DNA of 64,000 nt from an uncultured Verrucomicrobiae bacterium (GTDB lineage Bacteria; Verrucomicrobiota; Verrucomicrobiia; Limisphaerales; Palsa-1400). Location of the stretch: NCBI GenBank assembly GCA_963702845.1, contig OY969763.1, forward strand, positions 4,928,001 to 4,992,000, written 5' to 3'. This document shows, in pieces, positions 1-64,000 of the stretch. The notes beneath the pieces were generated by a model, which was not told the origin of the DNA, did not search any database, and saw only the letters and a program-made list of their open reading frames with translations. Both the position numbers and the translations under genes were made by a program. Within the stretch, counting starts at the first letter, position 1; each line of letters starts with the position of its first letter.

Positions 1-609
1 ATCCTCCCCACTGTGGAATCTATAGACGAACCGATAAATACATTGATCCAGAAAGGATGGATAGATGTGATGTGGGAGGTCGGGCTCACGCACTTGCAGT
101 CTGAATTTGAATTTTTCAAAAGTAATATCGAGTTTTGGTACAAGTATGCGGAAGCGAGCAATGCGGATGCTCTATTTTACAGATCATCGACTTTGACTTA
201 CGAAGAAATCCTTTACAGAGAAAAAGCTCTCTTAATCCGCAAATTGATGAAGGACGAACTCCATTCAGTCGCAGCAGAAATATGGAAAGCCTTCCCGCAA
301 TGCCGAGACTCATTAGCAATTCAAAATCCAACGTTACCCGATTACAGCCCATGGAATTTTCCATCTCTGCAAGTATTGGCGGGAATTAGTGCGGCAGCGA
401 TGAGAAGCACAATGAAATTCGAGGCAAACGACATGCTTGATTTTCGGCATGCTGCGTTGGCAATTCCGTATTGCAACGCCATCTTCTGTGACAGCGGAAT
501 GGCTACTATTCTCCGAAACAAACCGTGCGAATTCGGAAGCGTTTATGGAGCGGAAGTCCTGGGTACCGTAGACGAAGTTTTGAGTTTTCTGAAAAGGTTA
601 AATATCTAA
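1..609 (+). CDS. 5'-truncated hypothetical protein, possible PIN-like nuclease fold at C-terminus
   Basis: Frame open from base 1 to TAA at 607-609; visibly AT-richer than the core genes; motif ANDMLDFRHAALAIPYCNAIFCD resembles the D-x2-H-x3-A..C(D/N)-x-F-x2-D C-terminal motif of PIN-like proteins. Confidence 0.5.
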   Translation: MLPTVESIDEPINTLIQKGWIDVMWEVGLTHLQSEFEFFKSNIEFWYKYAEASNADALFYRSSTLTYEEILYREKALLIRKLMKDELHSVAAEIWKAFPQCRDSLAIQNPTLPDYSPWNFPSLQVLAGISAAAMRSTMKFEANDMLDFRHAALAIPYCNAIFCDSGMATILRNKPCEFGSVYGAEVLGTVDEVLSFLKRLNI

Positions 610-954
610 GCCCACAAAAGCTTGCGGCTTATCCGGTGAGGGTGCCAACCCCAAGCTATTAACACTGGACTATCTCTACAACGTTTGACAGATAGCTACT
701 TCATGTTACAATCCTACCGCTTGCACGAATTGTGCGACCTGCCCCGACATGAGTGTGTCCATGGCTAAGCCAATGACGGCCCATCAAATGAACAGAAAGG
801 CAACCCGTGAAACCAGCACCGCAAACGCGAACAAAAGATCGCTTGTCGCGCCATAGCCAGGCAAAGGCGGAAGCGACCGGTGTGCCCATCAATCTCAGCG
901 GTGCTGGCGCCATGCCTCTTTCATCCTTGTTCGTTCAGGGTTCAACCATTCGCC

Positions 955-1012
955 AATACCGCTTGGTATCGAGTAGTACCGGTAAGTATCGGTTTAAAAA
1001 AAATTATTTTTT
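955..1012 (+). repeat. 10-bp-period tandem array x4 plus A/T tract (module M1)
   Basis: aataccgctt/ggtatcgagt/agtaccggta/agtatcggtt followed by t-aaaaaaaa-tta-tttttt. Confidence 0.8.
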
Positions 1013-1022
1013 CCGGCATCGA

Positions 1023-1050
1023 TTCATCCTTCTGCCTTCAGCCTTCAAAT
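1023..1050 (+). repeat. Heptamer tandem repeat x4
   Basis: ttcatcc/ttctgcc/ttcagcc/ttcaaat. Confidence 0.6.
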
Positions 1051-1220
1051 TTGCACCCGTGACGGCTGTGACCCGTCCCACGTGACGGGTCCAAACGCGA
1101 AAACCCACAATGTTTATGCGGCTTGGGACGACCTGACGGGTGTAGAGGGGATAGGTGGGGGTCTGTCCACCACAGCCTTCGCGGCGCCGAATGTCTTTTT
1201 GACCTTCTCTCTCACTTATC

Positions 1221-1270
1221 CAACTAAATGTCACCAGATGTCAGTAGATGTCACTAGATGCAACCAAAAA
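1221..1270 (+). repeat. 10-bp-period tandem array x4 plus short A tract (module M2)
   Basis: caactaaatg/tcaccagatg/tcagtagatg/tcactagatg then caaccaaaaa. Confidence 0.85.
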
Positions 1271-1370
1271 CGATCATACGTGGGCAGACACTTAGCGCAG
1301 ACACGTTGCGGAAAATCTCACGTAATCTCCAGTTCTCTACACCTGTCTGCCAGAGCCCAAAAAATTGCAC

Positions 1371-1425
1371 CTACTGCCACGTGCTGTCACCTGCTGCCGG
1401 CCACTGCCACCAAAAAATTATTTTT
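1371..1425 (+). repeat. 10-bp-period tandem array x4 plus A/T tract (module M3)
   Basis: ctactgccac/gtgctgtcac/ctgctgccgg/ccactgccac then c-aaaaaa-tta-ttttt (same tract as M1). Confidence 0.85.
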
Positions 1426-1543
1426 ATACAAGCGCCACAAAACTCAGAAATCTCCACGCCCGCTTGCGTTTCGTTGCACTCAACCACGCGATTTTACCCC
1501 CGGTTTTGACGCATTTCCGCGTACGCTCGCGACCATTCCCGAA

Positions 1544-2485
1544 TTAAAACTTCGCGATGTATTGTTCCAACTTCACGGCGTCGGCGGCGAAGGTGCGGAT
1601 GCCTTCGGACAATTTTTCGGTGGCCATGGCACTCTCATTCAGTTCCCAACGGAATTGTTTTTCGTCGAGGCTGCGTTTGGGCAATTGCAATTGTTTGGCC
1701 ATTTCGGGGGACAACTTGCGTTGGACGGGTTCCGTGCTGGATTTGAGTTCACCGAGCAGTTCGGGGCTGATGGTTAAGAGATCGCAGCCGGCCAACTCGA
1801 GGACTTCGGCTTTGCTGCGGAAACTCGCGCCCATGACTTCGGTCGGGTAACCGTACTTTTTGTAGTAGGCGTAAATCTCGCGAACAGAAACGACGCCGGG
1901 GTCTTCGGATGCGGCGTAGTCTTTACCGGTGCTTTTTTTGTACCAGTCGAGGATGCGGCCCACGAAGGGCGAGATAAGTTTGGCATCGGCTTCGGCGCAC
2001 GCGATAGCCTGCGCCATACAAAAGAGCAGCGTCATGTTGCAGTTGATGCCTTCCTTCTGCAGGACGCGCGCGGCCTGGATGCCTTCCCAAGTCGTGGCGA
2101 GTTTGATCAGGACGCGTTTGCGGTCGATGCCGCGCTTTTCGTAGAGGGAAATAAAGAGGCGCGCTTCGTTGAGGAGGGCGTCGGTGTCGAAGGAAAGTTT
2201 GGCGCTGGTTTCAGTAGAGACGCGTCCGGGGACAATTTTTAAAATCTCGAGACCGAAGGCGACGAGCAGGTTGTGGAAAATGGCTTCGTGCGAGAGCGAT
2301 TGTTTTTTGCCGTCGGCGATGACTTGTTCGACGACGGATTTGTATTCAGGCTTTTGGGCGGCTTTGAGGATGAGGGTCGGATTCGTTGTCGCATCTTGCG
2401 GCAAAAACTCTTTCATCAAGCCGAAGTCGCCGGTATCGGCAACGATGCGGGTGAATTGACGGAGTTGCTCAAGCTGGTTTGTCAT
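1544..2485 (-). CDS. tal: Transaldolase
   Basis: Motifs [58 protein letters not shown]; start placed at [11 protein letters not shown]. Confidence 0.96.
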
Positions 2486-2537
2486 ATGGAAATCAAACCC
2501 TGAATTGGAGAAAAAGCAATGAGGAGCGGGAAGGTCG

Positions 2538-2597
2538 GTCGAAAGTCGAAGGTCGAGAGTCGAGGGCAAAAGCGTCAGTCGGTCAGTCGGTGAGTCG
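2538..2597. repeat. Heptamer (GTCGARR x4) and octamer (GTSAGTCG x3) tandem repeats
   Basis: gtcgaaa/gtcgaag/gtcgaga/gtcgagg (2538-2565); gtcagtcg/gtcagtcg/gtgagtcg (2574-2597). Confidence 0.8.
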
Positions 2598-2617
2598 GAA
2601 GGTGGGAGGAATACGGA

Positions 2618-2645
2618 CGGCGCGCGCGGAGCGACGCGCCCTACC
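2618..2645 (-). repeat. GTAG-type REP-like palindrome
   Basis: Minus strand ggtagggcgcgtcgctccgcgcgcgccg; related copy at 62522-62548. Confidence 0.7.
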
Positions 2646-2671
2646 CTGCTCGCGAGGTTCGCGAGGAATGG

Positions 2672-3323
2672 TTATTGCAGTTTTAGGACGCCTTCGGAGA
2701 TGGCGAATTTGGTCAGGCCGGCGACGGAGTGGATGTCGAGTTTGCGCATCAAGCGTTCGCGGTGCGTTTCAATGGTGCGCACGCCGACGCCGAGTTGGTC
2801 GGCGATTTCTTTGTTGCTCAGGCCAGAGGCGATGAAGCGCAGGACTTCTTTTTCGCGATCGGACAAGTTGCTTATGGCCGGTTTATCGGCGGTGCGGGAT
2901 ATTTCGTTCAGCAAGACGCTGGAAATGGCAGGACTGAAAAAGGCTTCGCCGGAGTGAACCAATTCGATGGCGCGAATCAACTCGGCGGGCGGGCTGTTTT
3001 TCAGGACGTAACCGCGCGCGCCGGATTTCATAATCTCGACGACGTATTCGCGGTCCTGGTGCATGCTCAAGACGAGGACTTTGGTCTTGGGCGCGTTTTG
3101 CACGATGACCTTGGTGGCTTCAAGGCCGTTCATTTCCGGCATGTTGATGTCCATCAGTACCGATTGCCGGAGAAAATTCCTGAACGCGTTTGATGGCGTC
3201 TTTGCCGTTTTCGGCTTCGGCGACAATCTTCATGTTCGGCTGAGTCGAGAGACGGGCACGAATGCCCTCGCGGACGATCGGATGGTCGTCGGCTAAAATG
3301 ATTTTGATCGGATCGGATTTCAT
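2672..3323 (-). pseudogene. NarL/LuxR-family response regulator with a +1 frameshift near 3161 (pseudogene or assembly error)
   Basis: N-part IKIILADDHPIVREG in one frame, VLMDINMP..GYVLKN..LSDREKEVL..KEIADQL..HRERLMRKL in another; junction reads atc-g-gta-ctg-atg on the minus strand (one extra G). Confidence 0.85.
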
Positions 3324-3328
3324 CGGAT

Positions 3329-6157
3329 TTACCTACGGACGATTGCGAGTTCCTCCATCTTTTCCGCGCGCATGGAGATTTCAGGCGTGAGCCGAGGTAT
3401 TTTTACCTCGATCCGTGCCCCTTTGTCAGGAACCGATTTGAAATCCACAAATCCGCCAACGTAGGCGACACGCTCCATGATGCCGACGAGGCCCATGCCG
3501 GATTTTTTGCGCGGGTTCGATGCGTTGGCCGACGGCGATTTAAAGCCAATGCCGTTGTCCTCGATTTGCATGATGAGGCCGGTGGCGGTCTCGGACAAGG
3601 TAAGCGTGACGTCGGTGGCTTCAGAATGTTTTTCAACGTTGTTGAGCGCTTCCTGCATGATGCGGTAAATGGTCAGTTCGAGGTTCGGTGACAACTGCAC
3701 CGTGCGCGGCAAACTCAGTTCAACATTCACGCCAGTGCGATGCATGAATTCGCTGCAAAGACTGCGGACAGCCGGGATCAGTCCCAGGTCATCCAGCTCG
3801 CTGGGACGCAAGTTGCGGGAGATGCGCCAGACTTCGTGCATCGCTCGATCGAGAAGCCCCTTGGCTTTCGTAAGCGCTTCGGCAGTGACGGCATTGGGCA
3901 CGAGATCTTTTTCTTCGACGGAGTCGAGGCGGAATTTGGTCGACGACAAAATCTGGTTCACGGAATCGTGCAACTCGCGGGCGACGCGCATGCGTTCGCT
4001 TTCCTGCGCTTGCAGAATTTGGCCGGGAACTTCGCGCATCGCTTTTTCGGCGCGTTTGCGTTCGGTGATGTCGCGGAGATAGCCGGTGAAGATTGGGCCA
4101 CCTTCGATTTGAATGGGGGTGAGCGCCATTTCGGCGGGGAACTCAGTTCCGTCCTTGCGCATGGCCATGATTTCGATGCGGCGACCCATGAGGAAATCGC
4201 TGCCGCTTTCGACGTATTGCGAAATGGAGTCGCGATGGCGTTGGCGCGCTTCGGACGGGATAATCAAGGCCGCTAAGTCGCGGCCGATGGCTTCTTCGCG
4301 TGAGTAACCGAAAGTCTTTTGCGCAGCGGAGTTGAATTCCATGACGCGACCGTCACGATCCATGGTGATGATGCAGTCGAGCGCTGATTCCATGATCGCG
4401 CCTTTGAGGGCGTCGCTGGCGCGCAAGGCGGTTTCGGCACGGATTCGTTCGAGCGCGACACCGCAATAGTCCGCCAGCGTTTGCAACATCGAGAGATCTT
4501 CGTCGTCGAAGGCGTTGGGCTGATAGCTTTGGACGGAGAGCAAGCCGACGACCTGGGTGGCGTTACGAATCGGGACGTACATGATGGACGCCGAAGGTTT
4601 CGCTTTGTTGCCGAAGGGTTCGGAGTCGGTGGAAAACTGGATCGGCTCCTTTTTCAAGATAAGTTCACCGCCTTTTTGAATGATGCGGCGGTCGCGCTCC
4701 GTGAATTGCGTGTACATTTCCTGGGACGGAATGATGTAGCGCACACCGTCGACGGTATCGACATTGTAGACCGGCTGAATGCGTTCGTCGGGAGTGAAGA
4801 GGTTGAGAGTGAAGGCGTCCCAGCCGAACAATCCTTCGGAAACTTCACCAAGGATTCGCGCAGCATCTAACGGTGAAAGCGCGCCGTTCAATCGCTCGCC
4901 CAACGTCGACAACGCCGCGTTACGGAGTTCGCCCTGACGGCGTTTGGTGGTGTCACGAAACGTATTCAGCAAGAGCGGCATGTGGCCTTCCTGCTCGAGG
5001 AAGGAGTTGGACATTTCGACGTGAATCTTGCGGCCTTGCGCGAGGATGAGTCGCTTCTCCAAGTGGGGTTCGATGGTGCGTTGGCGGAAGTATTCTTTAA
5101 TTTTGCCAAGAATTTCTTCGCGACGGCTCTCGGGCGAAAAGATCGACAAGGGTTGACCTTCCAATTGTTCGCGCGAGCGTTCCATCAAATTGCAATAGGC
5201 ATGGTTGACGGCAAGGATGGTGCCCTGCTCATTGACGAGACGCATGCCGTCCAGGGAGTTTTCCCAGACGAAGCGGAGTTGCAGTTCAGATTGTTGACGT
5301 TCGGAGAGAATGGCGGCAGCAACCAGCGCGGTTAGGTTGATCGTGGCCAAAAACGGTAAGAGCAGGACCAAAGCAGTCCGTGGATCATCGGCACCGAACG
5401 GACCGTGGCCGCGAATGGTTCCCCAGAGCGCAATGACAGTTACGACTGCACTGGCAAGAGTTGCGCCGCGTTGGCAATAGCGCAACGCTGCCCAGAGGAC
5501 GATGGGGATGATGACATATCCGAGGGGATAGTTGGGCGTGGGAGCGGGGAGCCAACCCTGGAAAACAGCTTCGCTGCTGCCGATGGTCAGCAAGGCCAGG
5601 CAAATCAATTCGGCGGTTAGCTTTAATTCGACTCTCCATTGCAACCGCGAGACCCACACCACCAGCAACGGCGTGATGAGCAAATAACTGGCACACGACG
5701 ATAACCATGCGAGCGACCAACCGGTTGGCACGTGACCGAGCGTCCACGTTGAAGTCGCGACTAGAGTGATTGCTATGATCGAGGCGCTGACAATGGAACT
5801 CGTGCCGATGATCAGGACGAACTTGAAGATGTCCTGCGCTTTGTTAAAGACTTCGACCCCTTTCGCAACTTGCTTCGTCAGCTTCGCGGCAATTAAGGCT
5901 TCGACGGTTTGTCCCAGAGCAATGCCGATGGCCGAAGCGATGCCGAATCGGCCAATCGTTACGTTTACAAGCAGTGAGCCGATGAGGATGCCGGGCCAAA
6001 CTTCGTTTCCCAAAAAAAGAAAGGCAGTCAGTGCGATTCCCGCGGAAGGCCAGAAGAGACTAATATGTCCCGGAGTGCCGCCGACGGTCCACCCGAGCGC
6101 CCCGCCCGCGTAATACAACACCGCCACCGCCAAAATGCTGAGCAGCCGTTTTTTCAT
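3329..6157 (-). CDS. Sensor histidine kinase MASE1-PAS-GAF-PAS-HisKA_3-HATPase (NarX/UhpB type)
   Basis: Multi-TM MASE1-like N-terminus (FWPSAGIA), PAS and GAF segments, ERMRVARELHDSVNQ H-box, YRIMQEALNNVEKH, EDNGIGF, GMGLVGIMER. Confidence 0.92.
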   Translation of the reverse strand: MKKRLLSILAVAVLYYAGGALGWTVGGTPGHISLFWPSAGIALTAFLFLGNEVWPGILIGSLLVNVTIGRFGIASAIGIALGQTVEALIAAKLTKQVAKGVEVFNKAQDIFKFVLIIGTSSIVSASIIAITLVATSTWTLGHVPTGWSLAWLSSCASYLLITPLLVVWVSRLQWRVELKLTAELICLALLTIGSSEAVFQGWLPAPTPNYPLGYVIIPIVLWAALRYCQRGATLASAVVTVIALWGTIRGHGPFGADDPRTALVLLLPFLATINLTALVAAAILSERQQSELQLRFVWENSLDGMRLVNEQGTILAVNHAYCNLMERSREQLEGQPLSIFSPESRREEILGKIKEYFRQRTIEPHLEKRLILAQGRKIHVEMSNSFLEQEGHMPLLLNTFRDTTKRRQGELRNAALSTLGERLNGALSPLDAARILGEVSEGLFGWDAFTLNLFTPDERIQPVYNVDTVDGVRYIIPSQEMYTQFTERDRRIIQKGGELILKKEPIQFSTDSEPFGNKAKPSASIMYVPIRNATQVVGLLSVQSYQPNAFDDEDLSMLQTLADYCGVALERIRAETALRASDALKGAIMESALDCIITMDRDGRVMEFNSAAQKTFGYSREEAIGRDLAALIIPSEARQRHRDSISQYVESGSDFLMGRRIEIMAMRKDGTEFPAEMALTPIQIEGGPIFTGYLRDITERKRAEKAMREVPGQILQAQESERMRVARELHDSVNQILSSTKFRLDSVEEKDLVPNAVTAEALTKAKGLLDRAMHEVWRISRNLRPSELDDLGLIPAVRSLCSEFMHRTGVNVELSLPRTVQLSPNLELTIYRIMQEALNNVEKHSEATDVTLTLSETATGLIMQIEDNGIGFKSPSANASNPRKKSGMGLVGIMERVAYVGGFVDFKSVPDKGARIEVKIPRLTPEISMRAEKMEELAIVRR

Positions 6158-6218
6158 GGATCGGGCGCCCAGTTTAAGAAAGCGCACCCCGGAAGTAACG
6201 CCCAAAACACAGGTAAAA

Positions 6219-9200
6219 TCAGTGCAAATGCAGCGGCAGGCTGACGTTGTTGGACATAACGTAGCCGTAACCGCCGTTGTTCCACTGCAACACCGCGCCA
6301 TGACCGGTGAGGTTCCCAGGAGCACCCGTTGGACGATAGGTAACGGTTGCGGATCCGGTCGGCGCCGATATTGAACCAGCGAGGTAATTTGTGGGACCAC
6401 CGGGCAGTTTCACGATCGCGTTGTTGTTGCTAACCGCATACGGGAACGTTAATTGAGGTATCCCAATATCGAGGGCAGCATCGGCTGGATTGAGCGAAGG
6501 TGTCACCGGCATGTATGGTGAACCAAATAATTGAGTGACGTTGGTGAAACCATTTGTGTAGGTCGCGGTCAACGTGCCAGCGGGCCGGATCCAACTCACG
6601 TTGCCGCCGGGCCCGCCGCCGGAGAAGTTCAACCAGCCTTCGATCAAGCCGCGGTTGCCGTAGAGCGGAATGTAAAGCGGCCAGTAACCTTGTTGCGAAA
6701 TAGGGACTGTCTGGGAAATCGGCGTGCCGTCGCCGAGTGTGCCGATGAAAGAGATTATGCCCAAAGGAGTGTTCGTGACAAAACCGTATCCAAAACCGCC
6801 TGGTGAATACGTCGGCGCTCCGCCTCCCGGTGAAATGGCCAGTGTGTAACGCGCGGAATCCGGGAAACGATTAGCGCTGCTATACGGAGCAATGTCAGCC
6901 ATCAACACCGACGTCCATTCATCCGGCGCAGGCGAGGCGATGGTGCCAGTCATTTGCTTCGCAACAAAATCCAAATGAAGCGCAACGGTTAGAGCCGTTT
7001 TGCCGGAGCGCAGCATGTGTTTGGTCGCATTGCCATGGACATCAAAGGCGTCTGACAGGAGGTAACTGCTACCGTCGACTTTCAAAGTGCCGGAGAAGGT
7101 TGCGTCCGCACGCACGAGTAAGTTGAAAATCGCGCCCGCGGATTTTACGCGCACGCCATTGGTTTCGTAGAACAATCCGTTGTAACTGCCGTTGGCGTTG
7201 TTAGCCACGACCGGGTTTGTCACAAAATTTGCGGTCAATTGTAAATTGTCCGACATCCTAAACACGAAAGTGGGGTCACCCGAAAGCTCCGCGCCCGAGC
7301 CATTGACCCAATTTGAAAATACATTGCCGATCGCTGGCTTCGCGGAGATGCGGTAGTTGCGGCCAATTTCTAAAGTTGCGGTATTGGTTGCGGTGCCGAA
7401 CGTGAACGGCAACAGGGCGACTGTGGAACCCGCGCCCGTCGTGCTGACATGGAGAGTTGAAGGAACGCGCAAGAATAGATTCAAGGTGTTCGTCGAACTC
7501 CAACCGGCAGCGTCCGTGACAATTGCTGTAAACGTATTTGTGCCGGCCACGAGCGAAACAGCATTCGTCCAGCGCCAGGAATTTAGCGTTCCCACCAGAT
7601 TGGGAACGATCTTCATGGCCGCGTTCGACGGGAATGTGCGCGTAATCGTCAAACCAGCGACGCGACTGTTGTCCGTCGCGGACCCGCTGATCACAATCTG
7701 AGGCACCGTGCTGGTGATCGTGCCGAAGTGCGTCGCATAACTGTTGGTGAATCGCGCGTTGAGAGTGGGATAGCTGAACGTTACGTTTGGCCGAATCAGG
7801 TCACGCGCGACACTGAGATGGCCGGCACTCGACGAAGTCAACACCGCCGATTGGCAAAGCTCGGTGCCCACATAGCATCGATAAGTGCCGGCATCGTTTA
7901 TTTGCACACTGGCGATGGTGTAGATGCTATCGGTTGCGCCGCTGATATTCGTTCCGTTCTTCGCCCATTGGAATGTCATCTGGGAATTGGCGTTGGCGTT
8001 GGCAGCGAACGTCGCAGTGCTGCCGACGGTCTTGATTTGATTAGCTGGTTGAGCGGTGATCGTTGGAGCGACTTCTACGCCGAGCAATGCCACGCGGCTG
8101 GTGATCGATCCAGAGTCGTTGGTGACGATGCAAAAATACTGGCCAATATTCTTCGAGGTAACCGGTCCGACTGTCAGTGAAGCATTTGTTTCGCCGTTGA
8201 TGGAGGTTCCGATCGCACTGCCGGAATTCGCAAAATACCATTGGTAAATCAATGACGTCCCGCAGGCCTCGGCGGTGAAAATGTTTGTCGAATTGATTGA
8301 GACGCAATTGTCCGATGGCTCAGTGAGGAACGCGGGATCGGCAACTTTAACGATTGCATTACTGCTTCTGAGCGCCATGTCACCCGTGACTTGCACCGAA
8401 TAGGTTCCGGCATCGGCACGCGCGACAGCGATCACGGAGTAAGTTGCGTTCGTTGCGTCCTGAACCGGCGTTCCATTGTGTATCCATTGATAAGTTGGCG
8501 TGGTTGATCCACCGACGGTGACGCTCAAGCTTAACGTGTCGCACGCATTGAGAGTTTGGTTCGTCGGCTGAGTGATGATGATCGACGCGTCGCTCACGGT
8601 TACTGTTGCGGCTGTCGAAGTCGCACTGCCGATGTTGTTGGAAACGACGCACGAATAATTTCCGCTGTCGGTGTGCGCGATGCCCGCGACGGTCAAGTTA
8701 GCCGTATTTGCGCCGGAAACGTTCCCGAAGTTCGCCAGGGCAACACCGTCTTTGCTCCAGGAATAGGTGAACGGAGCGGTGCCGCTCACCGCGACACTGA
8801 GCACGCCTGTAGCGCCGACGTTCAACGTCTGAGTTTTTGGCTGTGTTGTAATCGACGGAGGCAAAAGTACGGTGAGTGTCGCCATACCGCTGGTCGCGCT
8901 ACCTGCTGAATTTGTGGCGACGCACTGATACGAGCCCGCATTCACTGCAGCGACGCTCACAACTGTCAGCGACGCGGTAGTCGCGCCGGAAATATTCGCA
9001 TTGTTAGTCACCGCTGCCCCGAGTCTCGTCCATTGATAACTGAGCGGTTGCGAACCTATCGCAGTGACGTTGAACGTAACCAGCGAAGCTGCGTTTGCCG
9101 TGGCGCTCGCGGGTTGGGAAGTGAAGATCGGCGGCGTGATAACTGTCAGTGCTGCGTCCGCGCTGATTGCGCTGCCGCCGAAATTCGTGACCGTGACTCT

Positions 9201-12200
9201 GTAGCTACCGGTATCAGCACTGGCGACGTTCGTAATTGTGAGGCTGCCAGAGGTTGCGCCGGAAACCCTTCCACCGTTTGCAAGTGGGACGCCGTTTTTG
9301 CTCCAGAAGTATGCGAGAGGTGCTGTTCCCGAAGCACTGGCGTTAAACACCGCAATCGCGCCAGTGTTTAACGTTTGCGGCGAAGGTTGACTGCTGATCG
9401 CAGGCGGAACAATTGCTGTCAACGTTGCTGTCGTGCTGGTCACACTGCCGGCCGAATTGCTAACGACGCATCGATATGAACCTGCATCTCCGCTCGCGAT
9501 TCCAAAGAGATTGAGTGTCGCTGCGGTCGATCCTGCAATATTTCCGCCATCGGTCAAGGGCGAGCCGTTCTTGAGCCATTGATAACTGAGGGGCGTAGGT
9601 CCTTGTGCGGCGATTGTGAAACTCGCGGGCGAACCGACGTTCGTGGTCACGTTTGCTGGCTGGGAGATGATTGACGGCGGCGCAGTAACCACGAGGAGTG
9701 CCGACGCGCTGGTCGCAGTGCCGGCAGAGTTTGAAACCACCACAGTGTAGTTGCCACCGTCTGCCGATGAGATATTTGCCATCGTCAAATTCGGGGAGGA
9801 TGCACCAGAAACGTTGCCGCCATTAGCCAACGGGTTGCCGTTCTTGCTCCAGATATAAGCGAGCGGCGCGGTTCCTGAAACGCTGGCGTTAAATACCGCG
9901 ATCACGCCGGCGTTCAACGTTTGTGACAACGGTTGGCTGGTGATCGCTGGCGGAACAATTGCTGTCAATGTTGCCGCCGTGCTGGTCACGCTCCCGGCAG
10001 AATTGGTAACGACGCATTGATACGACGCGGCATCGGAACCTGACACCGTGCTGACGGTCAAAGATGGCGTTTTCGAGCCAGTAACGTTGCCAACATCGAC
10101 GGAGGCTGCTCCGTTCTTCAGCCATTGATAGCTGAACGGCGCGGAACCTTGAGCACTTATGTTGAACACTGCATTGGAACCGACATTGACGATGACGTTC
10201 GCAGGTTGCGAAGATAAAGTTGGAGGTGTGATGACGACCAGCACCGCCGAAGCACTCGTCGCCGTTCCGCCGACATTCGTCACAGACACGCTGTAATTGC
10301 CTGCATCCACGCCCGCAACATTTGCGATCGTGAGGTTCGCGGAAGTTGCGCCGGAAATTCGTCCGCCGTTCGCGAGTGGGATGCCGTTTTTGCTCCAGAG
10401 ATAAGTGAGAGGTGCTGTTCCCGAAGCGCTAGTGTTAAATACCGCAAACGCACCAATGTTCAACGTTTGTGACAAGGGCTGGCTGCCGATCGTCGGCGGA
10501 ACAATAACAGTCAATGTTGCCGCCGTGCTGGTCACACTGCCGGAGCCGTTGGTAACGATGCATTGATATGAACCTGCATCGCCGTTTGCGATTCCGGTCA
10601 GGTTAAGTATCGTTGCGGTCGACCCTGAAACATTTCCGCCATCGGTCAATGGCGAACCGTTCTTAAGCCATTGATAGCTCAGCGACCCTTGACCTTGTGC
10701 GACGACCGTGAGCGTTACCGAAGAACCCACATTGGACGTCACGTTCGATGGCTGCGAACTAATTGCCGGCGGAGCGATCACCAGCAAGGTCGCCGCCGAA
10801 CTTGTTACGCTACCTGCCGCATTTGTTACTACGATGCTATAACTTCCGGCGTCGGTGGCTGTCAGGTTCGTGATAGCGAGGTTGGCCGTTGTAGCTCCCG
10901 AAATTCTTCCGTTGTTCGATAATGGGCTGCCGTTCCTGAGCCAGGAATAGCTCAGCGGAGCCGTGCCGGTTGCCGTCACACTAAATACCGCAAGGCCACC
11001 ACCGTTGAGTGTCAGGTTCGTTGGCTGACTGCTGAGTCCCGGGGGAACGAGGACTGTCAATGTCGCAACGGAACTCGTCGTCTTGTCTACTGCGGTGGCC
11101 GCGACGCATTGATATGAGCCTCCATCTCCACTCGCGAGATTGATGAGGCTGAGCGTGGACGAAGTCGCACCCGAAACATTTCCGCCGTTTGATAATTGAA
11201 TGCCGTTCTTGAGCCAAGAATAAGCCAGGGGATAACCGTTTCCTTGCGCGATAATCGTGAACCTCGCTGAAGCGCCCATGTTCGTCGTCACGTTTGCCGG
11301 CTGCGATGTGATCGAGGGAGGTAGTTGCACGAAAAGCACCGCGGACACGCTCGTCGCACTACCAATGGAGTTGGCCACTACGACGGTGTAGCTACCACCG
11401 TCTGTCGACGATACGCCGCTAACGGTCAAACCGCCTGTCGCAGACCCGGAAATATTTCCGCCATCCGCGAGCGGACTGCCATTCTTTTTCCAAGCATACG
11501 TGAAGGGAGCTGTGCCAGATGCGTTGACAGAGAAGAAGGCCGGGGAGCCGCTATTGATAGTTTGGCTGGAAGGTTGACCCAGGATTGCGGGAGGATCTAC
11601 CACCGTGAGAGTTGCCGCAAAGCTCGTTGCGCTGCCGGATGAATTTGTGACAACGCATTGATAAGTTGCCGCATCAGACGCCTGCACACTGATAACCGTC
11701 ATCGACGCCGTGGTTGAACCGACAACGTTTCCGCTGTCTGCGAACGGCGCACCGTTTTTGAGCCATTGATAGTTCAACGGCGGCCCACCGTTGGCAGTCA
11801 CACTGAATAACGCGTTCGTACTCGTGCTGCGCGTTAGGCTCGTAGGTTGAGTGAGAATCACTGGCGCATCAAGCAAGTTGGTTGAAGTGACATTTGAAAG
11901 ATCGCTTTCGACAAGGCTGGAGTTATACGAGGTCGCGGCAAAATAGTAAGTGCCCGAGCCCAAATTGGGAATGCTTGCGGAAAGATTCGCGCCGACGTCA
12001 ACCGAACTGCTTGTCGCCAACGTTGCCTGAGACGTGCCGTAGTAAACTTTGTAGCCAGTAACGGAGCTGTCAGCAGAAGCGTCCCACGCTAGGTTGACTG
12101 TGTGCGCCCCGAAGGCTTGAAAAACGCCGCTCAAGATTGTGACAAACGTCAGAATCCAAATAACCGGTGAACTTTTCAGGCCTGCTAGCGTTTGCGTGTG

Positions 12201-12218
12201 TATTTTACTAGCTGCCAT
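6219..12218 (-). CDS. Large secreted surface protein: FN3-like domain plus ~15 immunoglobulin-like domains plus C-terminal domain
   Basis: Hydrophobic signal region, VNLAWDAS..GYKVYYG FN3-like domain, 15 repeats of P.I..(Q/E)P....F.V.A.G..PL.Y.W.KNG..D.G.Y; start uncertain (12218 or 12359). Confidence 0.9.
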   Translation of the reverse strand: MAASKIHTQTLAGLKSSPVIWILTFVTILSGVFQAFGAHTVNLAWDASADSSVTGYKVYYGTSQATLATSSSVDVGANLSASIPNLGSGTYYFAATSYNSSLVESDLSNVTSTNLLDAPVILTQPTSLTRSTSTNALFSVTANGGPPLNYQWLKNGAPFADSGNVVGSTTASMTVISVQASDAATYQCVVTNSSGSATSFAATLTVVDPPAILGQPSSQTINSGSPAFFSVNASGTAPFTYAWKKNGSPLADGGNISGSATGGLTVSGVSSTDGGSYTVVVANSIGSATSVSAVLFVQLPPSITSQPANVTTNMGASARFTIIAQGNGYPLAYSWLKNGIQLSNGGNVSGATSSTLSLINLASGDGGSYQCVAATAVDKTTSSVATLTVLVPPGLSSQPTNLTLNGGGLAVFSVTATGTAPLSYSWLRNGSPLSNNGRISGATTANLAITNLTATDAGSYSIVVTNAAGSVTSSAATLLVIAPPAISSQPSNVTSNVGSSVTLTVVAQGQGSLSYQWLKNGSPLTDGGNVSGSTATILNLTGIANGDAGSYQCIVTNGSGSVTSTAATLTVIVPPTIGSQPLSQTLNIGAFAVFNTSASGTAPLTYLWSKNGIPLANGGRISGATSANLTIANVAGVDAGNYSVSVTNVGGTATSASAVLVVITPPTLSSQPANVIVNVGSNAVFNISAQGSAPFSYQWLKNGAASVDVGNVTGSKTPSLTVSTVSGSDAASYQCVVTNSAGSVTSTAATLTAIVPPAITSQPLSQTLNAGVIAVFNASVSGTAPLAYIWSKNGNPLANGGNVSGASSPNLTMANISSADGGNYTVVVSNSAGTATSASALLVVTAPPSIISQPANVTTNVGSPASFTIAAQGPTPLSYQWLKNGSPLTDGGNIAGSTAATLNLFGIASGDAGSYRCVVSNSAGSVTSTTATLTAIVPPAISSQPSPQTLNTGAIAVFNASASGTAPLAYFWSKNGVPLANGGRVSGATSGSLTITNVASADTGSYRVTVTNFGGSAISADAALTVITPPIFTSQPASATANAASLVTFNVTAIGSQPLSYQWTRLGAAVTNNANISGATTASLTVVSVAAVNAGSYQCVATNSAGSATSGMATLTVLLPPSITTQPKTQTLNVGATGVLSVAVSGTAPFTYSWSKDGVALANFGNVSGANTANLTVAGIAHTDSGNYSCVVSNNIGSATSTAATVTVSDASIIITQPTNQTLNACDTLSLSVTVGGSTTPTYQWIHNGTPVQDATNATYSVIAVARADAGTYSVQVTGDMALRSSNAIVKVADPAFLTEPSDNCVSINSTNIFTAEACGTSLIYQWYFANSGSAIGTSINGETNASLTVGPVTSKNIGQYFCIVTNDSGSITSRVALLGVEVAPTITAQPANQIKTVGSTATFAANANANSQMTFQWAKNGTNISGATDSIYTIASVQINDAGTYRCYVGTELCQSAVLTSSSAGHLSVARDLIRPNVTFSYPTLNARFTNSYATHFGTITSTVPQIVISGSATDNSRVAGLTITRTFPSNAAMKIVPNLVGTLNSWRWTNAVSLVAGTNTFTAIVTDAAGWSSTNTLNLFLRVPSTLHVSTTGAGSTVALLPFTFGTATNTATLEIGRNYRISAKPAIGNVFSNWVNGSGAELSGDPTFVFRMSDNLQLTANFVTNPVVANNANGSYNGLFYETNGVRVKSAGAIFNLLVRADATFSGTLKVDGSSYLLSDAFDVHGNATKHMLRSGKTALTVALHLDFVAKQMTGTIASPAPDEWTSVLMADIAPYSSANRFPDSARYTLAISPGGGAPTYSPGGFGYGFVTNTPLGIISFIGTLGDGTPISQTVPISQQGYWPLYIPLYGNRGLIEGWLNFSGGGPGGNVSWIRPAGTLTATYTNGFTNVTQLFGSPYMPVTPSLNPADAALDIGIPQLTFPYAVSNNNAIVKLPGGPTNYLAGSISAPTGSATVTYRPTGAPGNLTGHGAVLQWNNGGYGYVMSNNVSLPLHLH

Positions 12219-12414
12219 AACCCTACAAGCGGTTGTGTGCTCAACTTTCTCGTGTCTATATGTGCGCGTCTCATTACTCGACCGGTAATAGAGCAACTGG
12301 CTTGCCAGTCTAAGGTGGAGACTTATATCCGAGGGATTGAGCGGCCGATTTTCGGTCACTATTTCTGTCGATAAACAGAGACGAACCCATTAGCTTGAGC
12401 CCCGAAAAAAAGGA

Positions 12415-14250
12415 ATGAGTTTTCTGGCACCCATCGCGTTCTGGTTCGCTGCGACTATTCCTGTCGTAATTGTCTTTTATCTGCTGAAGCGCAAACGGGT
12501 GGTGAAGTTGGTTTCGAGCACGTTGCTGTGGCAGAAATTTTTGGCCGACATGCAGGCCAATGCGCCCTTCCAAAAACTTCGGCATAATTGGCTCTTAATT
12601 CTGCAACTATTGGTTCTCGCGCTTGCGATTCTGGCGATTGCCCGACCTTTTTTTGCGGGACGCTCCACCACCAGCAGTTTGCGGGTGATTATCCTCGACG
12701 CTTCCGCTTCGATGCAGAGCAAGGACGAAGAGCCGTCCAGATTTGAAAAAGCAAAGTCGGAAGCGCTGAAGCTGATCGACAGTTTGCACGAAGGCGAGGA
12801 GATGATCGTCTTGCAGGCTGATGCGAATACGCAGGTTAAGCAATCGGCGACAGTAAATAAAACGGCCCTGGCGCGCGCAATCGAATTGTGTCGTGTGACC
12901 GATTCGCCTACTCATCTGACGGAAGCGCTGAAACTTGCTGATACTTTGACGAAGCAAAAGAAGGATCCGGAAATTCATTTGTTCAGCGACGGGGCTGCCG
13001 GTGATTTGAGCGAATTTGAAAACAAAGGGCTGCACGTTGTTTATCACCGCATCGGGCAACGCGCGAACAACGTCGGGATTACGACGCTCGACATTCGTGA
13101 GAATCCGGAAAACCGCGAGCAACGGGCTGTCTATACGAGCGTCGCTAATTTTTCCGACGAGCCGAAGCAAACGGATCTTGAACTGCTTTTCGACAATCAG
13201 GTTGTTCAGGCCGTGCCGCTCTCGTTGCAACCGGGCGAGACTGTTCCGCATGTGTTCACCGTCACACAATCGCGCGATGGCGTGTTCACGGTGCGCATTA
13301 ATGCCAACGATGATCTTCCCGCGGATAATCAGGCGTCGATTGTCAGCCTGATGCCGGTGCCGATCAAAGTGCTGCTCGTGACGAAAGGGAATCGTCACAT
13401 TGAGAAAGCTCTCCGTGCGGCCGGCGAGGTGGACCTGACGATTGCCCCAAACTGCACAGACACTGCGGCGAACTTTGACATTGTTGTTCTGGACGATGTC
13501 ACGCCGGTCGTTTGGCCTAAACCAAATTTGATCGCCATTCACGTTGGTAACACGAATTGGTTTTATGAAGGTTGGTCGCAGGTTGAAGGTCCGGTCATTG
13601 TTGATTGGAAGAATACGCACCCGCTCCTGCGTTACATCAATTTCGATAACGTCCAGATCGCCGAGACGATGGCGGTGAAAACTCCGAGCTGGGCGGTGTC
13701 GTTGGTAGATGCTCAGCAAACGCCGCTCATTTTGGCCGGCGAACTTCAGCATCAAAAAATTGTGTGGGTTGGATTCGATACGTTGCAAAGTCTTTGGCCG
13801 TTGCGATTCTCGTTCCCAATGTTTTTCCAAAATACGGTGGAGTGGCTGAATCCCGCGTCGACAAAATCCAGTCAGCTCATGGTGCACGCGGGCGAGCCGT
13901 TTCGTTTCGGCATGAGCCAGTCGGCGGAAAAAACTGAAATCACTTTGCCCGACGGCAGCAAACGCGACCTGAACACCGCGAACTCGCGTGAACTTTTATT
14001 CGGCGAAACGACGCGCCAAGGCATCTACCATCTGCGTGCCGGAACAAATGACGCGACGTTTTGCGTGAACGTTTTGGATGCATCTGAAAGTAACACGCAA
14101 CCGCGGGAGCAGTTGGAGTTTGGGAAGTTTTCAAAGGTGAGCGCGACGGAGATGAAGCGCGCAAATGTGGAATTTTGGCGCTGGCTCGTTGCGGCGGGAT
14201 TGGCAGTGTTGTTGTTTGAATGGTGGTTCTACCACAGACGATCGGCGTAA
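12415..14250 (+). CDS. BatA N-terminal + vWA domain membrane protein
   Basis: BatA-like N-terminus (FLAP..FYLLKRKR..VSSTLLW..LALAILAIARP), MIDAS DASASM, C-terminal TM ..LFEWW. Confidence 0.88.
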   Translation: MSFLAPIAFWFAATIPVVIVFYLLKRKRVVKLVSSTLLWQKFLADMQANAPFQKLRHNWLLILQLLVLALAILAIARPFFAGRSTTSSLRVIILDASASMQSKDEEPSRFEKAKSEALKLIDSLHEGEEMIVLQADANTQVKQSATVNKTALARAIELCRVTDSPTHLTEALKLADTLTKQKKDPEIHLFSDGAAGDLSEFENKGLHVVYHRIGQRANNVGITTLDIRENPENREQRAVYTSVANFSDEPKQTDLELLFDNQVVQAVPLSLQPGETVPHVFTVTQSRDGVFTVRINANDDLPADNQASIVSLMPVPIKVLLVTKGNRHIEKALRAAGEVDLTIAPNCTDTAANFDIVVLDDVTPVVWPKPNLIAIHVGNTNWFYEGWSQVEGPVIVDWKNTHPLLRYINFDNVQIAETMAVKTPSWAVSLVDAQQTPLILAGELQHQKIVWVGFDTLQSLWPLRFSFPMFFQNTVEWLNPASTKSSQLMVHAGEPFRFGMSQSAEKTEITLPDGSKRDLNTANSRELLFGETTRQGIYHLRAGTNDATFCVNVLDASESNTQPREQLEFGKFSKVSATEMKRANVEFWRWLVAAGLAVLLFEWWFYHRRSA

Positions 14251-14261
14251 GAGCGGGCACC

Positions 14262-15226
14262 ATGAGCGACAAAACCAATCATTGGAATTTCAGGGACCGT
14301 GGGCCGGAATGGGTTTTATTGTCGTCATGGCTGCTCTCATACTGGCATCAGCTATTTTGTTCCGTCGTCGCACGGCTTCTGAAAAGGCAATACCGGTTGA
14401 TCGTTTACACTTCCCAAGACCAGGAATATGCAGAACCCATTTTCAACAACTTCACCAAACAACCCGCATCAGAGTCCGCCCCGTTTACGACAACGAAGCT
14501 GCAAAAACAGTTGGTCTCGTCAATCGCCTCATCGCCGAGAATAACAATCCGCAGTGCGACGTGTTCTGGAACAACGAAGAACTGCGCACGCGCCAACTTG
14601 CTCGCGAAGGCATCGTTAACAGCAATTGGGTTGCGTTCGGGTTCCGCACTCGGCGACTCGTGGTAAACACCAATGTGCTTTCGTTGACGCGCGCGCCGCA
14701 GGGTGTGCTCGCGCTGACGAATAAGGAATTCTTCGGCAAAGTGGCGCTCGCGTATCCGCTGTTCGGCACAACGTCTGCGCACTTCCTTGCTTTGCGCCAG
14801 CACCTTGGCCAATCCGGCTGGGAGAATTGGTGCCGGGCTTTGGCTTCTAATAAGCCGTTTGTGGTCGATGGGAACTCCGTTGTCGTAAAGCTTGTCGGCA
14901 GAGGCGAAGCAACGGTCGGGCTCACCGATTCCGATGACGTGCTAGCCGGGCAACACGATGGGTTACCTGTCGATTCTGTTCTGCTGCGCAACGATGGTTT
15001 TATCATTCGCAACACCGCCGCGATCGTGTCGAATGCGAGGCACGCAAAAACAGCCGAACAACTGCTGGAGTATCTTCAGTCGCAGCCGGTGATTGTCGCG
15101 CTGAAAAAGGCTGGAGCAATTGAACCGAAACGATGCCGCTACTCAAACCGTCAGTGAATTGGGACGAACTGCTCGCAAACCAAAACGCGAAACCTCGAAT
15201 TCCTGAAAGGGTTGTTCCTGCGATGA
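14262..15226 (+). pseudogene. Iron(III)/thiamine-type ABC transporter substrate-binding protein, multiply frameshifted
   Basis: Segments in different frames: MSDKTNHW; TM anchor; LIVYTSQDQEYAEPIF; VYDNEAAKTVGLVNRLIAE..CDVFWNNE..LAYPLFGTT..GLTDSDD; ending LEFLKGLFLR-TGA overlapping the next ATG. Confidence 0.8.
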
Positions 15227-17609
15227 ACTGGGTTTTGGTTTGGAACAGTTTGTTGGTGGCAGGGAGCGCAACGCTGGTTGCGGTCGGGTTCGGATTTTTC
15301 ACAGCGCTTTGGCGACTGGATCGAAAAGACTTCACGTCGCATCGTGATACTCCTCGCCATCGTCGCGCTCGCGTTGCCACCGTTTCTGGTGACGAATTGT
15401 TGGATCGAACTGCTCGGCCAGACCGGCGTTTGGCGCAACGCTCTGCATCTCGAAATCTATGGCCTCGGCGGGACGATTTGGATTCTCACATTGTTGCTCT
15501 GGCCAATTCCATTTCTTTTCCTCACTGCGGCTTGGAATCGAATCGAACGAACGCATCTCGAAGCTGATTCGATGCTCGCCGGCGGTTCGCTTGTGCGTTG
15601 GCTGCTGTTACCAATTGCGCGAAGCGCAGTCGTTCAGTCCGCAGTCGTCACATTTGTGCTCGCGCTAAACAATTTCGCCGTTCCGGCGATTTTGCAGGTG
15701 AAAGTTTTCCCTGCCGAAACGTGGCTCAGTTTCAACACGAAGTTTGATTACGGCGAAGCGCTTCGACTCGGCTGGCCAATGATTCTGTGCCCGCTACTTC
15801 TTTTGATTGCGTTCCGCCGCAGCGACGTTTCATTCGGCTGGAAATCGCAAGGAGCCGGCGGGGCACTGTTTCGACGTTCGCTCGGGCAAAATCTGTTTTG
15901 GCTGGCGGCGGGTCGCTGCTTTGTTTGTCATCTTTCTCTCAATTGCCATTCCGGTGGCGCAACTGACCGGAAGCGTGCGCACGTGGCGCGAATTCTTGCC
16001 GGCGCTCGCTGCCGGACAATCTGCGGTCACGTATTCGCTCCTGTTTGCCGGATGCACAGCCACTGCGGTTCTGCTGTTTGCATTGCTAACGTGGCGCGCG
16101 AGACTGCACGAACTTTTGTGGATTCCGTTTTTCATTCCCGGGGTGCTGCTCGGAATCGCGATAATCTGGATTTTTAATCGTCCAAGCATTGCCGCGATTT
16201 ATCAGAGCATGATGATCGTCGTCGTCGCTTACGCGATTCGCTACGCAGGGTTTGGTTGGAGCACTGTTTCGAACACATTGCGCGCTGCTGATCGCAATCT
16301 TACCGACGCCGCGCAAATCGAAGGGGCGAATCGCTGGCAAACATTTCGCTTTGCTCTCTGGCCACAGATTTCAACCCAGGCCGCCGCCGCTTGGTATGTC
16401 ACTTACCTGCTCTGCCTTTGGGATGTTGAAACGCTTGTCCTCATTGTGCCGCCCGGTGAGGAAAATCTTTCGCTGCGGATTTTCAACCTGCTGCATTACG
16501 GACACAACGCGCAGGTCAACGCGCTCTGCCTCGTTCTGCTCGCGCTCGCTGTTCTGCCGCTGATTATTTGGAGTTTCAAATCGCGCATTTCAAAGTTCGT
16601 CTCGATTGCGGCGATTGTCGCGACCGGCTGCTCGGTTCAACAATCCAACCACGTTCCCATCGAAAGCAAACTCTTCGAATCCGTCCAGGTCATCGGCACA
16701 CGCGGCACCGCGCTTGGCCAGTTTAACAAACCTCGTTCAGTCGCTATCGACTTAAACGACAATCTTTACGTCGTCGACATGACCGCGCGTGTGCAAAAGT
16801 TTTCGCCAGATGGAAAATTTCTGACGAGTTGGCAACTGACCCAAACCGATAAAGGCAAACCCAAGGGCATGGACCGCGACAAAAACGGCAACATCATTTT
16901 GGTCGAACCGCATTACACGCGCGTCAACCACTTCTCGCCCGACGGCAAACTCGTTTCGCAATGGGGCAAAAAAGGAACGAACGCTGGTGAACTCGCTTTC
17001 CCACGTTCGGTCGCTGTGAATTCACGCGGCAATTTGTATATCACCGAATACAGCCTTGTTGAGCGCGTGCAAATTTTCTCGCCGGACGGCAGCAAACTCA
17101 TCGGGATCTTCGGCAAAGACGGCAGTGGTCCCGGCGAATTCAGTCGCGCCGAAGGAATCGGCATTGATTCGCAAAACCGCGTCTACGTCGCCGATTCGTG
17201 CAATCACCGGATTCAGATTTTTTCTGCCGATGGCAAATTTATCCGTACCTATGGCAGAGCCGGCAGCATCCTCGGTGAACTGAGTTATCCCTACGACGTT
17301 CGCATCGACAAACAAGGATTGCAATTCGTCTGTGAATTTGGCAATAGTCGCATCCAAATTTTCGACATAAATGATAAGCCCGTGGAAACGCTCGGCAAAC
17401 CGGGCGGCGGTCCAGGTGAACTGAGCAACCCTTGGAGTATTGCGCTGGATTCGAAAGGCAATCTTTACGTTGCCGATTCGCAGAATCATCGGGTCCAAAA
17501 GTTTATCCGGAAGAAAACTTTAACCGCCAAGACACAAAGACACCAAGGAGATCGAAATGATTCTCCCCCTTGGTGTCTTGGCGCCTTGGGGGTTCACACA
17601 AAACAATGA
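15223..17609 (+). CDS. FbpB/ThiP-like ABC permease fused to NHL-repeat beta-propeller (two apparent frameshifts near 15310 and 15905)
   Basis: Two permease halves (ALPPFLV..FVLALNNFAVP; FFIPGVLLG..LTDAAQIEGANRWQ EAA loop) continuing in frame into NHL repeats (GQFNKPRSVAID, GEFSRAEGIGID, NLYVADSQNHRVQKF). Confidence 0.8.
17522..17594. repeat. Octamer-based inverted repeat (REP-like hairpin) inside the 3' end of the permease::NHL gene
   Basis: aaccgccaagacacaaagacaccaagg ... ccttggtgtcttggcgccttgggggtt. Confidence 0.8.
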
Positions 17610-20479
17610 TGTTCCAATTCACCCATCCACTTTGGCTGCTGGCGCTCCCGGTTGCGCTGCCCGTTGTGCTTTGGCTGGGTTGGAAATCGGACATGCAAAT
17701 TGGCGCGTGGCGGCATCGGACGGCGCTCGCGTTGCGCACGATCATCGTCGCGTTCGTCATCTTTGCGCTGGCCGGGTTGCAGTGGAAAAAGCCGCTCGAA
17801 GGCATGAACGTTTTCTATTTGCTCGATCGTTCGCAGAGCATTCCCGCACAGCAACTCGAACAAGCGCGCGCGATGGTGAACGCGCTGAGCAAAAATAAAA
17901 AGGCTGTCGACAAAGCGGGGGTGCTCGTGTTCGGCGCAGATGCGGCGATTGAATCTTCACCCGCGCTGCAGATTGATTTGCGCGAAGTCCAGGCGGTCAT
18001 CGGCAATGAACGCACGGATATCGGTGCTGCTATTCGACTCGGCACGGCCGCGTTTCCTGAAAACGGGCAACGCCGCTTGGTCCTCGTCTCCGATGGAAAC
18101 GAAAACATCGGCGACTCCATGGCGGCGATTTCCGCGGCGTTGCCGCTCGGGGTTTCGCTCGACGTCATTCCGATTGGGGCGACGCGGGGCAACGATGTTT
18201 CGATTCGCAAACTCGGCATCCCAGCCAGCGCCAAAAAAGGGCAGCCGTTTGATGTCAAAATTTTTGCTCAAGCCGACCGCGACCAACGCGCCACCATCCG
18301 GCTCATCCGCAATGAACAAGTCTTAGGCGAACAAAAAGTAGACCTGACGGCTGGTAAAAATCTTTTCACCTTCCCGCAAACTTTGAACGAACCGGGCTTC
18401 TACAGTTACCGCGTCGAGATCGATGCGCCGGGTGACACCCTCCCGCAAAACAATCGTGCCACGGCGTTCACCAGCGTCCGCGGCAACCCACGCGTGCTCG
18501 TCATCTCCAGTGCACCACAACAAGACGCTGACCTCGTGGCTGCGCTCAAGACCGGCGAACTCGAAATCAAAGTCTCGGACAAGTGCCCCAACAATCTCGC
18601 TGAGATGCAAAGTTACGACGCGATTTTCCTCAGCAACATGGGGGCGGGCGATATTGGCCGCGACTCGATGCAACTGCTCGAGAGCGCCGTGCGCGATTTC
18701 GGTGTGGGATTAATTTGCGTCGGCGGCGATCAGGCTTACGCCGCGGGCGGTTATCGAGGCACTCCACTCGAAGCCGCGCTGCCGGTGGACATGGAACTCA
18801 ACAGCAAAAAAGTTCTGCCCAGCGGTGCGATGGCCATTGTTTGTCACGCCACCGAATTTCCAAACGGTAACCAGTGGGCTCGCGATATTGCCTTCGCTGC
18901 ACTGGAAGCGCTCGGGCCACAGGATGAAATGGGAATCGTTTTGTGGGATGGCACGACTCATTGGCTGTTCGAGCTCAGCAAGGTCGGCGATAAAAAACAA
19001 ATGGGCCGGGAAATTGCCGGGATGAATCCCGGTGACATGGGCGATTTCCAGGCGCCAATGGAACAGGCCTATGCCGCGCTGAAAAAATCTACTGCCAATC
19101 TCAAACACATGGTCGTTTTCAGTGACGGGGATCCCGGCGGGCCGACTGATGCCCTTCTTCAAGACATTGTCAAAGATCGCATCACGATCAGCACGGTCAT
19201 GATTGGCGGTCACACCGCCCCGGACAAAATGGCCAAGATGGCGGACATCGGCCATGGCCAATTCTGGCCGGTCGATTCACCAGAAGACCTACCGCAAATT
19301 TTCATCAAGGAAGCCGCGATCATTTTGAAGTCGGCGATTTTCGAAGAGCCTTTCAAGCCGAAGATGCAACTCGTCAGCGAAACGGTGAAGGGCATCGGTG
19401 CCGACGAGTTTCCGCAATTGCGCGGTTACGTGTGCACGACGCCAAAAGGCCGCGCCGAAGTCCCGCTCGTCACGCACAAAGGCGACCCACTTTTGGCGCA
19501 GTGGCAATACGGCTTGGGCCGCGCCGTCGCTTTTACATCTGACGCCAAAGCCCGCTGGGCCAAAGATTGGCTCGCATGGGATAAATACCGTCAGTTCTGG
19601 TTGCAAATCGCGCAATGGAGTTTGCGGCGTGTCGAAGCCAGTGATTTCACAACCGAAGTTTCCGTCGACAAAGGTCAAGGGCACCTCACGGTTGAAGCCG
19701 TCGACGCAAAAGGCAACTACCGCAATTTCCTGAATCTTCAGGCGATGGTCGTCAGTCCCAAAGGCGATAAACAACTCACCCATCTCGAACAAACCGGCCC
19801 CGGCCATTACGAAGTAAAATTTCCGACGAAACAAGTCGGCTCATATTTGATGAACCTGACCGAAGGTCGCGGCGAAGATTCGCGCGGCCAAACCATCGGC
19901 CTCAGCGTCAACTACTCACCCGAATACGACGACGTGGAACCAAACTTAAACCTGTTACGCCGTCTCGCCGAAGCATCCGGCGGCAAAGTGCTCGATCCAC
20001 TCCTCGACAACCCATTCCTGCACGACCGCAAAAAAACGTTCCAACCGCAGGATCTCTGGGAGTGGCTCCTGAAATTCTCAATCATCCTGTTCGTTGTCGA
20101 CATCGCCATCCGCCGCATCCAACTCGATCAGGAGCAATGGCAACGCGTCACCGTCGCCATCCGTCGCTATGTTTTCTTCTGGAAAGGCGCGCCACGTCCG
20201 GCGCAGGCCGATGAATCTCTAGCGGCTCTGCTTAACCGACGCGATCACGTCCGCTCACAACGTCCCACGACGATTGCCACCCCTGCCCCAGACTTGTTCA
20301 CGCCACAAAATACTCCGGAACCAATCCAAACCGCACCTGTTGAAGAGCCCGCGCCGGAGACGCTTTCTGTTCCAAATCAGCCAGAACAATCGCCAGCGCC
20401 ACAGAAACCAGCGGAGTCAACAACCAGCCGGTTGCTCGACGCGAAACGTCGCGCCCGCGAACGCAACGAAGGAAAATAG
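17606..20479 (+). CDS. vWA domain + glutamine amidotransferase-like domain membrane protein
   Basis: N-terminal TMs, LLDRSQS MIDAS, LVLVSDGNEN, GLICVGG..YAAGGY..TPLEAALPV, second vWA (VVFSDG), WQYGLGRAVAFTSD; Pro-rich tail. Confidence 0.87.
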   Translation: MMFQFTHPLWLLALPVALPVVLWLGWKSDMQIGAWRHRTALALRTIIVAFVIFALAGLQWKKPLEGMNVFYLLDRSQSIPAQQLEQARAMVNALSKNKKAVDKAGVLVFGADAAIESSPALQIDLREVQAVIGNERTDIGAAIRLGTAAFPENGQRRLVLVSDGNENIGDSMAAISAALPLGVSLDVIPIGATRGNDVSIRKLGIPASAKKGQPFDVKIFAQADRDQRATIRLIRNEQVLGEQKVDLTAGKNLFTFPQTLNEPGFYSYRVEIDAPGDTLPQNNRATAFTSVRGNPRVLVISSAPQQDADLVAALKTGELEIKVSDKCPNNLAEMQSYDAIFLSNMGAGDIGRDSMQLLESAVRDFGVGLICVGGDQAYAAGGYRGTPLEAALPVDMELNSKKVLPSGAMAIVCHATEFPNGNQWARDIAFAALEALGPQDEMGIVLWDGTTHWLFELSKVGDKKQMGREIAGMNPGDMGDFQAPMEQAYAALKKSTANLKHMVVFSDGDPGGPTDALLQDIVKDRITISTVMIGGHTAPDKMAKMADIGHGQFWPVDSPEDLPQIFIKEAAIILKSAIFEEPFKPKMQLVSETVKGIGADEFPQLRGYVCTTPKGRAEVPLVTHKGDPLLAQWQYGLGRAVAFTSDAKARWAKDWLAWDKYRQFWLQIAQWSLRRVEASDFTTEVSVDKGQGHLTVEAVDAKGNYRNFLNLQAMVVSPKGDKQLTHLEQTGPGHYEVKFPTKQVGSYLMNLTEGRGEDSRGQTIGLSVNYSPEYDDVEPNLNLLRRLAEASGGKVLDPLLDNPFLHDRKKTFQPQDLWEWLLKFSIILFVVDIAIRRIQLDQEQWQRVTVAIRRYVFFWKGAPRPAQADESLAALLNRRDHVRSQRPTTIATPAPDLFTPQNTPEPIQTAPVEEPAPETLSVPNQPEQSPAPQKPAESTTSRLLDAKRRARERNEGK

Positions 20480-20565
20480 TAGAAATCAGGGAATGGGAAT
20501 TGCGATGGTACGCAGTTCTTCCGTTCCATTAGAAGGTGCGCAAATAATGCGCGCTTCGGCGTGGA

Positions 20566-20913
20566 TTACTGCGCTTGCGGAGATTCGGAATCTTCTTCCG
20601 TTTCTGGCGCACTGGCTTGGATCTGATCGGGAGACAGCTTGAGCACTGCCTCGCGCATTTCCTTGCCAGGTTTGAATTTCACCACCGCGCGTTGCGGGAT
20701 GGGAACATCGGTTTCAGGCCGGTTGGGGTTGCGTCCAATGCGCGCCTTGCGCACTTTGACTTCGAAGACGCCGAAGTTGCGCAGTTCCACTGTCTTACCC
20801 TGAGCCACGGCCTCAGAAATGTAATCAAGGGTCTTCTGCACCACATCGAGGACTTGTTGTTGAACAAGTCCTGTCTCTTCACTAATCCGGACTACCAGGT
20901 CGCGTTTTGTCAT
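20566..20913 (-). CDS. HU/IHF family DNA-binding protein
   Basis: MTKRDLV..VELRNFGVFEV..RIGRNP..VVKFKPGKEMR. Confidence 0.95.
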   Translation of the reverse strand: MTKRDLVVRISEETGLVQQQVLDVVQKTLDYISEAVAQGKTVELRNFGVFEVKVRKARIGRNPNRPETDVPIPQRAVVKFKPGKEMREAVLKLSPDQIQASAPETEEDSESPQAQ

Positions 20914-21022
20914 AGGCTTTTGCTCTTCTTGCAGTTGCCAATGGTTGCTTGAAGGGTCGGTTTACAGATGCTGTATAGTAATGTGTTACAACGGTCAAGC
21001 AGCGATTCTAATGACAATGCGG

Positions 21023-22234
21023 TCATTTTATTTGACTGTCCAAATATCCACCACCAAGAAACGATGCGGAAACTTGTCTGCTATATAATACAGCAGCTGC
21101 CGAATCTGCCATTTTACCTCGGAAAGGCACGGCAATGATATCGGCAAAAGAGCCCGGTCGGAGCTCCCCCGCTTCTCCGTCTAACCCCAGCGCGCGCGCT
21201 CCATTTTGGGTCGCCATGCGCAAAATTTGCACAGGAAAAACTTTCGGGTAAATGCGGGCGAACTGTTGCATTTCCGCAAACATATTTAGCCGAAGTTTCG
21301 TGCTCGCCATACTGTCTGTGCCCAAACAAATGTTCACACCAGCGCGCGCAAGCTGTTGATACGGAAAACGGCGATGACCGAAATACGCGTGACTGCCAGG
21401 ACAATGAACAACACTCGCGCCAGACTTCGCCAAAAGGTGCACGTCATCAGTCGTCAGATAGTTCGCATGCACCGCCAGAAACTTCGAAGTCAATAAACCC
21501 GCACGATGCACTGCCGCAAGCGGCGTCGCGCCGCCACAATCTGACATGTCGCGAAACTTCGACAACCATTCAAACAACTCGCCCTTTCTATCGCGATACA
21601 TCTGCAGCTCGTCTTCCGACTCAGCGACATGCATGGTGACGCGCACTTTCTTTGATCGTCCCGCCGTAAGCTTGAGTAATTGCGGAACAGTCGAATACAG
21701 CGCGTGCGGAGAAAGACCGGTGTAGTCTTTCGATGATTTGAGCTTCGTGATCTTCGCGATCGCGTCGCCGACTATCTGTTTCGGCGCCTGCCCGCTCGCC
21801 ACGCCCGTCATTTCCAGAAATGAGCAAATCCGCAACCGCGTCTGTCGCCACGCCCATGGCAACAGCTCTGACGCTGCCTCAACATCGCCCACCGTGGTCG
21901 TGCCCGTGTCTTCCAACATCCTCGCGCCGACCATCCATGATTTCCGATAATTATCAACGCTCCACTCATTCTTGCGGCGAATGATTTCGCGCACCCAGTC
22001 GGTGAAAGATTTTCCGCCGCGCCGAATTGCCAGATTCGTGTAATCCAAGTGACAATGGGCGTTCACCAGACCGGGTAGCAGAACAACCTCTCCCAAATCA
22101 GAAACTTTCTTACGCGTTGCTTTAAATTCCGACCACTTCCCAACGCGCACGATGCGGGTTCCCTTCACCCAAACCGCGCCATCCTCAATGGCCGGACTGG
22201 AGATCGGCATTACGATGCGCGCGCGTAAAATCAC
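21023..22234 (-). CDS. Metal-dependent amidohydrolase (MTA/SAH or aminodeoxyfutalosine deaminase-like)
   Basis: PGLVNAHCHLD, SPHALYS, MHVAES, AVHAN, HCPGS, LGTDS, GELRPGSFAD. Confidence 0.88.
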   Translation of the reverse strand: MILRARIVMPISSPAIEDGAVWVKGTRIVRVGKWSEFKATRKKVSDLGEVVLLPGLVNAHCHLDYTNLAIRRGGKSFTDWVREIIRRKNEWSVDNYRKSWMVGARMLEDTGTTTVGDVEAASELLPWAWRQTRLRICSFLEMTGVASGQAPKQIVGDAIAKITKLKSSKDYTGLSPHALYSTVPQLLKLTAGRSKKVRVTMHVAESEDELQMYRDRKGELFEWLSKFRDMSDCGGATPLAAVHRAGLLTSKFLAVHANYLTTDDVHLLAKSGASVVHCPGSHAYFGHRRFPYQQLARAGVNICLGTDSMASTKLRLNMFAEMQQFARIYPKVFPVQILRMATQNGARALGLDGEAGELRPGSFADIIAVPFRGKMADSAAAVLYSRQVSASFLGGGYLDSQIK

Positions 22235-22399
22235 GAGCCGATGCTAATCGGGAGAAACTTCGACGCGAACTATTTTGTGGTGCCGCTATGGGCTTTTCGC
22301 CCGATGCGTAACATGGCCTTGCGCTGATAGCTGTAAACTGAAGGATGCGCGTGGCAGGAATCGTGGTTGTGTTGTAAGATATCACAAGGAGTTTGGGGT

Positions 22400-23449
22400 A
22401 TGAAAAAATCGCGGGCTGAATCGCGGATTGATTGGGGAACACCGTTATTGATGGTTGGGCTCGGCATGGGGGCCATTGCCGCTGCTTCCTTGTGGCGCAA
22501 CCGTTATTCATTTTTCGATCGCACCGTTGTCATCACCGGCGGTTCACGCGGCCTCGGCCTGGTGCTGGCGCGCAAATTCGCACGTGAAGGCGCGAAGCTC
22601 GCTTTGCTCGCGCGCAACAAAATCGAGCTGATCGAAGCGGAGAACGAATTGCACAGCCGCGGCGCGCGCGTGTTTACGTTGGCGTGCAACGTCAAAGACC
22701 AGGACCAGGTCGCCGAAGCGATTGCACGCGTACGCGAGCACTACGGCCACATTGATGTGCTGATCAACAACGCCGGGATCATCCAAGTCGGCCCCCTTGA
22801 CCAAATGACAATTCAGGATTTTGAGGACGCGATGGATATCCACTTTTGGGGTCCGGTTTATACAACGATGGCTGCACTGCCGTGGCTGCGTTTGGTCAAC
22901 GGCGCTCGAATCGTGAACATCGCCTCCATCGGCGGAAAAATCGCTGTGCCGCACATGGCGCCTTACACCGCGAGCAAGTTCGCGATGGTCGGATTTTCAG
23001 ACGCATGTCGCGCGGAGCTTCGGAAAGAAAATATTATGGTTACGACCGTGTGCCCGTGCCCGTTGCGCACCGGTTCGCCACCGCACGCTCTCTATAAGGG
23101 TAATCACAAAAAAGAATACTCGTGGTTCCACGTCCTCGACTCACTTCCATTTGTGTCGATGAACGCCGAGCGTGCGGCGCGAAAAATCGTGATGGCCTGC
23201 CGGCAAGGTTCGGCGCGGTTGGTTTTGGGTGTGCATGCCAAAGCGGCGGCTGCGGCCAATGAACTCATGCCAGGCGTGAGCGCTAGCATCAGTTCCCTGA
23301 TAAATCGAGTGTTGCCGAACGCTCCGGAATTCGGAGGCAAACAATTGCATACCGGATGGGAAAGCGAAACAGCGTGGACACGTTCGTTCTTAACGCATTT
23401 AAGTTATCGCGCAGCAGTCGAGAACAACGAGTGCCATCATCATCATTAA
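22400..23449 (+). CDS. Short-chain dehydrogenase/reductase
   Basis: TGGSRGLG, NNAG, YTASK catalytic motif. Confidence 0.92.
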   Translation: MKKSRAESRIDWGTPLLMVGLGMGAIAAASLWRNRYSFFDRTVVITGGSRGLGLVLARKFAREGAKLALLARNKIELIEAENELHSRGARVFTLACNVKDQDQVAEAIARVREHYGHIDVLINNAGIIQVGPLDQMTIQDFEDAMDIHFWGPVYTTMAALPWLRLVNGARIVNIASIGGKIAVPHMAPYTASKFAMVGFSDACRAELRKENIMVTTVCPCPLRTGSPPHALYKGNHKKEYSWFHVLDSLPFVSMNAERAARKIVMACRQGSARLVLGVHAKAAAAANELMPGVSASISSLINRVLPNAPEFGGKQLHTGWESETAWTRSFLTHLSYRAAVENNECHHHH

Positions 23450-23471
23450 TCCCGGTAGCAGGCTGCTACAA

Positions 23472-24044
23472 TTAAAGATACATACCGGAGGTTTTTATCG
23501 CCTCCTCTACAACAGGCGAGACGAGGTTGCGGATGGGTAAACCTTTTTTCACACGTTCGCGAATTTCGGAAGAGGAAACGGCCAACGGAAATCCGCGCAG
23601 TGTTTTGCCATGGAACGGAGCGGGCAAATCCATCGGCTGCTGACCCGGACGCGGGATCACAACAAACTCCGTCAGCTTTGCCAGTTCGTTTGCTTCGCGC
23701 CACTTCGGCAACGTTGCGACGTTATCGGCGCCAATCAAATAGAACAGAGTAGCGTTCGGGAACCGCTGCAAATAATCCCGCACCGTATCGATGGAATAGG
23801 AAACACCGCCACGACGAATTTCCTGGTCATCGATCTCGGCCCACGCGCAACCCTGCAAGGCTAAGCGCAATAGACGCAATCGGTCATTAGCCGGTGAAGC
23901 ATGGCTCTGCGGTTTGAATGGCGAGTGCGCGGCGGGAATGAAGAAGATACGGTCAAGCTCGAGCTCTTCCCGGGCAGCTTGCGCGACGAGCAAATGCCCG
24001 AGATGCACCGGATCGAACGACCCGCCAAAAAGACCAATGTTCAT
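23472..24044 (-). CDS. nadD: Nicotinate-nucleotide adenylyltransferase
   Basis: FGGSFDPVHLGH, SYSIDT, LIGAD, VSSSEIRER. Confidence 0.95.
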   Translation of the reverse strand: MNIGLFGGSFDPVHLGHLLVAQAAREELELDRIFFIPAAHSPFKPQSHASPANDRLRLLRLALQGCAWAEIDDQEIRRGGVSYSIDTVRDYLQRFPNATLFYLIGADNVATLPKWREANELAKLTEFVVIPRPGQQPMDLPAPFHGKTLRGFPLAVSSSEIRERVKKGLPIRNLVSPVVEEAIKTSGMYL

Positions 24045-24075
24045 TTCTTTACGACCTTTGCGGTTAAATCAAAAA

Positions 24076-26352
24076 TCAACAGCACCGGTTAATACCATCA
24101 AACCGTTTCTCCGTCGCATGCACATATGCGTGATGTGGGCACTGCTTCTGCGCGCGTTCGACCGCCGCTTCACCCGACAACTCCTTCAGCAGTGCAAAGG
24201 CGAGTGCGATCATGCCGAACACGTGCAAGGGCCGCGATTCCACGATGGCGTAATCCGGCAACCAAACCGGCGCGCTTTCCTTGAGTCCGGCGCATTTCTT
24301 CTGCGCCAAAAGCAGGAGCCACTCGCGCAGGCTGAAAAACACAATCAACACGACCATGATGAGGAACGCTGCGGTGACGACCTCGTTAAGGATCCAATTG
24401 AAATGCAACGAGCGGTTATCGTGCAAAGCGCGCGTCGCGTGCTCAATCGCATTCGCGTCGGCGGATCTTGTGGCAAGGTCCAGCGCAGTTTGTAACTCCG
24501 GCAACTTTGTGTCGGTCAATCGCGCAGCGGCCTGGAATCCAATGGTTGGATCAGGATGAAACATTTTCTGCACGCCGGCGGTAAGCGTCACCGCGAGCAG
24601 CCACACGAGCGGAAGAAGCGTGACCAGAGCGATGATAGGTCGGCCCTTTTTGTTGGGCTGAAGTTGCATTTTTAGAAGGACCGTCGTCGCCAAACAAAGT
24701 GCAATCGCGGCGAGCAATTGGTTGGCGATACCGAACAGTGGCCAGAGCGAGTTAATCCCTCCTAGCGGGTCTTTAACGCCTTGGATGAGAAACTTGCCCC
24801 AGGCCGCCACCACTAGTGCGCTCGCGAAACACGCCGCGCTCAATCGTTTCGTTTCGCCAAGGGGTTTCCAAACGTGCCCAAGCAAATCCTGCAAAAGATA
24901 CCGACCCACGCGCGTGCCGGCATCGAGCGTCGTCAAAATAAACAAAGCCTCGAACATGATCGCGAAGTGATACCAGAGATCGAGCCAACGTCCGTTCACC
25001 ACCTTTGAAAAAATGTGCGCCATGCCGACGGCCAACGTCGCAGCTCCGCCGGTTCGGCCGAACAACGTGTTCTCGCCCAGCGTATGCGCGAGTTGCTGCA
25101 TCTGCGGTTCAGTAACAGGGAAGCCGAGTGCCGTCACTTTAGCGACCGTTGCAGCCGCTTCACCTTTGACGTTGATGCTGAAATAAACGCCGGGGTCGAG
25201 CGTGCATGCGGCAATCAATGCCATAATCGCAACCAGCGATTCCAAACACATCGCGCCATATCCAATCGGTCGCGAGTAACTTTCGCGCGTCATGATCTTC
25301 GGCGTTGTGCCGCTGGAAATCAGCGTGTGAAAACCGGAAATCGCACCGCACGCAATGGTGATGAAACAAAATGGAAATAATTTCCCAGCCACGACCGGTC
25401 CACCGCCGCTAACAAACCGTGTGACCGCATGCATCTTCAGTTCAGGCAGAACCAGAAAAATTCCGCACGCCAGTGCAGCAATCGTCCCGAGCTTCATGAA
25501 CGTGCTGAGATAATCACGTGGAGCGAGCAGCAGCCAAACCGGCAGAATGCTCGCAGCCAAGCCATAAATAATAATTGAGTAAGCCAACGTCAGTTGGTCG
25601 ATCTTCAGCGCCTTCGCGAGAGTCGGGTCCGTGTGAAAGAATTTGCCGCCCCACACCGCAAGCAACAGAAGAACGGCACCGATGGCCGACGCTTCCATGA
25701 CTTTGCCGACACGCCAGAATCGAAGATAAGTTCCCATCAGCAACGCGATCGGGATCGTTGCGCCAACAGTGAAGATTCCCCATGGACTGTCTGCCAGAGC
25801 TTTCACCACGACCAACGCCAACACCGCCAGAAGAATAATCATGATGGCAATGATGGCGAGCATCGCAACCGCACCCGCCGCATTGTTCATCTCTTCCTTA
25901 ACCATTTGCCCGAGCGACTTGCCGTCGCGCCGTAGCGAGCAGAACAAAATGACCATGTCCTGCACCGCGCCGCCCAGGACTACACCAATCAAAATCCACA
26001 AGGTCCCCGGCAAATAGCCAAATTGTGCCGCGAGAACGGGTCCAACCAAAGGACCGGGCCCCGAAATCGCTGCAAAATGGTGGCCGAAAACGATCCATCT
26101 GTTCGTTTTAACAAAGTCTTTCCCATCGTCGTGAACCTCGCAGGGTGTGGCGCGTCGGTCATTCAGCATCAGCACCTTTGCCGCAATCCACTTGGAATAG
26201 AACCGATAGCCACTCGCATAGCTGCAAAGCGCGGCGACCAATATATATATGGAGTTGATGTGCTCGCCCCGCTTGATGGCCAGCGTCAGATAAGCCCACG
26301 CGCCAAGCAAAGCGACAGCAATCCAGGCGACTTGTGCGAGCAGCTTTTTCAT
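24076..26352 (-). CDS. cstA: Carbon starvation protein A family transporter with C-terminal YbdD/YjiX-like extension
   Basis: FGHHFAAISGPGPLVGP, LLAPRDYLSTFMK, FITIACGAISGFH, LWPLFGIANQLLA; tail ends ..RFDGINRCC. Confidence 0.95.
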   Translation of the reverse strand: MKKLLAQVAWIAVALLGAWAYLTLAIKRGEHINSIYILVAALCSYASGYRFYSKWIAAKVLMLNDRRATPCEVHDDGKDFVKTNRWIVFGHHFAAISGPGPLVGPVLAAQFGYLPGTLWILIGVVLGGAVQDMVILFCSLRRDGKSLGQMVKEEMNNAAGAVAMLAIIAIMIILLAVLALVVVKALADSPWGIFTVGATIPIALLMGTYLRFWRVGKVMEASAIGAVLLLLAVWGGKFFHTDPTLAKALKIDQLTLAYSIIIYGLAASILPVWLLLAPRDYLSTFMKLGTIAALACGIFLVLPELKMHAVTRFVSGGGPVVAGKLFPFCFITIACGAISGFHTLISSGTTPKIMTRESYSRPIGYGAMCLESLVAIMALIAACTLDPGVYFSINVKGEAAATVAKVTALGFPVTEPQMQQLAHTLGENTLFGRTGGAATLAVGMAHIFSKVVNGRWLDLWYHFAIMFEALFILTTLDAGTRVGRYLLQDLLGHVWKPLGETKRLSAACFASALVVAAWGKFLIQGVKDPLGGINSLWPLFGIANQLLAAIALCLATTVLLKMQLQPNKKGRPIIALVTLLPLVWLLAVTLTAGVQKMFHPDPTIGFQAAARLTDTKLPELQTALDLATRSADANAIEHATRALHDNRSLHFNWILNEVVTAAFLIMVVLIVFFSLREWLLLLAQKKCAGLKESAPVWLPDYAIVESRPLHVFGMIALAFALLKELSGEAAVERAQKQCPHHAYVHATEKRFDGINRCC

Positions 26353-26619
26353 TGGCGGCTCAGAATAGGGCGCAAAACGGACACTTCCAAGTCTGCTGTA
26401 TCGACGTTTTTTTCACACCGACTTTGCCAGCTAATTCCCTACAGCATTAGAACCCTACAATTCAGCAACTTACGAATGACTAAAAGTCACCCAATTTTAG
26501 TTGATTTTGAATGCCGTCTGTCAAATCACCTTTGACATCGTTCACCGGATGGGCCACTTTCCCGCAACCCTGAGAAAAGCTCACGTGTTATATTAGGTGA
26601 GCTGGAGGCACAAAAAACG

Positions 26620-29457
26620 ATGGGCAAAACACTGATCATAGCCGAAAAACCGTCGGTCGCTAACGACATTTCCAAAGCGCTGGGCGGTTTTAAGAAGGTA
26701 GAGGACCACTACGAAAGCGACCAATACGTCCTTTCGTCGGCTGTTGGTCATTTGCTGGAACTGATTCCGCCCGAGGGTGCTGAGGTCAAGCGTGGCAAAT
26801 GGACGTTCGCCCACCTGCCGGTTATTCCGGATCATTTCGATCTCCGTCCGATTGAGCGGTCGGAACCCCGCCTCAAGCAGCTTGTAAAGTTACTCAAGCG
26901 CAAGGATGTCGATGGCCTCATCAATGCATGCGACGCCGGGCGCGAAGGGGAACTGATTTTCCGTTACATCATCCAGCACGCCAAAGCCAAGCTACCGATT
27001 CAGCGTCTGTGGTTGCAGTCGATGACCCCGGGTTCGATTCGCGATGGGTTCGCCCACTTGCGCGAAGACCGCCAGATGTTGCCCTTGGCTGATGCGGCAG
27101 TTTGCCGTTCCGAATCCGACTGGCTGGTCGGCATCAACGGCACGCGGGCGATGACCGCCTTCAACTCCAAGACCGGTGGCTTCCACCTGACCACCGTTGG
27201 TCGCGTGCAAACCCCGACGCTGGCCATCGTCGTCGAGCGTGAGGAGAAAATTAAGAAGTTCGTCTCGCGCGATTATTTTGAAATCCACGGGACGTTCTTA
27301 GCACAAGCCGGAGAATACGCCGGTCGCTGGATCGACGAGAAATTTACTCGCGGCGACAAAAAAGATGGTGACCCGGATCTCCGCGCCGAACGTCTCTGGG
27401 ACAAAGCCGCTGCCGAAGCCATCGTGCAGAAGTGCACTGGCAAACCCGGCATAGCGACAGAAGAGAGCAAGCCCAGCACACAGCTCTCGCCGTTGCTCTA
27501 TGACCTGACCAGCTTGCAACGCGATGCGAATGCGCGCTTTGGTTTTTCCGCGAAGAACACGTTGGGCCTGGCGCAGGCGCTTTATGAAAAGCACAAGGTT
27601 CTCACCTATCCGAGAACTGATTCCAAAGCTCTGCCGGAAGATTATCTAAGCACCGTCAAAGAAACGCTGGAGATGCTGACAGGACTTCGACATTCGGGCG
27701 AAGGCCGGGATACCGCGTTCATGCGCCAGAATCCTTACAGCCCATTTGCCAAACAGATTCTGGACCAGAACTGGGTCAAGCCGAACAAGCGCATTTTCAA
27801 CAACGCCAAAATTTCGGACCACTTCGCTATCGTCCCGACTTCGCTGTCGCCGAAAAACCTCAGCGAACCCGAGCAGAAGTTGTACGACATGGTGACGAAA
27901 CGTTTCCTGGCGGTGTTCTTCCCTGCTGCGGAATTTCAAATTACTACCCGCATCACACGCGTCGCTGAGGAAGCGTTCAAGAGCGAAGGTAAAGTAATGA
28001 TTAGTGCAGGTTGGATGGCCATTTACGGTCGTGATGCCGCGGCCACCGATGACCAATCGCCACGCCTGGTCGCGATCCAACCGAACGAGCAGGTGCAAAC
28101 CACGAAGGTGGAAATGCAAGGTCACCACACCAAACCGCCGGCCCGATTTTCCGAAGCGACATTACTCTCGGCCATGGAAGGCGCAGGCAAGCTGATCGAC
28201 GATGAAGAATTGCGCGAAGCCATGAGCGAGAAAGGCCTCGGCACACCAGCCACGCGCGCGGCTGTCATTGAAGGCCTCATCAACGAAAAGTATTTAATTC
28301 GTAATCAACGCGAACTTCAGCCCACTGCAAAGGCGTTCTCGTTAATTACTCTTTTGCGCGGCTTACAGATTCCTGAACTGTCATCGCCGGAACTGACTGG
28401 CGAATGGGAATTCAAGCTCAAGCAGATGGAACACGGCAAACTACAACGGCCGGAGTTCATGCATCAAATCGTCGAGATGACGAAAGAGATCGTCAAAAAG
28501 ACCAAGTTGCACGATAGCGATACCGTCCCTGGCGATTTCGGCGAATTAAAAACGTCGTGCCCGAAATGCGGTGGCGTCATCAAAGAAAACTACAAAAAAT
28601 TTCAGTGCCAGAAATGCGATTATTCGCTCTGGAAAATTGTCGCCGGACGACAACTCGAAATTCCTGAAATGGAGGAGTTGATCAGCAAAGGCTCCGTTGG
28701 GCCTCTGCAAGGTTTCCGCAGCAAAATGGGTCGGCCATTTGCGGCAATCATTAAAATGGCGCCACCCGAGTTCAAACCGGAATTCGATTTCGGCCAACAG
28801 AACGGCGAGGGCGAAGGCGGCGCACCGGTTGATTTCACAGGCCAAACTCCTGTCGGCAAATGTCCCGCCTGCGGTTCGAATGTCTACGAGCACGGGATGA
28901 ATTACATTTGCGAAAAAGCCGCTCGCCGCGACGGTTGCATGTTCCGCACGGGCAAAATCATTTTGCAACGCCCGATGGAACGCGAGCAGGTTGAGAAGTT
29001 GCTCACGACCGGAAAAACCGATCTGCTCGACAAGTTCATTTCGAAGAAGGGCCGTCCGTTCAAAGCCTACCTCGTCGTCAAAGATGGGAAGACAGCCTTT
29101 GAATTCGAACCACGGGGCGAGAAGAAATCGAAAGCCGGCAAGCCCAAGGAGCCCGAGCCGAAGATCGATTTCACGGGCAAAGAAGTTGTCGGCACTTGCC
29201 CTGCCTGCGGCGGAAAAGTTTTCGAACTGGACGACAAATATGTTTGCGAGAAGGCGCAGGCCGAAAAGAAGCCGTGCAAATTCGCGGTGAAGAAGGTGAT
29301 CTGCGAGTTTCCGATCGATAGGGAGCAGTTGCAAAAACTGATCTCCGACGGTCGAACCGATTCAATCGACAAATTTATCTCGAAAGCCGGCAAGCCCTTT
29401 ACCGCTTCCCTCGTGTTGGAAAACAACAAAAAGGTGAAGTTCGAGTTTTCATCCTGA
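26620..29457 (+). CDS. topB: DNA topoisomerase III with C-terminal Zn-ribbon/Toprim_Crpt repeats
   Basis: IAEKPSVA, NACDAGREGELIF, GRVQTPTL, TYPRTDS (catalytic Tyr), GLGTPATRA, repeated CPACG..KFISK.G.PF. Confidence 0.94.
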   Translation: MGKTLIIAEKPSVANDISKALGGFKKVEDHYESDQYVLSSAVGHLLELIPPEGAEVKRGKWTFAHLPVIPDHFDLRPIERSEPRLKQLVKLLKRKDVDGLINACDAGREGELIFRYIIQHAKAKLPIQRLWLQSMTPGSIRDGFAHLREDRQMLPLADAAVCRSESDWLVGINGTRAMTAFNSKTGGFHLTTVGRVQTPTLAIVVEREEKIKKFVSRDYFEIHGTFLAQAGEYAGRWIDEKFTRGDKKDGDPDLRAERLWDKAAAEAIVQKCTGKPGIATEESKPSTQLSPLLYDLTSLQRDANARFGFSAKNTLGLAQALYEKHKVLTYPRTDSKALPEDYLSTVKETLEMLTGLRHSGEGRDTAFMRQNPYSPFAKQILDQNWVKPNKRIFNNAKISDHFAIVPTSLSPKNLSEPEQKLYDMVTKRFLAVFFPAAEFQITTRITRVAEEAFKSEGKVMISAGWMAIYGRDAAATDDQSPRLVAIQPNEQVQTTKVEMQGHHTKPPARFSEATLLSAMEGAGKLIDDEELREAMSEKGLGTPATRAAVIEGLINEKYLIRNQRELQPTAKAFSLITLLRGLQIPELSSPELTGEWEFKLKQMEHGKLQRPEFMHQIVEMTKEIVKKTKLHDSDTVPGDFGELKTSCPKCGGVIKENYKKFQCQKCDYSLWKIVAGRQLEIPEMEELISKGSVGPLQGFRSKMGRPFAAIIKMAPPEFKPEFDFGQQNGEGEGGAPVDFTGQTPVGKCPACGSNVYEHGMNYICEKAARRDGCMFRTGKIILQRPMEREQVEKLLTTGKTDLLDKFISKKGRPFKAYLVVKDGKTAFEFEPRGEKKSKAGKPKEPEPKIDFTGKEVVGTCPACGGKVFELDDKYVCEKAQAEKKPCKFAVKKVICEFPIDREQLQKLISDGRTDSIDKFISKAGKPFTASLVLENNKKVKFEFSS

Positions 29458-29472
29458 TCCGCGGCCGTTCGT

Positions 29473-30687
29473 ATGAGCCGCTCCGTTTACTTAGACCACC
29501 AGTCGACCACGCCTGTCCTGCCGGAAGTGGTTGAAACGATGCGGCCATTTTTTACGGAGTCGTTCGGAACACCGTCTTCGCTACACCAACACGGCTTGCG
29601 GGCGCGGGATGCGTTGGTGAATGCGCGCGAGCAAGTCGCCAACTTCATTAACGCGGAATCGCCGGATGACATTATCTTCACCTCCGATGGAACGGAGTCG
29701 GCGAACCTCGCGATCAAAGGTGTTGCGCAGGCGAATCATCGACGCGGGAATCATTTTATTGTCAGTGCGATCGAACATCCATCGGTGTTGAATTCGATAG
29801 AAAGCTTGGAGAAGCAAGGGTTCGTTTGCACAAAGGTCCCGGTGAATCCCGAAGGCATGGTGAATCCGGAGGACGTCCGTCGCGCGATCACTGACAAAAC
29901 CATTCTCATCGCGGTTCATCACGTGAATCACGACATCGGCACAATTGAGCCGATTAAACAAATCAGCGCGGTTGCTATCGAAAAAGGTATTCCGCTTTAT
30001 GTGGACGCAGAGGCGAGCGCGGGGTGGTTGCCGATCGATGTGCGCGAGCTTGGTGCGGGACTGCTCTCGTTTTCGCCACATAAATTTTATGGACCCAAAG
30101 GCGTGGGCGTTCTGTATCGGCACCGCACCACCCGACTCGCTCCGACGATTCACGGTGGCGTTCAGGAGAATGGACGGCGCGCTGGCGTTGAAAATGTTCC
30201 TGCAATTGCCGGCGCTGGATTAGCGTGTGAAATTGCCGGGCGTGAATTGCAGAGTCGAATGGCGCACACCGCCATCTTGCAAAAACATTTGTGGGAAGGG
30301 CTCAGACGCGAAATTCCGCATCTCAAATTGAACGGGCCAGAGCAAGGGCCGAACCGGATTTCGACGAACCTGAACGTTTCTCCGGAGTTTGTGGAGGGAG
30401 AAGGCGTGTTGCTGCTTTGCGATATGAATGGGGTAGCAATTGCCAGCGGCACGGCGTGCGTGAGCAAATCTCTCAAGATTTCGCACGTGCTCGCGGCGAT
30501 CGGTCTGGATACCGCTCTCGGGCAAGCTGCGGTCATTCTCTCGCTCGGAAAAGACAATACGAACGAGGACATCGACTACGCGGTAGCAACAATCGCCAAG
30601 GTTGTCAAAAAGTTGCGCGGCATGTCGGCGACGTGGGATGAATTCCAAAAAGGAAAGATTCCTTCAGCTCTTGCAACAGCCCGTTGA
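29473..30687 (+). CDS. Cysteine desulfurase (IscS/NifS family)
   Basis: YLDHQSTTP, IEHPSV, SPHKFYGPKG (PLP Lys), ASGTAC (catalytic Cys). Confidence 0.9.
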   Translation: MSRSVYLDHQSTTPVLPEVVETMRPFFTESFGTPSSLHQHGLRARDALVNAREQVANFINAESPDDIIFTSDGTESANLAIKGVAQANHRRGNHFIVSAIEHPSVLNSIESLEKQGFVCTKVPVNPEGMVNPEDVRRAITDKTILIAVHHVNHDIGTIEPIKQISAVAIEKGIPLYVDAEASAGWLPIDVRELGAGLLSFSPHKFYGPKGVGVLYRHRTTRLAPTIHGGVQENGRRAGVENVPAIAGAGLACEIAGRELQSRMAHTAILQKHLWEGLRREIPHLKLNGPEQGPNRISTNLNVSPEFVEGEGVLLLCDMNGVAIASGTACVSKSLKISHVLAAIGLDTALGQAAVILSLGKDNTNEDIDYAVATIAKVVKKLRGMSATWDEFQKGKIPSALATAR

Positions 30688-30738
30688 GAGAGAATTTGAC
30701 TCGCTTTTTAGGGCAATTGCAGGCATCAAGAAATCCAC

Positions 30739-31002
30739 ATGGTTCGCGGTGCCCCGAAACAATCGAATACTTCCCTGATGTATTTCTTTGCCGCGCTGGG
30801 GATGTTGCTTTTGGTGTCCACGATGGTGCCATCCTGCCATTCGCGCCATGGCCAATCGTATCCGTGGCATCGGCGACCAGATACCAAAGCTCGCGCCCAC
30901 TTTCCAGCCCCAACGCCACCGACGTCACCAGCCAAGTCGTCGACGTCCCCCACTCCACCAGCTAAACCAACAACATCGCCAACGCCGGCCCCGCATCATT
31001 GA
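30739..31002 (+). CDS. Small Pro/Thr-rich putative membrane or lipoprotein
   Basis: Fills the gap between convergent genes; hydrophobic stretch YFFAALGMLLLVSTMVPSC then a P/T/S-rich tail. Confidence 0.4.
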   Translation: MVRGAPKQSNTSLMYFFAALGMLLLVSTMVPSCHSRHGQSYPWHRRPDTKARAHFPAPTPPTSPAKSSTSPTPPAKPTTSPTPAPHH

Positions 31003-31028
31003 TACAGTTGCCGTCGGCGGCTGCGAAT

Positions 31029-31973
31029 CTACTGCTTGGCCCATTCGGCAAAATGTTCGGCAACCTTGGCCGACTTTTCGTCGCCTTCGTGTAAGTAGAA
31101 GCGGTAACGGAACGTGAGACTCTTTCCGGCTTGAATCGTCAGACCGCCTTCGGGCGCGTTTTTGCCTTCGTAACCCCGTCGACCGAACGGATTAGCTGCA
31201 AAGAGGCCGTAGTCGCGCGCGTGCCACCAGCAAGGGTGGTTCGGGTTCTTCGGATAATCGAAAATAGCGATGCCAACGGTTTTGCCGTTCACAGGGCCGT
31301 AATAATCGGTCCACTCCGCGCGTTTACCCCAGGCTGCGCCATCGCGTGCGCCGGTGCTTTGGACAATATGACCATCGCCAGGTTTTTTGCCGTGGGAGAG
31401 GCGCATTGATTCGGCGACGCGCGTGGCCATGGCGCCCTCTTTGGTATCGCCAAATTTCACAGGTTTATCTTTTGGCGCGATCAGCGTGATCTCGAAATCG
31501 AAAATCCGTTCGTTGTCCGGCCGGTTGTAAATGCGAAGCGTTCGTTCGTCGGTGCAGACAAGTGTGCCGTCATTGGCCATCCATTTGTTGCGGGATTTGA
31601 TAACGCCGAAGTCGTCGCCGGATTTCACTTCGAGGAATTTGTCGTGGACGATCTTATGCCAGACTTTTTCTTCTGCCCAAAAATCCAAGCCGTTGACATC
31701 ACCGTACGCATACCAGAGCGAGCGATGGTGCGGGTGATCATGTTCTTCACCGGGCGGGCTTTTCATCGGCCAGTTGCGCGTCATCGGCAGTTCTGCGGGT
31801 CCCAGCAGTGGATAACAATACGGTCGCGGGACATCTTTGAAAAAGTATTCCGTGAACGGCTTTCCGTTAATGTCGACACGGATGGTTTTATCGGTTTGAG
31901 TCAGTTTAACGGCTTGGCCGAAACAAGCCGTTGAAACGAAGGCTGTTAGCAAGAGTAGTGCAGTTATTTTCAT
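31029..31973 (-). CDS. Secreted PmoA-like (DUF6807-type) protein
   Basis: Signal peptide; RPYCYPL, DHPHHRSLW, FGDTKEG, WHARDYGLFAANPFG. Confidence 0.8.
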   Translation of the reverse strand: MKITALLLLTAFVSTACFGQAVKLTQTDKTIRVDINGKPFTEYFFKDVPRPYCYPLLGPAELPMTRNWPMKSPPGEEHDHPHHRSLWYAYGDVNGLDFWAEEKVWHKIVHDKFLEVKSGDDFGVIKSRNKWMANDGTLVCTDERTLRIYNRPDNERIFDFEITLIAPKDKPVKFGDTKEGAMATRVAESMRLSHGKKPGDGHIVQSTGARDGAAWGKRAEWTDYYGPVNGKTVGIAIFDYPKNPNHPCWWHARDYGLFAANPFGRRGYEGKNAPEGGLTIQAGKSLTFRYRFYLHEGDEKSAKVAEHFAEWAKQ

Positions 31974-32030
31974 TCGGAGCGCGATGGCAGGGTAAGGCTT
32001 TAGCATCGTTTTAAAAAAGGGAAAAAACTA

Positions 32031-32130
32031 CCGCGACTGGGTGTGACTGAGTGCGACTGGGCGCGACCAGGCGCGACAAATCCAGCTTCAGTCGCACCCC
32101 AGTCACACCACCGTCGCAGCTGGTCGCACC
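32031..32130. repeat. 10-bp-period array x5 followed by an inverted copy
   Basis: ccgcgactgg/gtgtgactga/gtgcgactgg/gcgcgaccag/gcgcgacaaa, then cagtcgcaccccagtcacacc..gtcgca..ggtcgcacc (near reverse complement of 32040-32059). Confidence 0.85.
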
Positions 32131-32391
32131 AATTACTTGCGCCAAAAAAAGAGGGGACAAAGTTACTGCTAAACGGTGCGAAAAATCGGGAAGTTTTAGC
32201 ACCGATTTCGCACCCATTTCGCAGTAGTGCTGTCCCGGCGGGATTCATGGCCGCGGAGCGAGTTTTATTGTTATTGATCATCGAAATATTCATTGCACCA
32301 CGTTACGAGACCAGCCAAAAAAAGTCTTCTTAGTGAATGGCGCTTTTTATTAAGAAAGGGATGGGACCATGAATTACGGATTGCAGATTAC

Positions 32392-32426
32392 AAAAACAAA
32401 AAAGCCGGCGATTGCTCGCCGGCTTT
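32392..32426 (-). terminator. Rho-independent terminator of the tol-pal operon
   Basis: aaagccggcga-ttgc-tcgccggcttt stem with a T-run on the minus strand, just after the pal stop. Confidence 0.85.
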
Positions 32427-32442
32427 GCGGGAAAGAACAGGA

Positions 32443-33051
32443 CTATTGTTTGGGAACCAAGAGCACCATTTCGACGCGGCGGTTCTTTGAGTAAGCGGCG
32501 GCGTTGCGCTCAGGGTCAATGGGCTTGGCTTTGCCGTAGCTGACGGTCTTCATCCGTTGTGGGTCAACGCCAATGCCTGCGAGATATTCACGAACGGCCA
32601 AGGCGCGTTTGTCGCCGAGGGAGAGGTTGTATTGCTCGGTTCCGCGTTCGTCGGCATTACCTTCAATTACCAACGCTTCTTTCGATTGGTTGTTCTTGAA
32701 GTAGTTGGCGACTTCGTCGAGCTTCGAAAGGTCTGCCTTTTTAATGACGGCACTGTCGGTGTCGAAGTGAACGATGTCAGCCGCAAACTTCGAACGATCT
32801 TCATCATGTGGGCCATTGAACGTTGCACCGTAGACGCCGGTGTCTGTGCCACTTAAAGAGACACCTTCAGGATTGTCCGAGCGGTTTTTTGGAGATGTCA
32901 GAACGCCACCGTTTTCAAGTCCGTTGCCTGGGCCTACGGCGGCTGGACGATTATTTGGAATGTCGGTGAGCCCGACTGGCTTCTTGTGACAGCCGGTGAA
33001 GCTGATGATGGCTGCCACTCCGATGATCAGTATTAACGTAATTTTTTTCAT
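32443..33051 (-). CDS. pal: Peptidoglycan-associated lipoprotein (OmpA family)
   Basis: Lipobox FTGC; VHFDTDSA, IEGNADERGTEQYNLSLGDKRA, VSYGK, NRRVE; downstream of tolB. Confidence 0.92.
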   Translation of the reverse strand: MKKITLILIIGVAAIISFTGCHKKPVGLTDIPNNRPAAVGPGNGLENGGVLTSPKNRSDNPEGVSLSGTDTGVYGATFNGPHDEDRSKFAADIVHFDTDSAVIKKADLSKLDEVANYFKNNQSKEALVIEGNADERGTEQYNLSLGDKRALAVREYLAGIGVDPQRMKTVSYGKAKPIDPERNAAAYSKNRRVEMVLLVPKQ

Positions 33052-33080
33052 TTTTGCGTATGGTCGCAGAAGATTGGTCG

Positions 33081-34229
33081 TTACCTGGCCCAAGCAGGTT
33101 GCGAACATTCCCCTGAATTTTGAGTGCAATCCTTGACGTGTTTAGTAGGCACGTCAAGTAAAGAGAGGACGTGTTTATGGTTTATGTCCCGTGTGAAGAT
33201 GACCGTGCGGGAATTGGGCGCCCAACAAGGATCCTCACCAGATACGAGTGCTTTTGCTTCACCTCCAGTACTCGGCGCTACACAGATGGAGAACGGGCCG
33301 GAACCGCAGGTAAATACAATAAATCGCCCATCCGGAGACCAATTAGGTTGGGTCAAGTTGCCGTAGATTTCGCCGCCGCCAACACGCAATTTTTGCGGGC
33401 TGCCGCCGTTGATGTTGACTTTGGTCAAAGTGGCGCGGCCGGAACGGGTCGCGAAAACGAGTTCGCGGTTATTCGGAGCCCACGAGGGACCCGAAACGTC
33501 GTCCTTGCCAAACGTGAGTTGTTTCAAGTTACCGCCGTCGATATCAGCGACGTAAAGATTTGGTGTTCCGTTCCTATCTAACACCATCGCGACTTTTTTA
33601 CCGTCGGGTGAAACAGCGGGACTGAAACTGGAACCGGGGCTGTGAATGAAAATGCGCCGAGAGCCGGTGTTGAGGTCGTGTTCGAAAATTTGCGTCCCGC
33701 TATTTTTCCACGAGCAATAGAGCAGCGCGAATTTCCCAGGGAGCCACTCTGGATAGGCAACGAGGCTGTTGTCATGGGTCACGAGAGTTGCGTTGTGGCC
33801 ATCGAAGTCGGCCACGCCAATTTCAGCGTTGCCGCCCTGTTGAACACGATACGCAATCCTGCTGTGGAAAATTGAAGCCGATTCAGGCCGAATCTGCTTA
33901 ACGACGTCAGCAGCCAACGCATGCGCTTGCGAGCGGGTGCTGCCGCCGTTGTAGGCGCGGCCGAAGAGATTTCTTCCAGCCTGCGCAAGACGGCCTTCGA
34001 CGTGGCCGTTGTTGCTGCCGGAAAGTTGATACTGCGCTTCGGCTGGAGAGGCGATCGCGAAACCAGAAACGAAGAGGTCGAATTTCAAAACGGAATCAGC
34101 TTCACCGCTGAATCCGGAAATTGAAATTGGCACAGCCTGCTCGGCACCTTTTGTGATGTCGATGGTATCCTCAGCGAATGTCGCGTGGCATGCGACTATG
34201 CCCAACAAGAGAACAAATAACTTTTTCAT
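33081..34229 (-). CDS. tolB: TolB-like periplasmic beta-propeller protein
   Basis: Signal peptide, PD40 repeats (SPAVSPDGKK, PSWAP, PNWSPDG), ends PAWAR; tol-pal synteny. Confidence 0.9.
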   Translation of the reverse strand: MKKLFVLLLGIVACHATFAEDTIDITKGAEQAVPISISGFSGEADSVLKFDLFVSGFAIASPAEAQYQLSGSNNGHVEGRLAQAGRNLFGRAYNGGSTRSQAHALAADVVKQIRPESASIFHSRIAYRVQQGGNAEIGVADFDGHNATLVTHDNSLVAYPEWLPGKFALLYCSWKNSGTQIFEHDLNTGSRRIFIHSPGSSFSPAVSPDGKKVAMVLDRNGTPNLYVADIDGGNLKQLTFGKDDVSGPSWAPNNRELVFATRSGRATLTKVNINGGSPQKLRVGGGEIYGNLTQPNWSPDGRFIVFTCGSGPFSICVAPSTGGEAKALVSGEDPCWAPNSRTVIFTRDINHKHVLSLLDVPTKHVKDCTQNSGECSQPAWAR

Positions 34230-35152
34230 CCTAAAGACTGTTTAGCTTTGACGTTAAATCGAATTCTGAAACTGCGTTGCTCATCGGTTGCTCCCTCTGG
34301 GAATGACGGGAGTCTTGTCACGCTGTCCAACGCTCGTTGCACCGACTTGTTCAGCGCCGATTCAGAAGATTTTTTGACGATTTCCGCCGAAACGATCGAG
34401 CCATTGCGTGCGACAACCACCTTCACTTCAACAGAAGCAAGGTCGTTGTCGACTTGCTCAGGACAGGTCCACGCATTGTAGTAAGCACTAAATAGAGCGG
34501 TGCGATAATCGACAAACGCAGCGCCGCCACCCTGGCCGGGAAGATCAAACACCGTCGCTTTGGCCGTGCCTTTCGGAATCGAGCTGGCTAAACCCGAAAG
34601 AGCCTGGCCGATTTCGCGTGCCGTCCGGCGTTGAGCCGCGGCTTGGGCGCGCGCATCGGCCTCTTCATCAGTTGTGCTGCGGGTTTGATGGTGGGTCGTT
34701 TTTACTTTGGTCGGGGTGCTTATATCGACCTTGATGTCGTTTGCCGACCGCAGACGAGGCTTCCATGATTTCGGATTTACCGGTTCTGCAGTCTCCTTGT
34801 GAGCGGGCGTGATATCCGGCTCGACGGTGTGCTTGTGCTGTTTCGGCGGCGTTGGTTCAGAATGAGGCTGCGCCTTTTCAGGCTCGGGTTGCGGCTTTTC
34901 AGGCTGCGGCTGAGCAGCAGGTTCCGGTGGTTTCGCGGCGGGCGTCTGCGCCTTAACTACAGTCGGCGTCGCATTTGGGTTTCCGGCCATTAGACCCGGT
35001 TTATCCGTCGTCTGCAGCGCAAGCCAGGTAATCGGTACGATCGCCTGCCTCGGAGGTTCGCCTTGGAATGCGGCGGTCGCAATGAACGTCACGACCAATA
35101 AGCCGTGCAATCCAGCAGCTCCAACCAGGCACTTTGTTTCGAATCGCGTCAT
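34226..35152 (-). CDS. tolA: TolA/TonB-type energy transducer
   Basis: N-terminal TM with His (LHGLLVV), Pro-rich linker, TonB_C-like C-domain (VVVARNGSI..SSESALNKSVQRAL); position in operon. Confidence 0.82.
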   Translation of the reverse strand: MTRFETKCLVGAAGLHGLLVVTFIATAAFQGEPPRQAIVPITWLALQTTDKPGLMAGNPNATPTVVKAQTPAAKPPEPAAQPQPEKPQPEPEKAQPHSEPTPPKQHKHTVEPDITPAHKETAEPVNPKSWKPRLRSANDIKVDISTPTKVKTTHHQTRSTTDEEADARAQAAAQRRTAREIGQALSGLASSIPKGTAKATVFDLPGQGGGAAFVDYRTALFSAYYNAWTCPEQVDNDLASVEVKVVVARNGSIVSAEIVKKSSESALNKSVQRALDSVTRLPSFPEGATDEQRSFRIRFNVKAKQSLG

Positions 35153-35571
35153 TTGTGCTCCGCCGTGGCTGTGTGCGGTGAGACTTGCGTGATGTTATGG
35201 CGCATGCACGCGTCGATCACCGCGATGACGTTTTTCCATTCGGTGCGCGCGTCGGCGCGCAAGTCGACGATCAATTTGGGATTATTACGAAACGTATTTA
35301 CGAGTTCTGTTTCGAGCTGGCCAGCCGTCAACCGGTGACCCTGCATCCAATACTGACCAGACGGCGTAATCTCTATGATGCGGATATTGTTGCGGTCGAT
35401 ATTGCGCGTGTCGGTTTTGCCACCGGCGGGAAGCTGCATGTCGACCGTCTGCTCCAGCAATGGGCGTGTGATGACGAAAATAATGAGGAGCACGAACGCA
35501 AGGTCGAGCAGCGGGGTGATGTTGATTTCGTTCAACGTCACCAGCGAATTGCGTTGTGAAAAGCGGCGCAC
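35149..35571 (-). CDS. tolR: TolR/ExbD biopolymer transporter
   Basis: EINITPLLDLAFVLLIIFVIT, LRAD; operon context. Confidence 0.9.
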   Translation of the reverse strand: MRRFSQRNSLVTLNEINITPLLDLAFVLLIIFVITRPLLEQTVDMQLPAGGKTDTRNIDRNNIRIIEITPSGQYWMQGHRLTAGQLETELVNTFRNNPKLIVDLRADARTEWKNVIAVIDACMRHNITQVSPHTATAEHK

Positions 35572-35579
35572 GGCTAGTA

Positions 35580-35663
35580 GGTCGAGGGTCGAGGGTCGAA
35601 GGTCGAAGGCCAGGAACTCCGGTTGTTCGCCGGCTTTCGGCTTTCGGCTTTCGGCTTTCGGCT
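35580..35663. repeat. Two facing heptamer arrays (GGTCGAR x4; CGGCTTT x4) between tolQ and tolR
   Basis: ggtcgag/ggtcgag/ggtcgaa/ggtcgaa (35580-35607) and cggcttt x4 (35631-35658). Confidence 0.85.
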
Positions 35664-35666
35664 CAT

Positions 35667-36380
35667 TTAATCCCTCAAATATTCCGTCTCCATTTTGGAA
35701 ACGAGTTCTTGCGCAAAATTGTCCAGCTCGACCGTCCGGACGCGCAAGTTATGCACCAAATAGTTGTAGCCAAACATCGACGGGATCGCGACGAGCAAAC
35801 CTGCGACCGTCGTCACAAGCGCGGCGGACACACCGGGCGCCATCGTGGGCAAATCAGCGCGGCCCATTTTGCCGACGGCCGCGAACGTGTCCATGACGCC
35901 CCAAACGGTTCCCAACAAACCGAGGAACGGCGCACCGCTGACAGCGATGGCCAATAAAATGAGGCCGGATTCCAACTTGAGCGATTCGCGCGCGACGGCT
36001 CCTTCGATCGTGCGCTTGATGTGCTCCATCGACTTAAGCGTGATATACTTATCTCGGCCTTCGGTACCACCTTCGCCTTTGATTTTCAGGCGCATGTCCA
36101 GTTCGATACAGGCTTCGTTGTACACGGCGAACATGGGGCAACCATCCACTTGTAGGCGGCGGTCAAAAATTCCGAGCACATTTTTTTGCCCACGAAATTC
36201 CTTTTCGAAAAACAGGTTCAGTTTTCGCGCACGACGCATCTGCACGATCTTCGCAATCATCGTTCCCCACACGAAGATCGAAGCGACCGCCAAGATAATA
36301 ATGATCACTTTGGCTTCGGCCGTAGCCCGAAACCAAATGAACTGTAATTGTGTTTCCGCGAATAGTACGGGAACGTTCAT
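35667..36380 (-). CDS. tolQ: TolQ/ExbB proton channel
   Basis: APFLGLLGTVWGVM, MAPGVSAALVTTVAGLLVAIP..YNYL. Confidence 0.92.
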   Translation of the reverse strand: MNVPVLFAETQLQFIWFRATAEAKVIIIILAVASIFVWGTMIAKIVQMRRARKLNLFFEKEFRGQKNVLGIFDRRLQVDGCPMFAVYNEACIELDMRLKIKGEGGTEGRDKYITLKSMEHIKRTIEGAVARESLKLESGLILLAIAVSGAPFLGLLGTVWGVMDTFAAVGKMGRADLPTMAPGVSAALVTTVAGLLVAIPSMFGYNYLVHNLRVRTVELDNFAQELVSKMETEYLRD

Positions 36381-36591
36381 TGGTAAAACTTCTCAGCAAA
36401 AACTGCCGAGACTCCTTTCGGTCTCACGTGGAGGAATGTAATGGCTAAACTTATTACACGTTTGAACCGCATTTAACTGCCATTTAATCGGATTAAAAGC
36501 TCTAACGAAAAAGTTCGCAACAATATTCGCAAAATTTTGTGAAAAAGTGTGTGTTTGGTGGGTTTATTGGTTGGCTTTCCGACCACCCACA

Positions 36592-39500
36592 TTATTGAAA
36601 CGTCACACGCGGTCGGATGAATTTCTGCGTTCCGGGAGTGATCGCCGGCTTGAGTCTGACGGTCACCGTCTCGGTCAAGTTGTCGGGATTCGGAACCGCG
36701 CTGATTTGTTCAATTTGGGCAGGCGAATTGGTCCATCCAGAAAAATCGTCCGTCCAGTCCACCGTATAAGTCAGATCCAGCGCGCCGGGCCTTCGCGGAT
36801 AACTGCAGGTCAGGTAGAGCTGGCCATCGGCTGAATTGGTCTGGACGCTGAACTGAAACGGCTCGGGCGCGTCGCCCACTGGATCGGTATCGAAACCGTA
36901 TTCGAGAAGGTTTGGCCTGCCGTTGTGGTTTGGGTCGGCAAACGGCGCATTATCGCCAGCAATCGAATTGGGATCAAGTCCATGGGCCGCTTTCCAATCG
37001 TCCGGCAAACCAGTTCCAAACACATCCGGCTGTCGCGTGACCGTTTGCGAAATAGTCGTCTGATTTCCTCCGGTGGCGGCGTTGTCGGTGGCAACAATTG
37101 TCATCTGATTTGTGCCAACAGACAGCGGCAGGTTGAAGCTCCAGTGCGCAAACCCATCGGTCGTGCTTGCCGCGCTGCCGTTGACGGTGACTGAACTAAG
37201 CCCAGAAACCGCATCGGAAGCTGTGCCCTGCAATAAAATGCTTGGGTGCGTCGTATAAGAATTCGTCAGTATCGGAGCAACGGTTAATAGTGGCGCAGCT
37301 GTATCTTGAGTGGAAAACACAACAGTGCTCCAGGCAGAGGTTACTGAAGAGGCGATCGAACGCGCGCGGTAGTAGTAAGTCCCCCCGTTCACCAGATTGC
37401 TAAACGTTGAGGAATTCGCCACGGATGCATGTGTCGCCAGAGGGACGGCGAAACTTGCCGTGGCGGCGAACTGCGATTCGTAAGAGGTTGCTCCGCTAAC
37501 GGCGTTCCACGAAACGGTATTGTTCGTTCCTTTGCTGAACGGTGGCAGCGCTGTCATCACCGGAACTGGCGGCAGCACAGACAGAATGACGGTCCGAGTT
37601 GTGTTTCCAACGCCATTGTTGGTGTTGGCGAAGGTTAATGTGTTGGTGTAGGCACCGGGCGACAAAGTGTTGGCTGCGGAATTGATGCTAACATTTACCG
37701 AAGTCGCAACTCCCGCCGCCAATGTCCCACCGGTCGGTGAAAGGGTGACCCATGAGGCGTTCCCGGTCACGGTCCAACCCATCGGCGATACGCCACTATT
37801 TGAAACTGTGAGCGAAGCAGCCGTGGGCGAAAACGGTCCGCCTACGAGCCCTGAGCTACTGAAACCAGTCGATAATACAGTCAGAGAGGGCGGGCCAGTT
37901 ATCGTCAACGTAACAGACCGGGACGCATTTCCATCGCCACTAGTGGTGTTGTTGAAGATGATCGTATCGGTGTTCGTGGACAGAGATAACGAGTTCGCGC
38001 TGGAGTTGACTGATACAGTACAGCTAGTGCTCGCTCCGGGAGCCAACGTTCCAGACGTTGGCGACAGCGTCAGCCATGCCACGGTTTTCGCGGCTGTCCA
38101 ATTGAGGCTGAAGTTGCCGGAATTGGTCAAAGTATAGATGAGGTTCGACGGCGAAAATGGACCGCCAACATAACCGTTTGGATTGTAAGCGCTGGAAGGA
38201 GTAATACCGAGCACTGCGGATTCATTGTCGCGAATGACGACGAAACCCACGCCGCCTTGGTAGCCGGTCGCAGATGCTGAAATCATCGCCATTTGGGAGC
38301 CGTTGAGTAAAGTGTCGTTCGCAACCGTGAGCGTGAAATTGGTCGAAGTTTGTCCCGCAGGAATAACAATCGTCGACGGAACACTCGCGCGCGCCATTAA
38401 GCTCGATTGCAAATTAACGGTTAAATCCGCAGCCGCAGCAAATGGCAAGGTAACGGTTCCTGTCAACGGCGCCGATCCCTCGGTTGCGCTTGCTGGCACA
38501 CTGACGGTGATCGGCTGAACATCAAACGAGACTGCGTCCGAAGCGTTGCCGTTGGCGACAACAACCAAAGAATACGTCCCCGCTGCAAGTCCGGTCGGCA
38601 GAACAAAATCAGTGCTGACGACGGCGTTACTCGTCATCACTCCGGTGCTGCTCCAATTAAAAGTGCGCGCGTAATACACGTTGCCCAAAGCATTCGTCAT
38701 TCGCACCAGTGGATAATTGCTATCCATTTGCCAGTCATCGCCGTAGGCCGCGCCTTCACAAATACCGTTGAGACCGGTGCCGGTCAGATGAAAAGTCGCG
38801 TTAGCATTCTGCGTTATACCAGCAATCGCTGGTTTTCCCGCCGGCAATGGAGAACCAACAGGAGTGTAAGTATAAAGTTGGCCGGCAAAGTGCGAGAAGA
38901 GCACGGTGCCGTCAGGCAAATCCAACATGGTAGTGTAATATGACGGATTGCCCTCAGTCGTGCCTGTGGGCGCATTGATCGAGGTGAATGTATTTGCCAC
39001 GTAATCAAATTCGTAAAAGCTCGTTGGCGACGGAAAATGATCCGCTGAAGTCGGCAGTGGAGAAACTGCGCAGAGGATTTTTCCATTCACCATCATAGCC
39101 GCAGCCGCATCAGGCGTGCCTTGCGCGTTTGGAATATCCGGGCCCACCGTCCACGTTCCTGGACTTGTCGTGCCCGAAGGCGTGTAATAAGCGGAGTGTC
39201 CCGTCGACCCAAGGTAGAACGCACGCCCGTCCGGCAAAAGAAACGCTGCGCCCAGTTCAGAACCGTAAGGATCATAAAGCGAAACCGGCACGATCCCGTC
39301 ATCCACCCACGTGTTCGAGGCTGGAATATAACGCTCCGAGTGAGTGCCGAACGGATCGATGGTCAAGATGCTGTTGTCCGGCAGTTTAACCCAGCTTGCT
39401 TCGTCCTGGTATGAGCCCCGAAAAAGTTTCGGGCCGCTAATCCATGAGTTGTTGGTGATGTCGAAAATAATAGTGTGACCGGATGAACTCGGCCCCACTG

Positions 39501-39963
39501 GTGACACCAGCACATTGCCATTGGCGATGACTTTTGAAACCGAATCGGAAAAAGATTGGTTCGCCACGGGTGTCATGTTCCAGGCGTTGACCAATGGATC
39601 ATAGACCTCGCCGGTTTTTGTGCCGCGACCATACTCGCCGCCTGCGACGAACACTCGACCGTCTCTTAGAACGTCCGATGAAAAATAAAGGCGGTCATCA
39701 TGCATGGACGTCAAAGTCGTCCATGTCCCGTTTACGTAGCTCCCATGGATGTCTGGCGTCAGCTTATACCAGGCTACCGCCGTGCCGGAATGTTGCGCCA
39801 TGACGGTTCCGTCCGGCAGCAAGAGCATCAGACCAACAGCGCCGGGGGCGGTGTGTGCCAGCGGCGTCCAGACTCCCGCGATGAGATTCGGTGAGAGACC
39901 AAAAAATCCAACGAGGGTTAACCTGCACGCGCAGGATGTTAATCTTCGAATCGCATCTCTCAC
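36592..39963 (-). CDS. Large secreted protein: kelch/galactose-oxidase-like propeller, Ig/BACON-like and FN3-like domains, acidic D-x-D-type C-terminal repeats
   Basis: Signal peptide; LLPDG repeats with VAGGEYG..EVYDP; two WLTLSP..GTLA.G BACON-like units; YYYRAR; GLPDDW..DPNHNGRPNLLEY. Confidence 0.8.
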   Translation of the reverse strand: MRDAIRRLTSCACRLTLVGFFGLSPNLIAGVWTPLAHTAPGAVGLMLLLPDGTVMAQHSGTAVAWYKLTPDIHGSYVNGTWTTLTSMHDDRLYFSSDVLRDGRVFVAGGEYGRGTKTGEVYDPLVNAWNMTPVANQSFSDSVSKVIANGNVLVSPVGPSSSGHTIIFDITNNSWISGPKLFRGSYQDEASWVKLPDNSILTIDPFGTHSERYIPASNTWVDDGIVPVSLYDPYGSELGAAFLLPDGRAFYLGSTGHSAYYTPSGTTSPGTWTVGPDIPNAQGTPDAAAAMMVNGKILCAVSPLPTSADHFPSPTSFYEFDYVANTFTSINAPTGTTEGNPSYYTTMLDLPDGTVLFSHFAGQLYTYTPVGSPLPAGKPAIAGITQNANATFHLTGTGLNGICEGAAYGDDWQMDSNYPLVRMTNALGNVYYARTFNWSSTGVMTSNAVVSTDFVLPTGLAAGTYSLVVVANGNASDAVSFDVQPITVSVPASATEGSAPLTGTVTLPFAAAADLTVNLQSSLMARASVPSTIVIPAGQTSTNFTLTVANDTLLNGSQMAMISASATGYQGGVGFVVIRDNESAVLGITPSSAYNPNGYVGGPFSPSNLIYTLTNSGNFSLNWTAAKTVAWLTLSPTSGTLAPGASTSCTVSVNSSANSLSLSTNTDTIIFNNTTSGDGNASRSVTLTITGPPSLTVLSTGFSSSGLVGGPFSPTAASLTVSNSGVSPMGWTVTGNASWVTLSPTGGTLAAGVATSVNVSINSAANTLSPGAYTNTLTFANTNNGVGNTTRTVILSVLPPVPVMTALPPFSKGTNNTVSWNAVSGATSYESQFAATASFAVPLATHASVANSSTFSNLVNGGTYYYRARSIASSVTSAWSTVVFSTQDTAAPLLTVAPILTNSYTTHPSILLQGTASDAVSGLSSVTVNGSAASTTDGFAHWSFNLPLSVGTNQMTIVATDNAATGGNQTTISQTVTRQPDVFGTGLPDDWKAAHGLDPNSIAGDNAPFADPNHNGRPNLLEYGFDTDPVGDAPEPFQFSVQTNSADGQLYLTCSYPRRPGALDLTYTVDWTDDFSGWTNSPAQIEQISAVPNPDNLTETVTVRLKPAITPGTQKFIRPRVTFQ

Positions 39964-40040
39964 GTTGCCTTTATTTGATTCCTGCGTGTTCCCGGTTCCA
40001 AAAATAATGACACGCTCGTTCCGAGTCGTGTCTCATGATA

Positions 40041-41381
<1,341 letters not shown>

Positions 41382-41525
41382 CACTCGATACTTGGGCGTT
41401 TTCCTCAATGAATCAAGCCTCTTACTGCAAGGGTTTAGAGCCGAAGTTAGACACGAAGATTTCGGCTTTAAGTTGAAACGGCAATATCTTGCATTTGTGA
41501 CAGAAGTACTGTGTTCTTATGCCCG

Positions 41526-42572
41526 ATGAAGGTTGACGTACAGACGTGCCAACTTCGGTTGAAGCACGAATGGACCATTGCGAGCGGCTCAAAGGTCGGT
41601 GGCGGCTCTATGACCACGGACACAATCGTGGTGCGTTTGACGGACGGCTCACTGGCCGGCCTGGGCGAAGCCGCGCCTACGAAACGCTATAATCAACCGA
41701 CCGATCTATCGCTGGCATTTCTCAAGTGCGTTGATGGCTCTAGGCTTTCCTTCGACAACGTTCCCGCCAGCATGGCCTATCTCGAAACTCTTTCACCGCA
41801 TCATCCTGCTGCGAAAGCCGCCCTTAACGTCGCTTTGCTGGACGGCGCTGCGCGCAAAGCCGGTAAAGCAATTTACGATTTGCTCGGCCTTGGATTCAAC
41901 GAAGGTAAGCACCTCACTTCCTACAGCATCGGCATTGATACTCCGGCGATGATTGCCAAAAAGGTGCAGGAAGCAGCAGCGTTTCCGATTTTGAAATTAA
42001 AGGTCGGCGCGCCGGGCGATCGCGAAAATTTCAAAGCGTTACGCGATGCGGCTCCGACGAAAACGGTGCGTATTGACGGGAACGAAGGCTGGACGACTAA
42101 GGAAGAAGCTCTGCGCAATATCGAATGGTTCGCGCAGGACAAGAACGTCGAATACGTCGAACAACCGATGCCCGATACAACGCCCGCAAAAGAAATGGCG
42201 TGGCTGAAGGCGCGTTCGCCTCTACCGATTTACGGTGATGAATCGTATCACACGGCCAAAGACATTGATCTGTGCGCGGAATGTTTTCACGGCGTGAACG
42301 TGAAGCTGGTGAAAACCGCCGGCATCACAGGCGCATACGAAGCGTTGAAGGCTGCTCGCAAAGTCGGCCTGAAGACGATGATCGGGTGCATGATCGAATC
42401 GAGCATCTTGATTACGGCTGCAGCGCACCTCGCTGAACTTGCAGACAACCTTGATATCGACGGCAACATTTTGATCGCGAACGATCCGTTTATCGGCGCT
42501 ACTTCCGAAAGTGGCGTGATTTCATTTGCGAAGACGCCAGAGAAGTTGGGCCTGCGCGTTTGCCCCCGCTAA
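41526..42572 (+). CDS. L-Ala-D/L-Glu dipeptide epimerase (enolase superfamily)
   Basis: GLGEAAP, LKLKVG, RIDGNEGW, EQP, DES, VNVKLVK, MIGCMIES, DIDG. Confidence 0.9.
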   Translation: MKVDVQTCQLRLKHEWTIASGSKVGGGSMTTDTIVVRLTDGSLAGLGEAAPTKRYNQPTDLSLAFLKCVDGSRLSFDNVPASMAYLETLSPHHPAAKAALNVALLDGAARKAGKAIYDLLGLGFNEGKHLTSYSIGIDTPAMIAKKVQEAAAFPILKLKVGAPGDRENFKALRDAAPTKTVRIDGNEGWTTKEEALRNIEWFAQDKNVEYVEQPMPDTTPAKEMAWLKARSPLPIYGDESYHTAKDIDLCAECFHGVNVKLVKTAGITGAYEALKAARKVGLKTMIGCMIESSILITAAAHLAELADNLDIDGNILIANDPFIGATSESGVISFAKTPEKLGLRVCPR

Positions 42573-42611
42573 TTTCGTAACCCTGCTCACATCAGCGGCT
42601 ACATTATTCGC

Positions 42612-43610
42612 CTAGATATTCCCCGCCGTTGCCAAGCCGTTCAATTCGGCTCGTCGCGCGAAGGCACTTTGTGCGTTGTTGATATTTTCGGGTTTTCCCA
42701 TCCATGCGTGCATCGGCGCATCCTGCAACGCCCGGCCGTAGGAAAAACTCAAACGCCACGGAACTTCACCAATTTTGTTCATGGCATCGAGATGTTTGGT
42801 GGCAGCTTCAGATGTTTGCCCGCCGGAAAGAAACACGATGCCCGGAACTGCTGACGGCACGGTGTTGCGCAGGCAGCGCAAGGTCAACTCCGCGACCTCT
42901 TGCACCGGCGCATCGGCCGCGTCTTCACCGGCGGTGACCATACTTGGCTTGAGCAAAATTCCTTCGAGCTGAACGCGGTGGTCCCGCAACTCACGAAACA
43001 CTTCATTCAACACGCGAACGGTCACGTCATAGCAACGGGCCGTGTCATGAGCGCCATCTCGCAACACTTCGGGTTCAACAATCGGCACAATCCCCGCCTC
43101 TTGTGCAAGAGCCGCGTAGCGTGCAAGTAAATGTGCGTTCGCACGAATACAGTAATCCGATGGCGTGCGGTCACTGATATTGAAAACGGCCCGCCACTTT
43201 GCAAAACGAGCGCCCAGTTGAGCATATTCGGCGAACCGCTTGCCCAAACCATCAAGGCCTTCGGTGATTTTTTCTCCCGGAAAGTTAACAAGCGCGTTCG
43301 TCCCTTTATCGACTTTGATCCCGGGAATAATTCCGTTCTGTGCGAGGAACTTCGGGAAAGGTGTCCCGCTCGAGTGTTTCTGCCGAATAGTTTCGTCGAA
43401 TAGGATGACACCGCTGACGTGCTTTGAGACGCCCGGTGTCGAAAAGAGCATGTCACGATAAGCGCGCCGGTTTTCTTCGGTGTCTGGAATGCCGAGCTTG
43501 TCGAAACGCTTTTTGATGGTCGGCTGACTTTCGTCCGCCGCGAGAATTCCTTTGCCGGGCGCAACCAGCGCCTGCGCCGTTTGGGTGAGTGTTTCGTTAA
43601 TTGGTGTCAT
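42612..43610 (-). CDS. Fructose-bisphosphate aldolase class I
   Basis: KGILAADES, GIKVDKG, FAKWRAV, VPIVEPEV, LLKPSMV, FLSGGQ, SFSYGRALQ. Confidence 0.96.
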   Translation of the reverse strand: MTPINETLTQTAQALVAPGKGILAADESQPTIKKRFDKLGIPDTEENRRAYRDMLFSTPGVSKHVSGVILFDETIRQKHSSGTPFPKFLAQNGIIPGIKVDKGTNALVNFPGEKITEGLDGLGKRFAEYAQLGARFAKWRAVFNISDRTPSDYCIRANAHLLARYAALAQEAGIVPIVEPEVLRDGAHDTARCYDVTVRVLNEVFRELRDHRVQLEGILLKPSMVTAGEDAADAPVQEVAELTLRCLRNTVPSAVPGIVFLSGGQTSEAATKHLDAMNKIGEVPWRLSFSYGRALQDAPMHAWMGKPENINNAQSAFARRAELNGLATAGNI

Positions 43611-43654
43611 GCCTTTTCCCCCTGACTTGAGCCGTTCACTTCGGCGGTTACCTA

Positions 43655-44833
43655 TTACTCTGCGCTCGCAACGGATTTCTTCAACCCGAGGTTGCGCTCA
43701 TACGTTCCCAGCTTTGTCGGACTGGAAGCTTCTTTTGATCTGAGTTCTGCATCGAGATAAGCGAGCCGTTGTTGAGCAACGTCGGCGAGAGCGGTTTTCG
43801 GCAGCCGGTCGATAATTCGGCGCAAACTGTCTTCAGCGGCCCGGCGATCATTGGCAACTCGGATATGAAGGGTCGCCAGCAAATTCAGCCAACGCGCAAT
43901 GTTCTTCGGTGTCTCAACAGGGATCGCGATGAGTTGCTCCAATTGATCGGCGGCGAGGTCCATGCGCTTGAATTCGTCGGCGTAAATGACGGCAAGTTTT
44001 TCGCGCGCAGTCGTGTCCCAGGGATGAGCCTGAAGCTGTTCGACGAGGGCTGCGGCAGTTTCTGATGAGCGCGCTGGTTCCTCAACGGCGGCGGGGGCGG
44101 AGGTCAGCCCGAGATGACCTTCGTGGCGTTTAACTGTGTATGTCTTTGTGACCGGCACGGCGGTGAGCGAAGCGATGCGCTGGGCCGCCGTGTGCGCCTG
44201 TGGCGAATCGGGAAAACTCAGCACAATGCGTTCGAGATATTCGCGCGCGGCGCTCGCGTCTTCAGTATATTTTAGGCTCCAATCAGCCATCGTGTGCAAG
44301 GCTGTGGTGACGTATTGCACCGGGTGATTGGGGGCTTCGAGGAGGCGTTCGACGGTCAACTGCGCACTGGGCAGATCGTGCTGGTCTTCGGCTTGAATGC
44401 TGGCAATGAGCATGGTGGCGCGGAAATCGCCCGGAAACTTTTCGAGCTGTTTGCGAATTTCGGCAAGAGCACCGGCGTAATCACCACGTTGACGTCTGCC
44501 CTCGGCAATAGAGTAAAGCGGCGTCGGATCAACCTCCTGACGTCCGCCATCAAAAAGACTGGTCAGTGGACTTGCCACGAATTCTCCAATATGTGGTGCC
44601 CAAATTAGCCCGGCAGGCACCGCGAACAGCAGCAGAATCAACGGCGCAAACGGACCGAACTTCAGCGAAAATGGAAAACCAAATCCAAGAAGGCCGACAG
44701 TTATAATCCACTTAACAACTAACTTCGGCGGGTCTTCACTATTGCGAAGGGTGCGAACGGCGACCCAGCCAATGACGATAACAAAAAAGACCAGGCCTAA
44801 AATTCCGACGAATATGTTTCCTAGTCGATTCAT
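43655..44833 (-). CDS. Membrane-anchored TPR-like protein
   Basis: Three N-terminal TM segments followed by helical TPR-like repeats (QLEKFPGD, IVLSFPDS..A..AAQR). Confidence 0.7.
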   Translation of the reverse strand: MNRLGNIFVGILGLVFFVIVIGWVAVRTLRNSEDPPKLVVKWIITVGLLGFGFPFSLKFGPFAPLILLLFAVPAGLIWAPHIGEFVASPLTSLFDGGRQEVDPTPLYSIAEGRRQRGDYAGALAEIRKQLEKFPGDFRATMLIASIQAEDQHDLPSAQLTVERLLEAPNHPVQYVTTALHTMADWSLKYTEDASAAREYLERIVLSFPDSPQAHTAAQRIASLTAVPVTKTYTVKRHEGHLGLTSAPAAVEEPARSSETAAALVEQLQAHPWDTTAREKLAVIYADEFKRMDLAADQLEQLIAIPVETPKNIARWLNLLATLHIRVANDRRAAEDSLRRIIDRLPKTALADVAQQRLAYLDAELRSKEASSPTKLGTYERNLGLKKSVASAE

Positions 44834-44859
44834 AAACGCCGAATCACTCCGGCGCGGGG

Positions 44860-45618
44860 CTACTCTTTAGATAAATCAAATTTCAAGACCGTTTGCGAGC
44901 CTGTTTTTGCATTGTGCATGTCCATCTTTTCCAAACGCCATTGGCCGTTCACCTTTTTGAAGCTGCTGCCGTGCAGAGAGAATTCTTTGACCAACTTGTT
45001 TCTGGCATCGTAACCCTCGGCGAGAAGGATGCCGTTTGACTCTTTGTCGACGAAAGCCTTGATGCGGACGATTTCACGCGCGCTTGGATTGATACTTTCG
45101 AGGATATAGCAATCGCGGCCGAGACGCAGTTCGCCTTTGAGGCGGGCTTGCTCAGGCCAGAAAATGAATTCGGTTCCGAGGTCGGTCAGCCAAAAATCAG
45201 ATTGTGCGAACGGCACGTAAGCTTGTTGCGTTGCAATTGGTCTGGGTTGTGGAATCGGCGAACCGACTGTTGCTGCACGCGCGTATGCGTATTGGGGCAC
45301 TCCGCCGGCAGTGCGCGTGATTATTAACAGCTCGCCGGGAATGCCAGCAGTGGGCTTCGATTCGTAAATCGTTTGCCACGTGTTACCGCGCACGACGATT
45401 CTGCAGACAACGGGAATATGCTTTTTGCCATCATGGGAGATGTTAAGCACACCGTGAATTTCCGAATCGTGTTCAGGCCGACCCGCCTGAATTTCCCGCA
45501 CGAGTCTTTGGCCTTCGGCGAGTTGGTCGGCAGAGGGAGCGCTGACTCTCGCCCCAAACACGCAGCAACTTAAGAATGTAATGAAAACTGCCCCGCAGAC
45601 TGTGTATCTGTTTTTCAT
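44860..45618 (-). CDS. LolA-like outer membrane lipoprotein-sorting family protein
   Basis: Signal peptide; PFAQSDFWLTDL, GRDCYILES, YDARNKLVKE, KKVNGQW..MHN..T.L motifs. Confidence 0.72.
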   Translation of the reverse strand: MKNRYTVCGAVFITFLSCCVFGARVSAPSADQLAEGQRLVREIQAGRPEHDSEIHGVLNISHDGKKHIPVVCRIVVRGNTWQTIYESKPTAGIPGELLIITRTAGGVPQYAYARAATVGSPIPQPRPIATQQAYVPFAQSDFWLTDLGTEFIFWPEQARLKGELRLGRDCYILESINPSAREIVRIKAFVDKESNGILLAEGYDARNKLVKEFSLHGSSFKKVNGQWRLEKMDMHNAKTGSQTVLKFDLSKE

Positions 45619-45659
45619 CTCCGTTCCACTAGCCAACCACACCCTGACCGTTTTGTCTA

Positions 45660-47165
45660 CTAGGCGACGCTGGCGGCAAGCTCTTCCTCGACGTCCACGA
45701 TCTCTTTTATTTGCGCGAGGAACCAGCGGTCGATTTTCGTCAGGTTGAAAATATCATCAATCGTGAAGCCGGCGCGCATGGCGTGGCGGATGAAGAAAAT
45801 GCGTTCGGCGTTTGGGGCACTGAGCTTTTGGGTGATGACGTCGCGCGGAAGGATGTCGCGGTCGCCGTAAACTTCTGTGCCGATACGCCAGGCTTTGCCG
45901 TCGCCGCCGAGACCGGAACGGCCGACTTCGAGCGAGCGCAATGCTTTTTGCAAAGACTCTTTAAACGTGCGTCCGATGGCCATGGCTTCACCAACGGACT
46001 TCATTTGCGTGTTCAGCGTCGGGTCGGCTTGCGGGAATTTTTCGAAAGCAAAACGCGGAACTTTGGTGACGACGTAATCGATGGTCGGCTCGAAGCTCGC
46101 AGGGGTTTCGCGCGTGATGTCGTTTTTGATTTCGTCGAGCAAGTAACCGATCGCCAGTTTGGCGGCGATTTTGGCGATGGGGAAACCAGTCGCTTTCGAC
46201 GCAAGCGCGGAGGAACGCGACACGCGCGGGTTCATCTCGATGATAACCATACGGCCATTGTCGGGATTCACGCCAAATTGAATGTTCGAACCACCGGTTT
46301 CAACGCCGACGGCGCGAATGATCGCGAAGCTCGCGTCGCGCATGAGTTGATATTCTTTGTCGGTCAGCGTTTGGATCGGCGCGACGGTGATGGAGTCGCC
46401 GGTGTGAACGCCCATCGGGTCGAAATTTTCGATGGAGCAAACGATCACGCAATTGTCGGCGCAATCGCGCATGACTTCCATTTCGTATTCTTTCCAACCG
46501 AGCAAGGACTCTTCGATCAGGACTTCCGAAACGGGCGATAGTTCGATGCCGCGTTTGGCCATCATTTCAAATTCTTCGCCGTTGTAGGCGATGCCACCGC
46601 CGGTACCACCGAGAGTGTAGGCAGGGCGGATGATGAGCGGAAATTTGCCAATCTTGTCGGCGACGGCGTGGGCTTCTTCGATGTTATGAGCGGTGCCGCT
46701 GATGGGGACATCCAGACCGATGGAGAGCATCAGGTCTTTGAAAATCTGGCGGTCTTCACCACGTTGAATCGCGGCCGCATCTGCTCCGATCATTTCCACG
46801 TTGAACTTTTTCAACGTCCCACGTTTGTTCAACGCCATCGCGGTGTTAAGAGCGGTTTGACCACCTAGCGTTGGCAGTAAAACCAATTTGCCCTTTGCGC
46901 CCATGCGCTTCATTTCGGCGACTTCACGTTCGATGATTTTTTCGACGCACTCAGGTGTGATCGGCTCGATGTAGGTGCGATCGGCGAACTCAGGATCGGT
47001 CATGATCGTGGCCGGGTTCGAGTTGACGAGGACGATGCGATAGCCTTCTTCGCGCAAGGCCTTGCAGGCTTGCGTGCCGGAATAGTCGAATTCGCACGCC
47101 TGGCCGATAATAATCGGGCCTGCGCCAATAATCAGAACTGAATGTATGTCGTCGCGACGAGGCAT
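45660..47165 (-). CDS. carB: Carbamoyl-phosphate synthase large subunit, N-terminal half only (501 aa)
   Basis: [60 protein letters not shown]; stops after [13 protein letters not shown]. Confidence 0.92.
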
Positions 47166-47173
47166 TGCCGGAA

Positions 47174-47207
47174 AAAGCTAAAGGCTAAAGGCTAAAGGAT
47201 AAAGCGG
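47174..47207. repeat. Heptamer repeat (AAAGGCT) directly upstream of carB
   Basis: aaagct/aaaggct/aaaggct/aaaggat/aaagcgg. Confidence 0.7.
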
Positions 47208-47221
47208 AAAGATGTGATTCC

Positions 47222-49537
47222 CTACGGGACAGAACAACGATAGAAGCGAGTTGGGAATATATTTGCGTTGGTGTCAGTGAACTGCCAGGCACCATTGGCC
47301 GGAGCGGCGTTGGTGAAAATGGGCTGCCAACCCACAGGTGGTGTCAGGCTGGTCGCAGCGAGAATAGTGCCGTTGGCGTTAGGCGCAGTTAACAAGTTCA
47401 TCGTCAGCGTGCCGTCGTTGTTTCTGCGCGGATTGGAGATCATTGTCAGAACGTTCGCCTGCGCAACCATCGAAGAAGCGTTTGTTCCCGCGGCGCTCAG
47501 AACCCCGCCAACATATAAGCGGCCAAAGTTGTCAGTGGCCAGAGAGATGATAATGGCATTGACGCCTGAGCCAAGTGCGGACCAGTTGGTCCCGTTCCAC
47601 CGGGCGATTCGATTGACCAGCAGTCCCGAAGCATTGGTGAACGCACTGCCAGCGTAAAGATTTTGCGCGGGATCGAGCGCCAGTGAGTAAACATAGTAAT
47701 CCAGACCATTCCCAAGCGATGACCAGTTCGTGCCGTCCCAAACAGCGACATAGTTCGCCGGGACGCCAGACATGCTGGTGAATTGTCCACCGGCGTATAA
47801 TCGGCCATCGCGTCCCATAGCCAGTGACCCAACATAAACGGTGCCCGCTGATGTGCCGGAGCCCAATGTGGACCAGGAGGACCCGTTCCATTTCGCAATT
47901 GAGTTCACAGGCAAGCCGCCCGCGGTGGTGAAACTGCCCCCCATGTAAACGTTGCCAGCATGGTCGAATGCAAACGCGTCGACATTGGCGTTTGCGCCGG
48001 TGATTCCGGACCCCAATGCTGACCAATTTGTGCCATTCCATTTGGCAACTCCGTTGGCAGACACGCCGCCGACGCTGGTAAAAAATCCACCAGCGTAAAG
48101 GTTACCCGCTCCGTCCGAGGCAAGACCAAAAACGGGTTCCGATCCTCCCGCGCCCGACCCAAGCGGAGACCAAGTGTTGCCGTTCCATTTTGCGATGCAA
48201 TTTGCAGCGGTGCCACTGATGGAACTGAATTGGCCTCCCGCATAAACATTCCCCGCCTTGTCGGTCGTCATGATGTTGATGTTTCCATTGCTGACACCCG
48301 AGCCCATAGCGGACCATGCCGTGCCGTCCCACTTGGCAACGTTGCTTACGATTAATCCTCCCACCGTGGTAAAGTCACCGCCTGCATACAAGTTTCCCGC
48401 AGGGTCGGTGGTGATCGAATAAACAAGCTGGTTTAATCCCTGCCCCAGAGCTGACCATGCGTTTCCGTTCCAGCGCGCGATGTTAAGCGCGGTATTGCCC
48501 CCCGCACCGGAAAAATTACCCCCGTAAAAAACGTTGCCAAAGCTGTCTGCCACGATGGTAAAAACGTTGGCTACACCAAGACCCGCACTTAACGCAGACC
48601 AATTCCCGTTATAAACCGCGGCGTGTGCCGCCGGCGAACCACCTGCGCTGGTAAACAATCCGCCGGCATAAAGGTTGCCGTTCGAGTCGAAAGCCAATGC
48701 GGCCACGGATCCGCCGATGCCCGAACCAACTTGAAACCACCCTGATCCGTCCCAATACGCGACGCGCAGAGCTGCGAAATTGTCCGCACTAGTAAATTGT
48801 CCGCCAGCGTAGAGATATCCGAATGAATCAAACACGAGCGCGGTGACGGTAGAATTCATTCCCGAACCGACGGTCGACCAAGAAGTGCCATTCCAAACAG
48901 CAACGCGGTTGGCGGCCAGCGTCCCAATATTCGTGAAACTGCCACCGGCAAATACGTTCCCGCTAGTATCTGCAGCAAGCGCGGCGACGCTTGAATTCAT
49001 CCCCGCGCCCACCGCGGACCACGTCGAACCGGTCCACTTAGCAATGTTGGTTGCGCCTATTGTCGTATTGGTGAAGGAACCTCCCGCATAGAGTATTCCC
49101 GATGAATCGACGGCCAGTGACAAAATGCCACCTTTTACCGCAAAACCAATTCCCGTCCAATTCGTGCCATCCCACTTCGCGACGTTTGTCGCGAGCAGAT
49201 TCACATTTGTGAAAGCTCCACCTGCGTAGAGATTGCCTGATGCATCTATCGCCAGGGCTCGAACCGTTCCGCCGAGTCCGGCACCAACGTTTGACCATCG
49301 CGTGCCGTCCCATTTGGCGACGCCCAGAGAAATCGCGGTTGCAAGTGCATTGAACATGCCAGCAGCGTAGGTGATACTGTTTTTCGAATCCTGAAGAGTT
49401 GCATAAACGGTACCGTCAGCGCCGGGCGGCACGCCAAGTGATACCCAACGGTTATCAGTAAAAGTTTCCCCGTGAATCGCTAACGCGGCAAAAATCAGGG
49501 TCCCAAACCCTGCAAATATTCCATAATTAGTCTTCAT
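47222..49537 (-). CDS. Secreted beta-propeller repeat protein
   Basis: About 14 repeats of LA.D..GNLYAGG.FT..GG....IAKW.G..WS.LG.G; signal peptide; ends TRFYRCSVP. Confidence 0.85.
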   Translation of the reverse strand: MKTNYGIFAGFGTLIFAALAIHGETFTDNRWVSLGVPPGADGTVYATLQDSKNSITYAAGMFNALATAISLGVAKWDGTRWSNVGAGLGGTVRALAIDASGNLYAGGAFTNVNLLATNVAKWDGTNWTGIGFAVKGGILSLAVDSSGILYAGGSFTNTTIGATNIAKWTGSTWSAVGAGMNSSVAALAADTSGNVFAGGSFTNIGTLAANRVAVWNGTSWSTVGSGMNSTVTALVFDSFGYLYAGGQFTSADNFAALRVAYWDGSGWFQVGSGIGGSVAALAFDSNGNLYAGGLFTSAGGSPAAHAAVYNGNWSALSAGLGVANVFTIVADSFGNVFYGGNFSGAGGNTALNIARWNGNAWSALGQGLNQLVYSITTDPAGNLYAGGDFTTVGGLIVSNVAKWDGTAWSAMGSGVSNGNINIMTTDKAGNVYAGGQFSSISGTAANCIAKWNGNTWSPLGSGAGGSEPVFGLASDGAGNLYAGGFFTSVGGVSANGVAKWNGTNWSALGSGITGANANVDAFAFDHAGNVYMGGSFTTAGGLPVNSIAKWNGSSWSTLGSGTSAGTVYVGSLAMGRDGRLYAGGQFTSMSGVPANYVAVWDGTNWSSLGNGLDYYVYSLALDPAQNLYAGSAFTNASGLLVNRIARWNGTNWSALGSGVNAIIISLATDNFGRLYVGGVLSAAGTNASSMVAQANVLTMISNPRRNNDGTLTMNLLTAPNANGTILAATSLTPPVGWQPIFTNAAPANGAWQFTDTNANIFPTRFYRCSVP

Positions 49538-49712
49538 AGAAGTTGCCCAACCGCTGCTCGGGGGATGCCCAATTCTGTAACCCCGTTTCGGGCTTGTCAA
49601 ACAAAGCCAACGCCAAAAATGCGCGGTTAGTCGTCGCGCCGAGGCATATTATTTCAAAACTCGAATCCGAAACCGGAACGTCCGGTTCGCATTAAAGCAC
49701 GAAACTTATGGA

Positions 49713-50828
49713 CTAAACACCTGTCCTGGCGGTCGCCGCTGCCGCTTGTGTGATAGCGCGCTTCGCCATAATGGCTTCGATGATCTTTTTGCCGAGATCA
49801 GGTTTTTCGACGAGTGCGAGGCGCGCGGCGTCTTTGCCTTGGCCAATCAGTTCGCCACCGAACTGGAGCCATGCGCCTTTCTTATCAACGGCGCCGGTGG
49901 CGATGCCCATGTCGATGATGCTGCCTTCTTTGTTGATGCCGTGGTTGTAAATGATTTCAAATTCGGCTTCGGCAAAGGGCGGCGCGACTTTGTTTTTCAC
50001 GATCTTCACTTTGACGCAGTTACCGATGGCGTTGCCGGCGGAGTCTTTCAAGGTGTCGCGACGGCGGATGTCGATGCGGACGCTGGCGTAAAATTTCAGC
50101 GCTTTACCGCCGGGGGTCGTTTCGGGATTGCCGAACATGACGCCGACTTTTTCGCGGAGTTGGTTGGTGAAAATGCAGGTCGTTTTGGACTTGTTCAGGA
50201 TGGCGGTGAGTTTGCGGAGCGCCTGGCTCATGAGGCGGGCTTGCATTCCCATGGTGGCCATGCCCATTTCGCCTTCGAGTTCGGCTTTCGGGACAAGCGC
50301 GGCGACGGAGTCGATGACGATGACGTCGAGGGCGTTGGAGCGCGCGAGCGTTTCGCAAATGGTCAGGGCTTCTTCACCGCTGTCCGGTTGCGAGACGAGC
50401 AGGTCGTCGAGATTGACGCCGAGTTTTTTGGCATAAGCGGGGTCGAGCGCGTGTTCGGCGTCGATGAAGGCTGCCAGACCGCCGGACTTTTGTGCGTTGG
50501 CGATGACGTGGAGCATCAAGGTCGTTTTACCGGAGGATTCAGGGCCGAAGATTTCAACGACGCGGCCGCGGGGCAAACCGCCGACACCGAGGGCGAGATC
50601 AACGGCGAGTGCGCCGGTGGGGATGACTTCGATGCCGACTTTGGAGCGGGCATCGCCGAGGCGCATGATGCTGCCTTCACCGTAGGCTTTGGTGATGGTG
50701 GAAATGGCGGCGTCGAGATCGCGTTGGCGCGCGGCAGAAATTTTGCCGTCATTCGCTTTTTCGACGGCTTTCGGGTCCGCTTTTGATTCAGGCGCAGGCG
50801 CAGCCGGTTTTTCAGTTTTTGGAGGCAT
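49713..50828 (-). CDS. recA: Recombinase RecA
   Basis: [61 protein letters not shown]. Confidence 0.99.
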
Positions 50829-50925
50829 AAAAATCGAGTGTTAAAGTCCTAAATTGTTGAGTGAATTTGAGCCGATGCGTTGGTGTTAGTCAATGCGGTT
50901 CGGTAGAAACAAAAGGCGGCTACTA

Positions 50926-50980
50926 AACAATCTTTTATTTTACCGTTAGGAACCGTTAGGAAGTGATAGGAACCGATATC
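50926..50980 (-). repeat. 10-bp-period array x4 plus A/T tract (module M4)
   Basis: Plus strand aacaatcttttattt then taccgttagg/aaccgttagg/aagtgatagg/aaccgatatc. Confidence 0.8.
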
Positions 50981-50988
50981 CGCACCGC

Positions 50989-51050
50989 AAAATAAAGGAT
51001 TCCTTTTTTTAGGGTTAAAGAAGTTTAAAGAAGTTTTATAAAGTTTAATT
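50989..51050 (-). repeat. 10-bp-period array x4 plus A/T tract (module M5)
   Basis: Plus strand aaaataaaggattccttttttt then agggttaaag/aagtttaaag/aagttttata/aagtttaatt. Confidence 0.8.
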
Positions 51051-51157
51051 CCGGGTCCCCGGGATGCTGGTTCCAAGCTGCAGAATTCGGGATCGAAGTT
51101 TGATAACCTCCGAAGACGTGAAACCGTCAGCGCGGGACCAAACGAATGGAACGCGCG

Positions 51158-51229
51158 AAAAAAAGGATTCTTTTTTTGGTGTCCAGAGGTGTCCAGAACT
51201 GTCCGCAGGTGTCCGGAGGTGTCCGTCGG
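51158..51229 (-). repeat. 10-bp-period array x5 plus A/T tract (module M6)
   Basis: Plus strand aaaaaaaggattctttttttgg then tgtccagagg/tgtccagaac/tgtccgcagg/tgtccggagg/tgtccgtcgg. Confidence 0.88.
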
Positions 51230-51322
51230 AGGATTTTCAAACGTGCAACTCATCCGAACACGCGGTTTTTGTCGCGTATCAATTTTATGATTTTCAATTT
51301 TCATGAGGTGAGCTTAGCAAGG

Positions 51323-51349
51323 TCACTTGGACAAAGGCTGTCCAAGTGA
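51323..51349. promoter_or_regulatory. Perfect 11-bp inverted repeat, candidate operator
   Basis: tcacttggaca-aaggc-tgtccaagtga, next to a minus-strand TG-n-TAAGCT -10-like box at 51311-51319. Confidence 0.55.
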
Positions 51350-51559
51350 AAATATTTGTGATTTTTTTGTTAGTAGTTGGTGGGGAGAGGGATTCGTTGC
51401 AAAAATGGGAATTTTGGGAAGGATGGGAAGTAGGAAAAGCGCAGATTTCGGAGATGGAAAATGGAAAACCTGCGCGGGGGAGTGACTGCGGGTGTCAACT
51501 TAACCGAACGGGCTTGTTCGTGTATTAAAATAATGCGAACCTCTGTCGTGTAATAATTA

Positions 51560-51581
51560 GCCAATATCTGAAATGTTAGGC
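51560..51581 (+). mobile_element. Candidate integron attI-like core site
   Basis: GTTAGGC (GTTRRRY) at 51575-51581 after an AT-rich stretch, 3 bp before the first cassette-like ORF. Confidence 0.5.
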
Positions 51582-51584
51582 AAA

Positions 51585-52499
51585 ATGCGCGAGTTACTCA
51601 CTACGTTGCTATTATTTTTGGGCATATGCCTCAGTTGTTTCAGCAACGGGCATCGGATGACGCCCGACATCACTGTCGAGAATAACACAACGAATCGTCT
51701 GGATTGGATGCACATCCAGTGGGGCAATGACGAAGTGCAAGTGGGCAGCATACCACCCGGCAACGCTGCGATCTTTATCCGTTACAGTCTTCGAACGGCT
51801 GCGAATACGAACCTGGCGGTGATCAGCTTTATCCATGAAGACACACCGGGGTTGAGTTGGAACTCTGGTCGGAACGCTGAGGTGCGAGCGCGACGCGCGC
51901 GTTCGTGGACACACATCCCGGTTGACGTCAGTCCTGTGCTCCAGCTGCATCAGGAGCGTTACCACCTTACGTTTCGGATTCTAAGCGTCACAAACGCAGT
52001 TGTTCTGGTGGAAAAAAACGAGTCCAAATCGCTTGGCGAGGTTTCGTTCGAGATGACAACAGAACTCCGCGACAAGGTCATTGCCAACCCACGAGACGAC
52101 GCCAGCCTTCGTGAACTGGTGAGTCTGCTCGACGACAACGCCGCCATCAACAGAGCCAATGCGGCGGGATGCCTGCGTCAACTTGGGGAAAATAGACTGA
52201 CGAGAGGACGAGTTGCGCCGATTGTCGTTCCGGCGCTAGCTCGGCGAATCGACTATGTGGGTCGCGAAGCACTGATTGCTCTGGCCGCTTACGGATCGCT
52301 TGCGTTACCCGCGGTGCCTCAGTTGATCCGAGCAGTCGAGCAATATGCAACGCAAGATAAAGGGTGGTTTGCAGCAGAAGCATTGGGTAACATCGGCCCT
52401 GCTGCGAAGGACGCAATTCCGGCGCTAACTGCTGCTAGAGACAAGGAGTGGATCGGCGAATACGCAGCGGAAGCATTGCGGAAAATCAATGGCCGTTAA
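51585..52499 (+). CDS. Secreted HEAT-repeat protein (gene-cassette-like)
   Basis: Signal peptide; HEAT/PBS-like AAEALGNIGPAAKDAIPAL..AAEALRKI; stop overlaps an attC-like left arm. Confidence 0.7.
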   Translation: MRELLTTLLLFLGICLSCFSNGHRMTPDITVENNTTNRLDWMHIQWGNDEVQVGSIPPGNAAIFIRYSLRTAANTNLAVISFIHEDTPGLSWNSGRNAEVRARRARSWTHIPVDVSPVLQLHQERYHLTFRILSVTNAVVLVEKNESKSLGEVSFEMTTELRDKVIANPRDDASLRELVSLLDDNAAINRANAAGCLRQLGENRLTRGRVAPIVVPALARRIDYVGREALIALAAYGSLALPAVPQLIRAVEQYATQDKGWFAAEALGNIGPAAKDAIPALTAARDKEWIGEYAAEALRKINGR

Positions 52500-52589
52500 C
52501 CAGTCAATGCAGTGCAACATGGCCTAACCACTGAAATTGCGCGATGTACTCCTTCCGCCTGTCAACTGATGCCAAAAAATCGCTGTAAC
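52494..52589 (+). mobile_element. Decayed attC-like site
   Basis: Left arm (g)ttaac-cagtcaatgcagtgcaac; right part gtcaactgatg..gctgtaac lacks a clean GTTRRRY. Confidence 0.4.
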
Positions 52590-53030
52590 ATGTCGCGCAT
52601 TGCTATTTTTCTCACAACCCTTGCGGTTGTTGGTTGCACGCCGAAATGGGAGAAGACAAAACGCCCAGACATCACCGGCTCGAACGCGTTTGCATCGGTA
52701 GTTAGTTTTGCGGCGACGAACGGTTGGAACAGCTATTCAGAAACGAACAAATTCATTTTTTGGGCGGAAGAAGAGCCGGCCCACTACATATCCGGCCTTC
52801 CGTGGAAACAATTGAATAAGCAGTCTTTTCCGGCGCTCACGAGTGGAGGCATTCTCTACGTGTTGCAAGGTGACCTATTTCACCACGACTATTATGGTGT
52901 GGCATACAATCCGAATACGAACCGTTTTCCAGAGTGGATTCGTCGCTTTAAACCTATCGGAGACCATTGGTATGTATGGGCGCAGCCGGAGTTTTGGGCT
53001 ACGGCGACAACTCAGGGACGGTATGAATAG
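52590..53030 (+). CDS. Hypothetical lipoprotein (gene-cassette-like)
   Basis: Lipobox LAVVGC after short signal; lies between attC-like sites. Confidence 0.7.
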   Translation: MSRIAIFLTTLAVVGCTPKWEKTKRPDITGSNAFASVVSFAATNGWNSYSETNKFIFWAEEEPAHYISGLPWKQLNKQSFPALTSGGILYVLQGDLFHHDYYGVAYNPNTNRFPEWIRRFKPIGDHWYVWAQPEFWATATTQGRYE

Positions 53031-53036
53031 CATCGC

Positions 53037-53133
53037 ACCTAACAAGTCGTCGGAGCCAACCTTCGGCAGGCACTGGAGTTGGGCTTCATGGCCGGCAGGG
53101 TTCGGGCGCGTGGTCAGCCTCTTCGCGTTAATT
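53037..53133 (+). mobile_element. attC site
   Basis: R'' ACCTAAC (RYYYAAC) 6 bp after a stop, L'' cggagcca, GC-rich centre, L' tggtcag, R' GTTAATT 2 bp before the next ATG; 97 bp. Confidence 0.7.
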
Positions 53134-53135
53134 TT

Positions 53136-53561
53136 ATGAAACGCTTTGCCACCATTTTAGGGCTGTTGCTTGCTCTGGCCGGGTGCGCGACACATCGCAC
53201 AAGCTCAGTTGCAACCGTTCGCCGTGATGCTCAGAATCGGTATGAGATCGAACTTCATGGTGTCGAGTGGTCGGCAGGCGGTCCGTGCAATTTCCCACAA
53301 ATGCCTCACAGAACGTCAATGTCACACTGGATTTACACGCCGACTCTTTCGGGCGTGGTACCTGCCGACCGGGTGATTCTGACGTATGAACGTGCCCAGA
53401 CTCAATTTCCGCAAACTGATTTGCGGGGTTCAATTCAGTTCATGTCCAATAATCTGCGCGTCAGCCTTAAGTGCCCTTGCTACCGGGACGACGGCAAAAT
53501 CGACCATTATACAGCGTACGAGTTCAATGGAACCTACAGCTTGGTTGAGCTGAATCGGTGA
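53136..53561 (+). CDS. Hypothetical lipoprotein (gene-cassette-like)
   Basis: MKRFATILGLLLALAGC lipobox; starts immediately after attC R'. Confidence 0.75.
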   Translation: MKRFATILGLLLALAGCATHRTSSVATVRRDAQNRYEIELHGVEWSAGGPCNFPQMPHRTSMSHWIYTPTLSGVVPADRVILTYERAQTQFPQTDLRGSIQFMSNNLRVSLKCPCYRDDGKIDHYTAYEFNGTYSLVELNR

Positions 53562-53566
53562 GTGTG

Positions 53567-53758
53567 ATGAAGCGTTTTTGGTTATACAACGGACTTGTTT
53601 CCGCTTCGCTTTTTGTTGTTTGGTTCTGTCTCAACGCGACCCATGTGGACATGGAGCCAGACGTTGCATACGCGCTGTTCGGGATATTTTTTCTGGGGTT
53701 TTACGTTTCTCGCGGTTTTCGCAACACACTTTCGTTATCGCGATATTTTCCGCGATAG
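53567..53758 (+). CDS. Small hydrophobic ORF, possible cassette remnant
   Basis: Two TM-like segments; begins just after the previous stop. Confidence 0.35.
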   Translation: MKRFWLYNGLVSASLFVVWFCLNATHVDMEPDVAYALFGIFFLGFYVSRGFRNTLSLSRYFPR

Positions 53759-53920
53759 GATGGAGACGTCGTGAGTATCGCCGTTTGCATATGCATCTTG
53801 CGTCGAATTTTTCGCGGCTATTGATGGCGTCAAGTGCGCTGCAGACGGTGGGACGACGCCGGAGAAACTATATTGACGCGACCGCCGCGCCGCCCCCCGA
53901 TTCAAAAATCTGTGCTGTTA

Positions 53921-54102
53921 CCCAGGGTAGCGCCCTGCTGCCACCGCAACCCTGGGCTGAATGCTGCAACTCCTTCGGAGTTGTGTTTGTCGGTGAAAGG
54001 TTTTCTTTGAGGACGAGCGCGGTTGCACAAGCGCCGCGTGAGGGCACGCGGCCTACATTGCGGCAGACGGTTTTGAGGACGAGGCAGCGCCTCGTTCCTA
54101 CC
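53921..54102. repeat. Cluster of three different REP-like hairpin families
   Basis: cccagggt..accctggg + caactcc-ttc-ggagttg (53921-53983); gccgcgtg-aggg-cacgcggc-ctac (54033-54056); ggacgaggc-agc-gcctcgttc-ctacc (54077-54102). Confidence 0.75.
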
Positions 54103-54105
54103 ATT

Positions 54106-55089
54106 TTACTGGTTCGGGCGTTGGTCTAATTTTGCGACTTCCAGGGAAAGTGGGGCGCGAGTCCATTGGTTGAGGATGTTTCCTTTGGCATCGAGGAATT
54201 TGCCGTGCATTTCTGTTGGCGATAATTCGATGCTGAGGAATCCCAATGTCGACCGGTAGAATGGGCCGTAGTCTTTGTATTTTTGAGGGCGTAATTTGCC
54301 GGCGGCGCCGCTGATCAGGAACTGGGTTTGCGTGCCGGCGGGTTCGTTTCGCTGCAGGTCATGATCGTGGCCGGTGATGTAGGCATCGACCTTGTATTGG
54401 TTGAAGAGGGGCAAGAGTTGCTTGCGCATCTTGAGGATGTTGGCGTCGTGACCGTGGCCGCCGTTGGAAAAGATGGGGTGATGCGCGACGACGAATTTCC
54501 AACGAGCGGTCGAAGCGCTGAGTTGTTCGCGCAACCACGCGAGCTGTTTTTCGCCCATTTTCTTGTCGCTGTATTTCTCGATATGTGAATCGCCATCCCA
54601 CAATGCGCTGTCGATCAGGAAGAAGTCCGCTTGCACATCGTCGATGGAGAAACTGCGCTTATACCAATGGCCATCCATCTGCCACCGGCTTTTGGGATTG
54701 GCCTTCGAGTAAGCGATTTCCACGTCCGGAGAGTCCGTTTTCCAATCGTGATTTCCCAGAACGGCGAGGAAGGGCACGGGCAACGCCTTCGACTCGTACA
54801 TGCTTTCGAATTTTGTGTTCCATTGCGGGTCGCGAACGCTGGTGACGCCCTCGGGATAAAAATTGTCGCCGAGGACCAGCACGAAATTCAGTGGCGAACT
54901 GGCGTGGGTTTGCTGCGCGTATTTGCCCATCGCGTCTGCGACAGTCGTTTGCATGACCGTTCCGCTACCGGCATCGCCGATGGCAAGGAAATGGAGGTTC
55001 GCAGCATGCACAGCGCCCTGGAGCAGCAGTACCGAGCTGAGGGATAAGAATGACTTTGAGGCGGCTCTAATTATCTGGATGTGCTTCAT
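54106..55089 (-). CDS. Secreted purple/tartrate-resistant acid phosphatase-like metallophosphoesterase
   Basis: GDAG, GDNFY, GNHD, AHHP, GHDH motifs; signal peptide. Confidence 0.92.
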   Translation of the reverse strand: MKHIQIIRAASKSFLSLSSVLLLQGAVHAANLHFLAIGDAGSGTVMQTTVADAMGKYAQQTHASSPLNFVLVLGDNFYPEGVTSVRDPQWNTKFESMYESKALPVPFLAVLGNHDWKTDSPDVEIAYSKANPKSRWQMDGHWYKRSFSIDDVQADFFLIDSALWDGDSHIEKYSDKKMGEKQLAWLREQLSASTARWKFVVAHHPIFSNGGHGHDANILKMRKQLLPLFNQYKVDAYITGHDHDLQRNEPAGTQTQFLISGAAGKLRPQKYKDYGPFYRSTLGFLSIELSPTEMHGKFLDAKGNILNQWTRAPLSLEVAKLDQRPNQ

Positions 55090-55380
55090 CTGGCTTCAAT
55101 GTATTGCGGTGATTCGACGTTGGGCGATGGAGTGTTATTGCAGAAAAATGCAATGGTGGCTTTTCTGTTCATTTCAAACACTACGGCTCAGCACCGCGCG
55201 CCATGCCAAGAACGATGGTGTCATAAATTGACGTGTGTCAGATAGCTTCATTTCAAGCTTTAGCAGATGTTCAATGCAAGGGTCGCTGTTGAAGGAGGTT
55301 GTTCCCTCCATTGAAAATGAACCATGCTATGGTTTGACTCCTTCCGCTTGGCGCTGTGATTTACAAAGGATTGCTGGTTT

Positions 55381-55941
55381 TTAATAAATGAATGGGATGA
55401 GGCGTTTGGTGCGCTGGGCGTAGTTGGCGTATTGCGGTTTTAGGGCTTCGAGGAGGGCGGATTCTTCGATGTGGATGCGCCAGAGCATGACGGCGACGCA
55501 GGGCACGACGAGGATGAAAAAGGATGCCCAGTTGTGAAAGGTGAATGCGAAGGCGATGACGGTGAGGAGGCTGCCGGTGTAGCTCGGGTGACGGATGAAA
55601 CGGTAGGGGCCGGAGTCGATCACGCGATGGCCGGGGTGGATGGCAACGTTGACGGTGAAAAAGCGGCCGAGATAGAAAATCGAATACCAGCGCAGAACGA
55701 TCCCGAAAACGAACAGGGTACAGACGGTCGCAGTAACGATGGTTGATCGCGGGAAATGACAGGCTGGAATTTTGTCGGCGGCAATGAAGGCGAGGACGAC
55801 GGCGCTCAGATTGACCATCCAGATAAGACGCAAGGACCGACGGTCTTTGACGGTGGCGTCGGCGCGGGCGCGTTTTACAAAATTAAGGGCGAGTTCGGAA
55901 AAACCCCAAAACAGGCCGAGTAGTTGAGGAGGATAATTCAC
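55381..55941 (-). CDS. Isoprenylcysteine carboxyl methyltransferase family protein
   Basis: LGRFFT..HRVIDSGPYRFIRHPSYTG..RIHIEE..LIPFIY. Confidence 0.9.
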   Translation of the reverse strand: MNYPPQLLGLFWGFSELALNFVKRARADATVKDRRSLRLIWMVNLSAVVLAFIAADKIPACHFPRSTIVTATVCTLFVFGIVLRWYSIFYLGRFFTVNVAIHPGHRVIDSGPYRFIRHPSYTGSLLTVIAFAFTFHNWASFFILVVPCVAVMLWRIHIEESALLEALKPQYANYAQRTKRLIPFIY

Positions 55942-56136
55942 TGGATGGAGCAGCCTAAGAATAGAGCGTTAACACAGTCAACAGCAGACTAAGGTTGTTT
56001 GTGAAAGCCATCGGGAACGTCATAACACGATGCTGCAGTCACACCCGGGGGTAATTGAACGCCGTTGGTAGTCGCCGAAAAAGAAGGTCGCACCTTTCGG
56101 TTTTGACGTTTTGAGAGGGGTTGTCAATGCTGGGTC

Positions 56137-57012
56137 GTGCAACGGAACCAACCCAACAAAACCGGTGTGAGAGTATTCGTTTGGTTCTTCATCGTGCTTG
56201 GAGTGGTAATCATTGGTGCCGGCATAAATTTGGCGTTTCAAAGTATTCGCTGCAAAGATTGGCCGACGACTCAGGGAATTATTCGCACGGCGGAGATGGG
56301 GCGGCATCGGGGTAATAAAGGTGGCACTACTTATTCGGCGAATGTTTCTTATGATTATTCCGTCGGTGGCTCGCGTTATACCGGAAAAAAGGTGGCATTC
56401 GGTATGATGTCGGCCTCGTCCAGCTATGCTCGAGGTATTCTAGAACGATATCCGATTGGCGCGAAGGTGCCGGTGTATTATTCGCCCGACAATCCGGAAA
56501 CGGCGGTGTTGGAAACAGGGGTTCACGGAGGCACCTGGATTTGTTTTGGAGTGGGGAGTGTATTCGTGTTGGTTGGAGTCATGTTTCTTCAATTGATGAA
56601 GCCGCAATCGGACGCAAACCAAACAGCGCCTGCGCCTGGAAGAACGGATGGCACGCGGATCAGGGCACCACAGATATTGATGGCGGTCATCATATTTTTA
56701 TTCGGAGCATTTCCCATCATCGGAGCGCAAACGAATCCTAGTAACCCGATTGTCATGTATTCGTTCGGCGGGGTGTTCTGCGTTGTTGGTTTGTACGTCC
56801 TGACATACCGGCCGGGGCAAGTTCGCGTGCAGCGATTTTTTTCGGTCGCAATCTCGGTAGTGATGCTGGGAGTCTTTACTTGGCTCACGTACGGCTCAGG
56901 AGAGGTGGATCTGTTTTCTCGGGTTATTGTCGGCGTGTTAGATTTCATTTTTCTGGCGGTCGCGGCGAGATGGTTGTTCAAACGCATGAAGGTGAGAGCG
57001 CGTGGTTTATGA
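56137..57012 (+). CDS. DUF3592-domain membrane protein
   Basis: TM then WPTTQGII..YDYSVGG.RY..YPIGAKVPVYYSPDNPETAVL, followed by further TMs. Confidence 0.75.
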   Translation: MQRNQPNKTGVRVFVWFFIVLGVVIIGAGINLAFQSIRCKDWPTTQGIIRTAEMGRHRGNKGGTTYSANVSYDYSVGGSRYTGKKVAFGMMSASSSYARGILERYPIGAKVPVYYSPDNPETAVLETGVHGGTWICFGVGSVFVLVGVMFLQLMKPQSDANQTAPAPGRTDGTRIRAPQILMAVIIFLFGAFPIIGAQTNPSNPIVMYSFGGVFCVVGLYVLTYRPGQVRVQRFFSVAISVVMLGVFTWLTYGSGEVDLFSRVIVGVLDFIFLAVAARWLFKRMKVRARGL

Positions 57013-57755
57013 CGCGTAATCATTGTCTTAAGGTGAATCTGGGATGTTGTGCGATTTTAGGCTGGCTCCTGGTGGCAAGCTTCGTCTTCGCGCAAGAACG
57101 TCCGGTCATTGCCGCACCGCGAGACGATCTTTTCCAAGCTGAAAAATCTGTGTCCGCAAAAATGGACTACCTCTTGTTCCTCCCGCAGGGTTACGAAAAG
57201 TCCGAACGAAAATGGCCTGTGCTGCTGTATCTTCACGGCGCGGGTGAATGTGGGACGAACCTGAATATCCTGAAACGCAACGGGCCGACCAAGTACGTCC
57301 TGACGCATCCTGAGTTCCCACTCATTCTGGTGTCTCCGCAAACGAAGGGAGGTTGGGATGATCGTGCGGTGATACGGCTTTTGGATGAGGTCGCCAGCCG
57401 GTATCGAGTGGAAAGGAATCAGATTTATCTGACCGGCGTGAGTATGGGCGGAGGGGCAGTTTGGAATATCGCGGCCAAGCATCCGGAGAGATTCGCGGCG
57501 GTGGTTCCCGTTTCCGGAGTCGGCGACGTGGCGATGGCCAGTAAGTTGGCGACTTTACCGGTTTGGGTTTTCCATGGCGCGCGCGACACAATCATCTCAG
57601 TGGAGTGGTCGCGGAAAATGGTCGCAGCGCTCAAGGCTGCGGGTGGATCCGTTAAGTACACGGAGTTTCCCAAATCCAAACACAATGTCTGGTCAAAAAC
57701 TTACGACAATCCGGAGCTGTATACGTGGTTGTTGGAACAGAGACGGCGCTCCTAG
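57009..57755 (+). CDS. Secreted alpha/beta hydrolase (predicted peptidase/esterase)
   Basis: LLYLHGAGE, YLTGVSMGG (nucleophile), WVFHGARD, HNVW. Confidence 0.88.
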   Translation: MTRNHCLKVNLGCCAILGWLLVASFVFAQERPVIAAPRDDLFQAEKSVSAKMDYLLFLPQGYEKSERKWPVLLYLHGAGECGTNLNILKRNGPTKYVLTHPEFPLILVSPQTKGGWDDRAVIRLLDEVASRYRVERNQIYLTGVSMGGGAVWNIAAKHPERFAAVVPVSGVGDVAMASKLATLPVWVFHGARDTIISVEWSRKMVAALKAAGGSVKYTEFPKSKHNVWSKTYDNPELYTWLLEQRRRS

Positions 57756-57804
57756 TATTACTATTTGTTTGCGGGCGTTATCGATGCTACTATCTCCGCC
57801 GACC

Positions 57805-59235
57805 ATGTTAAATGATCCCGCTGAAATAAAGGCCGAGATTATCCGGCTGGCTAAAGAATTTTCACGCCTGACGCACGGGGCTAATCGGCCCGGTTACGAG
57901 GCCACGCCTGACAATGTGCGCAAACCGAAGTTTGTGCCCGGCCAAACCACCGTGCCCTACGCCGGACGGGTGTTTGATGAAAATGAAGTGGCGGCGGCGG
58001 TTTCGAGCACGCTGGATTTTTGGCTGACGCTTGGGAAAGAAGGCGAAGGGTTTGAGGCCGAACTGGCACAGTTTCTCGGCGTTAAAAACAGCATCGTTTG
58101 TAACTCCGGATCATCGGCGAATTTATTGGCGGTTTCGGCGTTGTCTTCGCAGAAGCTCGGGAACCGGCGCGTGAAGGTTGGTGATGAGGTCATTACGGTC
58201 GCGGCAGGTTTTCCGACGACGGTTGCGCCGATTGTGCAAAACGGGTTTGTGCCGGTGTTTATTGATAATGATCCGGTGACGCTGAATGCGCGCGTGGATC
58301 AACTTGAAGACGCTTATGTCGAAGGGAAAACGAAGGCGGTTATTTTTGCGCACACGCTCGGTAATCCGTTCAACCTCTCGGCCGTTCAGGAGTTCTGCAA
58401 GAAGCATAATCTGTGGCTGATTGAAGACAACTGCGACGCGCTTGGTTGCAAATACGACGATAAATTTACGGGCACGTTCGGCGATCTTTCCACGCAGTCG
58501 TTTTATCCTCCGCACCATCTGACGCTCGGCGAAGGCGGGGCGGTGAATATTGTTGAGAGCTTGAAGTTCAAATCGATCATCGAGAGCTTTCGTGATTGGG
58601 GTCGTGATTGCTGGTGCGCTTCTGGCAAGGACAATACTTGCGGCAAGCGGTTTGATTGGAAACTCGGTGAGTTGCCGAAGGGTTACGATCACAAGTTCAT
58701 TTATTCGCACTTTGGCTACAACTTGAAGCCGCTGGATATTCAAGCGGCGATTGGGCGCGTGCAGATTAATAAGCTGCCGCAGTTCATTCAGGCGCGCATC
58801 GACAACTGGGAATATCTGCGCAATGGCTTGCGCGATCTGGAAGAGTTTTTCGATTTCATGTTACCGACGCATGCGACGAGTTGGTCACCGAAGGGTTTTA
58901 CGTGGGACGACTCCGGGCACAAGACTGTGTGCTCGTGGTTTGGTTTTATGATTCGCGTGAAACCGACTGCGCCGTTCAGCAAGTTTGAATTTGCGCATCA
59001 CTTGGACGATCACAAAATCATGAACCGGATGTTGTTCGGTGGAAATCTGCTGCGGCAGCCGGTGTTCGTGCAGTTGAAAAAGGATCGTCCGGATGCGTTT
59101 CGCGTGGTGGGCGATTTGAAGGGCGCGGATACGATCATGACTGAGGCGCTCTTTATCGGGACTTATCCCGGTCTGACGCGCGAGATGTTGGATTACATCA
59201 TCGACGCGATTCACAAGTTTTGTCGGTCTAAATAA
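57805..59235 (+). CDS. rfbH: CDP-4-keto-6-deoxyglucose 3-dehydrase (E1, DegT/DnrJ family)
   Basis: NSGSSANL, EDNCDALG, SFYPPHH (His replacing the PLP Lys), RDWGRDCWC..NTC Fe-S ligands, GYDHKF. Confidence 0.93.
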   Translation: MLNDPAEIKAEIIRLAKEFSRLTHGANRPGYEATPDNVRKPKFVPGQTTVPYAGRVFDENEVAAAVSSTLDFWLTLGKEGEGFEAELAQFLGVKNSIVCNSGSSANLLAVSALSSQKLGNRRVKVGDEVITVAAGFPTTVAPIVQNGFVPVFIDNDPVTLNARVDQLEDAYVEGKTKAVIFAHTLGNPFNLSAVQEFCKKHNLWLIEDNCDALGCKYDDKFTGTFGDLSTQSFYPPHHLTLGEGGAVNIVESLKFKSIIESFRDWGRDCWCASGKDNTCGKRFDWKLGELPKGYDHKFIYSHFGYNLKPLDIQAAIGRVQINKLPQFIQARIDNWEYLRNGLRDLEEFFDFMLPTHATSWSPKGFTWDDSGHKTVCSWFGFMIRVKPTAPFSKFEFAHHLDDHKIMNRMLFGGNLLRQPVFVQLKKDRPDAFRVVGDLKGADTIMTEALFIGTYPGLTREMLDYIIDAIHKFCRSK

Positions 59236-59240
59236 GAAAA

Positions 59241-59258
59241 GCGCCAGAGGACTGGCGC
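59241..59258. repeat. REP-like hairpin between convergent rfbH and amidase genes
   Basis: gcgccag-agga-ctggcgc flanked by aaaa and agtccaa. Confidence 0.55.
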
Positions 59259-59311
59259 AGTCCAAAAGCTTCGCCGTAATCGACGTCTCAGAAGCGCTTG
59301 AGCGTCTTGGA

Positions 59312-60919
59312 TCAAATGTCCACCGTTGGACGAAACTGCGGTTCGAACCGCGCTTTCGTTGCTTGCTCGAAGGAATACGCAATCGCGAGCAAGACCGGTT
59401 CGCTGAATGCGCGGCCAAAAAACGAAATCCCAACAGGCAGTCCCATGTGCTGCGCTGCGGGGACGTTGATGTTCGGGTAACCGGCGATGGCCGCCGGACC
59501 GGAACTGCCGCCGGTGCCGCGATCGCCGTAGATGACGTCGATAGGATCGGCGGGGCCGCCGCTTGGGGCTGCGATGGCGTCGAGTTTGTGCTGGTTCATG
59601 ACGGCATCGATTCCTTCGTCACGTGTTGAGCGGCGGCATTTTTCCAGCGCCTCGCGATATGCCTGGTCAGTGAGCGGCCCGAGCGCTTGTGAGGCGAGAA
59701 AATCTTCCTGGCCGAAATATTGGAGCTCGCGGTTTTTGTTGCGGTCGTTGAACTCGATCAGCTCGGCGAGATTGCGAGGGTGGGATTTTGACCCGAGCCA
59801 TTCAAGGTATTCGTTCACACCGGCTTTGAATTCGTAATGGAGCACGACGCTTTCAGCGCCACCCCAATTCGTAAGTTTGTCTTTGAACGGCACGAGAACC
59901 GCGCCTTGTCGCTCCATCGCTTCGAGCGAGGTGCGAAGCAAGCTGTCGCCCATTGATGCACTTGTGAAAAATTGGCGGGCGACGCCGATACGTTTTCCGC
60001 GCAGTCCGTCGGGGTCGAGGAATTTTGTGTAATCAACGCCCGAGTTGATGCGGGAGTCCATCGTAACGCCATCCCGACGATCGAACCCCAGCAGCGTAGT
60101 GAGTAAAATTGCAGCATCGGTGACGGTGCGCGCCATCGGACCGGCGGTGTCTTGGGTGCGTGAAATTGGAATGATTCCGAAACGGCTGATGAGGCCGACG
60201 GTCGGTTTGATGCCGACGATGCCGCACATATTTGCCGGCGAAATAACGGAGCCGTTGGTTTCGGTTCCGATGGCCACGGCGCACAGGTTCGCTGCTACGG
60301 CCGCCGCTGAACCAGAACTTGACCCGGAAGGGTTGCGGTCGAGAACGTATGGATTCCTCGTTTGCCCGCCGCGTCCGCTCCAACCGCTAATCGAATGGTC
60401 ACCGCGAAAGTTGGCCCATTCGGTCATGTTTGTTTTACCAAGGATTACAGCGCCAGCATCGCGGAGGCGTTTGGCAACGAATGCGTCACCGGGGGCGACG
60501 GAGCCTTCCAAGGCGAGCGAGCCTGCTGTCGTGCTCATCCGGTCGTGGGTGGCGATATTGTCTTTGATCAGGACCGGGATGCCGTGCATGGGGCCGCGCG
60601 GTCCTTTTTCTTTGCGCTCTCGGTCGAGGCCGCGCGCGATGAGGAGTGCGTCTGGATTTAATTCCAGGACGGCGCGCAGCTTTGGTCCCCGACGGTCCAG
60701 ATCGTTGATCCGCTCGAGGTACTTTTTACAAATTGACACGGAAGATTCGTGACCGGAGACCATCGATTGCTGCATGTCGGCAATGGTCGCTTCGGCCAAA
60801 CGGAATCGTTTTGAGGTCCGGTTTTCGGCGCTTTTCGAAGACTTCGGCGCTTGGGTATAGCCGGTTAACACAGGGACCGTGGTGAGAGCGCTAATCTTCA
60901 GGAAATCGCGGCGGTTCAT
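59312..60919 (-). CDS. Amidase signature family enzyme, Tat-exported
   Basis: [41 protein letters not shown]. Confidence 0.93.
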
Positions 60920-61042
60920 GGGTTTATCCAGACACGAACGTTAGTTTTTCTCAATGAAATAGCGAAAAAGCAGACAATCCCGCCTGCAGAATCAAAAAAC
61001 TTGCTAAATGGCGCTCCACTGTTAACTTTTACGGCTCGATTT

Positions 61043-61285
61043 ATGAAAGCGGATATTCATCCTAAATACATTGATGCGGAGATTCGTTGCGCTTGCGGGA
61101 ACGTGATTAAAACGCGTTCAACCAAGGCCACGACAATTCTCGGCATTTGCAACGTTTGCCATCCTTTCTACACTGGAACCCAGAAGTTCGTGGACACTGC
61201 CGGTCGCGTGGACAAGTTCCAACAGCGTATGGCCAAGACGCAGCAGGCCCAGGCCGCTGCCGCCAGCAAAAAGAAAAAGAAGTAG
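61043..61285 (+). CDS. rpmE: 50S ribosomal protein L31 (Zn-binding type)
   Basis: [36 protein letters not shown]. Confidence 0.97.
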
Positions 61286-61297
61286 CGAGATTTACGT

Positions 61298-61348
61298 CAA
61301 CCGCCCGCAACACCCGCCAAAAACGGGGTGCGGGCGGTTGTGTTTTTG
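61298..61348 (+). terminator. Rho-independent terminator after rpmE
   Basis: caaccgcccgca...tgcgggcggttg stem followed by tgttttt. Confidence 0.75.
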
Positions 61349-61366
61349 TAGCCGATTGGCGGGAAC

Positions 61367-61434
61367 TTCAAATCTCAAACTCCAATTTGGGATTTGGCTT
61401 TCGGAGCTTCCTAGGAACTTGGAGATTGGAGCTT
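61367..61434. repeat. Facing heptamer arrays upstream of prfA
   Basis: ttcaaat/ctcaaac/tccaatt ... ttggaga/ttggagc. Confidence 0.6.
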
Positions 61435-61441
61435 TTGAAAA

Positions 61442-62521
61442 ATGGACTTACGCCCTTACATCGAAAATTTTCGCATACGCTTCGACGAATTAGAAACGGC
61501 CGTCGCAGACCCGAAGCTTTTTGACAATCCGCAGAAGGCGCAGGAGACGACGCGCGAGTATTCGCGGTTGAAAGACCTCGTTGCGGCGTGCGACCGTTAC
61601 ACCAAGGTCACCGCCGACATTGCATCGCATCGCGCGATGTTGAAGACCGAGCCCGAAGGTAGCGAGCTTGCGCAAATGGCGCGTGAGGAAATCACGGCGC
61701 TCGAAGCCGAGGAAAGTAAATTGACGAAAGCAGTGTTGGTCGGCCTCGTGCCGCCTGATCCGGCTGATTCGCGCAATACGATTATCGAAATTCGCGCGGG
61801 AGCGGGTGGATCTGAGTCGGCGCTTTTCTCCGCTGACCTTTACCGCATGTATACCCGCTACGCCGAAGCCCATGGGTGGAAAATCGAAACGATGGACAGC
61901 AGCCCGTCAGACCTCGGCGGTTTTCGAGAAATCATTTTTGGCGTCACAGGCACCGATGTTTACAAGCGTTTAAAATACGAGAGCGGGGTTCATCGCGTGC
62001 AACGCGTTCCCGCAACGGAAGCGCAAGGACGCATTCACACCAGTACGTGCACGGTCGCGGTGTTGCCGGAAGCGCAGGAAGTGGACGTCGAAATTAAACC
62101 CGACGACTTGGATATCACCTGCTGCCGCGCGTCCGGTCCTGGTGGCCAAGGGGTCAACACAACCGACTCCGCTGTGCAAATTATCCACAGGCCGACGGGC
62201 GTTACGGTGCGTTGCGCGGATGAACGTTCTCAGCAAAAAAACAGGTTGAAGGCCATGCGGGTGTTGCGTTCGCGCATCCTGGAAGCGCGCGTCGCAGAGG
62301 AACATGCGAAGTATGCGGCGCAACGCAAAGCGCAGGTCGGCACTGGCGAACGCAATGAACGCATTCGCACTTACAATTTTCCGCAGAACCGTGTGACCGA
62401 TCATCGCATCGAAGTGACGCTGTATAATCTTCCGACGTTCATCGAGGGAGAGATCGATGACATGATCGATCCGCTGATGGCACAGGACACGGAAGAAAAA
62501 CTGGCAGCGTTGAAGGTGTAA
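61442..62521 (+). CDS. prfA: Peptide chain release factor 1
   Basis: EIRAGAGG, ESGVHRVQRVPATE (PAT motif), GGQ, RIRTYNFPQNRVTDHR. Confidence 0.98.
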   Translation: MDLRPYIENFRIRFDELETAVADPKLFDNPQKAQETTREYSRLKDLVAACDRYTKVTADIASHRAMLKTEPEGSELAQMAREEITALEAEESKLTKAVLVGLVPPDPADSRNTIIEIRAGAGGSESALFSADLYRMYTRYAEAHGWKIETMDSSPSDLGGFREIIFGVTGTDVYKRLKYESGVHRVQRVPATEAQGRIHTSTCTVAVLPEAQEVDVEIKPDDLDITCCRASGPGGQGVNTTDSAVQIIHRPTGVTVRCADERSQQKNRLKAMRVLRSRILEARVAEEHAKYAAQRKAQVGTGERNERIRTYNFPQNRVTDHRIEVTLYNLPTFIEGEIDDMIDPLMAQDTEEKLAALKV

Positions 62522-62594
62522 GGTAGAGCGTGTCGCTCCGCGACCGCCTTTCTTCAATTTTTGCGGCGCTAAACGGCATGCGCCCTACCCTGCT
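62522..62594. repeat. GTAG-type REP pair (one full, one partial inverted copy)
   Basis: ggtagagcgtgtcgctccgcgaccgcc ... cggcatgcgccctaccctgct; shares cgccctaccctgct with 2637-2650. Confidence 0.7.
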
Positions 62595-62663
62595 ACAAGC
62601 CTGCTTGCCTCTTCGCGCTGATTTGGCAACTATCAGCGCAGCCGATCCAATGGAGCAGCGCCA

Positions 62664-64000
62664 ATGACTTTTCTTCCCATCGTCGCGCGTGAACTGCGCG
62701 TGGCCTCGCGACGCCGTGGAGCGTGGCTGACACGCGTCAGTGCGGCGTTCATTGGAATTGCGATCGGCACCTTTTTGCTTCTTGTCGAAGCGGGCGAGCA
62801 ACCGACACGACTCGGCAAGGAACTGTTCACTACCGTTGCCTCTTTTCTATTTATCTACACCACGATCGCCGGCGCGCTGGTGACTTGTGATTGCCTGGCG
62901 GAAGAGAAACGCGAAGGGACGATGGGGCTTTTGTTTTTAACCGACTTGAAAGGCTATGACGTGGTGTTTGGAAAACTCGCGGCGACTTCGCTGAACACGA
63001 TTTACGGAATGTTGGCGGTGGTGCCGCTGATGGCGATTCCAATTTTGCTCGGCGGCGTGGCTAGCGCGGAATTCTGGCGAGTCGTGATCGTCGCAACGAA
63101 CCTGCTGCTGTTCTCGCTCTCGGTCGGCATCGTCGCCTCGTCGGTTTCCCGCAGCGAACATCGCGCGATGTTCCTGTCGTTTGTAATTCTCGGAACAATG
63201 ATCATCGGCCCATGGCTCGCGTCTATGTATAGCTGGCGTCGGTCTGGCCAGTCGGCCGATTGGCTGGCCTTGCTCAGCCCGGCTGTAGGATGTTTCACCG
63301 CTTTCGATGATTCGATGCGAAGCCCGCAAGTACGAATGGCGTTTTGGACGAACGTCACATGCACCCAAATTTATTTTTGGTTCTTCATCCTGATCGCCTG
63401 TCGCGTCGTGCCGCGTTCATGGCAGGAAGCTGGCCCGCGCTTTCGATCACATGGAATTTTTGGAATGTTCCGCGAGATGCTCGAGGGCGCGGCCGAAGTC
63501 CGCGCTGCTCGCCGCTCAAGGATGCTCGAAATTAATCCTTACTTTTGGCGCGCAGCCCGAAAACGTAGCAAAGATTTACTGGTATGGGTATTGGTCATCG
63601 GCGCGGCCCTCTTCTGGCTTTTGACAAGCCCGACTGGCGGCGATACGTATTTCGATGTCGGTCGCGATATTTTTGTTGTTGTGCTGGTGAACGCCGCCCT
63701 CAAATGGTGGGTCACGGCTGAAGCGTGCAGACATTTGTCTGATGATCGGCGAAGCGGCGGCCTCGAATTGCTGCTATCTACGCCATTGAGCGAGCACGAA
63801 ATCATCCGTGGCCAACGTCGCGCGCTGATGCACCAGTTCGGCGGCCCCGTCGCTGTCGTATTGATAGTTGATTTTATTTTTCTGCTGATGACGTTGAAGC
63901 ACGGCACGCCTGACGAGCGTTCCGGTTGGGTGATGGTTTACCTGATTTTTGGCGGGTTTCTTGCGTTCGACCTGATCGCGCTGAGCACGGTTGGAATGTG
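62664..64000 (+). CDS. ABC-2 type transporter permease, 3'-truncated by window end
   Basis: Own translation: MTFLPIVARELRVASRR..LAEEKREGTMGLLFLTDL..GKL; second repeat DDRRSGGLELLLSTPL; absent from the ORF track, consistent with no stop inside the window. Confidence 0.85.
   Translation, partial: MTFLPIVARELRVASRRRGAWLTRVSAAFIGIAIGTFLLLVEAGEQPTRLGKELFTTVASFLFIYTTIAGALVTCDCLAEEKREGTMGLLFLTDLKGYDVVFGKLAATSLNTIYGMLAVVPLMAIPILLGGVASAEFWRVVIVATNLLLFSLSVGIVASSVSRSEHRAMFLSFVILGTMIIGPWLASMYSWRRSGQSADWLALLSPAVGCFTAFDDSMRSPQVRMAFWTNVTCTQIYFWFFILIACRVVPRSWQEAGPRFRSHGIFGMFREMLEGAAEVRAARRSRMLEINPYFWRAARKRSKDLLVWVLVIGAALFWLLTSPTGGDTYFDVGRDIFVVVLVNAALKWWVTAEACRHLSDDRRSGGLELLLSTPLSEHEIIRGQRRALMHQFGGPVAVVLIVDFIFLLMTLKHGTPDERSGWVMVYLIFGGFLAFDLIALSTVGM

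Follow-up and report, generated by a model that had tools for sequence, protein, structure and literature searches.

Phased 10-bp repeat arrays beside small-terminase genes: candidate pac-like loading sites in a bacterial chromosome

At 149 loci of the chromosome analysed here (genome G000) there are 238 arrays, a family with a layout of 4-5 x 10 bp. Since arrays lie beside stray copies of a phage DNA-packaging gene in relatives, the protein encoded by that gene likely docks on them. More specifically, we read them as pac-like loading sites for small-terminase (TerS) family proteins within TerS(-TerL) units that are small and probably mobile. The copies in the window (the whole stretch of 64,000 nt that was analysed) would be gene-free relics of such units, and we give this reading as a whole an even chance. 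The terminase unit together with its arrays, small and probably mobile, is likely of a kind without earlier description. To our knowledge, terminases act as phage packaging motors and not as multi-copy chromosomal residents with hundreds of sites of their own, and a search of the literature, with subscription papers mostly outside reach and supplements excluded, found no description of such arrays or of terminase-only units.

Seven modules in the window

A blind 4x10 pair-match scan refound all seven modules of the window (Table 1) with scores of 39-48 of 60, and these were the only intergenic matches there at a score of at least 32. This reproduces the sequence-only reading, which had described at least seven modules of 4-5 units at a 10-bp period at three loci. 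Its statement that an A/T tract accompanies each module holds for most of them, but M2 has an A run only and M7 a T-then-A flank. Likewise, the claim that the unit differs each time has to be restricted inasmuch as six of the seven window types recur in G000, at 2-10 places each with the window copy included (seven for M1, six for M3, ten for M7 and six for M6); the M2 type matches itself alone at that cut-off.

Table 1. Modules and neighbouring features in the window
Feature	Position	Strand	Array in blind scan	Description
M1	955..1012	+	955	4 x 10-bp array 955-994, then A8/T-rich tract 996-1012
M2	1221..1270	+	1221	4 x 10-bp array, ATGTCAC core, then A5 run; without T tract
M3	1368..1425	+	1368	4-5 x 10-bp array, then A6/T tract
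M7	32009..32130	unassigned (.)	32032	T4-A6-GGG-A6 flank, 4-5 x 10-bp array 32032-32076, partial inverted copy 32089-32130
recA	49713..50828	-		host gene downstream of M6-M5-M4 stack
151-codon ORF (MKIEN...)	50849..51304	-		begins at palindromic promoter, spans M6-M4
M4	50926..50978	-	50939	4 x 10-bp array, then A/T tract; directly upstream of recA promoter region
M5	50989..51048	-	51009	4 x 10-bp array, then AAAAAAAGGAATCCTTT tract
M6	51159..51227	-	51186	5 x 10-bp array, then AAAAAAAGAATCCTTTTTTT tract
Palindrome	51324..51348	-		perfect arms CACTTGGACA-N5-TGTCCAAGTG; about 20 bp before an ATG

All three window loci are free of terminase genes and surrounded by host genes, M7 occupying the gap between pal and a DUF6807 gene. 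The 151-codon frame across the recA-side stack is probably not a real gene and has no Pfam match. The palindrome is likely part of a promoter or operator, and 27-29 copies of it occur in G000, standing in front of TerS genes, ligA, imuA-imuB, the gene of a WYL regulator and stacks of arrays. A pattern search of G000 found no LexA-like protein, and the verrucomicrobial LexA box has just three intergenic matches.

An array family across the chromosome

The sequence-only reading had allowed that such arrays might be equally frequent in shuffled intergenic DNA, which is not the case: at a cut-off of 36, the 885 kb of intergenic DNA give 237 matches and three dinucleotide shuffles 0, 1 and 4. A simpler lag scan of the genome found 160 period-10 arrays, 155 of them intergenic by crude gene calls, compared with two in a block shuffle. 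Four units are present in 166 of the 238 arrays, five in 55 and more in 17; since a 3-unit scan contributes just 24 of 214 calls, the length of 4-5 units is a real mode. An A4..T4 tract lies beside 78 of the 238 arrays, compared with 4.5% of random intergenic spots, and neighbouring modules are co-oriented in 20 of 22 pairs, in line with the stacking in one orientation noted before. The proposal that selection acts on the layout also gains support, from the fixed period, the 4-5-unit mode, the unit swaps at orthologous sites described below and a weak phase relation between the A run and A/T steps (p about 0.02, in a test that is partly circular).

No common unit consensus emerged (information content 4.40 vs 4.27+-0.15 in shuffles). 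A W-A-n-n-n-G consensus from a first unit alignment was rejected, as shuffled units did equally well, and sense-oriented TerS-linked units show a weak information excess (4.34 vs 4.05+-0.17, maximum 4.37). The same genome also contains 127 period-7 arrays, and perfect expansions reach 8-11 units in some arrays. Four-helix-bundle genes number only three in G000, one of them being flanked by the ACACGGAC unit type.

Linkage to terminase genes

In G000, 8 of the 13 Mu-gp27-type TerS loci, five of the seven genes for a 123-aa HTH protein and 6 of the 19 TerL loci have an array no more than 300 bp away, compared with 3.4% of the 5063 called genes. A second TerS family shows this at only one of nine genes. 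The Mu-gp27 type matches PF11985 and phrog_426 and the second type phrog_6299, while the 123-aa protein gives weak profile matches only (Pfam, PHROGs). At most array loci (127 of 149, all three window loci included), neither a terminase gene nor a remnant of one occurs within 800 bp. A comparison of the window modules with terminase-adjacent arrays yields three clear matches and one weak one. The M1 type is found immediately in front of the start codon of a TerS gene in sister genome G001 (L245); in G002 (L241) it lies upstream of recA; M5 recurs as the TerS-TerL spacer at 2184445-2184507 of G000 (86% over 63 bp); M4 resembles an array preceding TerL in G002 (L277; E 6e-4); and M2 weakly matches (E 0.002) an array just 3' of a solo TerS in G012 (L361). 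M3 and M7 have no match among these arrays. A copy of the cluster to which M6 belongs, at 5555399 of G000, terminates in an ATG stub like a TerL start.

The association extends beyond this genome. In other genera, arrays were found at 11 of 25 TerS and 7 of 25 TerL loci vs 2 of 33 recA, transaldolase or pal loci, and 20 stretches of 20 kb from five related genomes hold 15 arrays within 1.5 kb of TerS (60 kb) vs one elsewhere (340 kb), a roughly 80-fold concentration in which only the background is new, the stretches having been drawn from loci scored earlier for arrays. An adjacent array is present at 48 of 86 TerS loci, where it precedes the ATG by about 45-80 bp or lies at the 3' end (26 of 86), the remaining 38 being solo TerS without a scored array. 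Outside the bacterial family, all five solo TerS loci have an array vs none of three phage-like loci, as sorted by eye. Loci L318-L323 were picked after arrays had already been noticed there; arrays are absent from the gcvH-side loci L312-L313 and from L314, an orphan TerL locus. None of three head-operon TerL loci has a TerS-type array. Among viral loci of this terminase family, 4 of 80 gave a period-10 match of any kind, so that the arrays are not an inherited pac site. Repeats of period 7, 8 and 9 are also found near TerS, at 25, 12 and 15 of 91 loci.

Unit similarity follows TerS similarity, with 1.6 mismatches at an identity of at least 90% and about 5 at 30% or less, for which physical linkage alone is a sufficient explanation. 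Judged from their codon pattern, the genes are under selection: position 2 is the most conserved in nine of nine paralogue pairs and position 3 the least in eight of nine. An AlphaFold model of a TerS-family protein (pLDDT 82) combines an N-terminal three-helix domain with long helices; Foldseek returned no match for it at E<=0.001, and the comparison with G20C TerS (4xvn; Z 6.2, rmsd 8.6, 97 aligned) tied with other helical matches.

Module swapping and mobility

The sequence-only reading had raised gain or loss of modules at orthologous loci. What we find is that orthologous sites in sister genomes retain the module with a different unit, or that it is absent from one of them. Unit swaps were seen at five genes, recA, pal and imuA among them. 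The pal-side gap of M7 is occupied by another unit in G002 (L226) and is devoid of arrays in G001 (L227). A larger terminase unit, about 1-1.5 kb long and made up of a promoter, a TerS-family HTH gene, an array and sometimes TerL, has been amplified separately within genomes and adjoins different host genes in different sister genomes. In line with this, TerS expansions are genome-specific, shared units have unrelated flanks, and the closest paralogues have other host-gene neighbours in G000 than in G001 and G002. Similarity between copies often stops shortly past the array, and gene-free modules sometimes retain a stub of the TerL start. Inspection by eye revealed neither terminal repeats nor target duplications, and the sister genomes are rearranged; the case for mobility therefore rests on position, from which the units are probably mobile.

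Polar strand skew

In a set of 76 oriented loci, the sense strand has an excess of C on the upstream side, with a skew of -0.23 at 0-1 kb, -0.16 at 6-9 kb and -0.04 at 16-24 kb, and the C-rich side extends over 10-20 kb. The upstream value is negative at 64 of the 76 loci, whereas beyond 2 kb downstream the skew is near zero. None of 5000 resampled control sets reached this pattern. It persists in 65 gene-free loci and in both replichores, and 77 period-7 loci show no such skew. At the arrays, the skew switches from C to G in 46 cases and from G to C in 13, whereas control gaps give 180 and 171; this bias is not what random breakpoints would yield. The polarity runs opposite to promoter direction, and the A+T skew carries little signal. 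Eleven palindrome sites without arrays are C-rich as well, and large skew patches occur throughout G000 (SD 0.22 vs 0.044). Within the window only the recA locus fits (-0.34), the locus at 955 being near zero and that at 32032 having the opposite sign. At 20 TerS loci of other genera the upstream skew is weak (about -0.045), whether or not an array is present. A bidirectional origin was considered and rejected: the unoriented profile looks symmetric, but becomes one-sided after orienting the loci.

A possible mechanism and its alternatives

If the arrays are loading sites, TerS would sit as an oligomer on one face of the 40-50 bp array, the A/T tract may provide a bend or cut point, and array-bound TerS would recruit TerL, whose nick or cut could launch a one-directional DNA process with the polar skew as its trace. 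Repair at cut arrays might then copy, stack and swap modules, and the palindromic promoter may render part of the system DNA-damage-responsive via the WYL regulator. Extended to the whole chromosome, this would amount to a terminase machine in which many TerS paralogues, some on a DNA-damage-type promoter, load on about 150 arrays and TerL nicks or cuts; from there, strand displacement, replication or packaging would run in one direction through 10-20 kb of host DNA, while the same cut moves the units and reshuffles modules. Such a machine would be both a mobile element driven by terminases and a distributed system for gene transfer or auxiliary origins, written into the chromosome as a polar strand-skew mosaic. 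We put this wider scheme forward tentatively and consider it doubtful as a whole. The polar skew suggests that some DNA process begins at many fixed places on a bacterial chromosome, which would bear on gene exchange, rearrangement and perhaps replication in these bacteria. Besides, if the arrays are TerS sites, they offer dozens of natural protein-array pairs for testing whether TerS recognises sequence or shape, a question described as unresolved in the part of a review that deals with it (PMC9611059).

Alternatively, the arrays could be operators of terminase-derived HTH proteins that have turned into host regulators of their own genes and of recA, ligA, thrS and imuA. The earlier idea of an operator bank for paralogous HTH proteins came nearest to our findings, except that these proteins belong to phage small-terminase families. 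In favour of operators, arrays often stop 5-30 bp before the ATG of TerS or TerL, 77 of 104 oriented modules face a same-strand gene compared with a background of 60%, and array stacks sit between the palindromic promoter and host genes. However, the 26 arrays at TerS 3' ends, the swapping or loss of units at orthologous promoters and the excess of unit types (about 54) over the 29 TerS-like or HTH loci of G000 do not fit, and the intact TerL partners as well as a 10-20 kb skew against promoter direction are left unexplained, which makes this alternative unlikely.

We regard it as improbable that slippage and gene conversion produced the arrays as by-products in a lineage where short-period repeats abound, that accessory genes carried them along and that the skew marks old rearrangement blocks. 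The period-7 arrays, the perfect expansions, the unit type flanking a four-helix-bundle gene and the patchiness of the skew genome-wide are what such a history might leave, but the sharp 4-5-unit mode with few 3-unit arrays, the concentration at TerS in other genera and the biased switching at arrays speak against it.

Iteron origins consist of repeats beside an A/T-rich tract, and the modules with their tracts resemble them; the sign of the skew would also suit a leading strand moving away from the module. One-directional auxiliary origins fired in trans are still very unlikely, as no initiator gene is linked, primase-bearing islands lack arrays, the skew is weak in relatives and the A+T skew is small.

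An action as RNA, with translation-factor sites just before start codons, has been proposed for the TAACTGA repeats of Beggiatoaceae, whose short intergenic sets of direct repeats, with 2-6 copies per set, run into the hundreds and frequently lie close ahead of a start codon (PMC4679880). Array-tract-ATG junctions (13 of 104 by pattern) and a consistent sense strand would be compatible with this, but that family has one fixed 7-bp unit, whereas here many 10-bp units with an A/T tract are terminase-linked, the units are of 54 distinct types, and the median distance to the next same-strand gene is 270 bp, unlike a unit overlapping the ribosome-binding site. With no Rfam match in seven loci (22.8 kb), and a DNA-helix period and dozens of units that better suit DNA binding, we find it highly improbable.

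Hardly tenable is the earlier suggestion of Xis/Cox-type att arms of integrase-less mini-elements, which phased arrays adjoining bendable tracts and stacking in one orientation had invited: all 10 tyrosine-recombinase loci are at least 11.9 kb from any array, five of six Xis-like genes more than 24 kb, and there is no common crossover core but a linkage to terminases instead. A nucleoid or partition scaffold accounts for neither the terminase link nor the polarity.

Comparison with known systems

The hexamers of the P1 pac site are spaced at 10 bp. They number seven and form a group of four and a group of three that surround an IHF site (PMC10028697). Excerpts on SPP1 describe a pac with three direct-repeat sets spanning the promoters and the start of terS, and for SPP1/SF6 an HTH ring proposed to select bent DNA; the pac repeats nevertheless had little effect on TerS-domain binding there, which counts against a pac-like reading (PMC4737164). 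The array family, though not the gene-free window copies, shares with phage pac sites the direct repeats and an A/T-rich bend beside a TerS-family gene. In contrast to phage, 238 mostly gene-free arrays with dozens of units reside in a cell chromosome, the window loci lie among host genes, and phage or prophage copies of the same terminase family are mostly without arrays.

In IS607-family elements, a cooperative filament is nucleated by four direct repeats of 9 bp in helical phase, which lie 20-60 bp from the end; end sequences are unrelated between elements, and there is no target duplication (PMC6188088). Four phased direct repeats and no target duplication are also found here, a likeness of layout only, but the genes linked to the arrays are terminases. 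A PF00239 search of G000 (90% complete by markers) found no IS607-type TnpA and two serine recombinases (frames of 509 and 553 residues); a link of GxxExxY to arrays was not found either.

In PICI and lateral transduction, non-phage elements with their own TerS direct chromosomal packaging from a site in or near terS. The array-linked terminase units differ from PICI in having no integrase, primase or att sites, TerS(-TerL) being placed directly between housekeeping genes, and five PICI-like islands of G000 (TerS-TerL pairs, with primase-like neighbours in four) have no arrays. GTAs possess one terminase pair and package near-randomly. As in GTAs, host-resident packaging genes stand under host control, but here many terminase paralogues exist, each with an array. 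G000 has one head module, comprising protease, capsid, adaptor, portal and a split TerL, beside which tail genes were not noticed; in G008 and G014, head operons lie near the same efflux genes.

Phased 10-bp arrays across the genome

The intergenic family proposed by the sequence-only reading is a real feature: a blind scan looking for 10-bp units in sets of four recovered all seven of its modules, with no further intergenic match in the window, and found 238 intergenic arrays across the genome containing the window (G000; one contig, 6.03 Mb), against 0, 1 and 4 in three dinucleotide shuffles of the 885 kb of intergenic DNA. The arrays group into 149 loci and 57 sequence clusters, and their length has a true mode at four or five units. 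An A4..T4 tract lies beside 78 of the 238, compared with 4.5% of random spots, and stacked modules share one orientation in 20 of 22 pairs. Comparison of 54 distinct units gave no consensus beyond the level of shuffles. Phasing of the A/T steps with the A run is weak (p about 0.02), and the test is partly circular because a fifth unit can begin with that run. Period-7 arrays, a separate repeat class used for comparison, number 127 in G000, alongside only 3 four-helix-bundle genes.

Coordinates of modules, repeats and related loci
Feature	Position	Remarks
M1, M2, M3	window 955-1425	modules
Further repeat, GTGACGG cores	window 1043-1167	between M1 and M2; about ten other G000 copies, several near arrays
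Period-7 and period-8 arrays	window 35569-35672, 47165-47218, 2569-2612	within operons (exbD/exbB, accC, transaldolase)
M7	window 32009-32130	module
Second, weaker block	window 32163-32229	phased and inverted; matches arrays at G000 5531851 and 5729671
M4, M5, M6	window 50926-51227	stack near recA
Palindrome, 25 bp	window 51324-51348 (-)	heads the M6-M5-M4 stack
Four ORFs	window 51573-54129	between palindrome and phosphoesterase gene; missing at the same site in G002
TerS-TerL spacer	G000 2184445-2184507	same module as M5
Head module with split TerL (L311)	G000 5239999-5249251	beside gcvH; G008 and G014 have head operons close to the same efflux genes (related loci L312, L313, L316, L317)
Five PICI-like islands, TerS-TerL pairs	G000 134k, 1715k, 2248k, 4296k, 4828k (L052)	no arrays in any of the five; primase-like neighbours in view at four; TerS genes on the G-rich strand
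10-bp array in a relative (G015)	L015 598-661	upstream of recA; stops just short of the start codon of lpxA

Linkage to terminase genes

Clustering of the 572 genes adjoining array loci in G000 brought out phage terminase genes. Pfam and PHROGs labels comprised Mu-gp27-type and phrog_6299 small terminases (TerS), Terminase_6 large subunits (TerL) and portals; the closest relatives of the large terminases carry Verrucomicrobiales or Verrucomicrobiota labels. Arrays are found no more than 300 bp from 8 of 13 Mu-gp27-type loci, from 5 of the 7 copies of a 123-aa HTH gene, from 6 of 19 TerL loci and from 1 of 9 genes of the second (phrog_6299) TerS family, the background being 3.4% of all called genes. 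Counted from the arrays, a terminase or 123-aa HTH gene is found no farther than 800 bp from only 22 of the 149 loci, which include none of the window's three.

The Mu-gp27-type family is present, often in multiple copies, in 28 of 31 genomes of the bacterial family; it also occurs in 3 of 12 genomes from the rest of the order and in 3 of a sample of 150 across the phylum. In other genera, arrays occur at 11 of 25 TerS and 7 of 25 TerL loci versus 2 of 33 housekeeping loci. A strict distance rule places an array at 36 of 91 TerS loci, and counting the 3' tail of the frame gives 48 of 86; across twenty stretches of 20 kb, TerS has 15 arrays within 1.5 kb, against one array elsewhere. Outside the bacterial family, arrays accompany 5 of 5 solo TerS loci (outside phage context) versus 0 of 3 phage-like ones. 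Any period-10 match is found at 4 of 80 viral loci, and the three head operons examined contain no TerS-type array, one having a repeat of another type. G000 itself has one phage head module (protease, capsid, adaptor, portal and split TerL), possibly a domesticated, GTA-like cluster.

At TerS, the array either stands directly 5' of the start codon, in the order array, A run, (T run), ATG, or occupies the 3' end. A fold model of a linked TerS-family protein is compatible with an HTH plus helices, though structure searches singled out no solved TerS. We put forward, with doubt and confidence evenly balanced, that the arrays are pac-like loading sites of small terminase units: a TerS oligomer would bind one helix face of the array, TerL would cut near the A/T tract, and repair at such cuts may spread the modules. 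That the arrays are instead operators of domesticated proteins is rather unlikely.

SPP1 or P1 pac comes closest in working to the proposed role (PMC4737164, PMC10028697) and IS607 ends come close in layout (PMC6188088), but the arrays belong neither to phage pac sites nor to IS607 or PICIs, nor to the TAACTGA repeats (PMC4679880). They fall outside catalogued families, and our literature search found no description of them or of terminase-only units. TerS DNA recognition is still unsettled according to a review (PMC9611059).

Amplification and unit swapping

The terminase genes have been amplified together with their arrays. In TerS trees, expansions are restricted to a single genome or genus, and the expanded copies share about 0.7-1.45 kb, from the promoter region to shortly past the array or gene end, with flanks unrelated to each other; no terminal repeats or target duplications were seen at their ends. 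The closest paralogues in G000 and two relatives (G001, G002) adjoin different host genes. The terminase units are probably mobile, with short contigs and rearrangement standing in the way of a clean comparison with empty sites. TerL paralogues retain their reading frames and what we take to be the ATPase and nuclease motifs, and codon-position identity among paralogues indicates purifying selection. In two orphan TerL genes (L041, L046), in-frame insertions with the look of period-7 repeats separate the ATPase part from the nuclease part.

Besides the M5 spacer, the M1 type precedes a TerS start codon in G001, M4 is similar to one that stands ahead of TerL in G002, and an array after TerS in a further relative (G012) is a weak match to M2; no match to M3 or M7 was found among terminase-adjacent arrays. 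Gene-free modules elsewhere retain TerL start stubs, one of 30 codons. At orthologous sites in relatives of G000, the module is kept and its unit changed: the recA site of G002 has an M1-type array, the pal-DUF6807 gap has a different unit in G002 and no array in G001, and units also differ at imuA and two other genes; at ligA the same two units are retained. Since lpxA is readable directly before recA in 4 of 6 relatives and lies far from it in G000, the M6-M5-M4 stack marks an old rearrangement point. We consider it improbable that the arrays are by-products.

A palindrome in a probable promoter, and strand skew

The perfect-arm palindrome preceding the M6-M5-M4 stack has 27-29 copies in G000, 18 in G002 and 9 in another relative (G041). 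TerS genes, primase-like genes, short ORFs and a WYL-domain regulator have it about 20 bp 5' of their ATG, and it also stands upstream of recA, ligA and imuA-imuB. We infer that it is an operator of the DNA-damage type, recognised by the WYL protein, and the set is a candidate LexA-independent damage regulon of this bacterial family. The palindrome also heads a conserved 67-71-aa protein; loci with the palindrome include L057, L061 and L063.

In G000, after correction for gene strand and replichore, four-fold sites show a rise in G-C skew of 0.145±0.022 at the 149 array loci versus 0.009±0.008 at 1012 other gaps, and do so in all four gene-orientation classes. At 76 loci oriented by their tract the skew is one-sided. 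On the sense strand C is in excess upstream at 64 of 76, the skew reaching -0.23 near the array and fading by 16-24 kb, and downstream it is near zero past 2 kb. The pattern persists when only 65 gene-free loci are taken, and in either replichore; 77 period-7 loci lack it. Gaps used as controls, each oriented by its own C content, gave -0.056 and -0.041, and none of 5000 resamples reached the observed values. The sign is the one expected if a one-directional fork or strand displacement left the module upstream; transcription from the palindromic promoter runs the other way. However, skew is patchy everywhere in G000, the recA locus is the only one in the window that fits, the palindrome has C-rich surroundings also at sites that lack an array, and the upstream value at 20 TerS loci of other genera is only about -0.045, array present or not.

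Skew switches at arrays are origin-like in 46 cases and opposite in 13 (180 and 171 at controls). Arrays as auxiliary origins are quite doubtful; RNA sites are somewhat more doubtful. Least credible are the att arms suggested by the sequence-only reading: integrases and Xis-like genes lie far from the arrays, which do not belong to that class. Across G000, four-fold-site skew forms patches of ~10-16 kb that exceed chance fivefold and are also larger than the replichore signal.
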